Made by a program: the position numbers and the translations under genes
The notes under the pieces: model-generated
Told to the model about the DNA's origin: nothing
Seen by the model: only the letters and a program-made list of their open reading frames with translations
The model's database searches: none
Shown: in pieces, positions 1 to 64,000 of the stretch
How the letters are laid out: every line of letters starts with the position of its first letter
Numbering within the stretch: position 1 is the first letter of the stretch
DNA from: Candidatus Dojkabacteria bacterium
Lineage (GTDB): Bacteria; Patescibacteriota; Dojkabacteria; J137
Direction: 5' to 3'
Length of the DNA: 64,000 nt
Assembly (NCBI GenBank): GCA_041750555.1
Contig: JBGSZB010000029.1
Coordinates: 672-64,671 of the forward strand

Positions 1-454
1 CATCTCCTCCATATTCTTCTATGTTTACTCCGAAACTTGCTAATTCTGTCTTAATTTTTAAAGTATTTACACCTTTAATATCTATTTTATTTATTGCAAC
101 TATTATTGGAACACCTGCTTTTTTAGCAAATTCTATACTCTCTTTAGTTTGTGGTTGTACTCCATCATCTGCTGCAACAATTAGTAATACAAAATCAGTT
201 ACTCTCGAACCTCGTAACCTCATATTACTAAATGCTTCATGGCCTGGAGTATCTATAAATGTGATTTTAAATCCATTATCTAGTACTACTTCATGAGCTC
301 TTGTATTTTGAGTAATACCACCAGCTTCTCTATCTACGACTCTTGTACCTCTTACTGCATCTAGAAATGAAGTTTTACCATGGTCTACATGTCCCATTAC
401 TGTTACAACTGGTGTCTTTAATTTTATTTCTTTTTTAATATTTTTCTTAGCCAT
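1..454 (-). CDS. infB: Translation initiation factor IF-2, N-terminal part (gene runs off the left edge). The G domain starts at about residue 13
   Basis: Reverse-strand translation from the ATG at 454..452 gives [49 protein letters not shown]...[38 protein letters not shown]...IVAINKID. These are the G1 (GHVDHGKT), G3 (DTPGH) and G4 (NKID) motifs of IF-2. A stop lies just upstream of the Met, so there is no long N-terminal domain. Confidence 0.85.
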
Positions 455-589
455 TAGCTTTAGTTATTAATTAGTCATGTGATTTTAACATAATAGTGGA
501 TATACTTTTAGTGATTAATGAGACAGTAGTTAGTTTTGTAATCCTATATTAAATTTGATATCATCAGAAATATTTAATCAAACATATTT

Positions 590-1324
590 ATGAATCAGGA
601 ACAACCAATGCAAACAACTCAAAAAAGTAATGGAGTGTCACTTCCAGTTTTAGTAATAGCTCTATTTCTAACAGTTCTAGTATCTATAGGTGCTACATTA
701 TTAGTAGTTAATCTTTTAAATACTCAAGGTCAAAGTACTAATACAAGTAGTAATAACAGTAATACTGATAGTAACTCTGATCAAATTATTGATAACGATG
801 GGGTCGTAGCAGATGAAACAGCTAACTGGAAAACATATACAAATAATTCATATACTTTAAAATATCCTAGTGATTGGAGTGTAGAAACATTAGTACCTAA
901 TCAAAGTATATATGCATCACAAAATGGATTTGAAGAGCCTTATCCTAAATTTACTTCACCTAGTGGAGAGAATAAATTTATGATAGCCCCACAAAGTTAT
1001 TTAAGTTATGGTTTTGCAGGTAATCAGGAATTTGAGAATACTAATATCTCAGTTAAATTAAAAGATGAAACAGTTACTTTAGTTGAGAAAAAATATTTAG
1101 AAGATGACTTTATGGTATTTATCGTTGGAGAAGTTAGTGAAATATACACTGTAACTGATGAATTCCAAGCTACATGTCCTGAGTGTACATCCCAACTTAA
1201 TTTTGAAATTCACTTTGGTAATACTTACCCTATTCACGCTCAAGAAAGTGGAAGAAGTGAAACTGTATACAATACTGAAAAAGAAGTGTTCTTAAAGATA
1301 ATAAGTACTTTAGAGTTTAAGTAA
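590..1324 (+). CDS. Hypothetical membrane-anchored/secreted protein with an N-terminal TM helix and a Ser/Asn-rich linker
   Basis: 244-aa ORF. Hydrophobic segment VSLPVLVIALFLTVLVSIGATLLVV near the N-terminus, followed by the low-complexity stretch TNTSSNNSNTDSNSD. No recognisable catalytic motif. Confidence 0.55.
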   Translation: MNQEQPMQTTQKSNGVSLPVLVIALFLTVLVSIGATLLVVNLLNTQGQSTNTSSNNSNTDSNSDQIIDNDGVVADETANWKTYTNNSYTLKYPSDWSVETLVPNQSIYASQNGFEEPYPKFTSPSGENKFMIAPQSYLSYGFAGNQEFENTNISVKLKDETVTLVEKKYLEDDFMVFIVGEVSEIYTVTDEFQATCPECTSQLNFEIHFGNTYPIHAQESGRSETVYNTEKEVFLKIISTLEFK

Positions 1325-1343
1325 AAATAGGAAATTAAAAGAA

Positions 1344-1377
1344 AAGGTTAAGGGATAATATCTCTTAACCTTTTTTA
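1344..1377 (+). terminator. Rho-independent terminator, bidirectional, between convergent genes
   Basis: Inverted repeat aaggttaag (1344-1352) / cttaacctt (1364-1372) with an 11-nt loop, followed by tttt. It lies 20 nt after the stop of the 590..1324 ORF. Confidence 0.55.
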
Positions 1378-1401
1378 ATACCTAAACCAGTATTTAAATA
1401 T

Positions 1402-1719
1402 TTAACAAATATACTTAGGAATAAACTCATATTCCATACTTATAGCGACAATTACATTAACTAATATAACAACTAAAAGAAATAATAAGATAGATCCTAA
1501 TATCATTAAAATTTTCTTAAAAATACTAGCTTTAATAAAATAGTTTCTAAATATAAATATAGGAATAATAATACCTATAACAAGCCCAAATAAGATACTT
1601 AATGTAAAAATAGTTTCATTATTAGTAATAAAATTAAGAAAACCTACAATATAAGAAGGGATTGTTGGTTCTTGAGGATCACATCCTATTGAAGGTAAGT
1701 AAAGATTTAATTGTCCCAT
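1402..1719 (-). CDS. Small hypothetical integral membrane protein
   Basis: 105-aa ORF with two to three hydrophobic helices. No motif recognised. Confidence 0.35.
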   Translation of the reverse strand: MGQLNLYLPSIGCDPQEPTIPSYIVGFLNFITNNETIFTLSILFGLVIGIIIPIFIFRNYFIKASIFKKILMILGSILLFLLVVILVNVIVAISMEYEFIPKYIC

Positions 1720-1790
1720 AAGTTATTTAAAATTACTTCTCTTATATAAAATACCTAATAAATAATATATTAATCCTTTAAACTAGTAAA

Positions 1791-2114
1791 TTAACAATAA
1801 TTAGGTTCAGCAATACCAGAAAGTGGGTTAAATAATATTCTTAAAGCAAAATATACAACCACAAGAATTAAAACTGTAATTCCAATAAATATAACTTTTA
1901 GCAAATTTCTTCTCCTAGGATACCTTTTAATTAACTTTTTAATAAAATAGTAGTTAATTAATGAGAGAATAAAAATAGTAAATAAAGAGATAAGAGTTCC
2001 TACTATTAAATAAGGGTTTCTGAAATAATCCTGTATAGAGTCTAAGATCCCCTCTGTAAATGTTGGTCTTGGAGTACACTCAGTATTTAAAAGTTCTAAA
2101 AGCTCATTATTCAT
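1791..2114 (-). CDS. Small hypothetical integral membrane protein
   Basis: 107-aa ORF with two hydrophobic helices and a basic loop (KRYPRRRN). Confidence 0.35.
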   Translation of the reverse strand: MNNELLELLNTECTPRPTFTEGILDSIQDYFRNPYLIVGTLISLFTIFILSLINYYFIKKLIKRYPRRRNLLKVIFIGITVLILVVVYFALRILFNPLSGIAEPNYC

Positions 2115-2123
2115 AAAAGATAT

Positions 2124-4373
2124 TTAATTAATATTACCCAACATCTCTAACACCTTAATCTCATAACTATTAGATTCACTAAACTTCTTAGATGCCACCT
2201 TTAATGTATATCTAAGTGATTCATCACTCTCTAATGTATTAATACCATTAACTATACTTTCAACTGATTCATCCTTAATTTTAAATACTTCATCATCAAA
2301 CTCTTGAAACATATTAATATCAGTTACAATTGTAGTTGCATTAGATGCTAGAGCTTTTCTAACAGAGGCAGAACTCGATTCCCCTACTTCAGAATAATTA
2401 AAGATAATGTAATCACTTAGAGATAATAGTATTTCAATTTGATCATCATTTAAGAATTGTTTAATAAAGGTTACATTAGTTTCTAAATTATTCTTTTTAA
2501 TAATACTTAAACACTCATTATATATACCCTGAGAAAATATATTATTAGAACTCACAGCACTTAGAGCTAATAAATGAATATTCTTATACTTCTCTTTAAG
2601 AACTGATATAGCTTTAATAACATTTGGAATATTTTTGTTTTTATTCAATAACCCATGGACTGCAATAATAGGGTTAAAGTCATTAAAACCTAATTGTTCT
2701 TTAAGAACATTTTTATCTCTTTTTTTAAATACAACAGTAGGTAATTCAAATAATACTAAGTTATTTAAACTATCATTAGCATAGTCATAATCATTCTTGT
2801 TATGAATAAATACTAAATCACAAGCTTTTAATTGTTTAATCTCTTTAATAAAGTCAAAAGATGGTCCTCTTACTGCATGTAGTGTTAAATATACTTTAAT
2901 ATTAAGTTTCTTTAATTTAGAAATTAAGTTATCTAGAGAACTAGGAGAGAACATTGTTCCAGAGTGATATTGAATATGAAATATATTAATATCCCTTTCT
3001 TTAACAAAATTTAAAACCTCTTTAAATTCACTCTCTCCACTTCTCCATAACCTTAAAACGTTCTCTCTATCTCTACTTGATCTATCTGCAATATCGTTAT
3101 TTGAGATATAGTAGAATTCATTAAAACTTTTTTCAACAGATTTATATAAATCCTCAGTATAGTCTGCTATACCTGTTTCATCATTTAGAAATGATAATAC
3201 AGCATATTTTTTATTCTTTAATTCTTGCAGTGGTTTAACGTTTTCTATAAAGCCCGTTGCTCTCTCTGCAATATTCTCCCATTTAAAATCAAGAGAGGTA
3301 TCATATGCTCTTTTAACTTTGTTTTGCATCTCTTCAATATCGTTATTCACTTTCCCTAACTTTTCATCTAACTTAAGCTTATACAGTTTAAGCATGTAAG
3401 TTTTTAATTGATTAATATCAGGTTCTGCCCAAAGGGATCCTAAATTAGCAAATTCAGAAGCTTTTGCATATTCAAGAGTGTAATTTAATAAATAACTATT
3501 GTCTTCGTTGATAAACTCTTTAAATCCACTGTAATTAGTTACAATTAAAGGCTTTTTAAAATACATTGCCTCTAATGCGGGTAATCCAAAACCTTCGGCT
3601 CTTGATGGGTATAGAGCTATATCTATAGTATTAGTTAAATTTGCAATCTCTTCTTCTTTTAAATCTTGGGTAATTATTTCAACTTCTGGTGAATTTTTCT
3701 TTTGTAATGAGTTTATTATTTCATTAATATTGTTATCAGGACCCTCTTTAGTCTTAATAACTAAAACACAGTCATCACTATCTTTAAAGTTTTCAAAATA
3801 TGTCTTTAATATCAAATCTACTCCTTTTCTTTTTTTAGCTGTACTGTTATGGAAGAATTTAATACTTTTCTTACTTTTTAATGGATAATCTTTTAAATTT
3901 AAATTACGTAATCCATTATCCATTGCAATTGAAGTATTAATTATTGGAACACTTACTCCACTTTTAATTAATATCTCTTTTACAAATTCAGAGATTGTTA
4001 ATACTCCATGAAGATTTTCATTAATTTCATTTACCCAATCACTCGGATAAACACTTTCTTCCCAAGCTACATACATTAATTTTAAAATGCCTGGTAATTG
4101 TTTAAGATTATTTAGTGAAGTAATGCTTTTAGGGAAGTTATTGTATATTACAATATCACAGTTACTAAAGTCTTTTGTAACTATATCTTTTAATTCTTTA
4201 TTCCTCTCTAATTCGGTATCTGTTGGATAATAGTCAATTGATTCTCTATCACAACCTAAATATGCCCTGTATCCGTTATTTAATGAATTTATGCCTAATG
4301 CTAATCCTCTATTTACTTTAGCGTAACTATAGTTGGTAAAGAATGGTCCGTATATTAATATATTTTTATTCAT
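2124..4373 (-). CDS. Two-domain glycosyltransferase, tandem GT4/GT-B modules
   Basis: 749 aa. The first half ends with the GT4 C-domain signature YPSRAEGFGLPALEAMYFKKPLIVTNYSG (EX7E-type). The second half has the Rossmann-like layout of a second GT-B module (HLLALSAV... ASVRKALASNATTIVTDINMFQEF). It sits 53 nt downstream of rpsI and is co-directional with it. Confidence 0.75.
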   Translation of the reverse strand: MNKNILIYGPFFTNYSYAKVNRGLALGINSLNNGYRAYLGCDRESIDYYPTDTELERNKELKDIVTKDFSNCDIVIYNNFPKSITSLNNLKQLPGILKLMYVAWEESVYPSDWVNEINENLHGVLTISEFVKEILIKSGVSVPIINTSIAMDNGLRNLNLKDYPLKSKKSIKFFHNSTAKKRKGVDLILKTYFENFKDSDDCVLVIKTKEGPDNNINEIINSLQKKNSPEVEIITQDLKEEEIANLTNTIDIALYPSRAEGFGLPALEAMYFKKPLIVTNYSGFKEFINEDNSYLLNYTLEYAKASEFANLGSLWAEPDINQLKTYMLKLYKLKLDEKLGKVNNDIEEMQNKVKRAYDTSLDFKWENIAERATGFIENVKPLQELKNKKYAVLSFLNDETGIADYTEDLYKSVEKSFNEFYYISNNDIADRSSRDRENVLRLWRSGESEFKEVLNFVKERDINIFHIQYHSGTMFSPSSLDNLISKLKKLNIKVYLTLHAVRGPSFDFIKEIKQLKACDLVFIHNKNDYDYANDSLNNLVLFELPTVVFKKRDKNVLKEQLGFNDFNPIIAVHGLLNKNKNIPNVIKAISVLKEKYKNIHLLALSAVSSNNIFSQGIYNECLSIIKKNNLETNVTFIKQFLNDDQIEILLSLSDYIIFNYSEVGESSSASVRKALASNATTIVTDINMFQEFDDEVFKIKDESVESIVNGINTLESDESLRYTLKVASKKFSESNSYEIKVLEMLGNIN

Positions 4374-4426
4374 AGATATATGAATATATATTGTTATTTA
4401 TATATCTGTCAAATATATTTGAAATG

Positions 4427-4816
4427 TTATCTCTTAGAGTATTGTTCTGCTTTTCTAGCTTTTCTAAGACCTGGTTTCTTTCTTTCAACCATTCTAGAAT
4501 CTCTAGTTAATAGCAATTGATCTTTAAGAGCTTTCTTCTTATCAGGAAACTTCTTAATAATTGCTCTAGCAATACCTAATGCAAGTGCTTCTAGTTGAGA
4601 ATATCTTCCTCCACCAACTGATTTAGCTGTAAAATGAAAATCCATTGGATTTAAATCCGAAGCTAAGAATGGAGACAATATTTTAGCTTTATCACTTTTA
4701 GATGTATAAATTTGTTCAAATTCTTTTTCATTGAATAAATTTTTACCACTCTCACCGTATAATCTAACTGTAACTACTGATGTTTTTCTTCTTCCTAATG
4801 CGTATGAATACTCCAT
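4427..4816 (-). CDS. rpsI: 30S ribosomal protein S9
   Basis: GGGRYSQLEALALGIARAI ... RDSRMVERKKPGLRKARK...YSKR, the conserved uS9 C-terminus. Confidence 0.95.
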   Translation of the reverse strand: MEYSYALGRRKTSVVTVRLYGESGKNLFNEKEFEQIYTSKSDKAKILSPFLASDLNPMDFHFTAKSVGGGRYSQLEALALGIARAIIKKFPDKKKALKDQLLLTRDSRMVERKKPGLRKARKAEQYSKR

Positions 4817-4817
4817 G

Positions 4818-5264
4818 TTAAATCTTTAAACTTCTAATATTTAAAACTTCAGGGTTTTGAGCCTGATGAGTGTGACTTTCACCTACAAATATTCTTAAGT
4901 TAGCAATCATTTCGCTACCTCTTTTTGTTTTAGGTAACATTCCTTTAACTGCTTTCTCTATTATATATGTTGGATCTTTTTTATATTGATCTCTTAAATT
5001 TAAGTATCTTAATCCTCCTGGAAATCCTGAGTAAAACTTATAGAATTTAGTAATAGCTTTTTTCTCTGTAATATCTAATTTTTCAGAGTTAATCACGATT
5101 ACTTTATTTAATGGTTTTAAATTAGATCTCATTAAAGGATTATTTTTACCTTGTAATACTTCAGATACTACTGAGGCTAATCTTCCGATTTTCATACCTC
5201 TAGCATCTATTAAATACCATTTTTCTAAAATATCCTTTTGTGATACTTGTGTTATGCTTTTCAT
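4818..5264 (-). CDS. rplM: 50S ribosomal protein L13
   Basis: N-terminus KWYLIDARGMKIGRLASVVSEVLQGK matches uL13. It lies 1 nt upstream of rpsI. Confidence 0.95.
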   Translation of the reverse strand: MKSITQVSQKDILEKWYLIDARGMKIGRLASVVSEVLQGKNNPLMRSNLKPLNKVIVINSEKLDITEKKAITKFYKFYSGFPGGLRYLNLRDQYKKDPTYIIEKAVKGMLPKTKRGSEMIANLRIFVGESHTHQAQNPEVLNIRSLKI

Positions 5265-5791
5265 ATATTACTTCCTCTTTTAACTATTGTTTTCTTAACA
5301 GGTGCAGGAGCTTTAGCTACTTTATTAACACCTACTGCCTTTCTTACTTTATTAACTACACTCTTTTCTTTATCAGCTTTCTCTCTTTTTTCTAAAGCTT
5401 TTTGAATATTACTCTTTTTCTCTCTTTCAACTCTATTAACAACCATTACATACATTTGTTCTGAATTATCACCTTTTCTAGGTAGGGTTCTTGCAGAATA
5501 TGCATATCCTGAATTTCTATCGTTAAAGTTGTTTTCAACTAATTTATAGAATTTTGTAATAGCTAAAGTGTTATCACCAAAAAAACTAGAAACTAATCTT
5601 TTTGAATGATCAGTATTCTTTTTTGCTTTAGTAACTAATTTATCAAATTGAGATTTTAATATTCTAGCTCTATTAGGAGTAGTTTTTAATTTCTCATTTC
5701 TAACCAATTCCATAACAAGAGATCTGATAATAGCATCTCTATGATCAGAGGTTTTACCTTGCATTCTTGGTCTTTTAATTCTGTTATACAT
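5261..5791 (-). CDS. rplQ: 50S ribosomal protein L17 with a Lys/Ala-rich C-terminal extension
   Basis: DHRDAIIRSLVMELVRNEKLKTTPNRARILKSQFDKLVTKAKK matches the bL17 core. It is 176 aa against the usual 115-130 aa. Confidence 0.9.
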   Translation of the reverse strand: MYNRIKRPRMQGKTSDHRDAIIRSLVMELVRNEKLKTTPNRARILKSQFDKLVTKAKKNTDHSKRLVSSFFGDNTLAITKFYKLVENNFNDRNSGYAYSARTLPRKGDNSEQMYVMVVNRVEREKKSNIQKALEKREKADKEKSVVNKVRKAVGVNKVAKAPAPVKKTIVKRGSNI

Positions 5792-5793
5792 TC

Positions 5794-6774
5794 TTAAATT
5801 ATCTTAACGTTATATTTTTTTAATATCTCAACTAATTCAACAAAAGATTTATTACCCATTCCTCTAATATTTGATAATTCTTCTTCTGTCATGTTTTCTA
5901 ACTTTCTTAAGTCATCATAACCAGATTTTAATAAAGCATTAGTTAATCTAGTTGATAAATTTAAATCAGAAACCATTATTGGTTGTTTATCTTCTACTGC
6001 CTCAACTGCTTCTTCCTCTTTTTTACTATTTTCTAATTCTTCTTTATGTAACTTAACATTTACTTCATCTCCCTTTAACATCTCTGTACTTAGGTTTAAT
6101 AAATGATCTGTCATTAAATTAATTGTATTTGTTGCAATATTTAATGCTTCTTCAGGAGTTACTGATCCATCAGTCTTTACTAATAACTCTAATTGATCTA
6201 AATCTGTTTCTTTACCAACTCTAGCTGTTGTAACAACATAATTTACTAATGTTACAGGACTAAATGATGCATCTAATGGTAAAAGAGTTAATTCTTTTCT
6301 TAATTCATCTTTTAAGTGTGCGTATCCTACTCCTCTTTCTACTGTAAATTCAGCATTAAATTTTGCTTTTGCAGAAGTTAATTTTGTAATTACATAGTCT
6401 GGATTAACAATATCTACTTTAGGATTCTTTTCAATGTCACTTGCCTTAACTTCAACAACTTGACCCTCTTTACCTTTAACTTCAATTTTTAGGGTTACAG
6501 GTTCTAATACTTTAGATGCTACTACTACATTTTTAATTGATAATAGTACTGCTAAAATATCATCAGGTAATCCTGATAATGTTGAGTATTCATGTTGTAC
6601 TCCATCAATTTTTACAGCAGTTATTGCACTACCTGGGATTGATGTTAATAGGATTCTTCTTAAGAAGTTACCTAATGTATGTCCATACCCTTTTTGAAGA
6701 GGTCCCATTATGAATTTTGTAGATCCATCTTTCTCTTCAATCTTTTTTATATTAAATTCGTTTAAAGCAACCAT
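5794..6774 (-). CDS. rpoA: DNA-directed RNA polymerase alpha subunit
   Basis: 326 aa. The N-terminal dimerisation domain (KGYGHTLGNFLRRILLTSIPGSAITAVKIDGVQHEYSTLSGL) and a C-terminal domain (LNLSTRLTNALLKSGYDDLRKL) are both present. It sits in the canonical position between rpsD and rplQ. Confidence 0.95.
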   Translation of the reverse strand: MVALNEFNIKKIEEKDGSTKFIMGPLQKGYGHTLGNFLRRILLTSIPGSAITAVKIDGVQHEYSTLSGLPDDILAVLLSIKNVVVASKVLEPVTLKIEVKGKEGQVVEVKASDIEKNPKVDIVNPDYVITKLTSAKAKFNAEFTVERGVGYAHLKDELRKELTLLPLDASFSPVTLVNYVVTTARVGKETDLDQLELLVKTDGSVTPEEALNIATNTINLMTDHLLNLSTEMLKGDEVNVKLHKEELENSKKEEEAVEAVEDKQPIMVSDLNLSTRLTNALLKSGYDDLRKLENMTEEELSNIRGMGNKSFVELVEILKKYNVKII

Positions 6775-6804
6775 ATTTTTCTATTAAGAATTAATAAATA
6801 ATTA

Positions 6805-7404
6805 TTATCTAGAGTAAAGTTCAATAATTAACCTTTCTCTGATACTCTGATCCATTTGATCTCTTGTTGGTTCACTAACAACTTTTCCTCCTAAATCTAA
6901 TTCACTTAACCAGCTTGGAACTTTGTTCACTTTATTTTGTTTTTTAATCTCTTCTAAGTAAGCTTTTAATGCTTCTCCAACTACTAATTTAACTTCATCG
7001 CCTGGTTTAACTATTGCAGAAGCTACATTATGTTTTCTACCATTTAATAATATATGTCCATGTGTTACTAATTGTCTTGCTTGTGCTCTTGTTAAGGCAA
7101 AACCTAATCTATATATTACGTTATCTATTCTTAATTCAAGTAATTGTAATAATCTAGTACTAGTGTTTCCTGTAGATTTAGCAGCTAAGTTATAAAATCT
7201 TAAAAATTGTCTCTCTGTCATTCCATACATTCTTTTTACTTTTTGCTTTTCTCTAAATTGCAATGCGTAATCAGATGGTCTCTTTTTTAATATTGGGAAT
7301 TGACCTGGAAGAGATGTTCTTCTTTTCCATTTTTCGCTAGATCCAAGAACAGTTGCTTGTTCTCTTCTATTTATTCTCCATTTTGGTCCTATATATCTAG
7401 ACAT
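6805..7404 (-). CDS. rpsD: 30S ribosomal protein S4
   Basis: [15 protein letters not shown]... [33 protein letters not shown] matches uS4. Confidence 0.95.
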   Translation of the reverse strand: [199 protein letters not shown]

Positions 7405-7423
7405 TTTATATATTAATTAAATA

Positions 7424-7846
7424 TTATTTCTTTGGCATCTTTCTTGGCTTACAACCTCCATGTGGTACTGCTGTATGATCTGCCAATAATGTTACTCTAA
7501 GTCCTGCTATTCTTAATCCTTTAACTGCTGCTTGTCTTCCAACACCTATTCCTTTAATTATTACTTCAGCTTCTCTTGCTCCTGCCTCAACTGCTCTAGT
7601 TGCTGCATCTTCTCCAGCTTTTGTTGCTGCATATGGAGTACTTTTCTTACTTCCAGTAAACCCTACTTTACCGCAACTACTTTGAGATACTACATTTCCT
7701 GAATAATCAGTAATACTAACTATTGTATTGTTGTATGTAGATCTAATTTTAGCTAATACTTTAGGTGAAGCTAATTTTAATTTCTTTTTCTTTTTAACTT
7801 CTACCTTTGCTTTTGGTTTTTCTTTTATATTTGTTGCTTTAGCCAT
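7424..7846 (-). CDS. rpsK: 30S ribosomal protein S11
   Basis: The C-terminal VTLLADHTAVPHGGCKPRKMPK matches the uS11 signature. Confidence 0.95.
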   Translation of the reverse strand: MAKATNIKEKPKAKVEVKKKKKLKLASPKVLAKIRSTYNNTIVSITDYSGNVVSQSSCGKVGFTGSKKSTPYAATKAGEDAATRAVEAGAREAEVIIKGIGVGRQAAVKGLRIAGLRVTLLADHTAVPHGGCKPRKMPKK

Positions 7847-7847
7847 T

Positions 7848-8231
7848 TTATGTCTTTGTTACTTTAACTTTTAATCCTCCAACTGTTGCTCCTCTACCTT
7901 TTCTAGTTTTTGCATTTTTTCTTGTATTTTGACCTCTTACAGGTAAACCTTGTTTATGTCTAATACCTCTATAGTTTCTAATATCTTTTAATCTTTTTAT
8001 TGCTAAAAAGTTTTTTTGTTTAACTTGACCCTCTGTTGGGATATTTTTTTCTATATATTCGTATAATCTTCTAATCTCTGTATCTTGTAACTCTTTAACT
8101 CTAATATCTGGATTGATGTTTGTAGCTAATAATATCTTTTTAGCAGATGATAGCCCTATTCCATAAATATAGGTTAATGCTATTTCTACTCTTTTTTCGT
8201 TTGGTATTTCTACCCCTACTAATCTTGCCAT
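7848..8231 (-). CDS. rpsM: 30S ribosomal protein S13
   Basis: MARLVGVEIPNEKRVEIALTYIYGIG... RGIRHKQGLPVRGQNTRKNAKTRKG matches uS13. Confidence 0.95.
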   Translation of the reverse strand: MARLVGVEIPNEKRVEIALTYIYGIGLSSAKKILLATNINPDIRVKELQDTEIRRLYEYIEKNIPTEGQVKQKNFLAIKRLKDIRNYRGIRHKQGLPVRGQNTRKNAKTRKGRGATVGGLKVKVTKT

Positions 8232-8239
8232 AATTTTAA

Positions 8240-8392
8240 TTATCCTTGCCTTTGTTTATGCTTAGGATTACTTTTACAATAAACATAATATGTAGGTCTA
8301 ACAGTAACTTTACCATTGGTAACCTTTACTTTATTCCTTTTAACGATGTAACAATCTTTACACCTTTTTTTAAGACTTGCTTTTACCTTCAT
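8240..8392 (-). CDS. rpmJ: 50S ribosomal protein L36, an unusual 50-aa form with a 12-aa insertion
   Basis: Not in the ORF track because it is under 60 aa. The reverse translation is [50 protein letters not shown]. Canonical bL36 is about 38 aa (MKVRASVKK.C..C..V.R.G.V.V.C...PKHKQRQG). It occupies the conserved slot between infA and rpsM. Confidence 0.8.
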
Positions 8393-8443
8393 ATTAATCG
8401 GTCATTTATAACAAATTTATTTTTTTTAGTCAAAGAACAATTT

Positions 8444-8701
8444 CTAAGAAACTGGTCTAAATTTTCTTTCTGTTAATCTTCTAGTTATTATACCTTTATT
8501 AATATCATCTAGGGAGATTAATATTCTTACTTGATCTCCTACTTCTAAAGAAATAAACCTTGTCTTCATTTTGCCAGATACATGGCAGTTTACAACATGT
8601 TTAATCCCTTTATATTCAACCTCTACAAGGAATCTTAATTCTGGAAGAGCTTCAGTTACTTTACCTTCAATCTCAAAAAATCTCCCTTTATTATTAGACA
8701 T
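8444..8701 (-). CDS. infA: Translation initiation factor IF-1
   Basis: GKVTEALPELRFLVEVEYKGIKHVVNCHVSGKMKTRFISLEVGDQVRI matches the IF-1 S1-like fold. Confidence 0.95.
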   Translation of the reverse strand: MSNNKGRFFEIEGKVTEALPELRFLVEVEYKGIKHVVNCHVSGKMKTRFISLEVGDQVRILISLDDINKGIITRRLTERKFRPVS

Positions 8702-8796
8702 AGCCTTGTTACATTGATATTAATAAGTTACCTAACTGTTTTTAGGCTTAGAATTTTAACAAATAAAGTTTTATTTTACAATTACTATTGTGATTA

Positions 8797-9570
8797 TTAA
8801 GCTTCTATATATTTATCTCTTTTTGGTCTTTTACCCTGTTTTGTTAAAAGTGCAAATCCTATTACTACAAAAAACAAGCCGAGAGATAATGGGATTATTG
8901 GTTCTAACCCCGTTATAGCTGTATCTGGAAGAGAGGGCGTTACAGGTGTAGTAGGTGTTGTTGGGGTTGTAGGCGTTGTTGGATTAGTTGGCTCTTCAGG
9001 ATCAGGCTCTTCTGTTACAGCTTGTATCTGAACTGTTAGCTCATTAGGGCTATAATCCAACCCTGCTCCATTAGATCTAACTAACTGAGTACCCACTGAC
9101 CCCTGTACAACTTTAACATTTGCACTACCCACCACTTGGGATTGAAATTCTATCTCAGCAACCGCTCTATTTACTGAAAAACTACTTCCACTTGGGGTTG
9201 TTGCTAAAAGCGTAATTCTTCCAGTCTGTGTTGCAGTATTATCACTAACTGGATTATTTACTACAAAAACTGTATCTATAAATTTAATTTGTGTTCCAGT
9301 AGAGTTACTATCTTGATCAACTACACTTAATTTTGTTGAATCATACTCTATTACAAGTTTAAATTCATTTATTTGTTGTTCTCCTGTATTTATACTAACT
9401 GTTACTTTAAATTTACTTCCAACAGTTGATGAAGTACTACTGGAACTTAATAGTACAGTTGCAGCTTGTCCATTAGAAGTTCCTATATCAATACTCCCAA
9501 ATGTAGGTTGCGATAGAGCATCAAAATCTTGAGCTTTAACTACAGGAATTAAATTTAATAAGTTAGCCAT
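8797..9570 (-). CDS. Predicted cell-surface protein with a Pro/Thr-rich stalk and a C-terminal sortase-type sorting signal (LPDTA, then a hydrophobic segment, then a basic tail)
   Basis: C-terminus ...EEPDPEEPTNPTTPTTPTTPTTPVTPSLPDTAITGLEPIIPLSLGLFFVVIGFALLTKQGKRPKRDKYIEA*. The upstream half has Ig/cohesin-like alternating beta-strand composition. The LPDTA motif is encoded at 8917..8931. Confidence 0.6.
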   Translation of the reverse strand: MANLLNLIPVVKAQDFDALSQPTFGSIDIGTSNGQAATVLLSSSSTSSTVGSKFKVTVSINTGEQQINEFKLVIEYDSTKLSVVDQDSNSTGTQIKFIDTVFVVNNPVSDNTATQTGRITLLATTPSGSSFSVNRAVAEIEFQSQVVGSANVKVVQGSVGTQLVRSNGAGLDYSPNELTVQIQAVTEEPDPEEPTNPTTPTTPTTPTTPVTPSLPDTAITGLEPIIPLSLGLFFVVIGFALLTKQGKRPKRDKYIEA

Positions 9571-9676
9571 ATGTATATAATATTATGAATCACTAATCTT
9601 TGGAATAGTTTAAGAATTATTTGATATTTTAACAATCTCTTGTATATTAAATATATATTTTCTAAAAATTAATTAA

Positions 9677-10483
9677 ATGAAAGATAATCAACCTATAATT
9701 TCTATTATAATTGTTACCTGGAATAACTCTCAGGATATTAAAAGTTGTTTAGAGAGTGTTTTTAACCAAACTTACAAAAATTTTAATGTTGTATTGGTTG
9801 ATAATGCTTCAACTGATAATACTGTAGAAATTGTTAGAAGTAATTTTCAATCAGTAATAATTTTACAGAATAAAGCAAATCAATATTTAACAAGGGGAAA
9901 TAATAAAGGTATTAAGTTTTCAATTGATACATTTGACCCTAAATATATTATGGTTTTAAATCCAGATACCCTTCTTAGTAAAAATTTGCTATCTGAATTG
10001 GTTAATGTTTTAGAAAAAAATCCAGAAGTTGGAGCTAGTGGTCCAAAAGTAATATTTGAGAACGATAGAGATAAGGGTTTAATTAATTCTGCAGGATTAA
10101 TTTTTGATGGATTTATGCAAGCATATGATAGAGGTTTCTTAGAGAAAGATAAGGGGCAATACGATAAACAAGAATATGTTTTTGGGGTTACTGGGGCATG
10201 CATTCTTTATAGAGCTGATATGCTTAAAGATATAGGGCTTTATTGGGAACAAGTAAGACTTCATTTAGATGAGGTTGAGTTATTTATTAGAGCTAAGAAA
10301 CGTAATTGGAAAGTTATATACAATCCTAAAGCGATTCTTCAACATAAATATATGCAATCTACAGATCAGAATAAAGCATACAAGATTAATAACGCAAAAA
10401 AGAATGTGTGGTTAAAAATTGCTCTAAAGCATTATTCATTAAAAAGTAAATTAGCAATGATTAAAAAGTATTTGTTTAGTTAA
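9677..10483 (+). CDS. Glycosyltransferase family 2
   Basis: ISIIIVTWNNSQDIKSCLESVFNQTYKNFNVVLVDNASTDNT is a GT-A N-terminal signature with a DNA(S) motif. A later DxD-like element is also present. Confidence 0.85.
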   Translation: MKDNQPIISIIIVTWNNSQDIKSCLESVFNQTYKNFNVVLVDNASTDNTVEIVRSNFQSVIILQNKANQYLTRGNNKGIKFSIDTFDPKYIMVLNPDTLLSKNLLSELVNVLEKNPEVGASGPKVIFENDRDKGLINSAGLIFDGFMQAYDRGFLEKDKGQYDKQEYVFGVTGACILYRADMLKDIGLYWEQVRLHLDEVELFIRAKKRNWKVIYNPKAILQHKYMQSTDQNKAYKINNAKKNVWLKIALKHYSLKSKLAMIKKYLFS

Positions 10484-10491
10484 GTTTTTAA

Positions 10492-10899
10492 TTAGCTTTC
10501 TGCATTCAGCCTTTGATCTACAAATCTCCTAATAGTGTGAGTTTTATCATGAACACTAATAAAAGTAAGGATCTTTTCAATCTGAGACCTTCTTTCTGAC
10601 TGATACTCTCCTCTAATATACCCTTTTATATATGACTTAGAAGTACTTTTTACTAACATATCTCTAATCTCTTGCACTGCTCTTGAAAATAATTTATTAA
10701 GTTGTAAGTTTCGAGATTCCCCTTTTGGAAATCTTTCTGATATTGATGCCAATGCAGAGTATAATTCAAAAAACTTCAAGATACGATTATCATCATCATA
10801 TGAACCTTCTATTAAGTCATTAAGTACTTTCTCTGCAACCTCCAGATCACTTCCGTTTCCCATGATATCGAGAGTTTCAAAATCAACCTCATGATCCAT
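10492..10899 (-). CDS. Hypothetical protein
   Basis: 135-aa ORF with no recognisable motif. It is acidic at the N-terminus and basic at the C-terminus. Confidence 0.35.
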   Translation of the reverse strand: MDHEVDFETLDIMGNGSDLEVAEKVLNDLIEGSYDDDNRILKFFELYSALASISERFPKGESRNLQLNKLFSRAVQEIRDMLVKSTSKSYIKGYIRGEYQSERRSQIEKILTFISVHDKTHTIRRFVDQRLNAES

Positions 10900-10967
10900 A
10901 CAGACTATCTTAAATTTAATACAGGATTATATTACTGATGATTAAATAATATAAAGGTCCTATAATA

Positions 10968-11468
10968 TTAAATAACAATATTACCAATTAAAAGAACCCC
11001 TAAAGAGATTAATAGACCTAGAAGAAACCCCACAATTACATCACTTAAATAATGATAGCCTAGTACTACTCTACTAAACCCTAGAATTATTGAATAAATT
11101 AATATTAAAAATACTATTAAAGGATTAGTAATATAAAATAAACTTAATATAAAAAAATAACCAACACTAGTAGCGTGAGTTGATGGAAATGAATGCGAAG
11201 TTAACTTTGAATAGTATGGTCTCTTTCTTTTAATAAACTTTTTAATACCATTCTCAATAATTAAAAACATTAAAACTATACCTACAATACTTAAGATAAA
11301 TAGTTCTAATCTTTTTTCAGTAAATAACAATTCAATTAATATTAAAGGAATAACTCCATATCCTACAGTTAATAAATCTAATAGTTTATGAGTTGACTTA
11401 TTAAGCCTAAAGACATTAAATACCTTTTCTGATAAACTCCTATCTAGTAGTACTAATTGTTTATACAT
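10968..11468 (-). CDS. PAP2-family (type 2 phosphatidic acid phosphatase) polyprenyl-pyrophosphate/phospho-sugar phosphatase
   Basis: All three PAP2 motifs are present in order: KRKRPYY (KX6RP), FPSTHA (PSGH-like) and SRVVLGYHYLSDV (SRX5HX3D). The protein is polytopic. Confidence 0.8.
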   Translation of the reverse strand: MYKQLVLLDRSLSEKVFNVFRLNKSTHKLLDLLTVGYGVIPLILIELLFTEKRLELFILSIVGIVLMFLIIENGIKKFIKRKRPYYSKLTSHSFPSTHATSVGYFFILSLFYITNPLIVFLILIYSIILGFSRVVLGYHYLSDVIVGFLLGLLISLGVLLIGNIVI

Positions 11469-12346
11469 TGAATAAATTTAAAGATTACTTAACATTAATA
11501 AGAATACATCAGATTCCTAAAAATTTCTTTATATTTCTACCATTAATATTTACTTCTAAATTTTTAATATTAGATGATTTAGTTAAATCTATACTCTACT
11601 TTCTACTTTTTACAATTATTACCTGGAGTGTATATATTATTAATGATATTAAAGATATAGAGGAAGATAAACTTCATCCAATTAAAAAGTATAGACCTTT
11701 AGCTTCTAATAAAATATCAAAAAATGAATTATTAATTATAAGATCATTCTTATCATTTTTATTCTTACTAATATCCTTTATTTGGTTTATTTTTATTGGA
11801 ATTGATTTAAACTTTATACTTGCACTTATTGTTCTATCAACTTACTTCTTAATTAATATTTTATATTCATATTTCTTTAAAAGAATACCTTATATTGAAT
11901 TAACTATAGTTCCAATAGGTTTTATATTAAGAAGTTTAGGTGGAGCCTATATTATTAATGAATATTTATCTATAGATCTATTTTTATTAATACTATTTTT
12001 AACCTCTTTTATTATTTTATCTAAAAGATTTAGAGAAAAATTTGTTACTAAATCTAGTAGAAGTGTTTTAAAAGTTTATACTAATAATTTTCTAAATTAT
12101 GGATTAAAAATTACTTTAAGCTTATTTTTAATTACCTATACCCTATTTACTTTATTCAACACAAGACATAGTAGTTTAATAATAATTACTAATCCATTTG
12201 TTTACTTAATTTCCATACGATACTTAAATTTAATTACTAATTCAAATGATAAGCAAGATGATCCTTTTAAAATATTTATTAAAGATAAATTTAATTTATT
12301 CTTAATAATACTCTGGGGAATAATTGTTGTTATTGAAACCATCTAA
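11468..12346 (+). CDS. UbiA-family polyprenyl-phosphate prenyltransferase, resembling decaprenyl-phosphate phosphoribosyltransferase
   Basis: The exact NDxxDxxxD motif is present (YIINDIKDIEEDKLHP, about 11641..11667), followed by KKYRPLASNKIS (compare the RPLASG of the UbiA family). The protein has about 8 TM helices. It contains no internal Met at all, so it must start at a non-ATG codon. The TTG at 11468 shares a base with the divergent PAP2 start codon. Confidence 0.7.
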   Translation: MNKFKDYLTLIRIHQIPKNFFIFLPLIFTSKFLILDDLVKSILYFLLFTIITWSVYIINDIKDIEEDKLHPIKKYRPLASNKISKNELLIIRSFLSFLFLLISFIWFIFIGIDLNFILALIVLSTYFLINILYSYFFKRIPYIELTIVPIGFILRSLGGAYIINEYLSIDLFLLILFLTSFIILSKRFREKFVTKSSRSVLKVYTNNFLNYGLKITLSLFLITYTLFTLFNTRHSSLIIITNPFVYLISIRYLNLITNSNDKQDDPFKIFIKDKFNLFLIILWGIIVVIETI

Positions 12347-13866
12347 TGCAGTATCTAAAGGAGAAAATAAAATTAAATAAAGCTTTATATCTAGTTTTAC
12401 TTGTTGTGATTTCTCTCTCTTTAATCACTATTCTATTAAATAATCCAAAAAGTTTTGGTGATGGGAGCGAATACACTTTATTGCTTGAAAGCTTATACAA
12501 TCACCAAAGCCCTGAATTGAGATTAGAAGATATTAATAGCACATACACAAATGCACTTAAATACAATTATGACGTTAATCTTTTTACACAAGAGAATGCA
12601 TATAGTGGGTACTTTACATCTGGTGATGGTTTAAACTACTCCTATCATTTCTGGGGATATTCCTTAGTATCCTTGCCAGTTAGGGGCTTTTTAGAAGTTT
12701 TTAATTTAAATATATTTAATACTTTTGCAATAACAAACTTATTACTCTTTAGTATTACTTCGTTTTTAATTCCTTTACTCATAAAGAGAAATAAAATAAT
12801 ATCTTTTTTAATACTTACTCTTAATACATCAATTCTTTACATTAACCTTAATCATCCTGAGTTCTTTACCTATTCATTAGTATTACTCTCTTCTCTTCTT
12901 TTTTTAAGAAATAAATACTTTTTAGCAATATTATTAAGTTCTCTAGCATCTCTTCAAAACACACCTGTAATATTTTTAACGTTATTAATATTAATTTATT
13001 CAACATATATTTATTTTAAAGAAACAGGGTTTAGATTAGTTTTAATAAAAAGACTATTACCCATATTTTTAATTTCCCTAATATCAGTCATTCCCTTTAT
13101 TTTTTACTATATAAACTTTCAAACTTTTAATTTAATACAAAAGGTTGGAGGGTCCGATTTAAATTTAATTTCTTTAAAAAGAGTAATTGAACTGTTTTTT
13201 GACCCTAACTTAGGATTATTTTTTTATGTTCCACTATCTGTAATTGGTATAGTTACTTCAATTTATTATTTCATTAAAAAAAGATCTTTAAAGATACTAA
13301 TCTTAATCTTAAGTGTTGTATTAATGAGTATTCTTTCTACTTCAACAACTAACTGGAATCATGGAATGATAACCTCTTCTAGATACGCTATATGGGCAAT
13401 ACTACCAATAGGTAACTTGCTTCTTATTGAGATAGTAAATCGGGAAAACATAATAATAAATTTGAAAGATTTTATTAAATTAGAGGGGTTGAAAACTCTA
13501 TTTAAGTTTAAATACTTAATAACTATTGCAATCTATTTATTACTAATCTATCAATTATTAATAGTAGTAATAGCAGGAGGTTTAATTTCAAACGGAAGAT
13601 TGGGGGGAAGCGGATTAACTCCTTTCTCTCAAGTAATATTAAATTACTTTCCATCTCTCTACTCTCCTACACAGCAAATATTTGAAGGTAGAGTTTTATG
13701 TAATGAAAAATTGTGTGATTATCCAATAATATATAAATACAATAATGATTGTAAGAAGATATTATTAAAGAATACTAGTGATAATGTTTCTAAAGTTATT
13801 AATGAATGTGGAGAAAATTTTAATATAGATCACTGTGATTCTACTTTTTGTTATTATAGTTATTAA
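12346..13866 (+). CDS. Polytopic membrane protein, putative GT-C-fold glycosyltransferase, with a Cys-rich extracytoplasmic C-terminus
   Basis: 506 aa and at least 10 TM helices. An acidic first loop is present (FGDGSEYTLLLESL...ELRLEDINS). The C-terminal 60 aa contain 7 Cys (CNEKLCDYP...DCKK...ECGENFNIDHCDSTFC). Its start overlaps the UbiA stop (taATG). Confidence 0.4.
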   Translation: MQYLKEKIKLNKALYLVLLVVISLSLITILLNNPKSFGDGSEYTLLLESLYNHQSPELRLEDINSTYTNALKYNYDVNLFTQENAYSGYFTSGDGLNYSYHFWGYSLVSLPVRGFLEVFNLNIFNTFAITNLLLFSITSFLIPLLIKRNKIISFLILTLNTSILYINLNHPEFFTYSLVLLSSLLFLRNKYFLAILLSSLASLQNTPVIFLTLLILIYSTYIYFKETGFRLVLIKRLLPIFLISLISVIPFIFYYINFQTFNLIQKVGGSDLNLISLKRVIELFFDPNLGLFFYVPLSVIGIVTSIYYFIKKRSLKILILILSVVLMSILSTSTTNWNHGMITSSRYAIWAILPIGNLLLIEIVNRENIIINLKDFIKLEGLKTLFKFKYLITIAIYLLLIYQLLIVVIAGGLISNGRLGGSGLTPFSQVILNYFPSLYSPTQQIFEGRVLCNEKLCDYPIIYKYNNDCKKILLKNTSDNVSKVINECGENFNIDHCDSTFCYYSY

Positions 13867-13869
13867 GAT

Positions 13870-14847
13870 ATGGAGAAATTTAAAAAAACTGCAATTATAA
13901 TTGTAAGCTATAAAACACCTTGGTATTTAAACCAATGTTTAAAAAGTATATATAAACATACTTCTAACTTTCATATATATATTTCTCAAAATACTAAAGA
14001 CTTAGCTTCCATTAATGTTATTAACAAATATATTAGTAAATATCCAAATACCCTAACTTTAAAAATTAATGATAAAAATTTAGGATATGTTGGAGGAGTT
14101 AATAGTCTGTACACAGAAACTATACAACATGAGAGAATATGCTTTCTAAATAGTGATTGTATAGTAACCCCTAATTGGTTAACTGAAATGAATAAAGTTT
14201 TAGATTTAGATAATAATGTTGTACAAGTAGCTCCTGACTCTAATCAATTTTATACTGAAAAACTTTTTTGGAGATTAATTAGATGGCAAATTATGAAAAG
14301 ATTTCCAATATTAGGGGCTAGAATATATAAATATATGTTGTTTTTTAATCCACCTAGACATAGTGGTAATAAAGACTTTAGTGATACAGGCGATAAATTT
14401 TATCTATTCTGTGGTGGATTTTGTAATTTAATTAGAAGTAAATACTTTAAAGATTTAGGTTATTTATTAGATCCTAACATTGTTCATGGATATGGAGACG
14501 ATTTTGACCTAAGTTACTATTTAAGGCAATTTGGTAAGATTGGGGCTACATATCATAGTTATGTATTCCATTTTGTTAATGCTTCTTTAAACAAATTAAA
14601 TTCTAGAGAACAATTAAAACAAAAAGTGAGTCAATTAAATAGACTGTATATTGTTTCTAAATGGGAAAACAGATTAAAAGATGATATGAATAAAGTAAAT
14701 CAAGATGAACTACTCTCTCTCTCTAACTCTCAAGAAATTGATATTATTCTTAAATACTTTGGAATAATTAACATTGATCCTAAATTTAGAGAATATATTA
14801 AATCTATTCCTGCAAAAGAATACGAGAATCAATTATTAAATAATTAG
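13870..14847 (+). CDS. Glycosyltransferase family 2
   Basis: AIIIVSYKTPWYLNQCLKSI is a GT-A N-terminal motif. Acidic residues follow at the expected DxD position (NSDC). Confidence 0.6.
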   Translation: MEKFKKTAIIIVSYKTPWYLNQCLKSIYKHTSNFHIYISQNTKDLASINVINKYISKYPNTLTLKINDKNLGYVGGVNSLYTETIQHERICFLNSDCIVTPNWLTEMNKVLDLDNNVVQVAPDSNQFYTEKLFWRLIRWQIMKRFPILGARIYKYMLFFNPPRHSGNKDFSDTGDKFYLFCGGFCNLIRSKYFKDLGYLLDPNIVHGYGDDFDLSYYLRQFGKIGATYHSYVFHFVNASLNKLNSREQLKQKVSQLNRLYIVSKWENRLKDDMNKVNQDELLSLSNSQEIDIILKYFGIINIDPKFREYIKSIPAKEYENQLLNN

Positions 14848-14925
14848 CTTAAAGTTAATTTAAGTGTATATAATATCCCTAAGAAATAATATTTCTTAAA
14901 CGTCTTTTATTTATTATTTAATTAA

Positions 14926-16002
14926 ATGAAAATAATAATATTTGCTGGAGGTACAGGTAAAAGATTTTGGCCTGCTAGTAGAAAGAGTTCTCCTAAACAG
15001 TTTTTACCAATAATAAATAATAGTCCATTAATTAAAATTAAATACGAGTATTTAAGATTAGGCTTTAAACCCGAAGATATATTTGTAAGTACTGGAATTC
15101 AATACAAAAAAGAAGTAACTACAATTTTAAATGAATTACCAGAACAAAACTTTATATTTGAACCAGAGATGAGAGATACCGGTCCTGCAGTAACCCTTGC
15201 AATATCATATGTTTCAAAAAGATTTCCAACGGAAGTTATCTCAACTCAATGGTCAGATCATTTAATAAAAAAACCTAAAGTATTTATTAAAGCATTGAGG
15301 GAATCTGAAAAATATATTTTAAATAATAGGGCTAAATATATTTTAATTGGAGTTCCTGCTAGATTCCCCTCACCTCATAGGGGATATATTAAATTTGGTA
15401 ATGAAATAGAAAAGATTAATAAAGATATTAGTTTAAAAAAGTTTATAGCTTTTAAAGAAAAACCAGATTTAGAGTTAGCCAAAGTTTATATTAAATCTAA
15501 AAACTACGCTTGGAATCCAGGTTACTGGAGTATGAAGGGAGTTGATTATTTAAATATTGTAAAGAAGAGCTCTCCTGAAATTTACAATGTTTGCCAGGAA
15601 ATAGTTAATAGTGAATTTAATATTAATAGTTTAAATAAGTTTAAAACTTTAGAAAAGATAGCCGCTGATTATATCTTTGCAGAAAACTTAAAAGTTAAGG
15701 ATACCCTAGTTACTTTAAGTGATATGGGTTGGAGTGATGTTGGGGAATGGATAGCTTTTAAAGAAGCATTTGAAAGTAGTAATAATTCAAATGTAAGTAT
15801 TGGTAATAGCTTTGACTATGAATCACATGATACTCTAATTTATAATCAAGAAAATGAAAAGTTAATAGCCACAATTGGATTAAAAGGCTTTGTGGTTGTT
15901 AATACTAAAGATGTACTAGCAATATTTCACAAAGATGATAATACTAAAATTAAAGAGTTTTTAAATAAATTAGAGGAGAATGATTTAAGTAAATATCTAT
16001 AA
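14926..16002 (+). CDS. manC: Mannose-1-phosphate guanylyltransferase (GDP-mannose pyrophosphorylase), nucleotidyltransferase domain only
   Basis: MKIIIFAGGTGKRFWPASRKSSPKQFLPI matches the ManC/CpsB N-terminal signature (GGxGxRLWPxSR..PKQF). No phosphomannose isomerase domain is present. Confidence 0.8.
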   Translation: MKIIIFAGGTGKRFWPASRKSSPKQFLPIINNSPLIKIKYEYLRLGFKPEDIFVSTGIQYKKEVTTILNELPEQNFIFEPEMRDTGPAVTLAISYVSKRFPTEVISTQWSDHLIKKPKVFIKALRESEKYILNNRAKYILIGVPARFPSPHRGYIKFGNEIEKINKDISLKKFIAFKEKPDLELAKVYIKSKNYAWNPGYWSMKGVDYLNIVKKSSPEIYNVCQEIVNSEFNINSLNKFKTLEKIAADYIFAENLKVKDTLVTLSDMGWSDVGEWIAFKEAFESSNNSNVSIGNSFDYESHDTLIYNQENEKLIATIGLKGFVVVNTKDVLAIFHKDDNTKIKEFLNKLEENDLSKYL

Positions 16003-16060
16003 TTCAATAGTTACTTAATGTATTTATTTACTCATATAATTACTTTACTGCTATACTGAA

Positions 16061-16516
16061 TTGATAAAAGTGAGAAATAAATATATGGTCAGAAAAACAT
16101 TAAATACACAGGTTTTTAGATTTTTAGTTGTAGGATTTAGTGCTTTTTTAATAGATTATGGAACTCTTTTTATTTTAATTGAAGTTTTTAAATTTAATTT
16201 AGAACTATTTAACTTTATATTAGTTGCTAATATCATCTCTACTGTTATAGCTGTACTATTTGGTTTCTATTTTCAAAAGAAATGGACATTTAAAACTATT
16301 AACTCTGAAAAGGCTAAGATGGAGTTTGTGTTGTTTATTGCCCTACAAGTATTTAACATCTTATTTTACAATGCTTTATTATTTAATATTTTTAGATACA
16401 ACTTATCTCTTGATGCATTAATTGCTAAACCTTTAGTTGTTGTATTTCAAACCATAACAAGTTATATGGCTATGAAGTTTATTATCTTTAAAACAGATAC
16501 AAAAGTAAGTAATTAA
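16061..16516 (+). CDS. GtrA-family small membrane protein, a putative polyprenyl-phosphate-sugar flippase component
   Basis: 151 aa with four TM helices. FRFLVVGFSAFLIDYGTLFILIEVF is typical of the GtrA family. Confidence 0.75.
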   Translation: MIKVRNKYMVRKTLNTQVFRFLVVGFSAFLIDYGTLFILIEVFKFNLELFNFILVANIISTVIAVLFGFYFQKKWTFKTINSEKAKMEFVLFIALQVFNILFYNALLFNIFRYNLSLDALIAKPLVVVFQTITSYMAMKFIIFKTDTKVSN

Positions 16517-16560
16517 TTACTATTTAATATATAAATTAAAGCTTATATTTTTTTATAACT

Positions 16561-17304
16561 ATGAAAAATACCCTTTTATCAATTGTAATACCTGCATACA
16601 ATGAGGAAAAAACTTTAGAAGAATTAGTTAATAGAGTTCTTAAAGTTAAATTCCCTGAAGATATAGATACTGAAATAATTATTGTTAATGATGGTTCTCA
16701 AGATAATACAGGTAAGATTGCTAAATCATTAGATAAGAAACATAAAAATATTAAAGCTTTTGATAATGCAGAAAATTCTGGTAAATCACAAACTGTTAGG
16801 AATGGATTATTAAAAACAAAAGGAGATATTGTAGTTATTCAAGATGCTGATTTTGAATATGATCCTAATGAATTAGTAGATTTATTAAATTTAATGAGGG
16901 AAAACAATTTGGAAGTTGTATATGGGAATAGGTTTGGGAAAAAGAATAAGGTTATATATTGGCAAAACTATATTGGAAATAAATTTTTATCTCTCGTTTC
17001 AAATGTTTTTACATACCCAAGAATTGGAGTATGGTTACCTGATATGGAAGTTTGCTATAAAATGATTAAAGGAGATATTGCTAGAAAGCTAGGCGAAGAA
17101 ATAGTATCTACTACCATGTTTGGTTTAGAACCTGAAATTACCGCTAAACTATCCCAATATACAATAGAAAAAAGAAGGTTAAAGTTTGGAGTTGTACCAA
17201 TTAGTTATCTACCTCGTAGTATAAAAGAAGGCAAAAAGATGAAAGCTTTTAATGATGGGTTTAAAGCTATAGTTGAGATTATTAAATTTAATTTACTAAA
17301 CTAG
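16561..17304 (+). CDS. GT2 polyprenyl-phosphate sugar synthase (Dpm1/GtrB-like)
   Basis: LSIVIPAYNEEKTLEELVNRV... IIIVNDGSQDNT ... VIQDADFEYDP is the DPM1/GtrB-type motif set (DGS, DAD). Confidence 0.8.
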   Translation: MKNTLLSIVIPAYNEEKTLEELVNRVLKVKFPEDIDTEIIIVNDGSQDNTGKIAKSLDKKHKNIKAFDNAENSGKSQTVRNGLLKTKGDIVVIQDADFEYDPNELVDLLNLMRENNLEVVYGNRFGKKNKVIYWQNYIGNKFLSLVSNVFTYPRIGVWLPDMEVCYKMIKGDIARKLGEEIVSTTMFGLEPEITAKLSQYTIEKRRLKFGVVPISYLPRSIKEGKKMKAFNDGFKAIVEIIKFNLLN

Positions 17305-17307
17305 TAT

Positions 17308-18252
17308 TTATTTATATTGAATTGCCTTTAACCTTTCAATTGTATCCTCTACTAACTTTCTATTAACTGATATTAATTCTGCAAGTATTCCTAAAGATAC
17401 TAATTGAACACCAACGACCAAAGATATTGCTCCCAATGTTACTGATTGTATATATCCATCTCCTTGCCCTATCAGAAAGAAATAAAAGAATCTTCCAAGT
17501 GTTATTGCTGCAAATAAAAAGAAAATTGATGAAATATATAAAAAAGTCTTAAAGGGTTCATAAATTGCAAACATTCTCAGTATATTGAAACCTGATTTTT
17601 TAAGTTTACTAAATAAGCTTTTGATTAATCTTGATTCCCTTGTTTTAGCATTAACATTGATTGGTAACCATACTATATCTAAACCTTTTTTGCTTGCTTG
17701 AATAACAGTATCGACAGTATATGTATAATTCGTTACTACATTAATTTTTATCATGGCTACCCTAGAGTAAGCTCTGAAACCACTTACTGCGTCTCTAACT
17801 TCAGATCCTGCAGCCATTTGGGTTAAACCACTTCCTAACTTTTGAAGCATTTTTTTAATAAATGAAAACTCTTTTATACTTGAAGTTTTTCTATCTCCAA
17901 TAACTATTTCTGCCCTTCCTTCAAGAATAGGTTTAATTAAATCAGGAATTCGCTCTGATGGATATTGATTGTCACCATCAGTATTAACTAGAATATCTGC
18001 CCCATTTTTAAGAGCATTATCTAATCCCAATTTAAAAGCTCTTCCTAACCATCTTCTATTCTTACCGTTATATCTTACTATATGTTTTACACCAAGTTTC
18101 TTTGCAACTTCAATTGTTTTATCAGTTGAGCCATCATCAATAATTTGGTATTCAATTACATCTACACCTTCTATCTTTTTAGGCATTTTTTTAAAAACCA
18201 TTGGTAATGTCTCCTCTTCGTTAAAACAGGGGATTTGTATTATGAGTTTCAT
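17308..18252 (-). CDS. GT2 polyprenyl-phosphate glycosyltransferase with a C-terminal two-helix membrane anchor (ArnC/DPG-synthase-like)
   Basis: MKLIIQIPCFNEEETLPMVFKK...IIDDGSTDKT...NTDGDNQYP forms the GT2 core. The C-terminus YISSIFFLFAAITLG...LGAISLVVGVQLVSLGILAELI forms two TM helices, as in ArnC/GtrB. Confidence 0.8.
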   Translation of the reverse strand: MKLIIQIPCFNEEETLPMVFKKMPKKIEGVDVIEYQIIDDGSTDKTIEVAKKLGVKHIVRYNGKNRRWLGRAFKLGLDNALKNGADILVNTDGDNQYPSERIPDLIKPILEGRAEIVIGDRKTSSIKEFSFIKKMLQKLGSGLTQMAAGSEVRDAVSGFRAYSRVAMIKINVVTNYTYTVDTVIQASKKGLDIVWLPINVNAKTRESRLIKSLFSKLKKSGFNILRMFAIYEPFKTFLYISSIFFLFAAITLGRFFYFFLIGQGDGYIQSVTLGAISLVVGVQLVSLGILAELISVNRKLVEDTIERLKAIQYK

Positions 18253-18315
18253 TTTTATTGTATAAATATTATTATTTGGGTATTATAGCAACATATTTAA
18301 TGTTAATAAATTTAT

Positions 18316-18942
18316 ATGGAAAGAAAAGCTACGCCAGAAAAAGAAGACTTTGGAAAAAAATATAAAGAAACAAACTTTATCTCTAAAAAACTTTTAGATG
18401 GATATTTTAAGTCAGTTGAAAAACTTATTAGAGAAATACCGGGGTCTAATCTAAATACAACCTTAGAAATTGGTTGTGGAGAGGGATATTCTACTGCAAT
18501 TATCAAAACCTTTCTTCCAAACAGCTGTAAATTTGAGGCTTCTGAGTATGTAGAGAACTTAGTTCCAGTTGCTCAAAGTAGAAACCCAGGTTTAAAAATT
18601 GTTCAAGAAGATGTGTATAAAATGGATCGTAAGGATAATTCATTTGACCTAGTATTTTTGTTAGAAGTTTTAGAACATTTAGATTATCCTGATAAAGCCT
18701 TGGAAGAAATTAAAAGAATTGATAGTAATTATTTGATACTTGGTGTACCGAGAGAACCAATCTGGAGAGTTTTAAATATGGCTAGAGGTAAATATTTAAA
18801 AGATTTTGGAAACACTACTGGTCATTTAAACCATTGGGGAAGAAGAGGTATTATAAAATTTGTTGAGAAGAATTTTGGTCCTGTTATAAAAGTTAAAAAT
18901 CCCCTTCCTTGGACAATTCTTTTAGCTAAAAAGGTAAAATAA
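18316..18942 (+). CDS. Class I SAM-dependent methyltransferase
   Basis: TLEIGCGEGYST is motif I (GxGxG). DLVFLLEVLEHL is the motif II/III region. Confidence 0.7.
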   Translation: MERKATPEKEDFGKKYKETNFISKKLLDGYFKSVEKLIREIPGSNLNTTLEIGCGEGYSTAIIKTFLPNSCKFEASEYVENLVPVAQSRNPGLKIVQEDVYKMDRKDNSFDLVFLLEVLEHLDYPDKALEEIKRIDSNYLILGVPREPIWRVLNMARGKYLKDFGNTTGHLNHWGRRGIIKFVEKNFGPVIKVKNPLPWTILLAKKVK

Positions 18943-18945
18943 TTA

Positions 18946-19815
18946 ATGGACAAAAAAACTATAGTTAAACTCACAAAGATTGTAGTTTATAATTTGTTTT
19001 TTGTTGGTACTTTATACTTTGCATTAAAGTCAATTGATATATCTTCTGTAGAGATACGTTTACCTGATAGTGTAACTTATTTAATACTTTCAGTTTTTTT
19101 CTTTTTTCTCTTTTATCTTTTACTTTCACTTGCTTGGAGTCTTATACTTGATACTTATTCTGAAAAAAGAAGTGGTTACACTTCAGTTTTAAGTTTTTTA
19201 GCAGGTCAGGTATATAAATATCTTCCATCAAGTTTATTTGGTATCTCTTTTAGAATACTTTATTCAAAGAAACTAGGTTTCTCTGTAGGTGATTCTATAA
19301 GAGCATCATTATTTGAAAATCTTCTTTTAATTTATACATCTTTTTGGATTTTCCTTTCCTTTTATTACTCATATATCCTTTTTCTTGCAGGGTTAATAAT
19401 ATACCTAATTGGTCTTTTAATCTTAAAAAAAGGTAAAAAAATATTTAGCAATTTACCAATTATTAAAAAGATTATAGTTTTTCAGAAGTTTTCATATTCT
19501 AAGCTTATCTCTGCTTATTTTTTGCAATCTTTAGGTTGGTTAGTAGCAGGCTTAGCTCTTTTTGTATATCAATTAGGGTTTCAAAATAATAATGCTGATA
19601 TAGTTTCTACAATTTCAGCTCAATCTGTATCATATACTGTTAGCATTTTAGCTGTATTTGCTCCAGGTGGATTAGGTATAAAAGAATATTTTTTAAACAA
19701 TGCAGGAATTACTGCATTAATAGTAATTAATTGGAGGTTATTAACGGTTGCAATGGATATAATAATAAGTAGTATTTCTATTATATTTATATACAAGAAA
19801 TCAAATGAGAATTAA
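18946..19815 (+). CDS. Hypothetical polytopic membrane protein, possibly flippase-like of the UPF0104/LPG-synthase-TM type
   Basis: 289 aa with about 8 TM helices. The assignment is tentative and rests only on composition and topology. Confidence 0.4.
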   Translation: MDKKTIVKLTKIVVYNLFFVGTLYFALKSIDISSVEIRLPDSVTYLILSVFFFFLFYLLLSLAWSLILDTYSEKRSGYTSVLSFLAGQVYKYLPSSLFGISFRILYSKKLGFSVGDSIRASLFENLLLIYTSFWIFLSFYYSYILFLAGLIIYLIGLLILKKGKKIFSNLPIIKKIIVFQKFSYSKLISAYFLQSLGWLVAGLALFVYQLGFQNNNADIVSTISAQSVSYTVSILAVFAPGGLGIKEYFLNNAGITALIVINWRLLTVAMDIIISSISIIFIYKKSNEN

Positions 19816-21403
19816 TATAAAAAATCTTAAAACACTAACTGGCAAATACTTGATCGATATATCTCTATTTTTAGCAAACAATATACTTTTAGCTGGGATT
19901 TTCTCATTTTTAGTTAGAAATATTGTAAGTTTAGATAGATATGAAACATTAAAATTCCTAATTATCTATTTTATATTCTTTTCTTTGCTTACTCTTACCT
20001 ACTACTACATAGAGTCTAAAATACTGATGCTTGGATTAAATAGAAAAACTTTCAGAACCTTTAACCTTTTTTTAATTTTTGTATCTATTGTACTTTTTTT
20101 TCATTACTTTGTAGGAGAAAGAAGACCTTTGCTTCTTTCAGGGATCTTAATCATTTTAATTAGATTAATAATATTAAAGTTGTCTCTAAGGGCAAGCTTC
20201 TTCCAACATTTAAAAAACTTAATTCAAAAAAAATACTTACCCTTTATAATAGTTTTAGCTATTTATTCAATAATGGTTTTATTCCTATATATTTTCCATA
20301 AACAGCCTGGGTTAAATCAATTGGTCTGGGAGAATTCTGATTCTGTAGCATATAAAAACTTAAGTAATACTCTCGTTTTACTCTCTCCAGCTAAAAGCGT
20401 TTTCTCACTAGGATTACCACTTATTATGGCTCCCCTTAATCTAGTAATGCAAACTTTTCAGTATATGAATAATATATATTATGACAACATTTTAAACCTT
20501 CCCTTGTTGATTTTTGTAGGATTTATAATCACACCTTTAGCAATAACCTTAGCTATTAAGAGTGCATTAATAAAATCTAAGGAGTTTATAACTAACAAAA
20601 TATATCTAATTATTACAAGTATAGTAATTTTAACTTTATTACTTTACTTTACTATCCTACCATCTCATTATGAGTTTCTGACAATTGATGATACTCAACG
20701 AATGTGGCTAAGAGTTACAGGTTTTGTAGCAGCTGTAGAGCCCTTAATTAACCTAGGTTCAGCAATATTTTTACTTTGCTTAGCATACCTTCCTAAAAAA
20801 AGATTTAGCCCACTATTAATTGGATTAATTGGAGGGTTATATCTTCTTGTAAAAGAACCTAACTTTGTAATCTGGGGGTTATTTTTAATATTTATGCTCT
20901 TAAAGAGTAAATCAATATGGTGGAGTTTTAAAGCTGGGCTAGTTTCCCTTGCAGTTTATAGCTTACAATTGTTATATAATTTCTTTCTTTATGGAGATCC
21001 GATTAGTGCAGGAAGAGCTGCTCAAGATGAAAAAGTTGGGCTTAAATTTATTGAACATGTTAAAAACACATATGGTATAGAGTTTGAAAGTGCCCCTAGA
21101 ATTAGTCTTGAGTATCTTGGACATAATCTTGAGATGATTTTGCAAACATACTTAATCCCCATAATCTTACTTGTAGTTATTATATTTTTTCTATTAAGAA
21201 GTAAATTCGTAGATAAATTTGTACTAGCATTTTCTATAGTAAACATAGGGTTTTTCTTTATCTTTTATTCGATGTATATAAGATTAGGTGCTACAACAAG
21301 ATACTTTAGTGTACTCTTACCTTTTATTATCTATATAGTAGTAAGCGCTTCCCTGTTAATTATTAATCTAATAAGAAAAAGAAGAGGTTTAAAAGTTAAT
21401 TAG
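19805..21403 (+). CDS. Large polytopic membrane protein, putative GT-C-fold glycosyltransferase
   Basis: 532 aa and at least 12 TM helices. No soluble domain is recognisable. Its context is polyprenyl-phosphate sugar synthases. Confidence 0.4.
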   Translation: MRINIKNLKTLTGKYLIDISLFLANNILLAGIFSFLVRNIVSLDRYETLKFLIIYFIFFSLLTLTYYYIESKILMLGLNRKTFRTFNLFLIFVSIVLFFHYFVGERRPLLLSGILIILIRLIILKLSLRASFFQHLKNLIQKKYLPFIIVLAIYSIMVLFLYIFHKQPGLNQLVWENSDSVAYKNLSNTLVLLSPAKSVFSLGLPLIMAPLNLVMQTFQYMNNIYYDNILNLPLLIFVGFIITPLAITLAIKSALIKSKEFITNKIYLIITSIVILTLLLYFTILPSHYEFLTIDDTQRMWLRVTGFVAAVEPLINLGSAIFLLCLAYLPKKRFSPLLIGLIGGLYLLVKEPNFVIWGLFLIFMLLKSKSIWWSFKAGLVSLAVYSLQLLYNFFLYGDPISAGRAAQDEKVGLKFIEHVKNTYGIEFESAPRISLEYLGHNLEMILQTYLIPIILLVVIIFFLLRSKFVDKFVLAFSIVNIGFFFIFYSMYIRLGATTRYFSVLLPFIIYIVVSASLLIINLIRKRRGLKVN

Positions 21404-22850
21404 TACAATTATACTTTACTGAGTCTAAGTCGCTATTAAAGCTAATTAAAAGTACTGAATTTATAATGTAAACACGGTTAACTTCATCACTCATGTTAAT
21501 GCAGTTTAAATCATTATTATAGTTTTCCTCTACGTATTTACTTGTTTGATTATAATGACCAAACTTAACATTTCTATAATACTCACTATTTTTAATAGAA
21601 TCATACATTACTGGAGATATATTCATTAAAGGACTTTCATACCCATCTCTTCTAGATATATTAAAATTTGAATTGGCTATATCAGACTTTGTAATATAGT
21701 AATTATGAAAAATCATTAAATCTTGTCCATTTAAGAAACCACCTAAAGGAAGGGAGTTAAAGTAGATTATCAAAACTAATACAGTGAAAAAGATTATGTT
21801 TCTAATTCTACTAATATATTTATTAACTAAGTATCCTAATATTAAATATATCCATGGTGTTAGATAAACTAAGAACCTTCTATCCTGCCAATCGTATAGA
21901 TGAACCCAAAAGACCCAAGTTATCAAAAATCCTGAAACTAAAAATATAAACTGTCTATTTTTTAAAATTTCTCTATGTTTAAAAAAGCTTAATAGGAGTA
22001 AACCAAGCAAAATAATCATTACAAATCCAAAAAAAGTATGTGTATTAAAAATATAGAATATTGTATTGGCAATATTTGGTTTTATTAATTCAAACTGAGT
22101 AACTTTTGTATAGAAAAAGCTATTAAATTCTAAAAACTTATACAAATGCCAAGGTAGAATTACTAAAAGAGCTAGAATAGATGGTAGAAAGATAATAAAA
22201 AGCTTATATAGATTATTTCTTAAATCTTTCACACTCTTAATAATTTGATTACGAAATAAATAAATATAGTAAAGAATCCAAAGAATAAAAAGATAATATC
22301 CAAAATTTTGAAATAGCATTGATACCGTAAGGCTTAAGAATGATAGATACCATTTATTCCTTATCAAGAAACAAATCGAGGTAGCTATAAATGCAACAGC
22401 ATAAAAGTCAGCTAATATATAATTACTTCCTAGATTCAGGGAATAGTTAAAAAATACTAGAAGTGCAATAGCAAGTGAGATTCTTAAATTTTTAGTCATA
22501 CTCTTAACAGAGTAATAAATTGAAGATATCATTAAGAAAAAGATACCCTGGTTAATTAGTGGCAGAAGATATATAGCTCCTAACCTATTTAGTATTGATA
22601 TTATTAAAGGAAGTCCGAGATTTCTAAAAGTAATCGAATCATTCTCCAAGAATCTAACTCCATTAGCAATCCAATCAAAACTATCACTATATGTGAACTT
22701 ATAGATATCTAAAAACCCATCAATATCCCCCACCATTGGGGTTATTAGTAAATATTTTATAAAAAGGGTAACTCCAATAGCTGTTAGGATTGATACTTCA
22801 ATCTTATTTCTTTTTATATACTTAACTATTCTTTGGAACATATTATGCAT
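21396..22850 (-). CDS. Large polytopic membrane protein, putative GT-C-fold glycosyltransferase
   Basis: 484 aa and at least 11 TM helices. An acidic motif lies in the first extracytoplasmic loop (MVGDIDGFLDIYKFTYSDSFDW), reminiscent of the D-D/E loop motif of ArnT/PMT/Emb-type GT-C enzymes. Confidence 0.4.
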   Translation of the reverse strand: MHNMFQRIVKYIKRNKIEVSILTAIGVTLFIKYLLITPMVGDIDGFLDIYKFTYSDSFDWIANGVRFLENDSITFRNLGLPLIISILNRLGAIYLLPLINQGIFFLMISSIYYSVKSMTKNLRISLAIALLVFFNYSLNLGSNYILADFYAVAFIATSICFLIRNKWYLSFLSLTVSMLFQNFGYYLFILWILYYIYLFRNQIIKSVKDLRNNLYKLFIIFLPSILALLVILPWHLYKFLEFNSFFYTKVTQFELIKPNIANTIFYIFNTHTFFGFVMIILLGLLLLSFFKHREILKNRQFIFLVSGFLITWVFWVHLYDWQDRRFLVYLTPWIYLILGYLVNKYISRIRNIIFFTVLVLIIYFNSLPLGGFLNGQDLMIFHNYYITKSDIANSNFNISRRDGYESPLMNISPVMYDSIKNSEYYRNVKFGHYNQTSKYVEENYNNDLNCINMSDEVNRVYIINSVLLISFNSDLDSVKYNCTN

Positions 22851-22936
22851 TAACCTTACTAGTAGGTTTAAATTGACTTTAAGATCTTAAAATTTACTAT
22901 ATGATAGAATATCATATATTTTGTTAAATTAACTAT

Positions 22937-24214
22937 ATGAAAGTTTCAGTAATAGGATTAGGCTATGTCGGTTTACCACTACTTATAGCAATGAGTAATA
23001 AAACAAAACATAAAGTTGTGGGGTTTGATATTTCTCAAAAAACAATTGATAAAATAAATAATAATATATGTCCAGTAATTGATGAACAAACAGAGGAAGA
23101 ATTTAAAAAATCACAGAAGCTTAATGTTTCTAATGACATTAAAAGTATAAAAGACTCAGATGTATATATAATATGTGTTCCAACTCCAATTAATAGTGAT
23201 TTTGATCCTGATTATGGTCCTGTAATTGGTGCTACAAAAACAGTTTGTACATATTTAAAAAAAGGAAACATTGTTATTCTAGAATCAACAGTTAATCCTG
23301 GAACTTGTGAAGAAGTAATGGCTCCTGTTATCGAAGAAGTAACAAAATTAAAAATGGGTAAGGACTATGATATTGTACATGCACCTGAAAGAATTAATCC
23401 AGGGGATAAGACTTGGAATGTAACTAATTTATCAAGAAATATTGGAGGTTCTAGAATTGAAGCTAGTGAAAAAATTAAAAGGCTCTACTCTGAGTTTATT
23501 ACTGCTAATTTAAATGTAGTATCTAATTTAAAAGTAGCAGAAGCTTCTAAAATAGTTGAAAACTCATTTAGAGATTTAAACATTGCATTTGTAAATGAAT
23601 TAGCAAAATCATTTGATGCAATGGGAGTAGATTTAATAGAAACAATACAAGCTGCATCATCTAAATTTAGTTTTATGCCTCATTGGCCAGGTCCTGGAGT
23701 TGGAGGACATTGTATAGCAGTTGACCCATACTACTTAATTAAAAGAGCAGCTAAGTCTGGGTTTGACCATAGATTAATGAAAGAAGCTAGAAATATTAAT
23801 AATAGTATGCCAGATTACACAATTAGTAAATTATCTCTTTTATTAAATAGCTTAGAGCTTTCAATTAAGGGTACTAAAATTGCTCTTTTAGGTTTAAGCT
23901 ATAAACCTGAAGTTGGAGATTTAAGAGAAAGTCCATCACTTGTTTTAAAAAATAAACTTGAGAAGTTAGGTGCAGATTTAAATGTTTATGAACCATTTGT
24001 ACTATCACTATCTAATGTTAAAACGTTAGAAGAGGCTGTTAAGGGTTGTGATGTAGTTCTACTTACAACAGCTCATAACGAATTTAAGGATAAACTTACA
24101 GGTAGTTTCTTAAAGAAAATGAAAGTTAGGGCAGTTTTAGATACAAGAAACTGTTTAGACTTTAAAGATATTAGGAAAAATAAGGTATTATATACAGGAA
24201 TAGGTAGAAGTTAA
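22937..24214 (+). CDS. Nucleotide-sugar 6-dehydrogenase (UDP-N-acetylhexosamine dehydrogenase, WbpA/WecC/TviB-like)
   Basis: MKVSVIGLGYVGLPLLIAM...VVGFDISQKTIDKIN is the N-terminal NAD-binding motif. It includes the GFDI(N) signature of the UDP-GlcNAc/ManNAc dehydrogenase branch. The catalytic Cys region GGHCIAVDPYYL is also present. Confidence 0.85.
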   Translation: MKVSVIGLGYVGLPLLIAMSNKTKHKVVGFDISQKTIDKINNNICPVIDEQTEEEFKKSQKLNVSNDIKSIKDSDVYIICVPTPINSDFDPDYGPVIGATKTVCTYLKKGNIVILESTVNPGTCEEVMAPVIEEVTKLKMGKDYDIVHAPERINPGDKTWNVTNLSRNIGGSRIEASEKIKRLYSEFITANLNVVSNLKVAEASKIVENSFRDLNIAFVNELAKSFDAMGVDLIETIQAASSKFSFMPHWPGPGVGGHCIAVDPYYLIKRAAKSGFDHRLMKEARNINNSMPDYTISKLSLLLNSLELSIKGTKIALLGLSYKPEVGDLRESPSLVLKNKLEKLGADLNVYEPFVLSLSNVKTLEEAVKGCDVVLLTTAHNEFKDKLTGSFLKKMKVRAVLDTRNCLDFKDIRKNKVLYTGIGRS

Positions 24215-25674
24215 TGAAATTAATACAAGATAGATTAGCAGTTTATACAGCAATATATGGGGGTACCGATATATTAATCGATCCCCCTATAATTCCAGCT
24301 AATTGTGATTTCTTTTGTTTTACAGATAGAGATGATGTAGATTCTAGTATTTTTAAAGTAATTAAAACTCCTAGACTATTTCCTAATGATACTAATAGAT
24401 CTGCTAAATTCTTTAAAGTATTTCCACATAAAGTATTACCCGACTATGAATACTCTTTTTGGATAGATGCTAGAACATATATTAAAGATGAAAATATATT
24501 TAAAAAAACTGTTAACTTACTTAAGGATAATAACTTAGCAATATTTAAACACCCTGAACGAACTTCAATTTATGATGAGGCTAAAACTTGTATAGATTGG
24601 GGTAAAGATAAGGCTGAAATTATTAATCCTCAAATAGAAAAATACAAAAAGGATGGTTACTTAGATCAAGTAAGATTAATTGCAGGTACTTTCATATTTA
24701 GAAGACATCATTCTCGCGATGTAATTAAATTTGAAGAAGGTTGGTGGAAAGAAATACTAAAACACAGTAAAAGAGATCAGATTAGTTTCCCATATATTGC
24801 ATGGAAAACTAAGTTAAAGTTTAACGTAATTGAGAAAGACACTAACAACAACAACTTAGTTGGGGTATTAAGGTATAGAGAAAGAGATACACTTAAAACA
24901 ATAAAGATTTCAAATAAAAAGAACGGGAACAATATTGTTATTTACTCTGCTCTATTTGGAGACATAGACAACTATATTGAACATAATAAAATACCGGGGT
25001 GTGATATTGTACTTTTTACTGATAATAAAGAGTTAAAGCTTAAAAATACTAAAAAGATATTAATTGATCCTAATGGTTTTGATTCTAGAAAACTAGCTAG
25101 AATGTTTAAAACATTACCACATAAGTTTTTCCCAAACTATGAATACTCAATATGGATTGATGCTAGTATAGAAATAACTAATGATGCACTTGTAGATTTA
25201 ACATATAACTCTATTCAAACAAAAGATCTGGCGTGTTTCAAACATATGCATAGAGACACTCTTTATGATGAAGTTAATTCATGTTTAGAAAGAAAAAAAG
25301 ATAATCCATTTATTCTTACAACACAATACAGAGACTATAAAGCGGATAAATTTATTGATAATGGAACATTAATAGAATCAGGTGTATTAATAAGAAAACA
25401 CATGAATCCAGCATTAATTACCTTTTCTGAGAATTGGTGGAAAGAGATAAAAAAGTATTCAATAAGAGATCAGATTAGTTTTCCTTATGTACTATTTAAA
25501 AACCCAATAAAAATTAAACAATTAAGAGGCTTTATCTGGGAGAATCCATACTTTAGAGTAAGAGAACATAATGAAACTAGTTCTAAGTATGCTTCAATAA
25601 AGGTTAAACAAAATATTCTTAAAAACTTTAAGGAATACTTTAAATGGTATAAACTTTACCGGTCATTACATTAA
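24214..25674 (+). CDS. Tandem-duplicated DUF616-like putative glycosyltransferase
   Basis: Two internal copies of about 235 aa share the same motifs in the same order. YTAIYGGTD/YSALFGDID, FKHPERTSIYDE/FKHMHRDTLYDE and RDQISFPYIAWK/RDQISFPYVLFK are present in both. W(I)DA and WW(K)EI are common to both as well. The start overlaps the dehydrogenase stop. Confidence 0.55.
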   Translation: MKLIQDRLAVYTAIYGGTDILIDPPIIPANCDFFCFTDRDDVDSSIFKVIKTPRLFPNDTNRSAKFFKVFPHKVLPDYEYSFWIDARTYIKDENIFKKTVNLLKDNNLAIFKHPERTSIYDEAKTCIDWGKDKAEIINPQIEKYKKDGYLDQVRLIAGTFIFRRHHSRDVIKFEEGWWKEILKHSKRDQISFPYIAWKTKLKFNVIEKDTNNNNLVGVLRYRERDTLKTIKISNKKNGNNIVIYSALFGDIDNYIEHNKIPGCDIVLFTDNKELKLKNTKKILIDPNGFDSRKLARMFKTLPHKFFPNYEYSIWIDASIEITNDALVDLTYNSIQTKDLACFKHMHRDTLYDEVNSCLERKKDNPFILTTQYRDYKADKFIDNGTLIESGVLIRKHMNPALITFSENWWKEIKKYSIRDQISFPYVLFKNPIKIKQLRGFIWENPYFRVREHNETSSKYASIKVKQNILKNFKEYFKWYKLYRSLH

Positions 25675-25690
25675 ATATTAAAAAAAATAC

Positions 25691-26395
25691 ATGGCTAGAC
25701 CAACATTTAACTTAAGAAACTTTGACTTTTTAGATTTAGGTAGTAAGAAAGGTGGTTCAATACTATACTGCCAAGAAAGATTTAGTAAGATATATAACAA
25801 AAATTTAAAAGGTATTGGAGTTGATATTAATCCTGTAAGTGTAGATTATGCTATAGGGAATGGTTTTCCATCATTTGTACATGATATAACCAAGCTTAAG
25901 ATTAACAACTATAAGTTTAAATTTATCTCCTCTCTTGATTTCATGGAACATTTACCAAATAAAGAGTATGTTCCAAAAGTTGTAGAAAATATTAGTAATT
26001 TAGCATCTGACTTTTTATTCATTAGACACCCCTCTTTTGAGGATCTAGACTATTTAAAAGGATTAGGTTTAAAAATTGATTGGAACGATTGGAGTGGACA
26101 TAGTGCAATGATGAGAGTTGATGAATTTACAGAGATATTTAATAATTTAGGGCTTTCTAAATACTGTATAGTTTTTAGAAACCCAATACTTTCAAGTGAT
26201 AGTCCAAGAATTATTCCAATAGATGCTCCAGTAGATAGCCATGAATATGATAAATCTATGGGGAATAAGAAGTCCTTTAAGTTTAATAAACCAATCTATG
26301 CTCAAATTGATATGTTTGTTGCATTAAAAGATATAAAGAAAGATAAATGGAATAGAATTGTTGAAGAAAGTATTAAAATTCAGAAGTTTCTTTAA
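25691..26395 (+). CDS. Putative SAM-dependent methyltransferase
   Basis: FLDLGSKKGGS (degenerate motif I) and GIGVDINPVSVDYA (the post-I acidic motif). This call is weak. Confidence 0.4.
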   Translation: MARPTFNLRNFDFLDLGSKKGGSILYCQERFSKIYNKNLKGIGVDINPVSVDYAIGNGFPSFVHDITKLKINNYKFKFISSLDFMEHLPNKEYVPKVVENISNLASDFLFIRHPSFEDLDYLKGLGLKIDWNDWSGHSAMMRVDEFTEIFNNLGLSKYCIVFRNPILSSDSPRIIPIDAPVDSHEYDKSMGNKKSFKFNKPIYAQIDMFVALKDIKKDKWNRIVEESIKIQKFL

Positions 26396-28522
26396 TTACC
26401 TTTTAACTAGTTTTACAGCTTTATACAGTACTGGATATTGCATTAACTTGGCCTTTAGTTTAGCCTTTAAGAAGTTTTTAGAGTAAGGATTAAATAGATC
26501 ATTTAAAAATCTTTTAGTAAAAAACAACCCTATACCCTTCATTGAATTACCTTTATTTCCTAATTCAAGTAAATATTTTTCAATATCTTCCCCATAATTA
26601 CTACTCAATTGTAAATTACTTGAAAATTTAAAAGCTTTATCTACTCTTTTTTTATCATTATCATTTAAAAGCTCATCAAAAGCCTTCTTTAATGAATTTA
26701 AATCTGAAGCATTAAATGTATATGCGGTTGTTTCATCTACAAAATCACTTAATCCACCTACCGTTGTTGAAATTAATGGTACCTTTAATAGCATTGCTTC
26801 AAATGCTGATCTACCAAAACCTTCTGATCTAGATGCATTTATCATGGCTTTACTTGATTTAATAATTTCAAATGGATTATCAATAAATCCTAAGAAATGT
26901 ATATATTCTTCTAACTTATATTTTTTAATTAATTCAAGAATTTTAGTATAGTAATCACTATTAACATCATATTCTCCAATTAAGAGTAAATGATATTTAT
27001 CACTATCTTTTGTTTTATTTAATGTATTAATTAATTCTATAGCATCAATTTGACCTTTATTCTCTTCAATTGAACCAAGGACTACTAATCTATTACTATT
27101 AAACACTTCATCATCTTTTGTTTTAAAGTAATTAACTATCTTTTTAATATCAACTAATTGATTTCTTTCATGAAATTGTTTTTCTAATACGTGTAAGTTT
27201 GGATATCTTTGTATTAAGACTTTTGTTCTCTCCTTAATAATTTTTTTCTTTTCTTCACCTATTACATCAAAAGATCTTCCTTCCCAATGATGTATATACA
27301 TATTTGTAGATACAATTATTCTATAGCCCTTATTCAATGCTCTCATTGATAAATCAACTTCTTCTCCATAACCTTTTCCAAAGTTATCTTCATCAAAGTA
27401 ACCTATATCATTCAAAAGAGATCTTTTAATATATGTACAATATCCATGAGTTGCATGAGTCTCTATATATTTGTAAGGGGAGAATAATTCTAGTGCTTTA
27501 TTAACAATTTCAGGGTTATTTTCAAACTCTTTATTAAATTGATCTGGAACAGAGTAATAACTTGCACTATTAGATAAACTTGTAGACATACAAATATTAT
27601 CATCTTGATAAACATTAGTTCTTAATTTATCTATCCAGTTAGAAGTAACAACTGTATCTGAGTTTAATAGTATTACATCATTAGCACTTGATAACTTCAT
27701 TCCTCTATTACAATTTTTAACAAATCCTAAGTTTTCTTCGTTTTCTAAATATACAAACAAATCATTATGCTTTTTTATCCAAGTTTCTACTCTCTCTCTT
27801 AATTCTAAATCTGGTCCTTTATCAAATATTACATATACTTTATCTAAGTGAGGTGATTTATGCTTTAAAACGCTCTCTAAGCACTCTAGAATACTATCAT
27901 CTTTGTAAAAGGGTATAACTACATCAACCTTTCTTTTCTCTTTAATAGGCTTTAAATTTTGATTTTCTACAACAATCCTATTTGTAATAACTGTGGAATT
28001 TTCATTAACTATCTCTTTGGTATAAATATCTTTAAGATAATTTGAAATATATATTACTCTTGAACTACTACTGTTAATGTAATTAGCAATATCATTTTGT
28101 GGAACTATTGGTGTATAAGTTGGGTTATCAATTATTGATTCTCTAATATGCCATATATGTGGCACATTTAAGAAAGTTGAAACCATTGCTCCTACATTTG
28201 TAACTGCAGTATTTGTATATATTAAATCTACCTTTTCACCCTTTAAAAAATTATATATGTTAATAGCTTGAGTTAATATATTCTGAAACTTTATATTGTT
28301 GTTAACATTCTTTTCCCATGATAAGTTTACCCAAAGATCAAAATAGAAATGAAAACATTTAACTCCAAGTTTTGTTGATTCTTCTAAAAGGGATCCACTA
28401 TCTTCTCTACTAATTAAAAGAATTTCGTGGTTTTTTGATTTTAAATATTTAATTAATTCAAATAGTGACTCTTCAGCTCCACCTGTTTTTCTTGCTCTTG
28501 GAGTTATTATTGCTATTTTCAT
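26396..28522 (-). CDS. Three-module glycosyltransferase (GT4 N-lobe, GT2, GT4)
   Basis: 708 aa. The N-terminus MKIAIITPRARKTGGAEESLFELIKYLKSKNHEILLIS is a GT-B N-lobe. The middle VDVVIPFYKDDSILECLESVLKH...DVILLNSD is a GT2/GT-A module. The C-terminus RSEGFGRSAFEAMLLKVPLISTTVGGLSDFV is the GT4 EX7E motif. Confidence 0.8.
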   Translation of the reverse strand: MKIAIITPRARKTGGAEESLFELIKYLKSKNHEILLISREDSGSLLEESTKLGVKCFHFYFDLWVNLSWEKNVNNNIKFQNILTQAINIYNFLKGEKVDLIYTNTAVTNVGAMVSTFLNVPHIWHIRESIIDNPTYTPIVPQNDIANYINSSSSRVIYISNYLKDIYTKEIVNENSTVITNRIVVENQNLKPIKEKRKVDVVIPFYKDDSILECLESVLKHKSPHLDKVYVIFDKGPDLELRERVETWIKKHNDLFVYLENEENLGFVKNCNRGMKLSSANDVILLNSDTVVTSNWIDKLRTNVYQDDNICMSTSLSNSASYYSVPDQFNKEFENNPEIVNKALELFSPYKYIETHATHGYCTYIKRSLLNDIGYFDEDNFGKGYGEEVDLSMRALNKGYRIIVSTNMYIHHWEGRSFDVIGEEKKKIIKERTKVLIQRYPNLHVLEKQFHERNQLVDIKKIVNYFKTKDDEVFNSNRLVVLGSIEENKGQIDAIELINTLNKTKDSDKYHLLLIGEYDVNSDYYTKILELIKKYKLEEYIHFLGFIDNPFEIIKSSKAMINASRSEGFGRSAFEAMLLKVPLISTTVGGLSDFVDETTAYTFNASDLNSLKKAFDELLNDNDKKRVDKAFKFSSNLQLSSNYGEDIEKYLLELGNKGNSMKGIGLFFTKRFLNDLFNPYSKNFLKAKLKAKLMQYPVLYKAVKLVKR

Positions 28523-28523
28523 T

Positions 28524-29714
28524 TTAATTTTTTGAAATATATTTTTGAATATCCCATGATTTATCTAGGGTTAATAACCCTCTGTCTTTGTTATCAACTT
28601 CACTCCTTTCTATATGAAACACTGTAGATCTTTTATCCATAAAAAGAACTTTATCATTATTTTCATCAAGAACTGCAACATCTACATAATAGTCACCTTC
28701 ACTTAGGTTTAAGTTTTTTAAAGTTAGATAAACTGAATCACATTCTACTAAGTTTGAAATGTTTGAAAAATTTGAAGTAGTTTCATAAATTAATAAATCA
28801 TCGTCTCTAGTTAAACTAAATTTTAAATTATAATTTTGTACTAATTTCTTATTCTGAATAGCTGCTCTTATGCTTAAATCATAATCCTTAATAATCTCTG
28901 CTCTTACTTTTGAAACTACAATATCATTGTCCACCCTGTCATATTTTTCTTCTTCTGCTTTTTGTAGCTTTTCAATTTCAAGTAAGGATTGACGATACTG
29001 ATCAATACCTGTTCTTGTATCTCCATCAAATATGACTTCTCCTTGGTTTAACCATACAACCCTATTACAGTATTTTTGAACTGAACCTAAACTGTGACTA
29101 ACATAAATAACTGTTTTACCCTGTTCAATTAGTTTATTTATAACTCCAATAGATTTAGATCTAAATGCACCATCACCTACTCCAAGTATTTCATCTAAAA
29201 TATATATATCAGCATCAGTTTGAATAGCTATTGAGAAAGCTAATCTAACCTTCATTCCACTTGAATAGTTTTTAACAGGTGTATGTATAAAGTCTCCTAA
29301 TTCTGAAAACTCTACAATATCGTTATATCTTTTTTTAATCTCCTTAGTTGTTAAACCTAAAATTGCTCCATTAAGAAATATATTTTCTCTACCAGATAGT
29401 TCTGGGTTGAATCCAACTCCTAATTCTAGAAAAGGAACCATTCTTCCATTAACCGTAACCTCTCCTCCTTTATCTGGACTATATATCCCTGCAATTACTT
29501 TTAAAAGTGTTGATTTACCACTACCATTTCTACCTATTATTCCAATAAACTCACCTTTTTTAATATCTAAATGAATATTTTTTAATGCATGAAAAGGTTT
29601 AGATTTACCTTGATTAAAAAGTGAAACAACTAGAGATCTTAATGTATCCTTTTTATTATCTGCTATAAAAAAGGATTTATTTAAATTTTTTATACTTACT
29701 GCTATATCATTCAT
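28524..29714 (-). CDS. ABC transporter ATP-binding protein, Wzt/TagH-like polysaccharide exporter with a C-terminal extension
   Basis: Walker A GRNGSGKSTLLKVIAG, the signature YSSGMKVRLAF and Walker B IYILDE. A C-terminal region of about 150 aa follows the NBD, as in Wzt glycan-binding domains. Confidence 0.85.
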   Translation of the reverse strand: MNDIAVSIKNLNKSFFIADNKKDTLRSLVVSLFNQGKSKPFHALKNIHLDIKKGEFIGIIGRNGSGKSTLLKVIAGIYSPDKGGEVTVNGRMVPFLELGVGFNPELSGRENIFLNGAILGLTTKEIKKRYNDIVEFSELGDFIHTPVKNYSSGMKVRLAFSIAIQTDADIYILDEILGVGDGAFRSKSIGVINKLIEQGKTVIYVSHSLGSVQKYCNRVVWLNQGEVIFDGDTRTGIDQYRQSLLEIEKLQKAEEEKYDRVDNDIVVSKVRAEIIKDYDLSIRAAIQNKKLVQNYNLKFSLTRDDDLLIYETTSNFSNISNLVECDSVYLTLKNLNLSEGDYYVDVAVLDENNDKVLFMDKRSTVFHIERSEVDNKDRGLLTLDKSWDIQKYISKN

Positions 29715-29717
29715 AGT

Positions 29718-30500
29718 TTAAAAATACTCAGCTACTCTTTTTATTCTTTTGTTAAAGAATGACCAACCTAAAATAAAGATAATTAATGATCCTAAAAAGA
29801 ATATTATTCCCTTTTCTACATCAATTGTTCCATATACTCCTAACGCTGCTCTTACCTGATTAATTAATATTCCTACAGGGTTATATTTTAATATATATGA
29901 CATAACGCCTCCACTCCCTAAAGGGAAACTTGAAAGTGTAAAAAATATTGGTGTTAACCAATAAAGTAAAAAGAAACCTAGATCTACAATGTTTTTTAAA
30001 TCTCTAAATCTAATTGAAACTATACTAAAAAAGAAAGATATTCCAAGACATGCAATAAATGCACTTATTGTTAAGAAGATAAAGTACGCAAGACCTCCTA
30101 ATGTAACTTGAATATTATTAGCTAATATAAAGATTACTATTAACAACATATTTATTACTAAATTGATAAGTGCATTAAATTGAGATGCAATAACAGCTAT
30201 TTGTCTTGGGAAATTAACTTTAAGAATAATTCCTGCCTTATCTAGTAAAGACATCATACCCAGGGTTACCATTTCAGTTATATATGTATAAAAGATTATT
30301 CCAGTTAGTAAATAAAGTGAGAAAAATTCAACATCGTCATTTTGTCTAATCCTACTCCATATTAGAAAAAGAACTATAAAAGTTGCATATGGCTTTATTA
30401 ATACCCATAAAACTCCTAGTACGGAGTTTTGATATCTCATCTTAAAGCTTGTTTTTATTAGTTCTTTTAAAAGTGTAAAAGAGTTACGTGTTTTAATCAT
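29718..30500 (-). CDS. ABC-2 type polysaccharide export permease (Wzm/TagG-like)
   Basis: 260 aa and 6 TM helices. It lies immediately upstream of the Wzt-like ATPase, with a 3-nt gap. Confidence 0.8.
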   Translation of the reverse strand: MIKTRNSFTLLKELIKTSFKMRYQNSVLGVLWVLIKPYATFIVLFLIWSRIRQNDDVEFFSLYLLTGIIFYTYITEMVTLGMMSLLDKAGIILKVNFPRQIAVIASQFNALINLVINMLLIVIFILANNIQVTLGGLAYFIFLTISAFIACLGISFFFSIVSIRFRDLKNIVDLGFFLLYWLTPIFFTLSSFPLGSGGVMSYILKYNPVGILINQVRAALGVYGTIDVEKGIIFFLGSLIIFILGWSFFNKRIKRVAEYF

Positions 30501-30547
30501 ATTACTTATCTTACAGGTTATTATACAATAGTAGATTTAATTAACAA

Positions 30548-31447
30548 CTATACCCTGAAAATTTTTAATCTCGAAATTATTGAATTTGAACGTATTAATT
30601 CTTTAGGTAAAGACATCCTTCCTTTTGAATTAAGAATCTTTATAGCTTCATAGTATTCTTTTGGTGATTTAAAATTTTTAATAAACCTTGATATTTCTTT
30701 GGTATTCTTAAAAGAATCAATTTCGCTTTTTTTCTCTGATATTTTGTTTTTTTTCATAAAATTTTCGAATTCATCTTTTACCTCATCTTTATCCAGCATT
30801 AATTTACCCTTAAAATCTCTCCCTATATTCAAACCAGCAAGCAGAATTTTAAAATCACTGTCGTTTTCTGATTCTCTTGACCAATAGCTTTCAAGTATAG
30901 AATTTACATCATCATGTTTTACACCATAGGTAAAGCCCTTTCGAAAGATATCTTCAAAATACTGTTCAAAATCATGAATTCCACAAACTACATCAGTAAT
31001 ATAATTATAATAACCATTCTTGTGCATTGATTTAATCATATGAGTTTCTGGTCTATTCTCATCAACTGATATATATTTCAGAGCTTCCGGTATGAAGCTT
31101 GTTCTATAAAATTTAATACCCCCAACCCTAACTCCACCAAAATACTTATCCAACATTGATGACTGTATTGTAAAAACTTTTTCGTTCTGTGTATTAGCAA
31201 TTTTTAAAAATTTAGTTAATACACCTTTAGCAATTAAAACATCTGCATCTATAACCATTGTCCATTTCTTATTAGCTTTTATACCTGCCTCCATTGAAGA
31301 ATATAGTGCCTTACTAAAAGGAAATTCGTTAATGACAAATATATTATTTTCATTACGCTCCTCTTCTAAAAGGGATATGCATAAATCTAATGTTCTCTCT
31401 TTTACCGATCTGATAACTATTAATACTTCCCTATCAAGATTCTTCAT
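30548..31447 (-). CDS. Hypothetical protein, possibly a GT-A-fold nucleotide-sugar transferase
   Basis: N-terminal VLIVIRSVKERTLDLC and a DxD-like WTMVIDADVLI. The assignment is weak. Confidence 0.3.
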   Translation of the reverse strand: MKNLDREVLIVIRSVKERTLDLCISLLEEERNENNIFVINEFPFSKALYSSMEAGIKANKKWTMVIDADVLIAKGVLTKFLKIANTQNEKVFTIQSSMLDKYFGGVRVGGIKFYRTSFIPEALKYISVDENRPETHMIKSMHKNGYYNYITDVVCGIHDFEQYFEDIFRKGFTYGVKHDDVNSILESYWSRESENDSDFKILLAGLNIGRDFKGKLMLDKDEVKDEFENFMKKNKISEKKSEIDSFKNTKEISRFIKNFKSPKEYYEAIKILNSKGRMSLPKELIRSNSIISRLKIFRV

Positions 31448-32304
31448 TTAATTGATCTTCTAAAATATACTTTTGTATCACTAATCTCTTTTCTTGGTAT
31501 TACCTTAGAAGTATTAATATCTACTACTTCATAATGAAGGTCATTTATTAAATCCCAAAGTTTCTCTGGGCTAAAGTAGTTAACGTGTTCCCAAGTATTT
31601 ATGCTTTTATCAAAAGGTCTCCCTTCCCTTATGCCATTAAGACTCCTTTCAAGTCTTTCTTGGGAATAATTAGGAACTATTATTAGTCCAATAAACTCAT
31701 CTGATAAGTACTTATCTATACTCGAAAGGATCTCTCTTGGATTAACAATATGTTCAAAAACTGCATTAGAAAAAAATATATTGTATTTTTTATCTGTGCT
31801 AAGCTCTTCAAAAGATTTAACACTATGGATACCTGTTTTATTCATATAATCTCTTTTTCTGTCATCATACTCAACAGTTGATACTTCGACTCCTGGAGCT
31901 GAAATATTCAAAGCAAAATCTCCCCATCCAGAACCAAACTCCAAAACCTCAAGTTTATCAGAGTTCTCTATTTTATCTTTAAATAGGTAACTAAATATCT
32001 CGACTTTCAAGATTGAGTAGAACAGTCTTTTTGAATTTTTAAATATCTTAGTCTTACTCTCATTAGCATCTATAATCTTTCCATATATTACAGACATTCC
32101 TTCCTCGTCAAGAACTTCAGAGGTGAATACAAACTTACATTTTCTACACTTTACTATATTTATTTCGTTAAGGTTAATAATATCACTTCTATAAATTGTT
32201 TCCCTATCTAAAGAAGGGTTAATATCAACAAAGTCTTTGTAATTCACAGATATTAGACAATCAAACTTGTTAGATTTACATAGAGGACAATTTCTTTTAA
32301 TCAA
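31444..32304 (-). CDS. SAM-dependent methyltransferase with an N-terminal Cys4 zinc ribbon
   Basis: CPLCKSNKF...CRKCKFVF is the zinc ribbon. VLEFGSGWGDFA is motif I. Both flanks overlap their neighbours by 4 nt. Confidence 0.7.
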   Translation of the reverse strand: MIKRNCPLCKSNKFDCLISVNYKDFVDINPSLDRETIYRSDIINLNEINIVKCRKCKFVFTSEVLDEEGMSVIYGKIIDANESKTKIFKNSKRLFYSILKVEIFSYLFKDKIENSDKLEVLEFGSGWGDFALNISAPGVEVSTVEYDDRKRDYMNKTGIHSVKSFEELSTDKKYNIFFSNAVFEHIVNPREILSSIDKYLSDEFIGLIIVPNYSQERLERSLNGIREGRPFDKSINTWEHVNYFSPEKLWDLINDLHYEVVDINTSKVIPRKEISDTKVYFRRSIK

Positions 32305-33989
32305 TTATTAACAAGCTCTTGAAATAAATTATTAAGTATATATATCTGTATCTTACCTTTGAAGTCATTAAATAACTCCCTCTTCCAAGATCCAAGAGGT
32401 ATACTAAAACCTTTTTTAGCCCTATTAATGATCTTATTTGGCAATATATCCTTGTATGCATACTTTAATAGGCCCTTCAGTTCTCCGTTCAAATATTTTA
32501 TTTCTTCTGGAACTGTAAACATATATTCAATAAGCTTTCTAGATTGTAGCGGAACTCTTACTTCTAGGGCTACAGACATTGAAACCCTGTCAACCTTTGT
32601 CAAAATATCACTTGGCAAATAAGTATTAAAATCCATATACTGAAGTCTTGTACGCAAAGGCAAATCTTTTTTATAATATTTTCTTATATACCAGTAGTCA
32701 TCATAATCCCTAGGAATGTTCCAGAGTTTTCTATACTCAAATTTTTCTTCTTTAGTTAAACCTGATATATGTTTAATATACAGAGTAAAGATATTATTAT
32801 CACTTAAAGTTGGATTAAATTTATCAATAAATATATTTTTCAACTTCTTACTTTCGTTCCAAATAGAGTTATACCATACATATCCCCCAAATATTTCATC
32901 ACCTCCGTCACCAGTCAATACAACAGTTGAATCTTTTCTTGCAAATTCTGAAACATAGTAGGTTGGGAATGCTGAAGTATCTGAGAAAGGTTCATCATAC
33001 CAACTTTTTAACTTTGAAAACAATGAGCTGATGTCTTTACTCTCCAAATATTTAACAGAGTGCTTAGTTTTAAACTTCTCTGAAACTAAAAGTGCATACT
33101 CAGTTTCATCTTTCTCATTATCCTTATATCCTATAGAATAAGTATTAAGTTGTTTCGTAAATTTTGAAGATGTAGAGACTACTATACTTGAATCCATACC
33201 TCCACTTAAGAAAAACCCAACAGGAACATCGCTGACTAGGTGGGAGCTGACTGACTCATCAATGATATTACGAATCTTATCTGCACATTCACTAAGATTT
33301 GAGTTGTTAAATTTAACACTCAAACTCCAATATTTATTTATTGAAAGAGATCCACTTCTTAAATTAAATCTAAGATAACTACCCGGTTCAAGCTTATATA
33401 CATTCTTGTAAGGAGTTTTAGGTTCGGGTATATAGTTATATGTTAAAAAATCATATAAAGCTGTTTTATCAATATCTAAAGAATTGTTTTTATGAAAATA
33501 TTGTAAAGACTTCAGTTCTGACCCCCAGGCAAGAGTATCTTTTATAAATGAATAGTATAGTGGTTTTATTCCAACCCTATCTCTTATGAGATATATATCT
33601 TTACTCTTAACATCATAAATAGATATTGAATACATCCCTTCAATTTTGGAAAGTAATTTTTCTATACCCCATTTCTTAAAACCATAGAGTACTACTTCAG
33701 AGTCTGACTCACTTTTAAACTTAAACTCATAGAGCTCCTCTCTTAACTCCTTATAATTATAAATTTCACCGTTAACACTTATCACTACTGTGTTGTTTTC
33801 ATCAAACATTGGCTGTTTACCGTTATCAGAAATATCTAGTATGCTTAATCTTCTATGTCCCATATATATATCCTCATCAGACCAATCACTCCATTGATCA
33901 GGCCCTCTATGTGACAATGTGTCTAGTGCATTCCTCGAGTGCTGGATATTTTTTTTATTAAAATTTGTATGACCAAATATTCCACACAT
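32301..33989 (-). CDS. Asparagine synthase (glutamine-hydrolysing) family amidotransferase (AsnB/WbpS-like)
   Basis: MCGIFG is the N-terminal nucleophile Cys2 of class II glutamine amidotransferases. The synthetase-domain PP-loop SGGMDSS is present. Confidence 0.9.
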   Translation of the reverse strand: MCGIFGHTNFNKKNIQHSRNALDTLSHRGPDQWSDWSDEDIYMGHRRLSILDISDNGKQPMFDENNTVVISVNGEIYNYKELREELYEFKFKSESDSEVVLYGFKKWGIEKLLSKIEGMYSISIYDVKSKDIYLIRDRVGIKPLYYSFIKDTLAWGSELKSLQYFHKNNSLDIDKTALYDFLTYNYIPEPKTPYKNVYKLEPGSYLRFNLRSGSLSINKYWSLSVKFNNSNLSECADKIRNIIDESVSSHLVSDVPVGFFLSGGMDSSIVVSTSSKFTKQLNTYSIGYKDNEKDETEYALLVSEKFKTKHSVKYLESKDISSLFSKLKSWYDEPFSDTSAFPTYYVSEFARKDSTVVLTGDGGDEIFGGYVWYNSIWNESKKLKNIFIDKFNPTLSDNNIFTLYIKHISGLTKEEKFEYRKLWNIPRDYDDYWYIRKYYKKDLPLRTRLQYMDFNTYLPSDILTKVDRVSMSVALEVRVPLQSRKLIEYMFTVPEEIKYLNGELKGLLKYAYKDILPNKIINRAKKGFSIPLGSWKRELFNDFKGKIQIYILNNLFQELVNN

Positions 33990-34063
33990 ATTTATAATTC
34001 TTAATAATTAACCAGTTTAAAACAAATTCACTAAATTGAAAAACAAAAAAATATAATAACTGA

Positions 34064-37000
34064 TTAATCAATTGTGCCTAATAAAATATCTGTTGATTTT
34101 CCTGATTCACTATTCCAATCTCCATCTGGTGTAAACGAATCAACCTCATTTGATAATGCAACTATCCATCTAAATTGATTATTGTTTGATGGAACAACTC
34201 TTAAAGTCATAATATCTGTATCGCCATCACCATCAAAATCTCCTAACTTTACTTGATCACTACTCTTTCCCCAAGCACTATTCCAGTCCCCATCTGGTGT
34301 AAATGAATTACTTCCATTTGATAGTGCTACTATCCATCTAAATTGGTTTTTATTTGAAGTTACAACCCTTAAAGTCATAATATCAGTATCGCCATCGCCA
34401 TCAAAATCTCCTAACTTAACTTGGTCAGTACTCTTTCCCCAAGCACTGTTCCAGTCTCCAGTTGGAGTAAAAGCATTACTTCCATTTGATAGTGCTACTA
34501 TCCATCTAAATTGATTGTTATTTGAAGTTACAACTCTTAAGGTCATAATATCTGTATCGCCATCACCATCAAAATCTCCTAATTTTACTTGATCACTACT
34601 TTTACCCCATGCACTATTCCAGTCCCCATCTGGTGTAAACGAATTACTTCCATTTGATAGGGCAACTATCCACCTTAATTGATTATTGTTTGATGGAACC
34701 ACTCTTAAAGTCATAATATCTGTGTCGCCATCTCCATCGAAATCTCCTAATTTAACTTGGTCAGTACTTTTTCCCCATGCACTGTTCCAAGTAACTTCAG
34801 GAAGAAAGGTATTAGTTAAAGCATTTGCTAGGGATACTCTCCAAACAAGTTGATTATTTTGATTTGGATCAACCCTAATAGATAGTATATCCATTGCTCC
34901 ATCTCCATTAAAGTCTCCTGATTTTATTGTATCTCCACCTTGGCCAAAGTCAGTATTCCAATCTCCTGCAGGTACAAACGTTTGTTCCTGGGTATTCGAA
35001 TACATTGTTATTAACCTATAGCTATCCGTTGAAGAAACATATCTAGCTAATACACTATCATCTGCACTATCTTCAATTAATGGATTGTTATAGTTGTTTA
35101 TTAACCTCTCTAAATTTAGCATACCCCAACCTGTATCATTATCAAAACCTTTAGTATTAATATCTGTTGTACTAGATTTCAATAATGTTTCTACCATTCT
35201 AAAGCTTAGTGTAGAGTCTAAAGATTTAAGTAACGCAACTGCTGCACTCACTTGAGGAGCTGCGAAACTAGTACCTGCAAAAGTTTCAGGTGTAGTGGCT
35301 GATGTAAAATCAAAGAACAAATCGGGATTACTTTCATTAAAACAACTATCAGTTAGGGAGCAACTAAACATTTGAGTTGCAACTTTTGCACCACTATCTC
35401 CTACTGGTGCTACTAAATCTAAACTAGTTCCATAATTTGAGTAAGATGATCTAGAATCATTTGAATTAATAGCACCAACATTTATTACATTAGACATACC
35501 TGCAGGGAAATAGTTATTTGTATTATCATTATTGTTTCCTGATGCTACAACTACAATTACACCTAAACTTGCTGCTTCATCAATAATTGATTGAAGTAAT
35601 GGATCTGTTCCACCTCCTGTTAAACTCATATTAATTACATCAGCTCCATTAGAAATTGCATGATCAATTGAATAGTATAGTATTAAACTATCACTAACTG
35701 ATCTTAGAGAGTATTGTTGATTACCATTTAGACAATCAGGATCATTATTACCTAGTGAGTCATAACACATAGAGGTATCATTTGGATAAAATGCTTTAAT
35801 TGGCATAATTGATACATTATGTGCAATCCCAACTAAAGAATTTGGTGCATCATCTGAAACACCTGATGCAATAACATTTGTAACTGCTGTACCATGTCCT
35901 TCATCATCATTCGCATGATTAATTTTTTCTAATTCATCTGCATTACAAGGTGTACTGTTTTCCCCTCTTAGGAAACATAGCAAATCTTGATTAGCATCAT
36001 ATGGATTTACAAATAGTACATGAGCTAATTCAGGTGTTGCAAAATATTCTCTGTCATAACCTTCATTGTATACACCATTACCAGTATTATTTGATGGAAT
36101 CTCCATATTAATTCCACCAATATCAGTTAAGGTATAGTCACTTCCTGCATCGTATAGATAATCTTCATAAGCTACACCTGTATCAATTACTGCAACAATT
36201 GTTGTATCACTTCCTCCACAATCATCATCTAATTCACAACCTTCTAAGAGTTTCCAAGCTTCAGGTAACTTAATTTTATCTAAATACCAATGAGTTGTTT
36301 CATCATAATCTCTAGGTATTGATCTATTTATATCAGTATTATCCCACGAAGATATTGTATATTTTCTTCTAGTTTGAGCTAATCCATCAGGATCTTTTTG
36401 AATTACTTGAATTAGGGATGATCTTAAATATGATTCATCCACCTCTAGTATTGTAAATTCTCCTAGAGTTTTACTACTTTCAATATTTACAACATTGTTT
36501 AATACTTCATTTTTTAAGGCAGTATCACTTTCCTTGTAAACTATTTCTACTGTATTTCCGGTACTCACATAACTATCAGTTATAATATTTTCATCAATAT
36601 ATTCTGAAACTTCGTTAAACGCTCCCTTTGTATTATTTGCAACATTAACAGCAGAATTTACTATATTAGGTAATTCTGCATACAAAACTTCTCCAGGACA
36701 TAGTGTTGCATTTCTATCACTATGACCTACAACGCTAGATCCAAAACTTAAATTAAATCCATTTAATTGAGATAGTGCAGCCATAAGTCTAACTAGTGAA
36801 CTTCTAGCAATACCTGTAGGAAGTGAATAAGAGTAATCTCCAATAAAGGATATTCCAATAGTTCCACCATTTGGAGGTGAATGAGCTCCAATAGTTCCAT
36901 TACCCCCTACTCTACCTTCGTAAATGTTTCCAAATTGATCAATTAGATAATTGTATCCAATATCTTGCCATAGTTCATCAGGTTCATCACAGTTAGGGTC

Positions 37001-37681
37001 ACTTGGGTTATAGCTTCCATTATTATTAGAACATCTGTTTTTATGCATTTCGTATATAAATCTAACTGCATTTGATGGATCACTATTATCTACATTAGTA
37101 ACAGTATGATGTACAACAATATTATTAACTGTAGATGGAACTTGGGGATACCATAAACTTTCACTACTAGCTCCCCAATCTTCTCTTGGAATAATATTAA
37201 TGCCTAATTTATTAAAGAAATCTTTTTTTGCTTGAACCGATTCTACGCTTGCCTGTTTAGTAACATTGTTACTTAGTTCAAAATTAACAATTCTTTTAAC
37301 ATTAAAATTACTACTTAACAAAACTTCATTAATTACTCTATCTCTAATTATTTGATTAGTAGTATACACTTGAGAACTAGTTTTAATAGTTTCAATTGAA
37401 TCAAAACCATCTTCACTTAACTCAATATTAATTATTTCATCACTTCCGTCATCAAATCGTAATACTACTCCTTCATTCAATAAGGATTCATTAAACTCAT
37501 TAAGTTCAATAACAAATGATTTTGAATTAACACTATATGATTGAGATTGATCATAATCAAACTCTAAGGCTTTAGCTACATTCTCTATTCTACTATCGCT
37601 ATACCTTAAAATTGGGAATATGAAACTATAAATAGATAGCACTATTAAAAAAGAAACGCCTAGTTTTCTTAAACTTATCAT
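34064..37681 (-). CDS. Large secreted multidomain protein with an N-terminal signal anchor, an amidase_2/PGRP (N-acetylmuramoyl-L-alanine amidase) domain, a subtilisin-like S8 protease domain and C-terminal FG-GAP repeats
   Basis: Amidase_2: NIVVHHTVT...WQDIGYNYLIDQFGNIYEGRVGGNGTIGAHS...GTIGISFIGDY. S8 catalytic triad: VAVIDTGV (Asp), DDEGHGTAVTNV (His), GTSFAAPQVSAAVALL (Ser). There are four near-identical plus one divergent copies of the 56-aa repeat KLGDFDGDGDTDIMTLRVV.SNNNQ.RWIVALSNGSNSFTPDGDWNSAWGKS.DQV, and the C-terminal end carries a further truncated copy. These are FG-GAP/VCBS-like. The N-terminus has the TM helix LGVSFLIVLSIYSFIFPIL. Confidence 0.85.
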   Translation of the reverse strand: MISLRKLGVSFLIVLSIYSFIFPILRYSDSRIENVAKALEFDYDQSQSYSVNSKSFVIELNEFNESLLNEGVVLRFDDGSDEIINIELSEDGFDSIETIKTSSQVYTTNQIIRDRVINEVLLSSNFNVKRIVNFELSNNVTKQASVESVQAKKDFFNKLGINIIPREDWGASSESLWYPQVPSTVNNIVVHHTVTNVDNSDPSNAVRFIYEMHKNRCSNNNGSYNPSDPNCDEPDELWQDIGYNYLIDQFGNIYEGRVGGNGTIGAHSPPNGGTIGISFIGDYSYSLPTGIARSSLVRLMAALSQLNGFNLSFGSSVVGHSDRNATLCPGEVLYAELPNIVNSAVNVANNTKGAFNEVSEYIDENIITDSYVSTGNTVEIVYKESDTALKNEVLNNVVNIESSKTLGEFTILEVDESYLRSSLIQVIQKDPDGLAQTRRKYTISSWDNTDINRSIPRDYDETTHWYLDKIKLPEAWKLLEGCELDDDCGGSDTTIVAVIDTGVAYEDYLYDAGSDYTLTDIGGINMEIPSNNTGNGVYNEGYDREYFATPELAHVLFVNPYDANQDLLCFLRGENSTPCNADELEKINHANDDEGHGTAVTNVIASGVSDDAPNSLVGIAHNVSIMPIKAFYPNDTSMCYDSLGNNDPDCLNGNQQYSLRSVSDSLILYYSIDHAISNGADVINMSLTGGGTDPLLQSIIDEAASLGVIVVVASGNNNDNTNNYFPAGMSNVINVGAINSNDSRSSYSNYGTSLDLVAPVGDSGAKVATQMFSCSLTDSCFNESNPDLFFDFTSATTPETFAGTSFAAPQVSAAVALLKSLDSTLSFRMVETLLKSSTTDINTKGFDNDTGWGMLNLERLINNYNNPLIEDSADDSVLARYVSSTDSYRLITMYSNTQEQTFVPAGDWNTDFGQGGDTIKSGDFNGDGAMDILSIRVDPNQNNQLVWRVSLANALTNTFLPEVTWNSAWGKSTDQVKLGDFDGDGDTDIMTLRVVPSNNNQLRWIVALSNGSNSFTPDGDWNSAWGKSSDQVKLGDFDGDGDTDIMTLRVVTSNNNQFRWIVALSNGSNAFTPTGDWNSAWGKSTDQVKLGDFDGDGDTDIMTLRVVTSNKNQFRWIVALSNGSNSFTPDGDWNSAWGKSSDQVKLGDFDGDGDTDIMTLRVVPSNNNQFRWIVALSNEVDSFTPDGDWNSESGKSTDILLGTID
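34090..34960. repeat. Tandem direct repeat, about 168-bp unit, four near-identical copies plus degenerate flanking copies, encoding the FG-GAP repeats
   Basis: The motif taaagtcataatatc[t/a]gtatcgccatc[a/g]ccatcaaaatctcctaa recurs at about 34202, 34370, 34538 and 34706, a 168-nt spacing with over 90 percent identity. Confidence 0.85.
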
Positions 37682-37727
37682 AAAGCTATTATATATAAAT
37701 ATCTAAATTAATGAAGCTTAATATAAG

Positions 37728-38510
37728 TTACACATCAGAAGCCCTATCCCAAGCGAGTTCAAATAACTGTTTTTGCATATCAGATATTTTTTTATTATAA
37801 ATCTCTACACCAAATATTTCTGTATCATACCAAAGGTAGAATGCTAATACATCGTTATATATATCTACTTGATGATTAATATCTAAAACAGTTTTAGATA
37901 AATACTTAGTTCTAAAGTGATTAGAATACTCCAGTTCCTTAACAGATTCACCAGCTAAACTTGCTAAATAACTATCACTTACTAAATCTCTAATAACTAA
38001 ATTTCTTTTAATAAACTCTTCTCTCCAATCACTTTCAAATTTTTCACCTACTATCTCTTTTAATGATCTAAATGTATATCCTATTACCTCTTTATTACAT
38101 CTTAATGTATTCCAAACCATCTGTTTTATACCTTCAACTCCTTTATATACTTGAATCTTAGTTCCAGGTTGTGTAATTGATTCGCTACTTGTAATAAGGC
38201 TTGTTAATTCAGGTAATATCTTTCTTAAAAAATCAGCTTTTGATTCTTGCTCTTTAACTATAAGTTCTAATTTATGAGTACCAACTGGATAAAGTAATCT
38301 TTTATTATCCCTCATTATCTCTTCTAACAAACCTATCTCTTTTAAATCTTCAACTAATCTATAAACATTTGTTCTACTAATTCTACTCTCTCTTGATAAC
38401 TGTAATATTGTGATCCCTGGATAATCAAGTAGAGTTAAATAAATCTTAGATTGATCTACATTTAATCCTAGATTGGACAAGAATTTTATTATTCCATCGA
38501 TACTTCTCAT
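37728..38510 (-). CDS. TrmB-like winged-HTH transcriptional regulator
   Basis: The N-terminus IIKFLSNLGLNVDQSKIYLTLLDYPGITILQLSRESRISRTNVYRLVEDLKEIGLLEE is a TrmB-type HTH. The C-terminal domain is about 170 aa. Confidence 0.6.
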   Translation of the reverse strand: MRSIDGIIKFLSNLGLNVDQSKIYLTLLDYPGITILQLSRESRISRTNVYRLVEDLKEIGLLEEIMRDNKRLLYPVGTHKLELIVKEQESKADFLRKILPELTSLITSSESITQPGTKIQVYKGVEGIKQMVWNTLRCNKEVIGYTFRSLKEIVGEKFESDWREEFIKRNLVIRDLVSDSYLASLAGESVKELEYSNHFRTKYLSKTVLDINHQVDIYNDVLAFYLWYDTEIFGVEIYNKKISDMQKQLFELAWDRASDV

Positions 38511-38610
38511 TTAAATGTCTTTAATTTGGACGTCAATTATTACCTTCATAATACTCTCTTGTATAATTAGTGACAAGTTTAAATTAACTTTTTAATTATT
38601 AATAATAAAT

Positions 38611-39342
38611 ATGAAAGATAGTTACAATAAAATATTTAAGGATGTAAAGAAAGTGTTAGTAGTATTTGCTCATCCGGATGATATGGAGGTGGTAAGTGGG
38701 GGAACTATTAAAAGACTTACGGATGAGGGAATTAGTGTTCGTTTAGTTGTAGTAACAAATGGTGGTAGGGGTAATAAAAATAACGAGAAATTTAATGAGA
38801 ATGAGTTGTCAGATATAAGGTTTAAAGAGATGGTTAATGGTGCAACCATTTTAGGAATAAAGAAAAAAGAAATATTTAATTTAAATTTACGAGATGGAGG
38901 AGTAGAAAACATAGAAGATAATATTGAAAAGATAGTTCTGCATATCAGAGAATTTAAACCAAATTTAGTTATAACCCATAATCCAGATAATCATATAATT
39001 GAATATAGTAAAGGATATGGATGGGTTAACCATAGAGACCATAGAAATGTAGGCTCAATAACTCTAGATGCCTGTTATCCATTCTCAAGAGATTTGAATT
39101 TTTTTCCTGAACAAATTAATAATGGTCTAAATTCTCATAGTGTAAACAGGTTATTACTAACCGATTCATATAATCTAAATGAAATTGAAAGAATAGAAAT
39201 AACTGATTATATAGATTTTAAAAAGAAAGCCTTACAATCTCATAAACTTGGAATTGGGAAGGAAAATGTTGATGGATTTATAGAAGATGATAAAGAAGGT
39301 AAAAAGTATTTTGAAAAGTTTAAATTTATTGAGATTTATTAA
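38611..39342 (+). CDS. PIG-L/LmbE-family N-acetylglucosaminyl deacetylase
   Basis: VLVVFAHPDDMEVVSGGTI matches the LmbE zinc-binding signature HPDDE. A later HRDH is present. Confidence 0.8.
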   Translation: MKDSYNKIFKDVKKVLVVFAHPDDMEVVSGGTIKRLTDEGISVRLVVVTNGGRGNKNNEKFNENELSDIRFKEMVNGATILGIKKKEIFNLNLRDGGVENIEDNIEKIVLHIREFKPNLVITHNPDNHIIEYSKGYGWVNHRDHRNVGSITLDACYPFSRDLNFFPEQINNGLNSHSVNRLLLTDSYNLNEIERIEITDYIDFKKKALQSHKLGIGKENVDGFIEDDKEGKKYFEKFKFIEIY

Positions 39343-40145
39343 TAAACAATTCTTTTAATTTGTGGCATTAAGTCTCTAGCTTTTTGATAACCATAATCAA
39401 ACAAATAATTAGCTCTATCAAATCCAAAAGGAGATACATCTAGTCCTAAATCATCAATTAATAAATCAAGTGGATTTAATTCTAAATCTTGTTCTCTAAT
39501 AATATGAGTAGACATAGTTATTGAATCAATAAATCTATTAATTGGATTCTCATGATGAGTACCAGTCATTGCATGTTTACCAACTGCAAGACCAATTACC
39601 TTATCAACACCTAAATCTCTAAGCTTTTCAGCTCCAAAACCTGATGTAATGTCGCCATCAATGTATAGTTTGTTCTTAATTTTAATTGGTCTAATTAAAA
39701 AAGGGAAAGCCGCACTTGCAGTTAGGGCACTTACTAAATCCCCTTCAGTTAAATACTCACAGTTTCTTGTTTCAACATTACTAACTTGAATTAATAACTT
39801 AGTATTTGTATCCTCTATCTTCTTACCTTTAAAGATAGATCCTATTAACTCCTCTGCTCTACTATCTCCAATTATTGCAAAATCTCTAAGGGATTCTAGA
39901 GATAAAAACCTTCTCATATTTAAGTTTTTTACAGCTTCAAACATTTCTTTGTTACTTAATCCAATAGCGTAACTAGCTGCAATAATAGCTCCCATACTAC
40001 TTCCAACTATTGCATCTACTTTAATATTTTCCTCGTCCAATGCCTGAAGTATTCCTACATATCCTCCACATCTAGCCATTCCACCTCTTAAGGATAGACC
40101 TAAACTTTTTTGCTTTTTAAAAGGATTTAGAAAATTAAAAAACAT
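39339..40145 (-). CDS. Patatin-like phospholipase
   Basis: GLSLRGGMARCGGYVGILQALDE is the GGxR oxyanion motif. GSSMGA is the GxSxG nucleophile. DGD is the catalytic Asp. Confidence 0.8.
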   Translation of the reverse strand: MFFNFLNPFKKQKSLGLSLRGGMARCGGYVGILQALDEENIKVDAIVGSSMGAIIAASYAIGLSNKEMFEAVKNLNMRRFLSLESLRDFAIIGDSRAEELIGSIFKGKKIEDTNTKLLIQVSNVETRNCEYLTEGDLVSALTASAAFPFLIRPIKIKNKLYIDGDITSGFGAEKLRDLGVDKVIGLAVGKHAMTGTHHENPINRFIDSITMSTHIIREQDLELNPLDLLIDDLGLDVSPFGFDRANYLFDYGYQKARDLMPQIKRIVY

Positions 40146-40198
40146 AGATATATTTAACTGTTAAAAGTATCTAATAATTTAAAATGTTAAGCAATATG

Positions 40199-41470
40199 TT
40201 AAGTTAAACTTTTATCAATTTGTTCTCCCGTTGTTAAGTTTTTAATAGAATATATCCCTTTAGAAGCCTCTAAACTTCCAAATATTACTACATTTGATGC
40301 CTTAATCTTATTTGCAAAACTTAATGCCTTACTAATATTTTGCTCCTCTACACCTACAAGAACATTAAATCCTTCACTTCTTAATTTTTTAGAAAGAGTT
40401 AGAGATTTAACATAGAGATCACTCGATAATATTGGTAAATAGTAAATATCATCGCTAAATTCTGGAAAGAGATTCCAAGAATCTAAAAACAGTTTAGTTG
40501 TTTCATCTCCAGGAGCAAAACCAACAGATGGAAAAGGTGTAAAACCAAATATTTCGGATAAACCATTGTATCTTCCTCCTCCAAACATCGCTCTATTATT
40601 CTCTGGATTATTATCAAACACTTCAAAAATCATACCGTTATAGTAGTCAAATCCTCTAATAACAGTTGGGTTAAACTCAACCCACTCTGAATATCCTAAA
40701 CTATCTAGAATACTCATTATTTCTTTAATCTCATTTAATCCATCATTATCTTTTAATTGTGGTAATTCATTATCTAATTCTTGAATTGTTTTAGAATTCA
40801 TAAATTTAGTTAAAACTTTAACCGATTTACTGCTCATACCTAAAGATAGTAATTTATCCATAATATCTTTTTTCTCTAACTTAGCCCACTTGTCCAATAG
40901 CCTAACAACCTCAACTGTTAGCTGTTTATCTTTTAAACCTATCGTGTCCAATATCAAGTCTAATAACTTCCTGTTATTTAACCTTACTTTAAAACTATTT
41001 TGAGGTGGATTAAAGCTTAGCATTAATTCTATAGCTAATTGTAAAACCTCTATATCGCTGTATATACTATCAGATCCAAATATATCAGCATTTAATTGCC
41101 AGAATTCTCTATTTCTTCCTCTTTGTGGATTTTCATTTCTAAAGAAATTAGCTATAGAGAATAGCCTTAAAGGTTTAGGTGAACTCTCATAAGTTTTTGT
41201 AACTAACCTAGTAACAGATGGTGTCATTTCGGGTCTAATAGCCATCTCACGCCCTCCTCTATCTTTAAAGGTAGTTAACTCACTTCCACCAACATCCTCT
41301 CCTGATTTAGCCCTGTATACCTCAGAATTCTCTATTAAAGGTGTTAGATACTCAGAGTACCCAAACCTTAAACAGACATCTCTCCATTTATCAAAGATAT
41401 ATTTACGTTTTTTAAATTCAACTGGATCCCAATCCCTCGTTCCCTTTGGTGGTAAATTAGATATTTTCAT
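40199..41470 (-). CDS. hisS: Histidine--tRNA ligase
   Basis: The class II aaRS motifs of HisRS are present (GTRDWDP...YIFDKWRD...GYSEYLTPLIE). The C-terminal anticodon-binding domain is present, so this is not HisZ. Confidence 0.9.
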   Translation of the reverse strand: MKISNLPPKGTRDWDPVEFKKRKYIFDKWRDVCLRFGYSEYLTPLIENSEVYRAKSGEDVGGSELTTFKDRGGREMAIRPEMTPSVTRLVTKTYESSPKPLRLFSIANFFRNENPQRGRNREFWQLNADIFGSDSIYSDIEVLQLAIELMLSFNPPQNSFKVRLNNRKLLDLILDTIGLKDKQLTVEVVRLLDKWAKLEKKDIMDKLLSLGMSSKSVKVLTKFMNSKTIQELDNELPQLKDNDGLNEIKEIMSILDSLGYSEWVEFNPTVIRGFDYYNGMIFEVFDNNPENNRAMFGGGRYNGLSEIFGFTPFPSVGFAPGDETTKLFLDSWNLFPEFSDDIYYLPILSSDLYVKSLTLSKKLRSEGFNVLVGVEEQNISKALSFANKIKASNVVIFGSLEASKGIYSIKNLTTGEQIDKSLT

Positions 41471-41499
41471 AAAATTTTAATTAATAGATATATTATTAC

Positions 41500-41526
41500 A
41501 TAAAAAAACCTCCATTTCTGGAGGTT
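41500..41526 (-). terminator. Rho-independent terminator on the minus strand, downstream of the LOG-methyltransferase gene
   Basis: aacctcca (41507-41514) / tggaggtt (41519-41526) with a tttc loop. It is followed on the minus strand by a run of seven T (complement of 41500-41506). Confidence 0.6.
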
Positions 41527-41637
41527 ATATATATTTATACAAATACAACCCCCAAATTAGAGGTTATGATGATTTAATTTGTTAGTTAATGTCTTATTCA
41601 TGCGAGTAATTATACAATGTTTCATAGATTTAACCAA

Positions 41638-42915
41638 TCACTGGCTTCTTTTTTTAAACACACCAATTAACCACTTATGACTTCTTTTAGTATGATCAAT
41701 CTTAATCATTTCTAACCCTACCTTAGATGCCCTTTGAGTTAACTCTTCAGGGGTAAATAAATGGTAAAACCTTTCAATAGTTGTATAACTTTTTTTAGAT
41801 CGCTCTGTTATCTCCCCTGTACCCTCTCTAACAACTGCATAAAGAATACCTCCATCCACTAATGCATCTGCAATTTTTTGAAATACAGCATCTAAATGTT
41901 CATTAGATACATGATGAATAGAATCTCTAGCCCATATTCCTTTAAATTTATTAACTCCAATATCTACTTTGACAATATCTCCTAATATAATTTCAGAATT
42001 AGGATTTTCAAATCTAGCAATGTTTACAAATTTAGAGCTAATATCTATACCTGTAAGTTTAAATCGCTCTGATAAATACTTTAAATCATACCCTGGACCA
42101 CAGCCAATATCTAACACTTGAGCTGGTGGATTAATCATAGAGATAAAATCATCTAATTGTTCTTGAGCTACAAGCTTTCCTGCATGCTCATTATGATATT
42201 GACTAGATACCCTATTGTATTCTTGTGCTAAGGATTTTGATCTATCAGAGATAACAAAAGCTAATTCATCTCCTTGAAAGTTCTTAGTTTTACAATTTTG
42301 AACTAATATTTCATGCTTAGTAATAATATCCAAGACTTCTTTAGCCGTATTTGCTTGATACAAAACAACTAATTCAGTTTCATCAATATACATGGACTTT
42401 TGAAAAGCTTCTATTAAAGGATCCCAGAAATCTCCGAAAAGTATTACAGGTTTATGACATCCATAGTACAACTTTGCTAAAGCCCAAACTAATCCAAGTT
42501 CAGAAATTGTACCTGTTCCACCTTTACAGACAACATAAGCATCCCCTTTTTCAATAAGGCCTAATGTTCTCATCATATAATTTGATGATGTTTCAGATTC
42601 ATCAACTACATTAGCCAAATTTTTACCTTCAAAAACAGAAGCTAATCTGGGTTCCCAATATACAGCAATAGTTTTACCACCGACACTTTCAGCTCCATCA
42701 GTTGCAGCTTTCATGATTCCAGGACCTCCTCCATTAACTATTGTAAATCCATTTTCAGCTAAATACTTAGAGGTTTCCCATACAGACTTATATATCACAT
42801 CATCTTCAGGGATCGCAGAATCACCAAAGAAGGTTATATTATTTATTAATCTATCCTTATGGTTTCCATTAGTTTCTCCATTTTCTCTTTTAGGTAATTC
42901 AACAACTGTTGGCAT
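41638..42915 (-). CDS. Fusion protein: LOG-family (TIGR00730, cytokinin-riboside-5'-phosphate phosphoribohydrolase-like) N-terminal domain plus class I SAM-dependent methyltransferase C-terminal domain
   Basis: LOG motifs GGGPGIMKA (GGGxGxM) and CKGGTGTISELGLVWALAKL (PGGxGTxxE). MTase motif I VLDIGCGPGYDL and a downstream acidic motif. Confidence 0.8.
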   Translation of the reverse strand: MPTVVELPKRENGETNGNHKDRLINNITFFGDSAIPEDDVIYKSVWETSKYLAENGFTIVNGGGPGIMKAATDGAESVGGKTIAVYWEPRLASVFEGKNLANVVDESETSSNYMMRTLGLIEKGDAYVVCKGGTGTISELGLVWALAKLYYGCHKPVILFGDFWDPLIEAFQKSMYIDETELVVLYQANTAKEVLDIITKHEILVQNCKTKNFQGDELAFVISDRSKSLAQEYNRVSSQYHNEHAGKLVAQEQLDDFISMINPPAQVLDIGCGPGYDLKYLSERFKLTGIDISSKFVNIARFENPNSEIILGDIVKVDIGVNKFKGIWARDSIHHVSNEHLDAVFQKIADALVDGGILYAVVREGTGEITERSKKSYTTIERFYHLFTPEELTQRASKVGLEMIKIDHTKRSHKWLIGVFKKRSQ

Positions 42916-43587
42916 TTAATTATTTAATAACTCATTTAAATTATTGTAGTCACTTAATAAATCTTTACTTTTTTGAAAATATGATCCAACACTAACTCTA
43001 TCAGGATTAGCTTTTCTTATCAAGTTTGCACTCTCCATATTTACACCTCCATCTAGTGAGATTTCTCCTTTAAACCCTATACTCCTTAATTGATCTGCCC
43101 TTTTAAGAGAGTCTTTATCAAAGGTTGATCCTTGTTTTCCTATGTCTATAGTCATTAACTGTATTTCATTAAATTTAGAATAAAAATCTAAATCTTTAAG
43201 AATACTATTTTTTTTAATAACTAAGCCAATTTTAAAAATGCTTAAAAACTCCTCTACTTCATCAATATCAGCTTCTTGATGAATATATATTCTTAAATTA
43301 TCAAACTCCTTAAACCCATTTAAAATTAAATATCTAATCTTCTCTATTGGATCTTTAACCATTAAGTGAATACCAATATCAAAGCTATTATTAATTACAC
43401 CACTATCTAATATATCTATCAAACTAATTGTATTATTATTTGCAAAATCAACTTCTGCAATATCTATATCTAAACTATTAAAAGTCTTTGTGTACTTAAG
43501 AAATAGCGAAATGAAATCATCAAAATCAGAAGTTAAAATAGCTGGTGTTATTTTAATCATACTTTTTATTTTACTTAAAAATATCAT
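42916..43587 (-). CDS. Ribulose-phosphate 3-epimerase-family TIM-barrel protein, divergent
   Basis: It is collinear with Rpe: ITPAILTSDF (compare IAPSILSADF), IGIHLMVKDP (compare VHLMV), LMTIDIGKQGSTF, ISLDGGVN and VGSYF. The first metal-ligand block (HFDVMD in E. coli) reads DIAEVD here. Confidence 0.55.
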   Translation of the reverse strand: MIFLSKIKSMIKITPAILTSDFDDFISLFLKYTKTFNSLDIDIAEVDFANNNTISLIDILDSGVINNSFDIGIHLMVKDPIEKIRYLILNGFKEFDNLRIYIHQEADIDEVEEFLSIFKIGLVIKKNSILKDLDFYSKFNEIQLMTIDIGKQGSTFDKDSLKRADQLRSIGFKGEISLDGGVNMESANLIRKANPDRVSVGSYFQKSKDLLSDYNNLNELLNN

Positions 43588-43613
43588 ATCATAGATATAT
43601 TTAAATTAATTAA

Positions 43614-44216
43614 TTGAAAAGATACATACTATTTATATTAACTTACATTATTTCAACCATTGGATATCTCCTCTCTTTAGGTCAATCATGGGGTGAAGGT
43701 ATTTATTTCTTTATATACTTAATAGCGAGCCTTTTCTTTGTATTTGAGCTAGGTAGATTACCTTCAAACGATGTTTTAGAGTATCCAGAGGTAAGAATAT
43801 ATAGAGCAAAAAGAGTTAATTACTTTACATACACCGTCCTTGGATCCCTTGTAATTCAGGCAATCCTCTACTCTGTAATAAGCATGACACTTAAATTAAA
43901 CACAGGACTTATAACCTTTATACTATGGGGATTATCCATAATTATTATATATTTCGCATCAATTATAAATGAGAAATTTAATGAGAATGCTGATCTTATA
44001 GATTATGTTTTTCAAGGTTCAAATGTACCTATTGAAAGTTTTGCTATTTTACTAGATGAATTTGAAAAAGGAAAAGAAAATTTGGAGAAAATTACTATAA
44101 GATATCCACAGATTGAAAAATCTTTTTTATATGAAAGCTATAACAGGTATAGAGAAATCAAAAAGACCACTAATAACCTTAGCTACAAGGAGATTGAAAA
44201 ATCTAAAAAATCCTAG
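43614..44216 (+). CDS. Hypothetical membrane protein
   Basis: 200 aa, with 4 TM helices in the N-terminal 120 aa and a charged C-terminal tail. Confidence 0.4.
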   Translation: MKRYILFILTYIISTIGYLLSLGQSWGEGIYFFIYLIASLFFVFELGRLPSNDVLEYPEVRIYRAKRVNYFTYTVLGSLVIQAILYSVISMTLKLNTGLITFILWGLSIIIIYFASIINEKFNENADLIDYVFQGSNVPIESFAILLDEFEKGKENLEKITIRYPQIEKSFLYESYNRYREIKKTTNNLSYKEIEKSKKS

Positions 44217-44271
44217 AAAATATTATTTTGTAAGAACTTTGTAAGAAGTTTGTGTAATAGTATAATTAGTT

Positions 44272-44652
44272 GTGAATGAAACTCAACAAAACATACTTGA
44301 TAACTACAAAAACCCGCAGAATTTTGGGGCTCCAAAAGGTAATAACTATATTACCTCAGAGAGTTCTAATGTTTCATGTGGCGACAGTATAAAAGTATAT
44401 ATAAAGCTTGATGGCGAAATAATATCTGATATTAAATTTACAGGAGAAGGATGTTCAATTGCTATCGCTTCTGCCTCTCTACTCTATCAAGATCTTAAAG
44501 GCAAAAATATTAATGAAGTTATTTCACTCGATAATGCTTATCCAGAAAAGGTTATGGGTATTGAACTAACACTATCTAGGAAAAAGTGTGCAATGCTAAG
44601 TCTTGAAGCTTTGAAAAAAGCGATAGGTAAAACGGGTATAGATATTAAATAA
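44272..44652 (+). CDS. sufU: SufU/IscU-type Fe-S cluster assembly scaffold / sulfur acceptor
   Basis: NILDNYKNPQN...SNVSCGDSIKVYIKLDGEIISDIKFTGEGCSIAIASAS has the three conserved Cys in the SufU arrangement. Confidence 0.8.
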   Translation: MNETQQNILDNYKNPQNFGAPKGNNYITSESSNVSCGDSIKVYIKLDGEIISDIKFTGEGCSIAIASASLLYQDLKGKNINEVISLDNAYPEKVMGIELTLSRKKCAMLSLEALKKAIGKTGIDIK

Positions 44653-44956
44653 AAGTATCTCTCTACTCTTCCCTACCCTATCTACTCTCACAATACCTTA
44701 TATTTTAATTAAACAAAAGCTTAAACTTTTCAAGAGGATTAATATCCTTACAGACAAATGAGATAATCGAATACACCACTAAAAGCGATATGTGAACAAT
44801 ATTTGGCAATACTACTAAATCTGTTCAAGGTTAAAGGTTTCATAGATTTAAAATTAAAAGGTGATATTTGACATAAGAGAGTAGTGGAGTCTAAACTTTT
44901 ACTAGAACTATATTGCTGGCCAGCATTAGTTAATTTATTTTTAATTCATAAATAAT

Positions 44957-45229
44957 ATGAATAAAGCAGATTTAGTAAACTACATCGCTAACAAAAGTGC
45001 AATGACAAAGAAAGATGTTGCTACTATGTTAGACGCAATGGTAGATGCTGTAGTTGCTACAGTTTCTAAAGGTGATGCAGTAACTCTAACTAACTTTGGT
45101 ACTTTCGTTTCTGTAAAAAGAAAGGCAAGTATTAAAAGAAACCCAAAGACAGGTGCTCCTGTTAAGGTTCCTGCAAAGAGTGTTCCAAGGTTTAGACCTG
45201 GAAAACATTTTAGAGAAGCTGTTGCTTAA
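44957..45229 (+). CDS. hup: HU-family DNA-binding protein
   Basis: MNKADLVNYIA...GDAVTLTNFGTFVSVKRKASIKRNPKTGAPVKVPAKSVPRFRPGKHFREAV is the canonical HU fold with the RNPKTG arm. Confidence 0.95.
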   Translation: MNKADLVNYIANKSAMTKKDVATMLDAMVDAVVATVSKGDAVTLTNFGTFVSVKRKASIKRNPKTGAPVKVPAKSVPRFRPGKHFREAVA

Positions 45230-45251
45230 TCTAAAACTTTGTAAAAGAAAA

Positions 45252-45286
45252 GCTCCTAATACCATTTTGGTATTAGGGCTTTTTTG
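45252..45286. terminator. Bidirectional rho-independent terminator between convergent hup and recJ
   Basis: cctaatacca (45255-45264) / tggtattagg (45268-45277) with a ttt loop. ttttt follows on the plus strand and a T-rich run on the minus strand. Confidence 0.7.
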
Positions 45287-45287
45287 T

Positions 45288-46964
45288 TTATCTCAATTCT
45301 TCTAACTTAATTACAACCTTTCTATCCCTAAAATCATCTATATCTAAATTAAAAGCTATCTCGTAACCCTTAGATGTATTTATATCACGAGTTAAATCTC
45401 CTTTATTAAAACCTAAAAACTCAACTTCATTACCATCTCTATCGTATAGAATTCCTTTAACATGATTCCCTGTTGATCCCATACTTTTAATATTTTTAAA
45501 AAATATTTCACTAGAGTAGAGTAGTGGTTTTTTATTCCCAAACCCAAATGGTTGCATTAAATTAAATTTCTCTACAAAATTAATATCTACATCTTTAAAA
45601 TCTTTTAAAATACCATCTAGTATTAATTCTTTTTTAAATAACTCATCGTTTTTAAGATATACACTAAAATCTCTTTCTAATGCCTCTAGGAATGTTCCCT
45701 CATTTTTAATATCTAGAGTTAGTCCTGCAGCTTGAGAGTGACCTCCGTACCTTTTTAAGTTAGATTTTAAGCCATCTAGAAGTTCGGTTACATTAAAGTT
45801 TAATGGGTTTCTAACAGAAGCTTTAATTTCTTTACTTTTTAAATTCTTACTACCAATAATTACTGGTTTAAAATATTTCTCAGCTAATTTACCTGCTATA
45901 AGGCCAATAATGCCTTCTGACCAATCCTCTGAAGCTAAATAAATATATCCATTATCTAGATTTAACATCTTTTCTGCTTCATTTAGTGCTTTCTCTGTAA
46001 ATTCTTTTCTTTTTAAATTTAAAATTTCTAAATTTTTTGCAGTAGAGTAGGCTAAACTATCTGAATTAGTAGTTAAAAGCTTTACACCCTCTAATGCATC
46101 TCCCATTCTTCCTGAAGCATTAAGTCTTGGCCCTACAATATATCCAATATGATAAGTAGATAATTTATCTCTAATTCCTGCTATTTTTTTTAAATTAAAT
46201 AATCCTAAGTTTTTAGTATTGTTTAATTCTTTTAAACCAAGAGATACTATAACTCTATTTTCTTCAATTAATGGCATTACATCACAAACTGTTCCAATAC
46301 AAGCTAGCTCTAAATATTTATTAATATCTACATTTAATTTATTCTCAATTATTAATGCTTGTACAAGTTTAAACGCTACACTTGCCCCACAGAGTTGTTT
46401 AAAAGTTAGAGAAGAGAGTAGGGGGTGTATATTTGCAACTGACTTAGATGAAACTAAGTAACTATCTACAATCTTTGAGCCTTCAATATTAACTTCATCT
46501 GAACTTCTAATTGTATGGTGATCCGTTATTAAAAAATCAACTTTATCTGAATATTTATTTATTAACTCTATATCTTTTATCCCACAATCTACGGTAATAA
46601 TAACTTCAGCACCTTTTTGTATTAAAGATTCTATTGATTCTGTAGTTAAACCATATCCTTCATCAAAACGGGAAGGAATAAATGGCATTACATTAGCTTT
46701 TAATTCTCTGTATAAAAACTGCCATAGTATTGAGGTAGCGGTTATTCCATCTGCATCAAAGTCTCCATGTATATATATCTTTTTATTTTCTTTAATAGAT
46801 TTATTTATGAATTTAACAGCCTTCTTCATGTCACTAAATTCAAATGGATCTGATAAATCAGAGAGAGTAGGGTTATGAAATTTATCTCTATCTTTAATAC
46901 CTCTAGTGAAATAGATATATTCTAATAACGGCATGTCTTGTTGATCTGGGATTATCCATTCCAT
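45288..46964 (-). CDS. recJ: Single-stranded-DNA-specific exonuclease RecJ
   Basis: DHH-family motifs HGDFDADGITA, ITDHH (DHH) and the C-terminal DHHA1 GGHSQAAG. Confidence 0.9.
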   Translation of the reverse strand: MEWIIPDQQDMPLLEYIYFTRGIKDRDKFHNPTLSDLSDPFEFSDMKKAVKFINKSIKENKKIYIHGDFDADGITATSILWQFLYRELKANVMPFIPSRFDEGYGLTTESIESLIQKGAEVIITVDCGIKDIELINKYSDKVDFLITDHHTIRSSDEVNIEGSKIVDSYLVSSKSVANIHPLLSSLTFKQLCGASVAFKLVQALIIENKLNVDINKYLELACIGTVCDVMPLIEENRVIVSLGLKELNNTKNLGLFNLKKIAGIRDKLSTYHIGYIVGPRLNASGRMGDALEGVKLLTTNSDSLAYSTAKNLEILNLKRKEFTEKALNEAEKMLNLDNGYIYLASEDWSEGIIGLIAGKLAEKYFKPVIIGSKNLKSKEIKASVRNPLNFNVTELLDGLKSNLKRYGGHSQAAGLTLDIKNEGTFLEALERDFSVYLKNDELFKKELILDGILKDFKDVDINFVEKFNLMQPFGFGNKKPLLYSSEIFFKNIKSMGSTGNHVKGILYDRDGNEVEFLGFNKGDLTRDINTSKGYEIAFNLDIDDFRDRKVVIKLEELR

Positions 46965-46984
46965 ATATTTTAAAACTGGGTTAA

Positions 46985-47566
46985 TTAATTGTTATACCAC
47001 TTAACAAACTTTTTTAAAACAAAGAAGCCAGCTAATAAAGCTATTACAACTATAACTAAAACTATTACTACATTTTTAATTATACTTAATGTTTTACTCT
47101 GATTATATGAATCTGTAAGAGGTAAGACTTCACTAGATTCATTACTTGCAAAGTTTTTTCTAACTGTTGCTAAATATGAACTATCAGCTTTAAATGCTTC
47201 TACTTTTCCAACTAATTCACTTACACCATTTCCTTGTGGTATTAGGGTTATTGGGAATGTATAACTCTCTCCCTTTGCTACGGTTGTATTTATTATCTTT
47301 TCTTCTCCCTCTTTTATTATACTAGACCCTCTAATACTCCAAGTTAACTTAACTCTATCAGAGTCTATTCCTGATTTTAATATTAATTCATATACTATTT
47401 CTTTGTTATCAGGATTTTGAGTATTCTCCTTAAATTCAACTCTTAAACCCTCTACATCACTAATTACAGCTTGTTGATTTTCTTCATAAATATCTACTTC
47501 TTGTGCATAGACATTAAAAGGCAATAGAGTTAATATACACGCGGACAAAAGTAATTTTAGTTTCAT
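46985..47566 (-). CDS. Hypothetical secreted protein with a signal peptide and a C-terminal TM anchor
   Basis: MKLKLLLSACILTLLPFNVYAQE is a signal peptide. The C-terminus is IIKNVVIVLVIVVIALLAGFFVLKKFVKWYNN. Confidence 0.5.
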   Translation of the reverse strand: MKLKLLLSACILTLLPFNVYAQEVDIYEENQQAVISDVEGLRVEFKENTQNPDNKEIVYELILKSGIDSDRVKLTWSIRGSSIIKEGEEKIINTTVAKGESYTFPITLIPQGNGVSELVGKVEAFKADSSYLATVRKNFASNESSEVLPLTDSYNQSKTLSIIKNVVIVLVIVVIALLAGFFVLKKFVKWYNN

Positions 47567-47596
47567 AACAATATATTATCATTTATTTTAAAAGAT

Positions 47597-47929
47597 GTGA
47601 CACTGGATCTAAGTAATTCTCGAAACACCTCAGGATTTGACCTCATTGATTGTATGATGAATTCAGGAATACTCACACAAAGAGCGGCAAAAAGAATTCT
47701 AAGGGATACAATTACAGAGGAAATTGAAAAACTTACTACAAGATTAAATGAGGTCGATGAGAAACTTTTAACCTTAAGTGATAATCCTTACGCTCAAGAG
47801 CTTGAACAAGAAAAGCTTAGACTCCACCAATGGATAAGCGATCTAAATATCATGCTAAATTCCCAAAAGCATTCTGGGCTTAAGGTTAAGGTAGCTGATG
47901 TAAAATCCTCAAACGATTTAGAGTCCTAA
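47597..47929 (+). CDS. Hypothetical small coiled-coil protein
   Basis: 110-aa ORF with no motif recognised. Confidence 0.3.
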   Translation: MTLDLSNSRNTSGFDLIDCMMNSGILTQRAAKRILRDTITEEIEKLTTRLNEVDEKLLTLSDNPYAQELEQEKLRLHQWISDLNIMLNSQKHSGLKVKVADVKSSNDLES

Positions 47930-48654
47930 CCCTTAACCTCTCTAACTACTAACATAGGTGTAATAGCACCATCATCTTCTTGACCTTGAGGATTACCTTT
48001 AACAATAGACATAAATTCATCTTTTTTAAACTTTTCTTTAACACTCTGACTCATACCTAAAACATTGTTATCAATATTGTTTCCATCAAGAATAACAGTT
48101 GGATATTGAAACTTAGACTCTAATTCATTACATATCTCATCACCATTTTTTGGTGGAAGTACAGCATACTCATTCATAGGTGGTTTAGAAACTGGATTAA
48201 AACCATCAATAGCATTAATATTGTTACCTGCAATAATATAAAAATAGCCAGGTTTTTTAAAAAGCTTCATAACAACACCTCCAACTAATGCAACAATAGT
48301 TCTTGGATATCCTATTTGATTAATAGCAGCTTGCATTTTTCTAGGATGAGAATAACCAATATCTCCTGGCCACTTTTTAACAAACTTAACAATGAGTCTT
48401 GCTAAAAGTGATATCTTAACTTCAGACTCATGTAAAACAAGAGCTTTTGCAATACTCACAACTTTTGCTGAAATACATAAGATATCTCCTTTTTTTAAAT
48501 AAGGGATAGCGTAAGTTTTAACAAACTCATCTAAACTATCTCCAATCTTTAATGTAGTTGTTTGGAGTGGATATCTTGCATACTTAACACCATTAAGCTC
48601 AGAGAATAGATCTCTACCTTTATTAGGAGACATTTTTAAACCGTAATTAGCCAT
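47926..48654 (-). CDS. CofE-like (F420-0:gamma-glutamyl ligase family) protein
   Basis: GDILCISAKVVSIAKA (compare CofE GDvlvvssKivSKaEG), a Gly-rich IVALVGGVV, and the C-terminal DDGAITPMLVVREV (compare GGDGIPAVVVRG). Confidence 0.55.
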   Translation of the reverse strand: MANYGLKMSPNKGRDLFSELNGVKYARYPLQTTTLKIGDSLDEFVKTYAIPYLKKGDILCISAKVVSIAKALVLHESEVKISLLARLIVKFVKKWPGDIGYSHPRKMQAAINQIGYPRTIVALVGGVVMKLFKKPGYFYIIAGNNINAIDGFNPVSKPPMNEYAVLPPKNGDEICNELESKFQYPTVILDGNNIDNNVLGMSQSVKEKFKKDEFMSIVKGNPQGQEDDGAITPMLVVREVKG

Positions 48655-48751
48655 AAAAAAATATTAATTATTTAAAATGATTATATTCCCGATATTATCT
48701 CTTTACAATAATCAATTATGTAATTAGTATGTAAGAAGTATATTTAAATTT

Positions 48752-49276
48752 ATGGATAAATTTTTAGAATTCTCAAAATCACTTTTAACAATAGTTGCTA
48801 TAGTTTCACTAGTAGGGCTTTCAACACTAACAGTTGGTGCTTTAAACCCAAAAAGTGACTCACCTACAAATTTAGAAGATAAACAAATTGCAGGAGTAGT
48901 AGATTATGATAATTTACTTCCAATTGAATTTGAAGAGGTAGGTGGATTACAAAAGATTGGGAGAGATACACTTGGAATAACAATAGAACAAGGTATAACT
49001 GAAAGAGAAGCTGGATATATAACCCTTTATAATCCTGATTTAAACCCACAAAGTGTATTTGTAAAAGCACTTATTCCAACAACATTAAAGGGCAATCTTA
49101 GGCTTGAATTATCAGATAAATTTGATACTTTAGTTCTTAAAGATTTTGATAAAGAGTTTGATGGACAATATATAACTTTAAATAAACTTGAGAGAAGAAC
49201 CTTTAAAGTAAACTACATTCTTAAAACACCTCTAAATTTCAATACCGTATTTAATATAGAAAAAAATAATTTGTAA
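48752..49276 (+). CDS. Hypothetical secreted/anchored protein
   Basis: N-terminal hydrophobic segment LLTIVAIVSLVGLSTLTVGAL. No motif recognised. Confidence 0.4.
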   Translation: MDKFLEFSKSLLTIVAIVSLVGLSTLTVGALNPKSDSPTNLEDKQIAGVVDYDNLLPIEFEEVGGLQKIGRDTLGITIEQGITEREAGYITLYNPDLNPQSVFVKALIPTTLKGNLRLELSDKFDTLVLKDFDKEFDGQYITLNKLERRTFKVNYILKTPLNFNTVFNIEKNNL

Positions 49277-49347
49277 GCCTCTTGTAAGAACTAGGAGTTA
49301 GTATGATATTATCAAATTAAAGAGGTAATATTTATTATTTAAATTTC

Positions 49348-50355
49348 ATGGCTAAAGAAGAAGTCAAAACAAATAACACTAAGGAGGAAGCTATTAAGAT
49401 GGCTTTACAGCAAATCACTAAACAGTTTGGAGAAGGTTCAATTATGACCCTTTCAGGAGATAAAGTTAAAAAAATGGATGTAATTTCAACAGGAGCAATT
49501 GGATTAGATATAGCTCTAGGAGTTGGAGGTGTTCCAAGAGGAAGGATTATTGAGATATATGGTCCAGAGTCTTCAGGAAAAACTACTTTAGCTATGCATA
49601 TAATTGCAGAAGCACAAAAAGCAGGAGGAACTGCAGCGCTAATTGATGCTGAACATGCATTTGATGCTGAATACGGTAAAAAATTAGGAATTCAAACAGA
49701 GAGTCTTTTAATTTCTCAACCAGATTATGGAGAACAAGCCTTAGAAATCTTAGAAACACTTTTAAGAAGTGGAGCGGTTGATGTTGTGGTTATTGACTCA
49801 GTAGCAGCATTAACTCCAAAAGCTGAAATTGATGGGGAGATGGGAGACTCACATATGGGATTACAAGCTAGACTTATGAGCCAAGCATTAAGAAAAATAA
49901 CTAGTATCGCTGCAAAAACAAACACCATAGTTGTGTTTATTAATCAAATAAGGTTAAAAATTGGGGTAATGTTTGGAAATCCAGAAACTACAACAGGAGG
50001 TAATGCCCTAAAGTTTTACTCAAGTGTAAGAATGGATATAAGAACTAGAGAAAAGATTGTTAAAGGTGAAGAAACAGTTGGAAATCTTGTAAGAGTTAAA
50101 ATAGTTAAAAACAAAGTAGCTCCTCCATTTAGAGAAGCAGAATTTGAAATTAGATATGGAGAAGGAATAGATAAAATATCAAGTCTTATCGATGCCGCAT
50201 TAAAATACAACATTATCGAAAAGAGTGGAGCATGGTTTAAAAGAAACGGAGAAAACTTGGGACAAGGTAAAGAATCTGTTAAAGAGTTAATGAAGAACGA
50301 TAAAAAATTACTCCAAGATGTTTGGAATGAAGTTAAGAAAGCTGCAGGGTTGTAA
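49348..50355 (+). CDS. recA: Recombinase RecA
   Basis: Walker [12 protein letters not shown], with [13 protein letters not shown] and other canonical RecA blocks. Confidence 0.97.
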
Positions 50356-50964
50356 TTAACCCTCAGCCAGAATTAATTTATTTAACTCATCTATAACAAC
50401 AGGATAGATTTGAGATAATATACCTATATCTTTTTTTACTCTTTGCATTGTAGTATCCTTTTCTTCTGCTGTAGATAAGGGATACCCATTTATATCTAAA
50501 CTTATTCCCTCATCACCAAAGGTTTCAATTCCTGTCCACAATGCAATTCTGGTACCATCAATTTCGATAGCAATATATCTTGATTGGGGAGTGCCACTCA
50601 CTAAAGTAACAGAGCAATCAGACAGCTCACTTAAACTTGTGGTCAAAGCTTCTACTAGCTTTTTAAGTAGTCTATTTTTAACTCTTATATTACCCCTAAC
50701 TTGGTCAAAAGTCTTCCAAGATAAATTAAGCTTTGGTCCATCACCTCCATCATAGTATCCATCAAAAGTTATCTCCCCGCTATTTAATTCAATTGTAAAA
50801 TTATCCGTAAAAACAGTAGACTCAATTGACGGAACACGATCCCCTTCTGACTCGGCTACATTAATTGCTAAGCTTATCGCCGATTCTATTTCACTCTGTT
50901 GTGAACTAATGTCAAAAGATGCCATGATAAAAATTTTAACTGCAAATTTATAACACAAACACAA
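50356..50964 (-). CDS. Hypothetical protein (the true start is probably the internal Met at about 50922)
   Basis: About 190 aa and acidic. No motif recognised. It is convergent with recA with no spacer. Confidence 0.4.
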   Translation of the reverse strand: MCLCYKFAVKIFIMASFDISSQQSEIESAISLAINVAESEGDRVPSIESTVFTDNFTIELNSGEITFDGYYDGGDGPKLNLSWKTFDQVRGNIRVKNRLLKKLVEALTTSLSELSDCSVTLVSGTPQSRYIAIEIDGTRIALWTGIETFGDEGISLDINGYPLSTAEEKDTTMQRVKKDIGILSQIYPVVIDELNKLILAEG

Positions 50965-51042
50965 GCATTCTTAAATATTTGCAAATTTAAGAAAAATAAA
51001 TTAATCTTAGATAACTCACATTTAGTTTTAAAAAATTGTTCA

Positions 51043-51639
51043 ATGTCAAATTTATCAGTAGTCCTAGATCATTTATTTATTTCAAAAGTTAGAATTAAAA
51101 TCCTTAAATATTTTATCTTCAATATGGAAGATGAGATTCATTTAAGAGGAATAGTTCGAGAGGTTGATGAAGAGATAAATGCTGTAAGACGGGAACTAAA
51201 TAGGTTAGAAGAATTAGGTATATTTATTACAAAAGAAAAAGGTAATAGAAAGTACTTTAAATTTATACAAACACATCCCTTAGCTAAAGAGATAGCTAGT
51301 TTAATAATTAAATGCTATGGATTAGGTGATGAAATTATTAGAAAAGAAGCAAGACTTGGAGATATTAAGTTTGCATTCTTTACTCCATCTTTCATATTTA
51401 AATCAATGTACGCATCTAACTCTATAGATTTAGTAATAATCGGGAAAGTAGATATGATAGAACTAGAGGAGTTGGTTCAAAAAACACAAAAAACTTTAAA
51501 AAGAGAGATCCACTATACAGTTTTAACATTTAATGAGTTTGAAACAAGAAAGAAGAGAGGAGAGCAATTTGTAACAAATATATTAATTCAAGATAGAGTA
51601 ATGCTAATAGGCAGAGAAGACGAATTAATAAGGATTTGA
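51043..51639 (+). CDS. Hypothetical protein with an N-terminal winged-helix-like segment, possibly a minimal nucleotidyltransferase-like C-terminus
   Basis: LRGIVREVDEEINAVRRELNRLEELGIF is wHTH-like. NSIDLVIIGKVD resembles the (S/D)xD motif of MNT/pol-beta nucleotidyltransferases. The call is weak. Confidence 0.35.
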   Translation: MSNLSVVLDHLFISKVRIKILKYFIFNMEDEIHLRGIVREVDEEINAVRRELNRLEELGIFITKEKGNRKYFKFIQTHPLAKEIASLIIKCYGLGDEIIRKEARLGDIKFAFFTPSFIFKSMYASNSIDLVIIGKVDMIELEELVQKTQKTLKREIHYTVLTFNEFETRKKRGEQFVTNILIQDRVMLIGREDELIRI

Positions 51640-51675
51640 TTTAGCAGAAAAGTTAGATAAGTGATAAAATAAAGT

Positions 51676-52068
51676 ATGTTAAAAAACTTTTCTATACAAA
51701 ATTTACTACAACAAATGCAGAATGTAATACCAAATTACTGCGATAAATGTGGTCATAAACACGATAAAGCTGATTTAGAACTAATTTCACAAGAGGGAAC
51801 AAAAGCTAACTTTAGATTATCTTGTTCAAACTGTGGTAACTCATACATGGTAATGGTACAAAGTCCTATGGATGGAGTATTTACAGCAAGAAAATACAAT
51901 GCAAGAAAAGATCTAACAGCTAGCGAAATTTCTAAGTTTTCTAGATTAGAATCAATTAACAAAGAAGAAATCCTTGATGCATTTATTGCAATTAAAGATG
52001 TAAACACATTAGAAGAGCTAGAGTCTTTATTTAACTCAGATATTGATAGCAGTACTAATAGTAAATAA
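51676..52068 (+). CDS. Hypothetical Cys4 zinc-ribbon protein
   Basis: CDKCGHKH...CSNCGNSY. Confidence 0.4.
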   Translation: MLKNFSIQNLLQQMQNVIPNYCDKCGHKHDKADLELISQEGTKANFRLSCSNCGNSYMVMVQSPMDGVFTARKYNARKDLTASEISKFSRLESINKEEILDAFIAIKDVNTLEELESLFNSDIDSSTNSK

Positions 52069-53115
52069 AGATTTAGGTATCTCAAATTCCTCTGCAGTAG
52101 TTAGAATAAATTGAATATCATTATCTAATAGATAATTAGATATATACTCTCTATTAGTATTATCAAGTTCCGACATTAAATCATCAATTAAAAACAATGA
52201 CGACCTATCAAGTGTAGATTTAAAAAACCTTAGCTGTGCAAATTTAAGTAACAATACAGCTATTCTTTGTTGTCCACGAGAACCAAAAAACCTCATTGAT
52301 TTATTTTCTAATTCAATTGTGTAATCATCCTTTTGAATTCCATATAAGGTTTTACCAACAATAATTTCCTTTTCAATATTTTCTCTAAATTTATTTAATA
52401 ACTTAACTTTATACTCTTCTAAACTATTACACGTATTTGGCAAATATTTTAATTCCCAGCTACTTCCATTACTTAAAAATGATTTTAAGTCTTTAGAGAC
52501 CTCTTTAAACTCAATATTTAAGCTATTAAACACCTCATATCTTCTTTTAAAAATATCAAAACCTAAATCAACTAAGTTATTAGTCCAGTAATCTAAATCT
52601 GATTTATTAGCTTTTCCATCTCTAATCATTTTTAAAAATGAATTCCTATTTTTTAAAAATTTGTTATAGCTACTTAATGTTTTATAGTAGTCAGGATAAA
52701 TTGAAGAGATATAGTTATTAATATCTTTTCTTCTAATATCTGGTTCTCCTGAAACAATATTTACAGAGTTAGGAGCGAAAACTATACATGATAATTTCTC
52801 TAATACCTTTCTTTTAATAGTACTTTTATCATTAAATTTAATTAATACTTTAGTATCTAACTTAAAACTACTCTCTAAAATACCTTCATCCCAAATAGTT
52901 TTAACATACATGACTTCACTTCCATCTCCTACTAATTCATTCATTGACATACTTTCTCTAAGAGAATCTGAATAAATTGAAAAATATATTGATTCTAAGA
53001 AGTTAGTTTTACCACTAGAGTTAGAAGCTATAACGATGTTACCCCTCTTGTTTATATCTAGAGATAGCAATTTAAGATTCCTAAAATTTTTAATTGTGAT
53101 ATGCTTTAACATCAA
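52036..53115 (-). CDS. recF: DNA replication and repair protein RecF
   Basis: MMLKHITIKNFRNLKLLSLDINKRGNIVIASNSSGKTNFLESIYF is the RecF N-terminal Walker A. The C-terminus has SRGQQRIAVLLLKFAQ (the ABC-like signature) and LFLIDDLMSELD (Walker B/D-loop). Confidence 0.9.
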   Translation of the reverse strand: MMLKHITIKNFRNLKLLSLDINKRGNIVIASNSSGKTNFLESIYFSIYSDSLRESMSMNELVGDGSEVMYVKTIWDEGILESSFKLDTKVLIKFNDKSTIKRKVLEKLSCIVFAPNSVNIVSGEPDIRRKDINNYISSIYPDYYKTLSSYNKFLKNRNSFLKMIRDGKANKSDLDYWTNNLVDLGFDIFKRRYEVFNSLNIEFKEVSKDLKSFLSNGSSWELKYLPNTCNSLEEYKVKLLNKFRENIEKEIIVGKTLYGIQKDDYTIELENKSMRFFGSRGQQRIAVLLLKFAQLRFFKSTLDRSSLFLIDDLMSELDNTNREYISNYLLDNDIQFILTTAEEFEIPKSLFTISTAINI

Positions 53116-53174
53116 AGTATTTTAACTTAAAGCTTTAATAGCTTAAAATATATTATTCAAAAAGATAAATACAA

Positions 53175-54296
53175 ATGAAAAGAAAACTTAAAATTGCAAT
53201 AGATTTATCTATGGTAGACAACAGATCTGCAGGTATTGGGCAATATGCATCAAGTATTACAGAATCGCTTTTAAGAAATGATAAAAAGAATACTTTTACA
53301 ATATTTACAAATAATATTGATAATTTAAAAACATTTAAAGAGTTTGTGGGCGAATCTAAAAACTTTGAGATAAGAGAAATTAAGGGTAGAGGGGTTTTAT
53401 GGATATTAAAAGTTAGTAAATTACTTAAGAGTGAAAATTATGACTTCTTACTATCTCCCTCCAACTTTCTATTTGGAATACTTTTCCCAAATACACTACA
53501 GTGGGTACATGATTTAGCTCCAGTAAAGTATCCAAAGTTTTTTAAAAAATCATCATCACTAATGTATAAACTATTGCTTGACCTACTTTTACTTAAGGGT
53601 AAATATATAGCAACTATTTCAGAAACCATTAAAGAGGAGTTAATTAAATATAGACCATCAAGTAGGAGTAAATTAATTAATATTGGGATTGGTATTCATA
53701 CTTGGATATTAAAAGACTCTACCAGTAAAGAAAAGGAAAAAGTAATTAATAAGTTTAATTTACCTAAAAACTTTTTTCTTATTGTTTCAACACTTGAACC
53801 TAGAAAAAACCATATAAACACTATTAAAGGATTTAGAGCATATTTGGATACATTTGAAAATAAAGGGGAATACAAGTTAGTAATTACCGGTAAAAGAGGT
53901 TGGTTTTACAATGAGATATTTGAAACTGTAAAAGAATTAAAATTAGAGAACGATATTATTTTTACAGACTACGTTGAAAACCTTGAAATAAATGCACTAT
54001 ATGAACTATGTAGTGGAGTAGTGCTGTTAAGTCTTTATGAAGGGTTTGGATTATCTCTTATTGAGGGATTAATAAAAAATAAAAACTTACTTGTTTCAGA
54101 TATTCCTATCTTTAGAGAAGTATTAACACTTCAGAAAAAAGGTGTTGTATTTGTAAATGAAAATGATAGAGTTGAAATATCAAATGGATTTAATAAACTA
54201 ACAACAATGGGTGATTTGTCAGTTTCTTATGACTACTCTCCATACAGCTGGGACGCTACCTACACTAGAATATCATCTATTCTAAATAGTCTTTAA
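53175..54296 (+). CDS. Glycosyltransferase family 4 (GT-B)
   Basis: LSLYEGFGLSLIEGL is the EX7E motif. It has the GT-B two-Rossmann layout. Confidence 0.85.
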   Translation: MKRKLKIAIDLSMVDNRSAGIGQYASSITESLLRNDKKNTFTIFTNNIDNLKTFKEFVGESKNFEIREIKGRGVLWILKVSKLLKSENYDFLLSPSNFLFGILFPNTLQWVHDLAPVKYPKFFKKSSSLMYKLLLDLLLLKGKYIATISETIKEELIKYRPSSRSKLINIGIGIHTWILKDSTSKEKEKVINKFNLPKNFFLIVSTLEPRKNHINTIKGFRAYLDTFENKGEYKLVITGKRGWFYNEIFETVKELKLENDIIFTDYVENLEINALYELCSGVVLLSLYEGFGLSLIEGLIKNKNLLVSDIPIFREVLTLQKKGVVFVNENDRVEISNGFNKLTTMGDLSVSYDYSPYSWDATYTRISSILNSL

Positions 54297-54377
54297 GATT
54301 GAAAGTCTAAATTTTCTTGACAAATGCAGTCAAATAGTGTATTTTAAGGGATTTGTAAAAAGGCAGTTAAAAATTTA

Positions 54378-54386
54378 TGGTATACT
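54378..54386 (+). promoter_or_regulatory. Putative extended -10 promoter element (TGgTATACT)
   Basis: tggtatact lies 33 nt upstream of the ATG at 54420. A TTGACA hexamer also lies at 54317-54322, and the weak -10 tatttt 17 nt downstream of it could form a second promoter. Confidence 0.3.
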
Positions 54387-54419
54387 GCAACTTTAAGAAT
54401 TTAAATATTAACTAAAATT

Positions 54420-54722
54420 ATGGCACCTAAAAGAAGAACTAAAAAAAACAATGGCTCTGATGAGAGCTTAGTAGATCCAGGTGTTACCCCAGCAGAAGAG
54501 AATTTAGCCGTAGATGGTGGCTATCAAATGGGAATAGTTGAAACAGATGAAGATGAAGAAACCCGCGACGAAGAAAAATTTAAAAGAGCAGCTCTAGAAC
54601 TAGTATCCCCTGAAGATGAAGAGATGGAATTAACAGATTCATTAGATATTGGAGAATACAAGGATGACTTTTTAGAGCTTGAGGGTTGGGATCCAAACGA
54701 AGCTTATTCTGAAGAAGATTAA
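54420..54722 (+). CDS. Hypothetical highly acidic small protein with a basic N-terminus and an Asp/Glu-rich body
   Basis: 100 aa. The N-terminus is MAPKRRTKKNNG, followed by about 35 percent D+E. Confidence 0.45.
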   Translation: MAPKRRTKKNNGSDESLVDPGVTPAEENLAVDGGYQMGIVETDEDEETRDEEKFKRAALELVSPEDEEMELTDSLDIGEYKDDFLELEGWDPNEAYSEED

Positions 54723-54774
54723 ATTACAAAGGTTAACATATATAGTATAATCACCTCTTAGTTATATTAAATTA

Positions 54775-55821
54775 ATGGATTTAGAATATAAAAAATTAAC
54801 CCAAGTTAAAAACAGAGTAAAATACCAAGCTTCAATTAAAAAAGAAGAGCTAGATCGTGAGCACAAAGCATTCATTACAAAACTTGGTCGGGATGTTAAA
54901 GTTCCAGGATTTAGACCAGGTAAAGCACCTCAAGCTGAAATTGAGAAGGCTGTGGGATATAACGCATACATCGAAGCAATTAATTCACTACTACCTAAAA
55001 CTGCACTAGAAATTCTTAAAAAAGAGAGTTTAAACCCAATATCATCTCTTGATTACAATTTTGATGATAATAAAGATTCTAAAGATGATAAAACCCTAGT
55101 ATTTACATTTGAATTCTTAACTCAACCTGATATTGATGTATCAAAATTTAAAAAAATTAAAGTTAAAAAAGAAGAAGTTAAAGTAACTGATAAAGATATT
55201 AATGATACTATTCAATCTTTAATTAAAACCTCATTACCTAGAGAGAAATGGGAGAAACATATTAAAAAAGATTCTAAAGATAGTGAATTAGAAATTACCG
55301 AAGAACTAATTAAAGACGTAGGATTTGAAGATGCTAAATCTTTAAAAGAGTTTCAAGTTAAAGTTAGGGAATCATTAGAAAACGTTAAAAATGAACAAGC
55401 TCAGAATAAATATGTAGCAACAATTGTAGAAGAAGCTCTAAAATTAAGTGACTTTGAAGTACCTCATGAATATGTACATAGAGAGATGGAACATAGAGAA
55501 GGTGAATTTAAAAAGCGAATAGACGAATTGAAATTAAACATGGAGGTATATTTAAGAAGTCAGAATAAAACTATTGAAAGCTTAAGAGAGGAGTGGCATA
55601 AACAAAGTGAATTAGATTTATCTACTGATTTATTATTAATTAATATCTCTGTTAAAGAAAAATTGATTCCAACTGATAAGGAAGCAGATGAAGAGATTAG
55701 CAAACTAGATAAAGAATCTCAAGAATACTATAAAGTTGAAGCTAATAGAGATTATTTAAAAACTGCATTATCTAGAAATAAAGGGTTACTTAGATTAGTT
55801 GATATTGTAGAGGGTAAATAA
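54775..55821 (+). CDS. tig: Trigger factor-like chaperone, lacking a recognisable PPIase domain
   Basis: The N-terminal ribosome-binding signature VKVPGFRPGKAPQAEIEK (compare GFRxGKxP) is present. At 348 aa it is short of the roughly 430 aa of a canonical trigger factor, and there is no FKBP-type block. Confidence 0.75.
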   Translation: MDLEYKKLTQVKNRVKYQASIKKEELDREHKAFITKLGRDVKVPGFRPGKAPQAEIEKAVGYNAYIEAINSLLPKTALEILKKESLNPISSLDYNFDDNKDSKDDKTLVFTFEFLTQPDIDVSKFKKIKVKKEEVKVTDKDINDTIQSLIKTSLPREKWEKHIKKDSKDSELEITEELIKDVGFEDAKSLKEFQVKVRESLENVKNEQAQNKYVATIVEEALKLSDFEVPHEYVHREMEHREGEFKKRIDELKLNMEVYLRSQNKTIESLREEWHKQSELDLSTDLLLINISVKEKLIPTDKEADEEISKLDKESQEYYKVEANRDYLKTALSRNKGLLRLVDIVEGK

Positions 55822-56235
55822 TTAAGCTTCGGGAGATAGATCTGCACACAATTCACTAGAAGCATTAAATCTTCTTTTCAATACTATATGTCTAATACCA
55901 GAAAGACTATCTCCATTACTATTGAATTTCGCCTTTATCGATTTTATAAAATCAGCATAGGAATTAAACCCAAGTTTACAAAGATTACTCTCGTTTACTA
56001 CAACCTTCCAGCCATGGTAATACAGCGTATCAACAAATAAAATATCAGTTTCAAGAGTTATTCTGAAAGTTAAAATCTCACCATTTAATACAAGAGTAAG
56101 AAAAGTTTTACCTTTGTAGCTCCATAACTCATATTCGGGTTTAATCTCCTCTGCAAAGTTAACTTGATGATCGAATATCTCAAGACGTAACTTTGGATTT
56201 TGAAGATCCCAGGTTAATTCTAAAATTTTTTTCAT
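55822..56235 (-). CDS. Hypothetical protein, paralog of the adjacent 56241..56699 ORF
   Basis: Collinear similarity to the neighbour: LRLEIFDHQVNFAEEIKPEYELWSYKGKTFLTLVLNGEILTFRITLET and LGFNSYADFIKSIK. Confidence 0.45.
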   Translation of the reverse strand: MKKILELTWDLQNPKLRLEIFDHQVNFAEEIKPEYELWSYKGKTFLTLVLNGEILTFRITLETDILFVDTLYYHGWKVVVNESNLCKLGFNSYADFIKSIKAKFNSNGDSLSGIRHIVLKRRFNASSELCADLSPEA

Positions 56236-56240
56236 TTTAA

Positions 56241-56699
56241 TTAAGCCTCTGTTTGTATTTCAACCTTTTGTAAAAGATTTGGAGATACAGTATATTCTCC
56301 CCCGTAAGTTTTATACATTCTTAAGTTTCTTATTTTTGTAAAATCTATCTCCCCTTTATTGCCATCAGTCAATATTTTTCTAATGCTTAAAAGAAATTCA
56401 CTCTCCGAACTAAAACCTATTGTCCTCAAACTAACTGAATCAAGGATTGCTTTTTGTGCATCATAATACATTTCACCTACTGAAAAAGTATCTAGGTCAA
56501 CCCCCTTTCTACTGCTTTCTACCCATATTCTTAAAGTAAAAGGCCTACCATTTAGCTTAATACTTAAATATGACTCTCCCCCCCTTTCCCAAAATGAATA
56601 TTCAAGGCTATTGGAATCGAGCGAATTTTCATGATATCCAATCTGTAATCTGAAGTTTGTATCCTGTCTCTCATATGGTTTTTGTATATGTATATCCAT
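56241..56699 (-). CDS. Hypothetical protein, paralog of the adjacent 55822..56235 ORF
   Basis: FRLQIGYHENSLDSNSLEYSFWERGGESYLSIKLNGRPFTLRIWVES and IGFSSESEFLLSIRKIL. Confidence 0.45.
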   Translation of the reverse strand: MDIHIQKPYERQDTNFRLQIGYHENSLDSNSLEYSFWERGGESYLSIKLNGRPFTLRIWVESSRKGVDLDTFSVGEMYYDAQKAILDSVSLRTIGFSSESEFLLSIRKILTDGNKGEIDFTKIRNLRMYKTYGGEYTVSPNLLQKVEIQTEA

Positions 56700-56705
56700 A
56701 TTATT

Positions 56706-57701
56706 TTAATAATAATTAATACCAATAGCTTCTCTAACTAAATCCATAGTAATTTTAGCTTCAGCTCTTGCTTTAGCTGTACCACTCTTAATTATATCCA
56801 TTACTTCATCCATATGAGATTCAAAATATTTTCTTTTTTCTCTAATTGGATCTAAAAAGATATTTAGTGCTATTTCTAATTTTTCTTTAACCTCTACATC
56901 CCCTACCATTCCTTTAATATATCTTTCTTTTAAATCTTTAACCTCTTCTAAATTTGTATTAAAAGCATCATGGTAAATAAAGACCGGGTTACCTTCAACC
57001 TTACCTGGATCAGTTGCTTTTACTCTATTAGGGTCTGTATACATACTCATTATCTTTCTATGTAGTGTTTCACGATCTTCAGATAAAGAGATAAAGTTAT
57101 TTAAAGATTTACTCATTTTGGCACCTCCATCAATACCTACTAATCTTGGTATATCACTATATATACCTTTAACTTTAGGGAAAATATCTGTTTTATACAC
57201 TTTATTAAATCTTTGAGCGATATAGTCGGCTAATTCAACCATAGGAGCTTGATCATTTCCTACAGGAACATTATTAGCTCTTAATATTAAAATATCAGCA
57301 GCTTGACTAATTGGATATGCTACAAAACCAAATGGAACTCCTGTGCTAAATCTTTTTTCTTTAATTTCTGTTTTAACAGTAGGATTTCTTAAAACCTCAC
57401 TGTGACTAACTAAGTTCATAAAAAACACAGTTAGTTCAGCAATCTCTGGTATTTGAGATTGTATAAAGATATTTGAATATTTAGGATCTATACCCACGCT
57501 TAGATAGTCAATTAAAACTTGATAAATATTATCTTGTATTTTTTTAGGATTATCATAATTATCTGTTAATGCTTGTACATCAGCTAACATAATATATGTA
57601 TCCATTTCACTTTGTAACTTAACTCTATTAGATAGCGACCCAACGTAATGACCTAAATGTAACCTTCCTGTAGGCCTATCACCTGTTAATATTCTATTCA
57701 T
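56706..57701 (-). CDS. trpS: Tryptophan--tRNA ligase
   Basis: TGDRPTGRLHLGHYVG is the HIGH region. KMSKS is present, and the length is typical of bacterial TrpRS. Confidence 0.95.
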   Translation of the reverse strand: MNRILTGDRPTGRLHLGHYVGSLSNRVKLQSEMDTYIMLADVQALTDNYDNPKKIQDNIYQVLIDYLSVGIDPKYSNIFIQSQIPEIAELTVFFMNLVSHSEVLRNPTVKTEIKEKRFSTGVPFGFVAYPISQAADILILRANNVPVGNDQAPMVELADYIAQRFNKVYKTDIFPKVKGIYSDIPRLVGIDGGAKMSKSLNNFISLSEDRETLHRKIMSMYTDPNRVKATDPGKVEGNPVFIYHDAFNTNLEEVKDLKERYIKGMVGDVEVKEKLEIALNIFLDPIREKRKYFESHMDEVMDIIKSGTAKARAEAKITMDLVREAIGINYY

Positions 57702-57843
57702 AATATATGTATTAAAATTTAAATTAATTATATTCTATTTATTGAAATTAGGTGTAGAAATTTATGGCTTAAAGCCATGAGAAGAAATTTAGAACGATTA
57801 CTTTGTTAACTAGTGTATTTTTCTTTACCATAGGGCAATTATA

Positions 57844-58971
57844 TCATTTATTAACCACGTTATACACCCTTATCTCCCTTGCTGTTTCACTTAAAACATT
57901 AAGTTCTATATGAAGATAATTTAAATTATTAAAAAACTCTTCATCTAAATTAAAAATTATACTAGCCCATTCAATAACTACTATATTATCTTTATTAAAC
58001 CAGTTATAGAAACCTAGTAATTTTAAATCCTCAATACTTTGAATCTTCCAACCATCAAAGTGTATTAATTTAATCTCTTTATTATTTAATGTACCCATAT
58101 ATTCATTAAAGTAATTATATGTAGGGGATTTAATAATTCTCTCAATATTTAAAGATTTAGCAACTCCTTTTGTAAAATGGGTTTTACCTGCACCTAATTC
58201 ACCATCTAGCAATATTAATTTAACATTATTATATGAATTATCTGTTTCCTCTTTGGCTTTACTAACTTTTAATATTTTTGAAGCTATATCTATAGTATCC
58301 GTAACACTATTAGAAATATATTTATTAACACTTTTAACATTTCTAGGATTAATTAACCCTTTCCTATATACAACTAAATCATCTCTTGATGAATCAATTA
58401 CAGTTGAAGGTGGATTTTTTGGTAATTCTCCTGCATCTATTACTAAATCTATTAACTCTTTATTCTTTTCTGGTAAGTGTTTAAAGATATCTTCTATTGT
58501 ATATGGAGTTGGTTTAGAACTTAAATTAGCAGAAGTAGAGGTAATAGGGAAACCAAACTCTGATATTAAATCTAATAATATACTATAGTTAGGTATTCTA
58601 ATTCCCAGAGTTCCTGCTTCACTTTCCAGTCTCTTATCAACCTTCCCCTTTGATTTAGAAACTACAGTTACAGGACCCGGCATAAATGTATCGTATATTT
58701 TTTTAGCACTTTCATTAATCTCTACATATTCACTTGCCATATGAATACTATCTACAGCAATAGATATCGCTTTACCTTCAGGGCGCTTTTTATATTCTAA
58801 TAGTTTAGTTACTGCATTTGAATTTCTAGCATCAACCCCAACACCATAACAAGTTTCTGTAGGGAATATTATTAATCCACCACTCTTTAATGTATTAACA
58901 GCTTCATTAATTAAATCACTAGTATAATTAGTATCACTTAAATTAACACTGTTAAGTTTTATTATTTTCAT
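57844..58971 (-). CDS. Fusion of L-threonylcarbamoyladenylate synthase (TsaC/YrdC) and the t6A ATPase TsaE (YjeE)
   Basis: The N-terminal half carries GGLIIFPTETCYGVGVDA, PGPVTVV and TSTSANLSSKP, the YrdC motifs. The C-terminal half carries LDGELGAGKTHFTKGVAKSL (the TsaE P-loop), SPTYNYFNEY and HFDGWKIQ. Confidence 0.85.
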   Translation of the reverse strand: MKIIKLNSVNLSDTNYTSDLINEAVNTLKSGGLIIFPTETCYGVGVDARNSNAVTKLLEYKKRPEGKAISIAVDSIHMASEYVEINESAKKIYDTFMPGPVTVVSKSKGKVDKRLESEAGTLGIRIPNYSILLDLISEFGFPITSTSANLSSKPTPYTIEDIFKHLPEKNKELIDLVIDAGELPKNPPSTVIDSSRDDLVVYRKGLINPRNVKSVNKYISNSVTDTIDIASKILKVSKAKEETDNSYNNVKLILLDGELGAGKTHFTKGVAKSLNIERIIKSPTYNYFNEYMGTLNNKEIKLIHFDGWKIQSIEDLKLLGFYNWFNKDNIVVIEWASIIFNLDEEFFNNLNYLHIELNVLSETAREIRVYNVVNK

Positions 58972-59070
58972 AAATGGATTATATCTAATTTTATATCTAT
59001 ATTAAAATTACATTCATTTACAAAATTAAGATCTAAACTTAAAATGTAATATATATGTTAAATTAAAGAT

Positions 59071-59358
59071 ATGAATGATTTCTTAAAAAAGTTAGTACTC
59101 TTTGGAGTTGGTAGTGTAGAATTAACTCGTGATGCAGTTACAAGTTTAGTAGAAGATTTAAAGAAAGAAGGAGCACTTGATAAAGAAGAAGGTAAGAAAT
59201 TAGTAAGAAAAGCATTTAAAGATTTAGAAAAGAATGCAAAAAAAGCTGAAAAGAGTGTAATGGAAGAACTTGATAAATTAGAAAAGAAAGAGAATAATCT
59301 TGAGAAAACTACAAAAACTAAGACTAGAAAGACAAAGGGCAAACTTGATAAAAAATAG
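59071..59358 (+). CDS. Hypothetical small Lys/Glu-rich coiled-coil protein, phasin/YtxH-like
   Basis: MNDFLKKLVLFGVGSVELTRDAVTSLVEDLKKEG... It was chosen over the overlapping low-complexity minus-strand ORF 59058..59387. Confidence 0.4.
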   Translation: MNDFLKKLVLFGVGSVELTRDAVTSLVEDLKKEGALDKEEGKKLVRKAFKDLEKNAKKAEKSVMEELDKLEKKENNLEKTTKTKTRKTKGKLDKK

Positions 59359-59506
59359 TTATATAATTTAGTAAAATTCTGTAACAACCTCTTTACAGGA
59401 TTTTGTTTCTATGTTATAAATCAATCACACTTTTAAATAAATTAATACCCGTTTTGATTAATAAATCTAAGATTTTCAACAAAATAAGAGTATTTTAAAG
59501 CAATAA

Positions 59507-59538
59507 GCGCACTATATCTTTATAGGTGCGCCTTTTTT
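59507..59538 (+). terminator. Rho-independent terminator/attenuator-like hairpin just upstream of rpoB
   Basis: gcgcac (59507-59512) / gtgcgc (59526-59531) with a 13-nt loop, then tttttt. Confidence 0.5.
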
Positions 59539-59556
59539 ATTTAATTAAATAAAAAT

Positions 59557-62500
59557 ATGTCAACAAAATCAAGAATCAACCTGACAAAAAATCCAGTTCC
59601 TCATATAGATATGGATTTTTTAGAAGCTCAAAAGAGCTTTTTCAGACAGTTTATGGAAGATGGATTTCAATCTTTATTTGAAGAGATAAATCCAATATCA
59701 GACTATACTAATAGTTCATGGGAGATTACATTAGAAGATGTTGACTGGGGAGAACCCAAAATCTCATTTAGAGACGCTCAATTACTTGGATTAACATACG
59801 ATGTTCCAGTTTTTGTAGATGTAAAATTACTTAACAAAAGAAGTGGAGAGATAAAAAAACAAAGAATTTATCTTTGTGATATGCCAATAATGAGTGATAG
59901 AGGATCATTTATGGTTAATGGTAATGAAAGAGTTGTAGTTTTTCAAATATTAAGAAGTGAGGGTGTTTTATTCTCTGAGGGTAAAAACTCTACACCTAAG
60001 AAAAGACTTTACTCAGTTAAATTAATGCCTCATAGAGGTAACTGGTACGAGTTTGAAATAAATAAATACGGAGTAATGAGTATTAAATTACTTCAAAAAA
60101 GACCTAGAATTTTATTAACTACATTAATGAGAGCCCTAGGTTACAGTTCAGATGCAGAAATTAAAAAAGCATTAGGTGGCTCAGATGAAGGAGAGATGAG
60201 TTTTATTGATGCAACATTAAAGAAAGATCCAACTAAGAATACAGAAGAAGCTTTAATTGATATCTATAGAAAATTAAGACCAGAAGATACAGTAACTGTA
60301 GAAAATGCTAAAGCTTTAATTGATAATATTTTCTTTAACAAAAGAAGATTTTACTTAGGAAAGATTGGTAGATACAAATTAAATAAAAAGTTAAAAATTA
60401 ATGAAGACTTTACAATAGATGACTACCTATTAAAGAAAAGAGATGTAATAGAAGTTATAAAGTGTTTACTTGAATTAAATCATGGTACAAGAAACCCAGA
60501 TGATATTGATAGTTTAAGTAATAGAAGAATAAGAGGTGTAAATGAATTAGTTGCAGAAAAATTAAGAGTAGGTGTTCTAATAATGGAGAAGAGTATTAGA
60601 GATAAGATGAGTACTTATTCTACAGATGAAAAAGTTACTCCTGCAATGATTGTAAATACAAGACCAATTATCTCAGCTGTTAAACAATTCTTTGGAAGTA
60701 GTGCTTTAATGAGATTCATGGACCAAGAAAATCCATTGAGTGAGTTAGAAGCAAAAAGAAAGATTTCAGCAGGAGGACCAAGAGGTTTAACTAAAGAGAG
60801 AGCAACATTCTCAGTTAGAGATGTACATAACTCTCATTACGCAAGATTATGTCCTGTAACTACTCCTGAAGGTCCATCAGTTGGTATGGTTAACCAAATG
60901 GCAATTTATACAAAAATTAATGAATTTGGATTTTTAGAATCACCTTACTATCCAGTTATTACTAAGTTTAATAAGGATAGTAAAGTTAAAGAATTTATAG
61001 GAAGAATCTTAGGCGAAGATATTAAAAGTGGAGGTAAAGTAATCGCTAAGAAAGGAAGTATTTTAAGTGAAGAATTAATTAAAAAGATAAATAAAGAGGT
61101 TAGTGAGTTTAGAGTAAATCCTTTTATAAACAAGGAAACTGTATATTTAGATGCTGACGAAGAGTTAACTCATAAGATAGCCAGCTCAAGTATACATACA
61201 GATGATAAAAACAATATTTTAGAAGAATACACATACGTTAGAGATGGACAAAACTATGTAAAGATCTCTACTAGTGATATTGATTTAATTGACGTTAGTC
61301 CAGCACAAATTGCAGGTATGGGACTATCATTAATTCCTTTTGCAGGAAATGATGACCCTAACAGAACATTAATTGGTGCTAAGACACAAAACCAAGCTAT
61401 ACCTTTAGTAAAACCACAGTCTCCAATTGTTGGAACTGGATTTGAAAGAGATGCTGCAAGAGCAACTGGAAGAACAGTATTTGCAGAAGAAGACGGTAAA
61501 GTTATTGCAGCTGATGGTAGTTTGTTAGTTGTACAATACAAAAATAATAAAAATAAAACAGAATATCCTATTGAGAAATTTGTTAGAACAAATCAGAACT
61601 CATCTTTTACTCAGATTCTAAGAGTATTACCTAATACTCAATTTAAAAAAGGAGATGTATTAATTGATGGTCCTGCAACAGAGAACGGAGAATTAGCATT
61701 AGGAGCTAATTTAAGAGTAGCTTACGTTGTTTATGATGGATACAACTTTGAAGATGGAATTGTAATTTCAGAAAGATTAGTTAGAGAAGATGTTTTAACA
61801 TCTGTTCATATTCATGAATTTTTACAAGAAGTTAGAGAAACAAAATTAGGCGATGAACAAATAACAGCAGATATACCTGGAGTTGGAGAATGGACATTAA
61901 GAAATTTAGACGAAGAAGGCGTTGTAAGAATTGGAGCATATGTTCAATCAAATGATGTTTTAGTTGGAATAATCGCTCCTAAGGGAGAAGCAGAATTAAC
62001 TGCTGAAGAAAAACTTTTAAGAGCAATCTTTGGTGAATATGCAAGAGATGTTAGAGATAACTCATTAAGAATGCCTCATGGAGAGCATGGAGTTGTAATA
62101 GGAGTACAAGTTTTAGATAGAAATAGTGGAGCTAAATTAAATGCAGGAGTTATTAAACAAGTTAAAGTATGGGTTGCAAAAACTCATAAGATATCAGTTG
62201 GAGATAAATTAACCGGTTTCCATGGAGATAAAGGCGTTATAACAAAGATTGTTCCTGACGCTGATATGCCATTTACAGAAGATGGAAAACCTGTAGATAT
62301 TGTATTAAACCCAATATCTATGATTAGAAGAATGAACTTAGGTCAGTTATTAGAAACACATATTGGTGAATTAGCACATAAATTAGGTGTAAAGGTTGAA
62401 GTTCAACCATTCTCAGAATATTCTAAAGATCCATTAGTAGAGTTAGCTAAAAAACAAGGATTAGAATATGTTGAAAAAGTTGATTTATACGATGGTAAAA

Positions 62501-63006
62501 GTGGAGAAAAGTATAATCAAAAAGTAACTGTTGGAATGAAGTATACATTTAAACTAGACCATTTGGCTGATCATAAAATACATGCAAGATCAACTGGACC
62601 ATATACTTTAGTTACTCAACAACCTTTAAGAGGTAAAGCTCAAAGAGGTGGTAGAAGATTTGGAGAAATGGAAGTTTGGGCTCTAGAAGCACATGGAGTA
62701 CCTAGCGTACTACACGAAATGTTAACAATTAAATCAGATGATGTTGTAGGTAGAGCTGCAGCATACAAAGCAATAATCTCAAGTCAAAAGATTACTGCTC
62801 CTAATGTACCAGAGTCATTTAATGTATTAGACAAAGAGTTAGCAGGACTTGGAATAAAGTTAGATAAGATAAATGCAGAATATGACCAAGAAAGAGGAGA
62901 AATGGCATTAGAAGAGATTGTTGACTCTATAGGTAACGGAGAAGTAGAAAAAAAACAAATTGAAAAAGTAGCTGAAACTATGTTGAATGAAGATTCATCA
63001 TTCTAA
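59557..63006 (+). CDS. rpoB: DNA-directed RNA polymerase beta subunit
   Basis: 1149 aa. The conserved blocks ...GRYKLNKKL..., NPLSELEAKRKISAGGPRGL, GKVTPKGE-like IAPKGEAELTAEEKLLRAIFGE and the C-terminal GGRRFGEMEVWALEAHG are present. Confidence 0.97.
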   Translation: MSTKSRINLTKNPVPHIDMDFLEAQKSFFRQFMEDGFQSLFEEINPISDYTNSSWEITLEDVDWGEPKISFRDAQLLGLTYDVPVFVDVKLLNKRSGEIKKQRIYLCDMPIMSDRGSFMVNGNERVVVFQILRSEGVLFSEGKNSTPKKRLYSVKLMPHRGNWYEFEINKYGVMSIKLLQKRPRILLTTLMRALGYSSDAEIKKALGGSDEGEMSFIDATLKKDPTKNTEEALIDIYRKLRPEDTVTVENAKALIDNIFFNKRRFYLGKIGRYKLNKKLKINEDFTIDDYLLKKRDVIEVIKCLLELNHGTRNPDDIDSLSNRRIRGVNELVAEKLRVGVLIMEKSIRDKMSTYSTDEKVTPAMIVNTRPIISAVKQFFGSSALMRFMDQENPLSELEAKRKISAGGPRGLTKERATFSVRDVHNSHYARLCPVTTPEGPSVGMVNQMAIYTKINEFGFLESPYYPVITKFNKDSKVKEFIGRILGEDIKSGGKVIAKKGSILSEELIKKINKEVSEFRVNPFINKETVYLDADEELTHKIASSSIHTDDKNNILEEYTYVRDGQNYVKISTSDIDLIDVSPAQIAGMGLSLIPFAGNDDPNRTLIGAKTQNQAIPLVKPQSPIVGTGFERDAARATGRTVFAEEDGKVIAADGSLLVVQYKNNKNKTEYPIEKFVRTNQNSSFTQILRVLPNTQFKKGDVLIDGPATENGELALGANLRVAYVVYDGYNFEDGIVISERLVREDVLTSVHIHEFLQEVRETKLGDEQITADIPGVGEWTLRNLDEEGVVRIGAYVQSNDVLVGIIAPKGEAELTAEEKLLRAIFGEYARDVRDNSLRMPHGEHGVVIGVQVLDRNSGAKLNAGVIKQVKVWVAKTHKISVGDKLTGFHGDKGVITKIVPDADMPFTEDGKPVDIVLNPISMIRRMNLGQLLETHIGELAHKLGVKVEVQPFSEYSKDPLVELAKKQGLEYVEKVDLYDGKSGEKYNQKVTVGMKYTFKLDHLADHKIHARSTGPYTLVTQQPLRGKAQRGGRRFGEMEVWALEAHGVPSVLHEMLTIKSDDVVGRAAAYKAIISSQKITAPNVPESFNVLDKELAGLGIKLDKINAEYDQERGEMALEEIVDSIGNGEVEKKQIEKVAETMLNEDSSF

Positions 63007-63035
63007 ATAATTTAATTTTAAGATCTTAAAAAATT

Positions 63036-64000
63036 ATGTTAAAAGATTTTAATGCAGTAAAGATTACGATATCGTCTCCTCAAGACATATTAAATATGTC
63101 ACATGGAGAAGTTACTAAGGCAGAGACTATTAACTATAGGACTTTTAAAGCTGAACCGGGAGGTTTAATGGCTGAAGAGATCTTTGGACCTACAAAAGAC
63201 TTTGAATGTTATTGTGGTAAATACAAGAAGGTTAGATACAAAGGAATAGTTTGTGATAGGTGTGGAGTTGAAGTTACTCATAAAAGAGTAAGAAGAGAGA
63301 GAATGGGTCATATTAAATTAGCTGCCCCAATAGCACACGTATGGTTTTCTAATGGTATTCCAAATAGATTATCCTTAATCTTAGATATACCTCAAAAGAA
63401 ATTAGAAACTGTTATTTACTATGCTAGATATGTTGTAACTAATGTAATAAACGAAGATAAAGATAAAGCTTTAGAAAGTTTAGAAGAGTATAAAAAGACT
63501 GAATTAGATGAATTAAACGTAGAATTAGATTCTAAAGTTAAAGAAGTTAAAGATAAATTTGAATTAGAAGCTGATGATATTAGAAAAGCAAATAAAGATA
63601 AGGCAAAAGCTGAATTACATTTAGAAAGAAATAGAAATAGTGAAAGATTAGAAATTGCTAGAGTTAAATCAGCATACAAACAAAGAGAAGATAACGTAGA
63701 CAAAAAATTTAGAGATATTAAATCTTTAATCGCAGACATGAGACTAGGTTCTACCTTATCTGAAGAGGAGTATCAATTACTTGATAATTACTCATTCTAT
63801 TTCTTTGAAGCAGGAATGGGTGCTGAAGCAATAAAGCAATTACTTGAAAAAATGAATATCTCTGAAGAGATTGAAAGAATTGAAGAAGAGAAATTAATTA
63901 GTAGATCAGCACTTAAAAGAGCAAGATTAGTACAAAGATTAAGAATACTTAAAGGATTAAAGAAATCAGGAGTAAATCCATCATGGATAATCTTTGATGT
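63036..64000 (+). CDS. rpoC: DNA-directed RNA polymerase beta' subunit, N-terminal part (runs off the right edge)
   Basis: It is not in the ORF track because there is no stop inside the window. From the ATG at 63036 the translation is [104 protein letters not shown]. This gives the beta' zinc-finger and the AAPxxHxWF motif. Confidence 0.95.

Follow-up and report, generated by a model that had tools for sequence, protein, structure and literature searches.

Extracytoplasmic glycosylation of the GtrA/GtrB/Gtr* type, as in O-antigen glucosylation, combines a GT2 polyprenyl-phosphate-sugar synthase, a small flippase-type membrane protein and a GT-C transferase; Gram-positive equivalents are CsbB/GtcA/YfhO, which act on teichoic acids, and GacI-L, which act on the streptococcal group A carbohydrate. 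The mycobacterial decaprenyl-phosphoribose/arabinose pathway comprises the DPPRS Rv3806c, the PAP2 phosphatase Rv3807c, the GtrA-like Rv3789, DprE1/E2 and the Aft/Emb GT-C enzymes. In the three-component pentofuranose system of Citrobacter youngae O1/O2, ORF15 is a PPPRS-PRP protein, ORF14 a MATE protein and ORF12 a GT136 enzyme (Kelly et al. 2024, PMC11127046).

The 64-kb stretch of DNA analysed here (the window) carries an envelope-glycan gene cluster of about 24 kb (9677-33989) from a small-genome, candidate-phyla-radiation (CPR)-type, Gram-positive-like bacterium, with the following genes:

9677-10483 (+), cytoplasmic GT2, 268 aa, no TM helices (Pfam Glycos_transf_2, 1.4e-26)
10492-10899 (-), soluble 135-aa protein conserved beside PAP2 (77% identical ortholog in L004)
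10968-11468 (-), PAP2 membrane phosphatase (Pfam PAP2, 1.9e-16)
11468-12346 (+), UbiA-family polyprenyl-phosphate 5-phosphoribosyltransferase, PPPRS/DPPRS-like, TTG start (NCBIfam and PDB relatives)
12346-13866 (+), protein A, GT136-family GT-C glycosyltransferase (CAZy assignment)
13870-14847 (+), cytoplasmic GT2, 325 aa, no TM helices (Pfam Glyco_tranf_2_3, 1e-12)
14926-16002 (+), ManC-like mannose-1-phosphate guanylyltransferase (Pfam NTP_transferase and ManC_GMP_beta-helix)
16061-16516 (+), GtrA/DPMS_TM 4-TM protein (Pfam GtrA_DPMS_TM, 3.8e-16)
16561-17304 (+), Dpm1/Ppm1-like GT2, no TM helices (PDB DPMS 5mlz, 3e-16; GtrB 5ekp, 5e-16)
17308-18252 (-), GtrB/ArnC/AglJ-type GT2 (PDB P. furiosus DPMS 5mlz, ArnC, GtrB 5ekp)
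18316-18942 (+), SAM methyltransferase linked to the protein B module (Pfam Methyltransf_11, 1.6e-15)
18946-19815 (+), LPG_synthase_TM-like, 7-TM, 'flippase-like' protein (weak HpnL match, 8e-4)
19805-21403 (+), protein B, undescribed polytopic family (profile similarity to GT136)
21396-22850 (-), protein C, CPR-restricted GT-C-fold glycosyltransferase (fold assignment)
22937-24214 (+), nucleotide-sugar 6-dehydrogenase, probably for UDP-HexNAc (TIGR03026, 3.7e-120, above cutoff)
24214-25674 (+), TOD1/MUCI70-domain glycosyltransferase-like protein (Pfam PF04765, 2.9e-39)
25691-26395 (+), methyltransferase-like protein (Pfam Methyltransf_23, 3.7e-5, under gathering score)
26396-28522 (-), GT4(N)-GT2-GT4(C) multi-domain enzyme, 708 aa (Pfam Glyco_transf_4, Glycos_transf_2, Glycos_transf_1)
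28524-29714 (-), Wzt-type ABC ATPase (ABC_tran, 5.4e-23)
29718-30500 (-), Wzm-type ABC-2 permease (ABC2_membrane, 9.6e-9; at least 5 hydrophobic segments)
30548-31447 (-), soluble 299-aa protein (no match in Pfam, NCBIfam or PDB)
31444-32304 (-), methyltransferase (Methyltransf_23, 1.3e-11)
32301-33989 (-), AsnB-type glutamine amidotransferase (Asn_synthase, 5.4e-77)

Intergenic gaps across the island are at most 86 bp, and hidden genes therefore have no space between its ORFs. A sequence-only reading had described this island and, as a whole, its observation was confirmed, every element that it listed being present where it had placed it: four GT2 enzymes, two of them (16561 and 17308) Dpm1/GtrB/ArnC-like; GtrA, ManC and a UDP-HexNAc dehydrogenase (profile matches); a flippase-like protein; and the multi-module GT4/GT2, Wzm/Wzt, AsnB and methyltransferases (18316, 25691, 31444; Pfam). 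It had overlooked the PAP2, UbiA and TOD1/MUCI70 genes. In line with its statement on the island, profile searches of the whole window found no WecA, WbaP, Wzx, Wzy or ligase family, and no LCP ligase or acceptor gene was recognisable there. The three polytopic proteins that it described as lacking soluble domains are present, but A and C carry small extracytoplasmic C-terminal domains, and of the acidic first loops attributed to them, that of B, which is conserved, follows the fifth hydrophobic segment. The GT-C fold was assigned for A and C, while B shows remote profile similarity to GT136. In the related genome L004, gene order is the same from the ribosomal cluster as far as GT2 16561, beyond which different GT-C-like genes are found.

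We consider it likely that the island specifies a single surface glycopolymer, assembled in the cytoplasm and exported by Wzm/Wzt, as well as three independent extracytoplasmic glycosylation modules, centred on proteins A (module 1), C (module 2) and B (module 3), each with a GT-C-type transferase through which a polyprenyl-phosphate-sugar donor made inside the cell would be spent outside. The three lipid-linked-sugar systems probably decorate the exported polymer outside the cell, as GtrA/GtrB/Gtr*-type systems act on a polymer exported by an ABC transporter. Decoration outside after ABC export, as previously suggested, is consistent with the occurrence of a B homolog and Wzm/Wzt in one cluster. 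The family and fold assignments, the conserved catalytic residues of A and the conserved gene partnerships were established by this analysis; what we infer is which sugars are used, which proteins act as flippases, whether the acceptor is the polymer or a surface protein, and the chemistry of the polymer.

The polymer pathway would comprise the multi-domain enzyme 26396, proposed as the polymerising enzyme, the TOD1/MUCI70 glycosyltransferase, Leloir GT2s, the sugar dehydrogenase, the AsnB amidotransferase and methyltransferases, of which 31444 is a candidate chain-end modifier. Orthologs of GT2 9677 occupy the same place in L004 (78% identity) and adjoin a C homolog in Dojkabacteria L058 (46%), and that of GT2 13870 (81%) lies immediately downstream of A in L004. 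UDP-ManNAc/GlcNAc dehydrogenase and TviB models outscored UDP-Glc dehydrogenase models for 22937; domains homologous to 24214 were found within multi-domain glycosyltransferases of L055, L056 and L054; the C-terminal Wzt_C-like domain of 28524 scored 29.1 bits, below the 30.4-bit cutoff; and AsnB matched TIGR01536 at 438.9 bits, above cutoff.

In module 2, ManC would supply GDP-mannose (TIGR01479 at 4.6e-59, under cutoff as it lacks the PMI domain), GT2 16561, a proposed polyprenyl-phosphate-hexose (mannose?) synthase, would act with GtrA 16061, its putative flippase and/or membrane partner, to make and flip the lipid-linked hexose, and protein C would be the GT-C enzyme transferring it. The GtrA-GT2 gene pair is kept in L004, L052 and L053, and GT2 orthologs (E 1e-100 to 1e-111) adjoin C homologs in L052, L053 and L054, the near-identical L052 and L053 contexts counting as one and not as independent evidence. 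Saccharibacteria carry a cassette of C, GT2 (1e-111) and GtrA (1e-34) among housekeeping genes, and the C-GT2 pairing was also seen in L054. The sequence-only interpretation was thus supported in part: the proposed logic of ManC to Dpm1-like to GtrA to GT-C holds for C, by the Saccharibacteria cassette, but not for A, which has a PAP2 and UbiA pair and no Dpm1/GtrB partner.

The island resembles GtrA/GtrB/Gtr* systems in its GT2 synthases, small flippase-type membrane proteins and GT-C transferases, but differs in that GT2 16561 lacks TM helices, one module has an LPG_synthase_TM-like protein replacing GtrA, three modules lie together at one locus, and neither B nor C has a match among the Pfam and NCBIfam families, the YfhO, PMT_2 and Gtr-type models of those libraries included. 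Protein C has no Pfam match, no meaningful PDB sequence match and no significant NCBIfam match (two weak, sub-threshold matches, E 0.002 and 0.008). Its gene is 4 kb away from GtrA/GT2 and has a convergent overlap with that of B, and a short B-family protein (376-377 aa) lies directly 3' of C homologs in L005 and L057; given this distance and adjacency, the C/B partnership could differ from the proposed module split.

The GT-C enzymes might instead glycosylate proteins, as in PMT/actinobacterial O-mannosylation or TfpW pilin arabinosylation, a reading that we regard as unlikely. Candidate targets are a Thr/Pro-rich, cohesin-like, sortase-type protein (8797-9570), with a PTTPTTPTTP stalk followed by LPDTA, a TM segment and a basic tail, whose ortholog adjoins, with the GT2 ortholog, the C homolog in L058; and a Ser/Asn/Thr-rich anchored protein (590-1324), with weak similarity (4e-6) to a pilin-like protein adjoining a C/B pair in L005. 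Pilin glycosylation in Pseudomonas uses PPPRS-type donors (PMC11127046), although polysaccharide is the substrate modified by the GT136 prototype. In both the window and L055, the modules sit inside a polymer cluster with Wzm/Wzt, and no PMT, PMT_2 or MIR Pfam match was found in C or its homologs. The island differs from GT39 PMT and GT83 ArnT systems, with no sequence-level match to PMT/PMT_2 or ArnT models and no MIR domains. ArnT, ALG12 and AglB scored almost equal to Pmt4 against the fold of C, which is therefore uninformative on the acceptor. Protein O-mannosylation or LM/LAM-type lipoglycan assembly, as previously proposed, is one possibility only; searches found no PMT/MIR domains, DprE1/E2 or acceptor evidence.

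For module 3, decorating the polymer in the preferred reading, GT2 17308 is proposed to be the polyprenyl-phosphate-sugar synthase serving B and would make a second such donor, with 18946 as candidate flippase, B as transferase and methyltransferase 18316 as part of the same unit. GT2 17308 has two C-terminal TM helices (234-262 and 273-291) and aligns full-length with AglJ, PgfS, ArnC and Dol-P-hexose transferase models, all under cutoff; its orthologs (E 1e-91) adjoin B homologs in both retrieved contexts (L055 and L056), and in L055 an ortholog of 18316 (2e-41) lies beside the GT2. Protein 18946, whose gene shares 11 bp with the start of B, is similar (phmmer 1.8e-9) to a PF03706 (LPG_synthase_TM) protein adjoining the B homolog in L056. 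LPG_synthase_TM, methyltransferase and Wzm/Wzt genes adjoin B homologs in one context each.

Protein B is probably a GT-C-like transferase, judged from its sequence profile, although we recognise that it could have another envelope role, as a transporter, an accessory subunit of C or an enzyme resembling polymerases or ligases, leaving two GT-C modules in the island. Only 29 homologs, all remote, were found among 1.84 billion representatives; none of 25 family members has a Pfam or NCBIfam match, nor was there a meaningful PDB sequence match for B or any member. The GT-C reading comes from profile comparison, hhalign gave 0.6% for B against C, and the short B-family proteins after C homologs and the B/C overlap in the window would be compatible with a C-B complex as well. 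Against the GT136 family, however, hhalign gave 75-80% (local) and 93% (global) over 245-320 columns, with E312 and R499-Y500 of B aligned on E172 and R346-Y347 of A, and the invariant D179 lies in a predicted outside loop. Moreover, the GtrB-type GT2 is a conserved neighbour of B in two independent contexts without a C homolog, where it would otherwise lack a transferase partner, and a non-glycosyltransferase B is in our view improbable.

Module 1 most resembles the pentofuranose systems. UbiA 11468 would transfer ribose-5-phosphate from PRPP to polyprenyl phosphate, PAP2 10968, the proposed polyprenyl-P-ribose-5-P 5'-phosphatase in the role of Rv3807c, would remove the 5'-phosphate, and after flipping, protein A, a proposed pentofuranosyl (ribofuranosyl) transferase, would pass the pentofuranose to the acceptor; the scores of UbiA, the GT2s and ManC are under NCBIfam equivalog cutoffs, and their substrate names are proposals. 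The top NCBIfam model for UbiA is decaprenyl-phosphate phosphoribosyltransferase (1.2e-47, under equivalog cutoff), its PDB relatives are only the mycobacterial DPPRS 8j8j/8j8k (E 4e-18), and it has an intact NDxxDxxxD (59-67) and RxxE (187-190). The divergently oriented PAP2, 90% conserved in L004, retains KxxxxxxRP (76-84), PSTH (95-98) and RxxxxxHxxxD (133-143). Protein A, with no Pfam, NCBIfam or meaningful PDB sequence match, had been thought too divergent to name, which is incorrect: it belongs to CAZy family GT136 and retains all eight residues that were mutated in ORF12, where substitutions at five of them left no activity or only traces of it (PMC11127046). Of the 46 genomic A homologs, 30 have a DPPRS-like UbiA no more than 6 kb away, across Paenibacillus, Bacteroidota, Citrobacter, Burkholderia and Gastranaerophilales; the Paenibacillus order is UbiA, A, divergent PAP2, EamA and NAD epimerase. 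The PAP2 and UbiA pair assigns A, as transferase, to a polyprenyl-phosphate-pentofuranose system that starts from PRPP.

As in C. youngae, a UbiA-type PPPRS with NDxxDxxxD, a dedicated phosphatase and a GT136 transferase with the same residues at the mutated positions are encoded by adjacent genes inside an ABC-transporter-type glycan cluster. However, the island phosphatase is not a fused HAD domain but a stand-alone PAP2 membrane protein, there is no MATE flippase (nor another flippase candidate for module 1), A has a short six-Cys beta domain in place of the C-terminal carbohydrate-binding module of ORF12, and the genes belong to a Gram-positive-like CPR bacterium rather than an enterobacterium with LPS. 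As in the mycobacterial pathway, UbiA and PAP2 are encoded by separate, adjacent genes, a GtrA-family protein belongs to the cluster and transfer from lipid-linked pentofuranose falls to GT-C enzymes, whereas the island transferase is GT136 rather than Emb/Aft, and the presence of a single transferase suggests side-chain addition rather than arabinan polymerisation. The island lacks an epimerase, including the DprE1/E2 pair, and ribofuranose is therefore predicted over arabinose; that the donor carries arabinofuranose or xylofuranose, on the pattern of mycobacterial DPA or Citrobacter O2, with its epimerase encoded elsewhere or by 10492-10899 or 30548-31447, is quite unlikely. In favour of such a donor, ORF12 can use Xylf as well as Ribf donors and the sugar is diversified by epimerases (PMC11127046), the Paenibacillus locus has its epimerase, and those two soluble proteins have no assignable family (10492 matching neither Pfam nor NCBIfam). 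Against it, Pfam detects no FAD-oxidase/SDR (DprE1/E2) or NAD-epimerase domain in any island ORF, and the 135-aa protein is too small for oxidase, SDR or epimerase folds.

Of the three systems, then, the ribofuranose-adding one is a clear member of the GT136 type published in 2024, while the other two depend on membrane glycosyltransferase families that are named in no database.

The glycan island (9677-33989) brings together, in a genome of candidate-phyla-radiation (CPR) type, a GT136 system of mycobacterial style and two unnamed families of GT-C type, each with defined gene partners. Profile searches recovered every element that the sequence-only reading had listed: four GT2 enzymes, GtrA, ManC, a HexNAc-type nucleotide-sugar dehydrogenase, a flippase-like membrane protein, a GT4/GT2/GT4 enzyme, Wzm/Wzt, AsnB, methyltransferases and three polytopic proteins without a significant family match (proteins A, B and C). 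Three further genes had been left out of that list: PAP2, UbiA and a TOD1/MUCI70 glycosyltransferase-like gene. The largest intergenic gap in the island is 86 bp, and the G+C content of the window is about 28%.

Features of the island and its left border
4427-8231, minus strand: ribosomal cluster S9, L13, L17, RpoA, S4, S11, S13, identified through synteny with a related contig
8797-9570, minus strand: 257-aa surface protein
10968-11468, minus strand: PAP2 (module 1)
11468-12346, plus strand: UbiA (module 1)
12346-13866, plus strand: protein A (module 1)
16061-16516: GtrA (module 2, with ManC and the GT2 starting at 16561)
17308, 18316 and 18946 (left ends): GT2 and two further genes of module 3
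19805-21403, plus strand: protein B (module 3)
21396-22850, minus strand: protein C (module 2)
24214-25674: TOD1/MUCI70 glycosyltransferase-like protein

The family of protein A is sparse yet widespread: a word-indexed search returned 25 clusters, and a profile search of contigs (one genome per species) gave 46 loci, hosted by Paenibacillus, Bacteroidota, Acidobacteriota, Citrobacter, Burkholderia, Armatimonas, Gastranaerophilales and an archaeal MAG. The A-family profile picks up loci of Citrobacter youngae, C. pasteurii and Citrobacter sp., and protein A matches a 651-aa C. pasteurii protein at 1.9e-29 (phmmer). This protein has D31, E34, Y35, H106, H174, E176, R349 and Y350, exactly in the published numbering of C. 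youngae ORF12, with which GT136 was founded and whose activity needs D31, E34, H106 and R349 and, in part, Y35 and Y350 (PMC11127046). The counterparts of the eight residues in protein A are D39, E42, Y43, H101, H170, E172, R346 and Y347, with D39, E42, Y43, H101, R346 and Y347 invariant or nearly so among 24 family members. Because the Citrobacter homolog carries the ORF12 residues, aligned with those of A, protein A is, on sequence grounds, a member of CAZy family GT136; the earlier view that all three polytopic proteins were too divergent to name does not hold for A, which its Citrobacter relatives allow to be named. Its fold is GT-C, TM1 being followed by a small extracytoplasmic domain as in GT136, and the protein ends at residue 506 in a Cys-rich beta region of about 55 residues, without the C-terminal domain of about 150 residues present in the Citrobacter, Burkholderia and Paenibacillus proteins. 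The C-terminal carbohydrate-binding module of ORF12, which A does not have, is dispensable for catalysis (PMC11127046) and its absence therefore does not bear on family membership.

Protein A is predicted to transfer pentofuranose from polyprenyl-P-pentofuranose, and module 1 is, judged by its predicted functions, a pentofuranose three-component system. The final base of UbiA is also the first base of the A gene, and a UbiA ORF resembling DPPRS (the mycobacterial counterpart of ORF15, the Citrobacter PPPRS enzyme) lies within 6 kb of the A homolog in 30 of the 46 loci and also in contigs L002-L004. Service of A by the GtrB/Dpm1-like GT2s was rejected, since the UbiA enzyme is the conserved partner of A across phyla. 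The best NCBIfam model for UbiA is decaprenyl-phosphate phosphoribosyltransferase (1.2e-47), with a score of 162.8 bits that is below the equivalog cutoff of 234; its only relative of solved structure is the mycobacterial enzyme (8j8j/8j8k). Both loops of the UbiA-type phosphoribosyltransferase of pentofuranose systems are intact in the window's protein (NDxxDxxxD at 59-67 and RxxE at 187-190), and these loops matter in ORF15 and DPPRS (PMC11127046). PAP2, divergently adjacent to UbiA, keeps all three acid-phosphatase motifs and is the putative 5'-phosphoribose phosphatase of module 1, a substrate that we infer. Base 11468 is common to the start codons of PAP2 (minus strand) and UbiA (plus strand, TTG) (11466-11470), so that there is no intergenic promoter region between them; the same overlap occurs in L004, the closest contig found (8612-9112 / 9112-9993), where UbiA was missed by the gene caller.

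Module 1 departs from the Citrobacter prototype in several respects. The prototype has a fused HAD phosphatase domain (PRP), whereas the window, like M. tuberculosis with Rv3807c, has PAP2 as a protein of its own; the prototype uses a MATE flippase, whereas no ORF of the island has a MatE Pfam match. GtrA (16061) and the LPG_synthase_TM-like protein (18946) are candidates for the flippase of module 1. The flippase component varies, since homologous loci carry a DedA/VTT protein (L002, Bacteroidota, together with HAD) or an EamA-like protein (L047, Paenibacillus, together with a divergent PAP2 (DUF212) and an NAD epimerase). In L002 the DedA/VTT gene (7577-8011), a possible flippase, lies upstream of the GT136 homolog and overlaps it, and a 553-aa polytopic protein without a Pfam match (11193-12854) follows the HAD-UbiA pair. 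Module 1 also differs from the prototype in having no epimerase, for which reason ribofuranose is predicted as its sugar.

Protein C, which has the GT-C fold, is accompanied by a recurrent set of partners. In two Saccharibacteria contigs with near-identical contexts (L052 and L053) its homolog stands amid housekeeping genes, with a methyltransferase and orthologs of GT2 16561 (1e-111) and GtrA 16061 (1e-34), and in L054 the homolog adjoins an ortholog of GT2 16561. This GT2 lacks TM helices and, among solved structures, is closest to DPMS and GtrB; GtrA matches Pfam GtrA_DPMS_TM (3.8e-16). In Pfam, GtrA and the membrane domain of DPMS share one family, so GtrA and its GT2 may together form a split polyprenyl-phosphate-mannose synthase, in addition to or in place of a flippase role. 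ManC upstream suggests mannose as the sugar of module 2. In comparison with Gtr-type hexose systems, GtrB/DPMS-like GT2 synthases are present in the window (16561 and 17308) but the GtrA-family protein occurs as one copy only, module 3 having the LPG_synthase_TM-like protein instead.

Protein B is nearly an orphan: a word-indexed search returned only B itself, and 29 remote relatives emerged when 1.84 billion representatives were scanned in full with HMMER. Pfam/NCBIfam scans of 25 B-family members gave no match, metagenome contigs scanned with the closer members yielded no relative, and comparison of A, B and C with the PDB, as single sequences and as family profiles, returned nothing meaningful. 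Two B relatives could be placed on contigs. The gene order in L055 is Wzm, Wzt, multi-domain GT, 684-aa polytopic protein, B homolog, GT2 and methyltransferase, and in L056 it is 695-aa polytopic protein, B homolog, LPG_synthase_TM protein, GT2 and TOD1/GT2/GT4 enzyme. Both GT2s are orthologs of GT2 17308 (1e-91), which is built like GtrB/ArnC, with two TM helices at the C-terminus, and has DPMS, GtrB and ArnC as its best solved relatives; the L055 methyltransferase is an ortholog of 18316 (2e-41), and the L056 LPG_synthase_TM protein is related to 18946 (1.8e-9). The polytopic protein directly upstream of both B homologs (L055 5940-7994; L056 290-2377) is without a Pfam match and has no counterpart in the window.

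With hhalign, the B profile aligned with the GT136 family at 75% (E 2.5e-5) and with the enlarged A profile at 80% in local and 93% in global mode; as a yardstick, protein C, whose fold is confirmed, scores 94–97% against the enlarged A profile. In the alignment of B to A, E312 falls on E172 and R499-Y500 on R346-Y347, and D179 of B is family-invariant, in a loop predicted as outward-facing by the positive-inside rule (a crude topology estimate). Protein B is thus quite probably a GT-C-type transferase, as judged from profile similarity. B and C showed no relationship to each other (hhalign, 0.6%). Short B-family proteins (376–377 aa) are, nevertheless, encoded directly 3' of C homologs in L005 and L057, and the B and C genes overlap convergently in the window, from which it follows that B and C may also work together.

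Wzm (ABC-2 permease), Wzt (ATPase), a 708-aa three-domain GT, the sugar dehydrogenase with its translationally coupled TOD1/MUCI70 protein, AsnB and two more methyltransferases fit an ABC-transporter-dependent polymer pathway. The Wzt_C-like tail of Wzt scores 29.1 bits, just below the cutoff of 30.4, and methyltransferases are also present in the island; from family knowledge, an amidated HexNAc uronic acid may be among the sugars of the polymer, and its chain end may be methylated. Nearly all window ORFs of at least 100 aa were scanned and none of these is an initiating polyprenyl-phosphate HexNAc-1-P or hexose-1-P transferase; this enzyme may be encoded elsewhere in the genome. No wall-attachment enzyme is present in the window.

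Decoration of an ABC-exported polymer on the outside by GT-C transferases, as first proposed from the sequence, is the best reading, although that proposal had overlooked the PRPP-derived pentofuranose arm. Assembly of an LM/LAM-type lipoglycan, or protein O-mannosylation, remains only a rival: protein C resembles protein O-mannosyltransferases at fold level only, and neither C nor its nine homologs have a PMT/PMT_2 or MIR match in Pfam, the sequence families of GT39. The arabinan (DPA) pathway was rejected because the mycobacterial DprE1/DprE2 pair is absent, no FAD-oxidase or SDR domain being found in the island. A Wzx/Wzy pathway is dismissed by the absence of both genes, and the families of WecA, WbaP and ligase are, as had been stated, equally missing from the window.

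From 40 kb on, the window is occupied by housekeeping genes (HisRS, RecJ, RecA, trigger factor, TrpRS, Sua5-TsaE and RpoB). L004, with ribosomal proteins 86–91% identical to those of the window, is collinear with it from the ribosomal cluster through GT2 16561, including the TTG-start UbiA skipped by the gene caller, and no housekeeping gene interrupts this block. L058, from Candidatus Dojkabacteria, mirrors the left border (ribosomal cluster, cohesin-like surface protein, 268-aa GT2 and GT-C gene) at lower identity (RpoA 54%, S4 72%). The genome of the window probably falls into a CPR lineage close to Dojkabacteria. Downstream of GT2 16561 the gene content of L004 differs from that of the window and includes three polytopic genes without a Pfam match: 13656-15008 (minus strand), 18006-19199 (minus strand) and 19332-20717 (plus strand). 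Two of the three products (450 and 461 aa) have GT-C-like acidic first loops (ESDGVGYY; PDSIDQW). At E<1 none of the three shows homology to A, B or C, an indication that close relatives probably differ in their GT-C repertoire. Protein A is 59% identical to its L004 ortholog (10001-11500) while its neighbours are 76–91% identical (UbiA 76%, PAP2, ManC and GT2 16561 90% each). This contrast, as would be expected of a specificity-determining transferase, suggests that A has diverged at an accelerated rate or that its allele has been replaced.

The 8797-9570 product has a PTTPTTPTTP stalk and a sortase-type signal (LPDTA, TM and basic tail); its Dojkabacteria ortholog is 41% identical, with a weak Cohesin match. 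In L004 and L058, too, the gene stands between the ribosomal cluster and the GT2/GT-C genes, and its product is a candidate acceptor of glycosylation. A second, N-terminally anchored protein with a Ser/Asn/Thr-rich linker (590-1324, plus strand) is weakly similar (4e-6) to a pilin-like protein with a weak N_methyl match (L005 12632-13291) that adjoins the Saccharibacteria C/B gene pair. Directly downstream of the island, 34064-37681 (minus strand) encodes a 1205-aa secreted protein with N-acetylmuramoyl-L-alanine amidase, S8 subtilase and FG-GAP repeats, which could be a wall-degrading surface enzyme. Two fusions lie further on, both on the minus strand: a LOG/SLOG (lysine-decarboxylase-like) domain with a SAM methyltransferase domain (41638-42915, 425 aa) and Sua5/YrdC with TsaE (57844-58971, 375 aa).

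To our knowledge, GT136 has a single characterised member, from an enterobacterial O antigen, and next to nothing is known of the glycans on the surface of these bacteria, which are uncultured and often episymbiotic; the literature, searched for GT-C systems of Patescibacteria, gave nothing relevant. The PRPP-derived pentofuranose system is now extended to a CPR-type genome in a mycobacterium-like form (separate PAP2, no MATE), and two unnamed GT-C-type families gain clear gene partners, with the pairing of donor synthase and transferase testable for each. A broader scenario, with somewhat less than even chances in our estimation, is that each of B and C is the founder of a new GT-C family, that of C apparently confined to CPR, and that the LPG_synthase_TM-type partner of B is a previously unrecognised polyprenyl-phosphate-sugar flippase; together with the GT136 ribofuranosylation arm, these would produce a triply decorated surface glycan in which fast-diverging transferases (such as A) set specificity towards hosts or phages. 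With 24 kb of a small genome spent on a surface glycan that varies between close relatives, the locus is a reasonable entry to the study of how these bacteria present themselves to hosts and phages.

Follow-up and report, generated by a model that had tools for sequence, protein, structure and literature searches.

A PAP2 phosphatase, a UbiA-fold phosphoribosyltransferase and a GT136-family glycosyltransferase as a probable lipid-linked pentofuranose module in an uncultured low-GC bacterium

Three adjoining genes in the stretch of DNA analysed here (the window, 64 kb in length) are likely to make a lipid-carried pentose, probably ribofuranose, and to add it, outside the membrane, to a polymer of the cell surface. 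They encode a PAP2-family membrane phosphatase, a UbiA-fold polyprenyl-phosphate 5-phosphoribosyltransferase (PPPRS/DPPRS-like) and a GT-C fold glycosyltransferase of family GT136, for which we propose ribofuranosyl transfer. A pathway of this type was first described in 2024, in the three-component system of Citrobacter youngae (Kelly et al. 2024, PMC11127046). The initial annotation had proposed that the locus is a module for a lipid-linked phospho-pentose donor used outside the membrane, and not one for quinone or heme, a proposal with which the UbiA profile, PDB and fold matches and the conservation of the PAP2-UbiA pair all agree.

The PAP2 gene (10968..11468, minus strand; 166 aa; PF01569, E 1.9e-16) and the UbiA gene (11468..12346, plus strand; 292 aa; PF01040, E 1.5e-20) are divergent and, as had been annotated, have one start-codon base in common: the ATG of the phosphatase is the reverse complement of 11466..11468, and the TTG of the UbiA gene occupies 11468..11470. 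The annotated translational coupling of the UbiA and GT-C genes is also seen, the stop of the former overlapping the start of the latter (12346..13866, plus strand; 506 aa) in the sequence TAATG at 12344-12348. The downstream GtrA-family gene that had been noted, encoding a small membrane protein of 151 aa (16061..16516, plus strand; PF04138, E 3.8e-16), lies 2.2 kb further on in the same-strand gene string as the UbiA and GT-C genes. Pfam searches with 59 ORFs (all those of at least 126 aa and the r-protein genes) identified many glycosyltransferases and no quinone or heme pathway genes in the window, in line with the earlier description of the surroundings. Among the other genes in view are glycan genes with a Wzm/Wzt ABC transporter (26.4-31.4 kb) and a conserved neighbour (8797-9570, minus strand) whose product combines a membrane anchor with an LPDTA sorting-like signal and a linker rich in Thr and Pro. 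A GC content of 24-34%, together with the gene content, suggests a CPR/Patescibacteria-like host. Between 10.4 and 18.4 kb promoter-like sites were no more frequent than in shuffled sequence, and no terminators were found; the window gave no matches in Rfam or tRNA scans.

The UbiA ORF lacks any in-frame ATG, codon 1 is its sole in-frame TTG or GTG, and the in-frame stop 5' of the start is a TAA at 11417. The absence of Met had been called unusual; it is real but only mildly so, since at the Met content of the neighbouring proteins (1.3%) about 3.8 Met would be expected in 291 residues, with a Poisson probability of approximately 0.02 for none. The TTG start is common to the UbiA orthologs in loci L001 and L011, and is not found in L010 or L104. 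In a sister contig the TTG-initiated, ATG-free UbiA gene was overlooked by the gene caller.

As judged from its sequence and its predicted structure, the UbiA protein is a member of the polyprenyl-phosphate 5-phosphoribosyltransferase clade (Rv3806c / ORF15). The NDxxDxxxD motif followed by RPLAS, pointed out in the initial annotation, is present as NDIKDIEED (residues 59-67) with KKYRPLAS next to it. The comparison with family profiles that had been suggested gave NF008977, decaprenyl-phosphate phosphoribosyltransferase, as the best NCBIfam model (162.8 bits, E 1.2e-47; the equivalog cutoff of 234 was not reached). The three DPPRS models scored 162.8, 110.2 and 77 bits (E 1e-47, 9e-32 and 2e-21) and a HAD-UbiA fusion model 103 bits, all of them below the respective cutoffs (234, 207, 474 and 351), and the next family was heme O synthase with 29 bits (E 6e-07). 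Rv3806c (8j8j, E 4e-18) was the sole match in a sequence search of the PDB, which returned no other UbiA-superfamily structure at E 0.01. The AF2 model (pLDDT 93.6) shows some nine membrane helices arranged in a UbiA fold; its top Foldseek match was again 8j8j (TM 0.82, E 3e-9), whereas other UbiA-superfamily structures had TM values of 0.57-0.69 (DGGGPS 0.68, AfUbiA 0.66, UBIAD1 0.57). Residues N59, D60, D63 and D67, as well as K186 and R187, are invariant among 38 homologs. The functional residues of ORF15 are N247, D248, D251 and D255 in loop II (NDxxDxxxD) and R366 and E369 in loop IV (PMC11127046), and the E. coli O99 ortholog residues N247, D248, D251, D255, R366 and E369 align to N59, D60, D63, D67 and K186 R187..E190 of the UbiA protein.

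The 506-aa protein belongs, by sequence, to the GT136 pentofuranosyltransferase family. As had been annotated, it is a protein with ten or more membrane spans and a Cys-rich domain: about 11-12 helices are predicted, and six Cys are located between residues 452 and 502 in a beta-rich C-terminal domain. It adopts a GT-C fold, in which the first membrane helix is followed by an extracytoplasmic domain. It matches the E. coli O99 GT136 protein over 436 residues with 28% identity (BLASTP 2e-34; profile E-value 2.7e-78). The E. coli O99 ortholog served as reference for the comparison, and it reproduced the ORF12 numbering at all eight published residues. These residues, mutated in ORF12, are D31, E34, Y35, H106, H174, E176, R349 and Y350 (Kelly et al. 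2024, PMC11127046), and they align one-to-one with D39, E42, Y43, H101, H170, E172, R346 and Y347 of the 506-aa protein; conservation at each position is 89-99% among 171 representatives of the family. The carbohydrate-binding module of ORF12 (residues 503-652) is reported to be dispensable for catalysis (PMC11127046), thus we do not take it as defining the GT136 family. Its E. coli counterpart is annotated as DUF7024; the protein in the window stops at residue 506 without such a module, ending in a Cys-rich beta domain of about 65 residues, and no part of it matches Pfam.

The GT-C family comprises approximately 2,200 clusters at 50% identity, with no Pfam or NCBIfam model. A scan of genome contigs with the single GT-C sequence found seven loci, none of them from the lineage of the window, and a repeated homolog search with the family profile yielded no further members. 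Two other membrane proteins (532 aa and 484 aa) were considered as GT-C paralogs and rejected, hhalign showing no relation and relaxed Pfam searches nothing. In 29 of the 80 metagenome loci with a GT-C gene of this family, a DPPRS-like UbiA gene is no more than 2.7 kb away, and the order of the genes takes at least five forms. The two are also linked in L001, L010, L013, L016 and L104; no UbiA gene is nearby in about 60% of the GT-C family loci, many of these contigs being short. A tblastn search of plasmids and phages with the GT-C protein gave no matches. Separately, one phage match (MT837543) carries UbiA and HAD, with no GT136 on the fragment.

The pathway that we propose has four steps, its donor, lipid and acceptor being those that we infer. 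On the cytoplasmic face the UbiA enzyme, with the chemistry expected of its family, would transfer 5-phosphoribose from PRPP to polyprenyl phosphate, giving polyprenyl-P-ribofuranose-5-phosphate. The PAP2 protein would then strip the 5-phosphate, a role suggested by the conserved pairing and by the displacement of other phosphatase families. The lipid-linked sugar would be flipped across the membrane, presumably by GtrA, the sole candidate in the window. Finally the GT136 enzyme, identified by family, fold and catalytic residues, would move the pentofuranose onto a surface glycan, plausibly the polymer made by the Wzm/Wzt glycan genes.

The second step can also be read differently. We propose that the PAP2 protein, in which all three PAP2 motifs are readable (KKFIKRKRP, PSTH and SRVVLGYHYLSD), is the 5-phosphate phosphatase acting on polyprenyl-P-ribofuranose-5-P, a substrate that would follow from the context. 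It might instead be a housekeeping undecaprenyl-diphosphate or lipid-phosphate phosphatase that recycles the carrier and stands beside the UbiA gene by ancestry or for the supply of polyprenyl phosphate, with the 5-phosphate removed otherwise or kept. Its family matches are weak and generic (SepP, an undecaprenyl-diphosphatase, E 6.5e-09; PRK11837; PgpB), its best PDB sequence matches are B. subtilis PgpB and LpxE, and profiles of the window-lineage proteins detected no PAP2 beside UbiA/GT-C in any of 80 other loci, all of which favour the housekeeping role, as does the partial function kept by the ORF15 phosphatase mutant D18A (PMC11127046). Nevertheless, we think such a role unlikely: the family scores are far below the cutoffs (36 bits vs 250), and the divergent pair, which had been annotated as a unit, does occur together in five loci (the window, L001, L010, L011 and L104), being kept through the rearrangements of L011 and present, together with the GT-C gene, in L104 in a neighbourhood unlike that of the window. 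In other lineages the phosphatase slot is filled by a HAD protein, separate or fused, or by PHP (L023), and queries derived from those loci found no HAD or PHP homolog in the window that could occupy it; in M. tuberculosis the PAP2 protein Rv3807c adjoins the DPPRS Rv3806c. PAP2 active sites normally face outward, a point that also favours the housekeeping role. With an outward-facing site, the lipid would have to be flipped before the PAP2 protein could dephosphorylate it, unless the topology is unusual. By a crude positive-inside count from hydropathy and charge, the loops may face inward.

A more speculative variant, to which we give little credence, is that the module ribofuranosylates a surface protein, the candidate being the LPDTA-containing neighbour, and that the PAP2 active site faces the cytoplasm as a dedicated sugar-5-phosphate phosphatase. 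If true, the former would be new for GT136 enzymes and the latter for PAP2 enzymes.

As to the sugar, ribofuranose is most likely, rather than arabinofuranose or xylofuranose. We favour it because no epimerase gene accompanies the module in the 64 kb seen, although one could lie elsewhere in the genome. Pfam on the 59 ORFs found neither DprE1/DprE2 nor an SDR epimerase, and phmmer searches of the window with DprE1 and DprE2 queries, two of each, were likewise negative. The donor had been described as DPA-like; the lipid-linked phospho-pentose part of this description stands, the arabinose part is less likely, and polyprenyl-phospho-ribofuranose is indicated unless epimerases are encoded elsewhere in the genome. 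It is conceivable that the same three genes belong to a true DPA-type pathway, in which such distant DprE1/DprE2 genes epimerise the donor to polyprenyl-P-arabinofuranose: the two routes follow the same logic as far as the epimerase, GtrA and PAP2 are the mycobacterial choice of accessory parts, and the analysis covers 64 kb of the genome. We find this quite improbable. Epimerases were readily detected where present (L003, L006, L018, L102 and L087), and wherever DprE1/DprE2 were found (L003, L006, L018 and L102) they were directly beside the UbiA gene; the partner GT-C in these four loci is PMT_2/GT39-like and not of the GT136 family, whereas none of the 80 loci of the GT-C family had DprE1/DprE2.

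GtrA is a plausible flippase and the only candidate in the window, where SMR-like transporter queries had no matches, but its assignment is uncertain. In L028, L019 and L102 GtrA genes directly adjoin those for UbiA/GT-C; in L011 GtrA is apart from UbiA. The window-lineage profiles detected none beside the GT-C gene in the 80 other loci, missing the one in L028 that Pfam later found. Because these profiles detected neither PAP2 nor GtrA beside GT-C in the 80 loci, the two are lineage-specific choices at most. In the lineage of the window a GT2 gene comes directly after GtrA in every case, and given this constant pairing the main role of the GtrA protein may be in a polyprenyl-phospho-hexose system. 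One could go further and suppose that the GT-C protein itself uses a polyprenyl-P-hexose, e.g. polyprenyl-P-mannose supplied through the downstream ManC-like, GT2 and GtrA proteins, the UbiA product going to another acceptor enzyme. This appears very improbable, since the GT-C protein falls by sequence in the family of a characterised ribofuranosyltransferase with all functional residues kept, its start overlaps the UbiA stop, and members of its family are found linked to PPPRS genes across phyla.

The UbiA protein is neither a quinone nor a heme enzyme: its membership in the UbiA superfamily (PF01040), the weak heme O synthase match and the structural resemblance to DGGGP synthase could be read as signs of an aromatic or lipid prenyltransferase (quinone, heme O, ether-lipid), but with DPPRS models better by about 40 orders of magnitude, no such structure retrieved by sequence, no quinone or heme genes in the window, and a GT-C protein and a phosphatase as partners, we consider that reading extremely improbable.

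If the preferred reading, a PRPP-to-lipid-to-GT-C pentofuranose pathway, is correct, such pathways are not confined to O antigens and the arabinan of mycobacteria but occur also in an uncultured bacterium of low GC content. What is new here is the phosphatase, and probably the flippase, which are unlike those of the pathway described in 2024. The constant core would be the synthase and the GT136 enzyme, whereas the part of the phosphatase can be taken by HAD, PHP or PAP2 proteins and that of the flippase by SMR-like or GtrA proteins. This modularity offers a practical rule for finding pentofuranose systems in genomes. Since the large GT-C family lacks a Pfam or NCBIfam model, many genomes would carry an unannotated pentofuranosyltransferase.

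The locus had been likened to the mycobacterial quartet of genes. The closest known system is instead the pentofuranose side-chain system of C. youngae and E. coli O99 with its GT136 GT-C enzyme (BLASTP 2e-34, eight of eight residues), not that of the mycobacterial Emb/Aft arabinosyltransferases. The C. youngae O1/O2 parts are ORF15 (PPPRS-PRP), the ORF14 transporter, ORF12 (GT136) and an optional epimerase, ORF13; the small transporter, of SMR/EamA type, is called MATE-family in that work (PMC11127046). The E. coli O99 counterparts are WP_077513725.1, WP_023566126.1 and WP_087602618.1. The likeness extends to the UbiA-fold synthase with its NDxxDxxxD and KRxxE residues, the GT136 protein with all eight probed residues, a donor route from PRPP whose epimerase-free form predicts ribofuranose, and the Wzm/Wzt-type glycan genes nearby. 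There are also differences. The window has a separate PAP2 membrane phosphatase instead of a fused HAD domain, GtrA as sole flippase candidate in place of an SMR/EamA-type transporter, and a short Cys-rich C-terminal domain on the GT-C protein instead of the DUF7024 carbohydrate-binding module. The host looks like a low-GC bacterium and has no LPS genes in view, so that its acceptor could not be an O antigen.

The mycobacterial DPA pathway consists of Rv3806c (DPPRS), Rv3807c (PAP2), DprE1/DprE2, Rv3789 (GtrA-like) and the Emb/Aft GT-C enzymes. As in the present module, a stand-alone UbiA-type phosphoribosyltransferase adjoins a phosphatase of the PAP2 family, with a GtrA-family protein encoded in the neighbourhood, and GT-C enzymes use, or here would use, the donor outside the membrane. 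The module can also be compared with the periplasmic glucosylation systems of GtrA/GtrB/GtrC type, with which it would share the sequence of a lipid-linked monosaccharide, a small flippase and then a polytopic transferase, and the window also has GtrA followed by GT2; the donor synthase, however, is a PRPP-using UbiA-fold enzyme here and not a nucleotide-sugar GT2.

The three genes of the module lie exactly where the initial annotation had placed them. A PAP2 phosphatase gene (10968-11468, minus strand) and a UbiA-family gene (11468-12346, plus strand) start at the same base, 11468: the ATG of the former is the reverse complement of 11466-11468, the TTG of the latter is 11468-11470. The UbiA stop codon overlaps the start codon of the next gene as TAATG. 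For the 506-aa product of this next gene (12346-13866, plus strand) about 12 membrane helices are predicted, and its beta-rich C-terminal domain contains six cysteines. The GtrA-family gene described downstream was found at 16061-16516. Our results support the proposed function, a lipid-linked pentose donor module, for which we infer the chemistry of every step.

The closest relatives of the 292-aa UbiA protein are decaprenyl-phosphate phosphoribosyltransferases (DPPRS). Three of its four best NCBIfam matches are DPPRS models (E 1.2e-47, 9.2e-32 and 1.6e-21), the fourth is a HAD-UbiA fusion model (1.5e-29). Next comes heme O synthase with an E-value of 6e-07; models of MenA/UbiA or chlorophyll synthase are absent from the NCBIfam matches. 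The comparison of DPPRS with quinone and heme profiles, suggested earlier as a check, favours DPPRS. None of the NCBIfam scores reaches its equivalog cutoff, and the protein must therefore be regarded as a divergent member. Its sole sequence match in the PDB is M. tuberculosis Rv3806c (8j8j, E 4e-18), which is also the best match of the structure model (pLDDT 93.6, TM 0.82; 0.57-0.69 for other UbiA-superfamily structures). The NDxxDxxxD motif reads NDIKDIEED (residues 59-67), and N59, D60, D63, D67, R187 and E190 are the counterparts of N247, D248, D251, D255, R366 and E369, residues shown to matter in ORF15 of Citrobacter youngae and in Rv3806c (PMC11127046). In Pfam scans that covered 59 ORFs of the window (all those of at least 126 aa plus the ribosomal protein genes) we found no quinone genes, in agreement with what had been noted for the surroundings, no heme genes, and no FAD-type DprE1, SDR DprE2 or GalE-like epimerase.

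The UbiA ORF indeed starts with a non-ATG codon. It contains no in-frame ATG and, beyond codon 1, no in-frame TTG or GTG, and there is an in-frame TAA upstream at 11417, thus the TTG at 11468 is the sole canonical start. The conserved N-terminal segment RIHQIPKNFFIF, whose R12 and K18 are shared by all 38 homologs, lies downstream of this TTG and can be aligned with other family members too. The absence of methionine, which had been called unusual, is real and only mildly so: from the 1.3% methionine content of the neighbouring proteins about 3.8 residues would be expected (Poisson P(0) ~0.02). The orthologs start with TTG in two loci (L001, the sister contig, and L011) and with ATG in two others (L010 and L104). 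The intact 293-aa ortholog of the sister contig (9112-9993, plus strand) was overlooked by the gene caller, which predicted in its place a 43-aa ORF on the other strand. Genes that, like this one, lack ATG and start with TTG are likely to be under-annotated.

A pathway that attaches alpha-pentofuranose side chains outside the membrane was described by Kelly et al. in 2024 (PMC11127046). Its components in C. youngae are ORF15, a polyprenyl phosphoribose synthase in which a UbiA-like Rv3806c homolog and a HAD phosphatase are fused, the small transporter ORF14 and the GT-C enzyme ORF12, founder of family GT136; optional parts are the SDR epimerase ORF13, leading to xylofuranose, or DprE1/E2, leading to arabinofuranose (PMC11127046). 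One of our metagenome loci (L087) proved to be an E. coli locus present in six of 5,426 complete E. coli genomes. The E. coli O99:H6 copy (CU42ET-1, NZ_CP082773.1 2980729-2985571) is in the O-antigen cluster, where it adjoins gnd and has GT4 genes and a gmd/rmd-like pair as neighbours. It encodes, in this order, a 654-aa GT-C protein (WP_087602618.1, labelled by PGAP merely as 'DUF7024 domain-containing protein'), an SDR epimerase, an SMR transporter and a 482-aa HAD-UbiA fusion. Because the published numbering is recovered in these proteins at 8/8 ORF12 and 7/7 ORF15 positions, we treated them as probable orthologs of the characterised enzymes.

The 506-aa protein has no sequence match in Pfam, NCBIfam or the PDB. 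A word-index search retrieved 25 relatives only, an exhaustive profile search 2,229 clusters at 50% identity (1,265 at E<=1e-30), thus the family is large and unannotated. Foldseek agrees with a GT-C fold. The protein can be aligned with the E. coli GT-C over 436 residues (BLASTP 2e-34, 28% identity), and its family profile matches the E. coli protein at 2.7e-78. Through this alignment D39, E42, Y43, H101, H170, E172, R346 and Y347 correspond to eight ORF12 residues, of which D31, E34, H106 and R349 are essential, Y35 and Y350 important, and H174 and E176 dispensable when mutated (PMC11127046). The eight positions are 89-99% conserved among 171 family representatives. On the basis of these sequence comparisons we concluded that the 506-aa protein is a GT136 member. 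Unlike ORF12, it has no C-terminal carbohydrate-binding module, a part of ORF12 that is dispensable for catalysis (PMC11127046).

A DPPRS-like UbiA gene adjoins the GT-C gene in five of the eight loci first examined (the window, L001, L010, L013 and L016). A profile-guided metagenome scan for the GT-C family yielded 80 further loci, 29 of them with UbiA at most 2.7 kb from the GT-C gene and three more with a HAD gene at the contig end; many of the others lie on short contigs. The order of the genes varies (GT-C convergent with HAD-UbiA, UbiA overlapping GT-C, HAD-UbiA downstream, HAD and UbiA fused), which shows that the linkage outlived rearrangement. None of the 80 loci contains DprE1/DprE2, and where UbiA homologs do lie beside a DprE1 and DprE2 pair (L003 from Desulfobacterales, L006 from Cyclobacteriaceae, L018 from a Chondrinema plasmid, and L102) the GT-C enzyme is of the PMT_2/GT39 type. 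This distribution supports ribofuranose as the default sugar wherever a GT136-type locus lacks an epimerase, as the window does. In Dysgonomonas and Prevotella (L012 6872-9490 and L019 8001-11535) UbiA-HAD is accompanied by a DUF6080-family membrane protein in place of GT136; DUF6080 may be another pentofuranosyltransferase family.

In most lineages the protein beside the synthase is a HAD protein, fused to it in E. coli. The slot is occupied by PAP2 in the window, L001, L010, L011 and L104; the PAP2-UbiA pair is conserved in these five loci. L104 weighs most, because it keeps the arrangement in unrelated surroundings: PAP2 is divergent from UbiA, UbiA overlaps the gene of a 555-aa GT136-family protein (profile E 1.7e-109), and in place of the ribosomal operon of the window the neighbours are DnaK and a Na/Ca exchanger. 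In M. tuberculosis the PAP2 gene Rv3807c adjoins Rv3806c, and Kelly et al. cite its product as the DPPR phosphatase (PMC11127046). The PAP2 motifs of the window protein are intact; its family matches are generic and weak. Its catalytic loops could face the cytoplasm, fitting a 5-phosphatase role, as judged from a crude charge count that we do not regard as evidence. A third phosphatase family was found in this slot in L023 (7588-11063), where a 234-aa PHP-domain phosphoesterase has the UbiA synthase on one side and, on the other, an SMR-like protein together with a GT136-family GT-C; a radical SAM/SPASM gene is upstream of that module.

The window contains no SMR/EamA-like gene such as those that lie beside GT136 genes elsewhere (L023, L025, L029, L032/33, L087). 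GtrA is a credible partner of the module, since GtrA genes directly adjoin UbiA/GT-C genes in three other loci: 25 nt after UbiA and GT-C in L028, in the order UbiA, HAD, GtrA, DUF6080-like protein in L019, and in the order UbiA, GtrA, DprE1, DprE2, PMT_2 in L102. Rv3789 was proposed as such a partner in mycobacteria (PMC11127046). In the window lineage GtrA is always directly followed by the same GT2 gene, and in L011 this pair is parted from UbiA by opposite-strand genes; GtrA may belong to the route of a polyprenyl-phospho-hexose or act in both routes.

The window has a GC content of 24-34% and may come from a member of the candidate phyla radiation. A ribosomal-protein/rpoA operon lies at 4.4-8.7 kb, after which glycan genes extend over some 25 kb. 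Among them are several GT2 and GT4 genes, a ManC-like nucleotidyltransferase, a UDP-glucose dehydrogenase, several methyltransferases and a Wzm/Wzt ABC transporter. The transporter genes, Wzm (29718-30500) and Wzt with a C-terminal Wzt_C glycan-binding domain (28524-29714), belong to a minus-strand group (26396-31447) that includes a 708-aa GT4-GT2 fusion and has methyltransferases nearby. The assembly style of this group is that of the O antigens on which the Citrobacter/E. coli system acts, so its polymer is possibly the acceptor of the pentofuranose. A 257-aa protein (8797-9570, minus) is Ser/Thr-rich in its N-terminal part and carries a PTTPTTPTTP linker, a motif resembling a sorting signal (LPDTA), a hydrophobic anchor and a basic tail. 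It matches no Pfam family. It is conserved beside the glycan cluster of L001, L010 and L011, and may be a target of glycosylation. Two polytopic membrane proteins without Pfam match (19805-21403, plus, 532 aa; 21396-22850, minus, 484 aa) may be further GT-C-like enzymes; hhalign detected no relation to the GT136 family. A 486-aa protein (24214-25674, plus) has a TOD1/MUCI70 glycosyltransferase-like domain (E 2.9e-39), a family reported mostly in plants. Farther away are a 1,205-aa protein with N-acetylmuramoyl-L-alanine amidase and subtilase domains and FG-GAP repeats (34064-37681, minus), a 425-aa fusion of a LOG/SLOG-type domain with a methyltransferase (41638-42915, minus) and a 375-aa fusion of Sua5/YrdC with TsaE (57844-58971, minus). 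No tRNA genes or Rfam matches at the gathering threshold were found anywhere in the 64 kb.

The novelty of the module is limited, it is a combination of separately known parts, found here in an uncultured low-GC organism. PAP2 and GtrA are parts of the mycobacterial type, joined here with a GT136 of the enterobacterial type and with no epimerase.

Follow-up and report, generated by a model that had tools for sequence, protein, structure and literature searches.

A predicted amidase–subtilase with a C-terminal propeller lectin, encoded within a Dojkabacteria glycan locus

The window, a 64,000-nucleotide stretch of DNA placed by its RpoB in the Dojkabacteria (CPR), a group for which we know of no cultured isolate, carries one long open reading frame on its minus strand, flanked by a regulator gene and the genes of a glycan exporter (Table 1). 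The encoded protein is identical to an NCBI entry (P0001) from a 72,133-bp contig. Pfam searches returned Amidase_2, Peptidase_S8 and FG-GAP_3, all above their cut-offs, in agreement with the earlier note, which had described a single 1205-residue polypeptide combining a peptidoglycan amidase, a subtilisin-type protease and FG-GAP repeats. Judged by sequence, the protein is a member of a small CPR family, whose full core is carried by approximately 27 clusters at 50% identity among 1.84 billion representatives, and its nearest relative is only 43–51% identical. Two family alignments, one of 13 sequences and one of 30, were used for the comparisons.

Table 1 Features of the locus, with positions counted from the first letter of the window.
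Feature	Position	Strand	Residues	Basis or remark
Whole ORF	34064..37681	(-)	1205 aa	stop codon at 34064-34066
Putative signal peptide or signal anchor	37568..37681	(-)	1-38	hydropathy, homologues' sites
Family-specific N-terminal domain	37187..37567	(-)	39-165	predicted beta-rich
Amidase_2 / PGRP-type Zn-dependent N-acetylmuramoyl-L-alanine amidase (predicted)	36662..37186	(-)	166-340	Pfam, alignments
Helical linker, then putative internal S8 pro-domain	36359..36661	(-)	341-441	model, comparative anatomy
Subtilase (S8) catalytic domain	35087..36358	(-)	442-865	Pfam, alignments
Six-bladed FG-GAP/VCBS-type beta-propeller, predicted lectin	34067..35086	(-)	866-1205	
Diverged first unit (blade 1)	34811..34978	(-)		pairwise identity
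Four in-frame 168-bp units, blades 2-5	34136..34807	(-)		TRF, pairwise identity
Single units	34640-34807, 34472-34639, 34304-34471, 34136-34303	(-)		
TrmB-family HTH gene	37728..38510	(-)		46 bp upstream, same strand
Wzm (ABC2_membrane)	29718-30500	(-)		glycan ABC exporter, same strand, downstream
Wzt (ABC_tran + Wzt_C)	28524-29714	(-)		glycan ABC exporter, same strand, downstream

The first 38 residues comprise a basic n-region, a hydrophobic segment (residues 7–25) and a possible cleavage site, VAKA/LE. The mean Kyte–Doolittle hydropathy of this segment, 2.33, is the maximum for the protein, which has only one such segment. Homologues show canonical AXA/Q cleavage sites, and Cys pairs are conserved in the family. 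These features fit export, so the protein is probably secreted, as had been proposed, and its N-terminus is compatible with such a route. The domain that follows (residues 39–165) is weakly conserved across the family, is modelled with low confidence and found no match in the Pfam search.

The Amidase_2 profile (PF01510) covers residues 184–331 with 52.6 bits against a cut-off of 26. H191/H192, Y243, H320, T326 and C328 do not vary in the 13-sequence alignment and are at least 90% conserved in the 30-sequence alignment, from which we predict H191/H192, H320 and C328 to be the Zn ligands and Y243 and T326 the catalytic positions. A sequence comparison with the PDB matched PGRPs best (4z8i, E 7e-14), and the amidase 'GHSDRNATLCPG' aligns to 'GHRDVGSTACPG' of the Cys-bearing PGRP3, a position occupied by Ser in PGRP1 and PGRP-LE. 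The domain shares with animal PGRPs and T7 lysozyme the Amidase_2 fold, the set of Zn ligands and the Cys diagnostic of catalytic members; it would hydrolyse peptidoglycan at the MurNAc-L-Ala bond. Unlike the animal PGRPs, it belongs to a bacterial multidomain enzyme without an immune role, and an insert at residues 217–231 bears a Cys217–Cys231 pair.

The Peptidase_S8 profile matches residues 493–853 (125.6 bits, cut-off 21.8). The Asp-His-Ser catalytic order and the oxyanion Asn are present, neither alignment shows variation at D500, H596, N716 or S805, and the HGT and GTSxAAP motifs can be aligned with those of solved subtilases. Conservation of the key residues in both enzymes supports the earlier statement that their catalytic residues are intact. 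The S8 domain also contains an insert of approximately 60 residues between the Asp and the His, and Cys pairs at 482/488, 569/579, 639/650 and 774/780. Scores against the T7SS mycosin model (TIGR03921, 133.4 versus an equivalog cut-off of 278.75) and the dentilisin PrtP model (NF033595, 69 versus 300) fall far below the cut-offs, so the protein belongs to neither family, and genes for type VII secretion were not seen in the window.

Comparison with relatives suggests that the region between the two enzymes includes a pro-domain for the protease. Its core, residues ~377–441, adopts a beta-alpha-beta-beta-alpha-beta topology (pLDDT 64–72) in the full-length model, which is of low confidence overall (mean pLDDT 48.9), and its C-terminal strand is the conserved 'IQPNYxY' (Q436, P437, Y441). 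In stand-alone S8 relatives the same domain is N-terminal, directly after the signal peptide, while stand-alone amidases stop at about the position of this strand in the fused proteins. The S8 protein of a split-gene relative (L006) shows a weak match to Fervidolysin_NPro (PF22148), and hhalign on the pro-domain gave a probability of 81%; there was no Pfam Inhibitor_I9 match and no PDB match by sequence. From its topology and comparative anatomy, this segment is probably an S8 pro-domain, internal in the fused protein.

The C-terminal region matches the FG-GAP_3 profile in five stretches (76.7 bits, cut-off 26.9), and its AF2 model (pLDDT 90.2) is a closed propeller spanning residues 866–1205. 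Five full blades each carry a DxDxDGxxD Ca motif (DFNGDGAMD once, DFDGDGDTD four times) and the sixth is split between residues ~875–901 and 1183–1205. Thus, what had been counted as five or more FG-GAP repeats is five complete blades and one split blade of a six-bladed propeller. Of the 340 residues in the model, 317 match a solved six-bladed lectin. The nearest structures are those of UmbA4, a binder of teichuronic acid, and PVL, a binder of GlcNAc; on the strength of these two, the propeller is predicted to bind carbohydrate, presumably a glycopolymer. The closest solved relative, UmbA4 (PDB 9oee), binds a cell-wall glycopolymer; a beta-propeller lectin is therefore a better description than the integrin-like adhesion module proposed before, of which the Ca-binding part stands. 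Homologues of this FG-GAP propeller also occur in fusion with wall hydrolases of other types, M23 and CHAP. Taken jointly, this anatomy and the targeting to a glycopolymer are in our judgement very probably correct.

UmbA4 is a component of Streptomyces umbrella toxin particles, and its lectin binds teichuronic acid, a cell-wall glycopolymer of other bacteria (PMC13274773). The resemblance lies in the lectin fold and in an attached protease-fold domain. However, UmbA4 combines a trypsin-like domain with a bulb lectin, works in an UmbA/B/C toxin particle against other species, and has blades that diverged in their sugar pockets, whereas four blades of the Dojkabacteria propeller are 84–93% identical. 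Pfam found no trypsin domain in the 1205-residue protein and there are no umbB/umbC-like genes among the 20 annotated ORFs, flanking genes included. Membership of the UmbA family was rejected on these grounds, the lectin fold alone being shared.

Blades 2–5 correspond to a tandem array in which TRF detects the 168-bp period reported in the earlier note (34108–34789, 4.1 copies, score 991, 86% matches), and this period is perfect and without indels. The units are more diverged than the identity of over 90% given there, since units 2–5 are 81.5–88.7% identical in DNA (84–93% in protein) and unit 1 is only ~61% identical to them (~46% in protein). Between units, pS is 0.39–0.61 and dN/dS is 0.06–0.11, with synonymous sites about half saturated, a pS close to saturation given an AT-rich genome; 60–75% of the differences are synonymous, against ~20% of sites. 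Such a predominance of synonymous differences indicates old copies under purifying selection rather than the recent expansion or ongoing copy-number variation envisaged previously. Identity to the blades of any homologue is at most 0.46, far below the likeness within the protein (0.82–0.93), so the amplification is lineage-specific. Propellers of the VCBS/FG-GAP type described by Pereira & Lupas in 2022 were likewise amplified from single blades in a lineage-specific manner; the repetitive VCBS-like forms have a median of six blades and are usually involved in carbohydrate recognition (PMC9218822). The present case differs in that the half-saturated synonymous sites place the amplification further back, with likeness held by selection.

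These data bear on whether the array is a contingency locus, recently expanded and still varying in copy number (a VNTR), which would yield a variable adhesin. The unbroken period and the lineage-specific amplification fit this reading, and the blade number of repetitive VCBS propellers can vary within a lineage (PMC9218822), but units that differ by 11–18% in DNA, mostly at synonymous sites, give no evident sign of ongoing conversion or slippage, and closure of the six-bladed propeller by these units limits free changes in copy number. We regard this reading as largely refuted already and very improbable. Collapse or expansion of the array during assembly is more improbable still: the contig is of metagenome type, but the reading frame is intact, the divergence between units allows short reads to tell them apart, and the six blades close into a confidently modelled fold that agrees with a solved lectin.

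The TrmB-type regulator and the glycan island that had been noted as neighbours are both present; the TrmB gene is conserved in none of the related loci examined, whereas the link to glycan genes is conserved across relatives and is on that account stronger than the earlier note had it. Of the 11 loci whose flanks could be read, 10 (the window, L004, L006, L007, L009, L081, L082, L084, L085 and L086) have the gene within a glycan-synthesis locus, the sole exception being L083. In six of these ten the exporter genes are adjacent, as a Wzm/Wzt pair in the window, L004, L081 and L082 and as Wzt in L086 and L006, although these cases share descent and so are not independent. In B. subtilis, lytABC and lytD, which encode autolysins, are located next to the tua and tag loci; the exporter TagGH is of the Wzm/Wzt type. 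That the gene is cargo of a prophage or mobile element, an endolysin or toxin rather than a chromosomal envelope enzyme, can be dismissed almost entirely, since matches of the amidase to PHROG endolysin/amidase families and of the S8 domain to a phage 'protease' family are set against housekeeping and glycan neighbours (HisRS, RecJ, RpoB, Wzm/Wzt), synteny kept across Dojkabacteria, unremarkable composition, a Sec-type N-terminus and no phage genes seen nearby.

Comparison of the related loci reveals that the amidase–S8 pairing is kept in four arrangements: fused, split on one strand (L006, L087), divergent (L005, L007, L008) and reversed (L009). In the reversed locus, where amidase and S8 are separate proteins, both end in a copy of one C-terminal repeat module, and at L001 and L009 the module is common to several surface proteins of one genome. 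The C-terminal modules vary among the 30 members (FG-GAP in 8, DUF5648 in 6, H_lectin in 2, TIG in 2), indicating that the lectin-like module is swapped between family members. Such swapping fits host switching as well as co-evolution with a variable glycan of the cell itself.

We propose that the protein is a modular Sec-exported cell-envelope enzyme, consisting of a signal peptide, N-domain, Zn amidase, pro-domain, S8 protease and Ca-binding propeller lectin. Through the propeller, both enzymes would dock on a repetitive glycopolymer of the cell surface. The most likely candidate is the polymer that the neighbouring Wzm/Wzt locus makes and exports, and the target would then be the wall of the producer. 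Blades 2–5, kept alike by selection, could each bind the same repeat unit and so provide multivalent binding. The unit would act as an autolysin and wall-associated protease in wall turnover, daughter-cell separation and surface-protein processing. The pro-domain may be cut autocatalytically near Y441, as in other subtilases, to give [N-domain-amidase-pro-domain] and [S8-propeller] pieces that stay non-covalently joined until the pro-domain is degraded, and joining through the pro-domain would couple the amidase activity at the wall to the protease and let the protease time it. We give even odds to this proposal as a whole, and the autoprocessing step taken by itself could equally well be right or wrong, while an own-wall target falls slightly short of an even chance.

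Modular Gram-positive autolysins and endolysins such as S. aureus Atl-AM, S. pneumoniae LytA and Bacillus phage PlyL/PlyG offer the nearest plan. Of the features of a wall-polymer-anchored autolysin, export, a domain for peptidoglycan hydrolysis and a module for binding a wall glycopolymer are predicted here, and the Wzm/Wzt linkage is conserved. Like those enzymes, the protein is probably secreted, carries a Zn amidase from the Pfam family they use and ends in repeats that would target a wall glycopolymer; in both cases the targeting module is exchangeable between relatives. The Dojkabacteria protein differs in placing what is predicted to be a complete pro-subtilase between amidase and targeting module, and in using a six-bladed FG-GAP propeller instead of choline-binding, GW, SH3b or SLH repeats. 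The word 'subtilisin' is absent from a general review of cell-wall hydrolases (PMC6403190), and in the literature searched no paper named the Pfam families Amidase_2 and Peptidase_S8 together. B. subtilis WprA and Epr, lactococcal PrtP and the mycosins resemble the protein in having an S8 domain, and in the pro-domain, export and wall association predicted for it. WprA and Epr degrade the autolysins CwlO and LytE (PMC3817527), so functional coupling of protease and autolysin is known in trans, whereas here it would be in cis or between adjacent genes. Unlike in these wall-associated subtilases, the putative pro-domain is internal, and its processing would separate two enzymes.

The main alternative, raised already in the earlier note, is attack on the wall of a host or prey, in which the lectin would recognize a host glycopolymer and amidase and protease would then open the wall or S-layer where the episymbiont makes contact. 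The best structural match, UmbA4, has a six-bladed propeller that binds the teichuronic acid of target bacteria species-specifically, and swapping of the lectin between orthologues is expected if targets change; this analogy and the swapping keep host targeting a live rival. CPR bacteria are generally host-dependent (PMC13293708), and for the CPR predator Vampirococcus it has been proposed that the host wall is degraded by secreted peptidoglycan hydrolases (PMC8080830). Against this, the gene is conserved within the organism's own Wzm/Wzt glycan locus, a placement that favours a self target, purifying selection keeps the blades alike and not diversified, a module common to several surface proteins is typical of self-wall anchoring, though compatible with a host target too, and the Dojkabacteria have no known host. 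We consider host attack unlikely, although it deserves some weight. A nutritional role is improbable: the wall-anchored S8 and amidase would harvest peptides and stem peptides for an amino-acid auxotroph from environmental or host-derived protein and muropeptides, with the S8 domain comparable to lactococcal PrtP. Amino-acid biosynthesis is generally absent from CPR genomes (PMC13293708) and the S8 domain is intact and predicted to be surface-targeted, but there was no peptide-transporter linkage at any locus examined and no specific support, and the conserved partner exports glycan and is not an uptake system.

Returning to the proposed glycopolymer-targeted unit, we speculate that Dojkabacteria have re-used a subtilase pro-domain as tether and timer, joining a peptidoglycan amidase to a lectin-guided protease, although we hold this to be rather unlikely. 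In fused forms, autoprocessing after 'IQPNYxY' would leave the two enzymes held by the pro-domain; in split forms, the pro-domain-like tail of the amidase would dock on the S8-lectin protein; and in other genomes each enzyme would have a separate lectin copy. If true, the swappable lectin would match a species-specific glycopolymer, the cell's own or that of a host, and would set cell–cell or host specificity in an uncultured CPR lineage.

Pfam searches of the protein recovered Amidase_2, Peptidase_S8 and FG-GAP_3 domains (see the table), in agreement with the earlier note, which had placed an amidase, a subtilisin and FG-GAP repeats on a single polypeptide. Its only strongly hydrophobic N-terminal segment (aa 7–25) is the hydropathy peak of the whole chain and is followed by a possible cleavage site (VAKA/LE), and most homologues have textbook-like AXA/Q sites at the corresponding position. 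There are 11 cysteines, with five close pairs (217/231, 482/488, 569/579, 639/650 and 774/780); C569, C579, C774 and C780 are kept in at least 90% of 30 family members. The cysteine pairs and the N-terminal pattern fit an extracellular, disulfide-bonded protein, and its probable secretion is well supported. A clear Shine-Dalgarno sequence was not seen for the gene, and a promoter/terminator scan gave counts equal to the shuffled expectation. The 64-kb window contains no tRNA genes and no match to an Rfam family at the gathering threshold.

Features of the amidase-S8-propeller gene, its repeat units and the two genes that follow it
Feature	Position	Strand	Remarks
Amidase-S8-propeller ORF	34064-37681	minus	1205 aa, one uninterrupted reading frame
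Amidase_2	aa 184-331		Pfam 52.6 bits, above curated cut-off
Peptidase_S8	aa 493-853		Pfam 125.6 bits, above curated cut-off
FG-GAP_3	five stretches		Pfam 76.7 bits, above curated cut-off
Repeat unit 1	34811-34978		~61% DNA, ~46% protein identity to units 2-5
Repeat unit 2	34640-34807
Repeat unit 3	34472-34639
Repeat unit 4	34304-34471
Repeat unit 5	34136-34303
AsnB-like glutamine amidotransferase	32301-33989	minus	first gene after amidase-S8 gene
Methyltransferase	31444-32304	minus	second gene after amidase-S8 gene

Family alignments were built with 13 members and later with 30. In neither does the S8 triad (D500, H596, S805) or the oxyanion residue N716 vary. The Zn ligands and catalytic residues of the amidase (H191/H192, Y243, H320, T326, C328) show no variation among the 13 members and are kept in at least 90% of the larger set. 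The catalytic residues that had been read as intact are present and properly aligned. Among solved structures the amidase domain best matched the PGRPs (4z8i, E 7e-14), with its GHSDRNATLCPG aligned to GHRDVGSTACPG of the Cys-bearing PGRP3; Ser is found at the Cys position in PGRP1 and PGRP-LE. The S8 part aligned to many solved subtilases via the HGT, SGN and GTSxAAP motifs. Its best NCBIfam matches, mycosin and dentilisin PrtP, were rejected since they scored far under their cut-offs, and the protease is thus placed, by sequence, outside every named equivalog.

The full-length AF2 model (aa 30–1205, 14-sequence alignment) was poor (mean pLDDT 48.9, pTM 0.39), and secondary structure alone was used from it. 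In this weak model aa 377–441 are predicted as β-α-β-β-α-β (pLDDT 64–72), the topology of subtilase pro-domains. This middle domain ends in IQPNYxY, the family's most conserved non-catalytic motif (Q436 invariant, P437 and Y441 at least 90% conserved in the 13- and 30-member alignments), followed by an HWxLxKIxxPEAW segment that we take to resemble the way mature S8 enzymes begin. P0141 is one of the stand-alone S8 relatives in which the same domain comes immediately after the signal peptide. The S8 protein of L006, a locus where the two enzymes are separate genes, has a weak Fervidolysin_NPro-like match at the equivalent position (E 0.003, under the cut-off), and hhalign paired the VELVEPNYIFKKSIW segment of L006 with the IQPNYxY motif (probability 81%). 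Stand-alone amidases (P0143, P0147 and that of locus L007) have a pro-domain-like tail and end at about the position of the IQPNYxY strand. The middle domain gave no match in a profile search against the PDB or in a Pfam scan of 12 members, Inhibitor_I9 included, and hhalign was negative against the subtilisin BPN' pro-peptide. Because these direct searches for Inhibitor_I9 or solved pro-domains were negative, it is from topology and comparative anatomy that we infer an internal subtilase pro-domain. If the S8 enzyme is self-processing like other subtilases, cleavage near Y441 would divide the fused chain into an N-domain-amidase-pro-domain product and an S8-propeller product, the former having the domain content of the stand-alone amidase proteins.

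Next to the poor full-length model, AF2 prediction of aa 866–1205 with 68 FG-GAP homologues reached a pLDDT of 90.2 and a pTM of 0.88. Its 25 strands form five full four-stranded blades plus three N-terminal and two C-terminal strands, which is predicted to give a six-bladed propeller with the sixth blade split between the domain ends. The integrin-type Ca motif, DxDxDGxxD, occurs in all five full blades. Foldseek against the PDB placed 9oee_A at the top (E 1.3e-14, TMq 0.78), ahead by eight orders of magnitude of CRTAC1 and integrin alpha chains (E 1e-6 to 1e-5, TMq ~0.49). This entry is the umbrella-toxin protein UmbA4 of Streptomyces with teichuronic acid bound. UmbA4 has a C-terminal lectin, a six-bladed propeller with pockets within and between blades that recognise a species-specific wall glycopolymer (PMC13274773). 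By analogy, the C-terminal domain is probably a six-bladed β-propeller lectin with a surface glycopolymer as its ligand. The FG-GAP repeats and Ca motifs described earlier stand, but since UmbA4 is the nearest structure by far, "lectin" is a better name than "integrin-like adhesion module". Among sequence homologues of the propeller, fusion to other wall hydrolases (M23 peptidases, CHAP domains) is common, which fits a targeting-module role for wall enzymes. The FG-GAP/VCBS homologues P0267, P0279, P0307, P0314, P0365, P0360 and P0271 are fused to M23, CHAP or PF08924, the named examples coming from Actinobacteria and, in one case, an archaeon; propeller-guided wall hydrolases seem, from these sequences, to be widespread and little described. 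No further FG-GAP gene was found within the 64-kb window.

The propeller repeats were reported by Tandem Repeats Finder as one array (34108–34789, period 168 bp, 4.1 copies, 86% matches, 0 indels, score 991), and a second repeat search again returned the 168-bp period of the earlier note. We divided the array into in-frame units of 56 codons, of which unit 1 corresponds to blade 1 and units 2–5 to blades 2–5. Among themselves units 2–5 share 81.5–88.7% DNA and 84–93% protein identity, short of the DNA identity of over 90% that had been claimed, and unit 1 is more distant still. By the Nei-Gojobori method units 2–5 differ by 13–21 synonymous and 5–12 non-synonymous changes, with about 34 synonymous sites in the 168 positions of each unit (pS 0.39–0.61, dS 0.55–1.25, dN 0.04–0.095, dN/dS 0.06–0.11). 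With a genome GC content of 28.6% and third positions that are mostly A or T, a pS of ~0.5 is near saturation. Near-saturated pS and low dN/dS thus indicate old copies, without homogenisation by conversion or slippage, whose protein sequences have been kept similar by purifying selection, rather than the recent expansion or ongoing copy-number variation first proposed. That the ring is closed, with six blades, speaks against an assembly artefact as well as against free changes in copy number. Blade identity within the protein is 0.82–0.93, versus at most 0.46 to the blades of the FG-GAP homologues P0002, P0006 and P0012, which have internal similarity of their own. This pattern points to lineage-specific amplification from a single blade, as described for repetitive VCBS/FG-GAP propellers, where six blades are the median and carbohydrate recognition is usual (PMC9218822).

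Nearly all named matches of the window RpoB (59557–63006) are from Candidatus Dojkabacteria (56–75% identity), and one, at 65%, is labelled Doudnabacteria; on this basis the window is assigned to the Dojkabacteria. The exact amidase-S8 protein is on NCBI record (P0001). Relatives with the amidase and S8 core are 28–51% identical, the named ones being from Dojkabacteria or Woykebacteria, and besides P0001 no protein above 51% identity is on record. When 1.84 billion representatives were searched with aa 150–870 by filter-free phmmer, about 27 clusters spanned the whole core, and shorter proteins matched the amidase half or the S8 half alone. C-terminal modules vary among 30 core members (FG-GAP in 8, DUF5648 in 6, H_lectin in 2, TIG in 2, unrecognised repeats in the rest). 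A close relative by RpoB (P0382, on a 67.5-kb Logan contig) is 92% identical to the window RpoB, versus ~51% for the nearest amidase-S8 protein, which points either to very rapid evolution of this surface protein or to a gene that is lacking or unassembled in the P0382 genome.

The two enzymes are fused, amidase then S8, in the window and at loci L001 and L081–L086, encoded by two adjacent genes on one strand at L006 and L087, by divergent neighbours at L005, L007 and L008, and in reversed order, S8 then amidase, at L009. Comparison of these loci indicates that the amidase-S8 pairing is a conserved functional unit. The separate amidase and S8 of L009 both terminate in a DUF5648-like repeat, the same in each and present three times per protein, and the gene next to the L001 fused enzyme (9059–11410, plus strand) encodes a PKD and DUF5648 protein with the same module as that enzyme. 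Shared in this way by the L009 pair and the L001 neighbours, the C-terminal module behaves as a common targeting device that both enzymes would require. In the literature searched we found nothing relevant on an Amidase_2 and S8 fusion or on Dojkabacteria wall enzymes, and no paper with both Pfam families; a broad review of cell-wall hydrolase architectures nowhere mentions subtilisin (PMC6403190). In the complete Dojkabacteria genome KatS3mg085 (L004, AP024679.1), the orthologue and the preceding 745-aa glycosyltransferase (GT) are both split over several frames (3400–8300) with Wzm/Wzt synteny intact; because two adjoining genes are affected, the breaks look like assembly frameshifts rather than a pseudogene.

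Downstream of the window gene and on its strand lie the AsnB-like gene, the methyltransferase gene, an ORF of no assigned family, the glycan ABC exporter pair Wzm and Wzt (28524–30500) and a gene for a 708-aa multi-GT protein, followed by more glycan genes, such as those for UDP-glucose dehydrogenase and a TOD1/MUCI70-like protein. The methyltransferase and the ORF after it are also present in L086. This placement of AsnB-like and methyltransferase genes between the enzyme gene and Wzm/Wzt, in part repeated in L086, suggests an amidated or methylated glycan. L081, L082, L086 and L004 share the order ~745-aa double GT1, amidase-S8 gene, Wzm, Wzt and further GTs, with other genes intervening between the first two in L086; L082 has HisRS and RecJ upstream, as in the window. 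L006 has a GT upstream and Wzt close by on the opposite strand, L084 and L085 place the gene amid GTs, epimerases, GtrA and PMT_2, and L007 and L009 have UDP-glucose dehydrogenase, a GalE-like gene and a GT2 on their flanks. L083 is the sole locus elsewhere. Surface-glycan placement therefore holds for 10 of the 11 loci with readable flanks (the window, L004, L006, L007, L009, L081, L082, L084, L085 and L086), which share ancestry and are not independent, and it is kept at 28–50% protein identity across gene fission, inversion and reordering. The earlier link to a glycan island is borne out, whereas the TrmB neighbour occurs in the window only.

A 749-aa double GT1 protein encoded at 2124–4373 (minus strand) of the window is the orthologue, at 41–47% identity, of the GT upstream in L004, L006, L081, L082 and L086, which in most of them is directly upstream of the amidase-S8 gene; its distance of 30 kb from the window gene indicates a rearranged locus. 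TrmB, PIG-L and patatin genes take its place upstream of the window gene. The TOD1/MUCI70 glycosyltransferase-like domain (PF04765), of a mostly eukaryotic/plant family, occurs at 24214–25674 (plus strand) of the window and at 15437–16207 of L082 (48% identity). The window also encodes (41638–42915, minus strand) a LOG/SLOG "lysine decarboxylase-like" domain fused to a SAM-dependent methyltransferase, an uncommon pairing. At L007 an ORF that by eye is FemAB-like (peptidoglycan interpeptide-bridge transferase; 2684–3700, plus strand) adjoins the stand-alone amidase of the divergent pair, a further hint of a link to own-wall synthesis.

We propose that the protein serves the cell envelope as an amidase/protease unit targeted to a glycopolymer. 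Its lectin would bind a repetitive surface polymer, and four blades kept nearly identical by selection suggest that it binds one repeat unit multivalently. Most simply the ligand would be the polymer exported by the adjacent Wzm/Wzt, which would direct the peptidoglycan amidase and the subtilase to the producer's own wall, a target to which we give nearly even chances. Known parallels are Amidase_2 autolysins anchored on teichoic acids and the B. subtilis autolysin genes, which adjoin the tua and tag loci. A third parallel is given by the wall-associated subtilases WprA and Epr of B. subtilis, which degrade autolysins (PMC3817527). The main rival, attack on a host wall, draws on the UmbA4 propeller being directed at other species, on C-terminal module swapping, which fits changing targets, and on another CPR bacterium, whose secreted hydrolases were suggested to act as weapons against the host wall (PMC8080830); we regard it as the less likely of the two. 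A prophage endolysin or toxin is rejected on genomic context and composition, the window neighbours HisRS, RecJ and RpoB being ordinary chromosomal genes and the composition unremarkable.

The protein is a modular wall hydrolase, a known kind of enzyme, with three unusual features. Its amidase-subtilase coupling is conserved and restricted to a small set of CPR genomes, a probable internal pro-domain may hold the two enzymes together, and its predicted lectin is swappable, with a closest solved relative that recognises wall glycopolymers. What the earlier note observed was largely right, except that its repeat claim was wrong in degree and meaning, and its interpretation is supported in part; the repeats are better read as a selected, multivalent propeller than as a hypervariable array.

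To our knowledge no member of the Dojkabacteria has been cultured, and the envelopes, division and host attachment of CPR bacteria (Patescibacteria) are almost unknown. A conserved amidase-protease unit within a surface-glycan locus offers a concrete handle on this envelope biology. It includes a predicted lectin, the closest relative of which recognises species-specific wall polymers, and the putative internal pro-domain linking the two enzymes provides a testable processing mechanism. If the lectin matches a host polymer it could help to identify hosts, of which we know none for the Dojkabacteria. Should it correspond to the adjacent glycan locus instead, the pair could serve for genome-based prediction of surface-polymer types.
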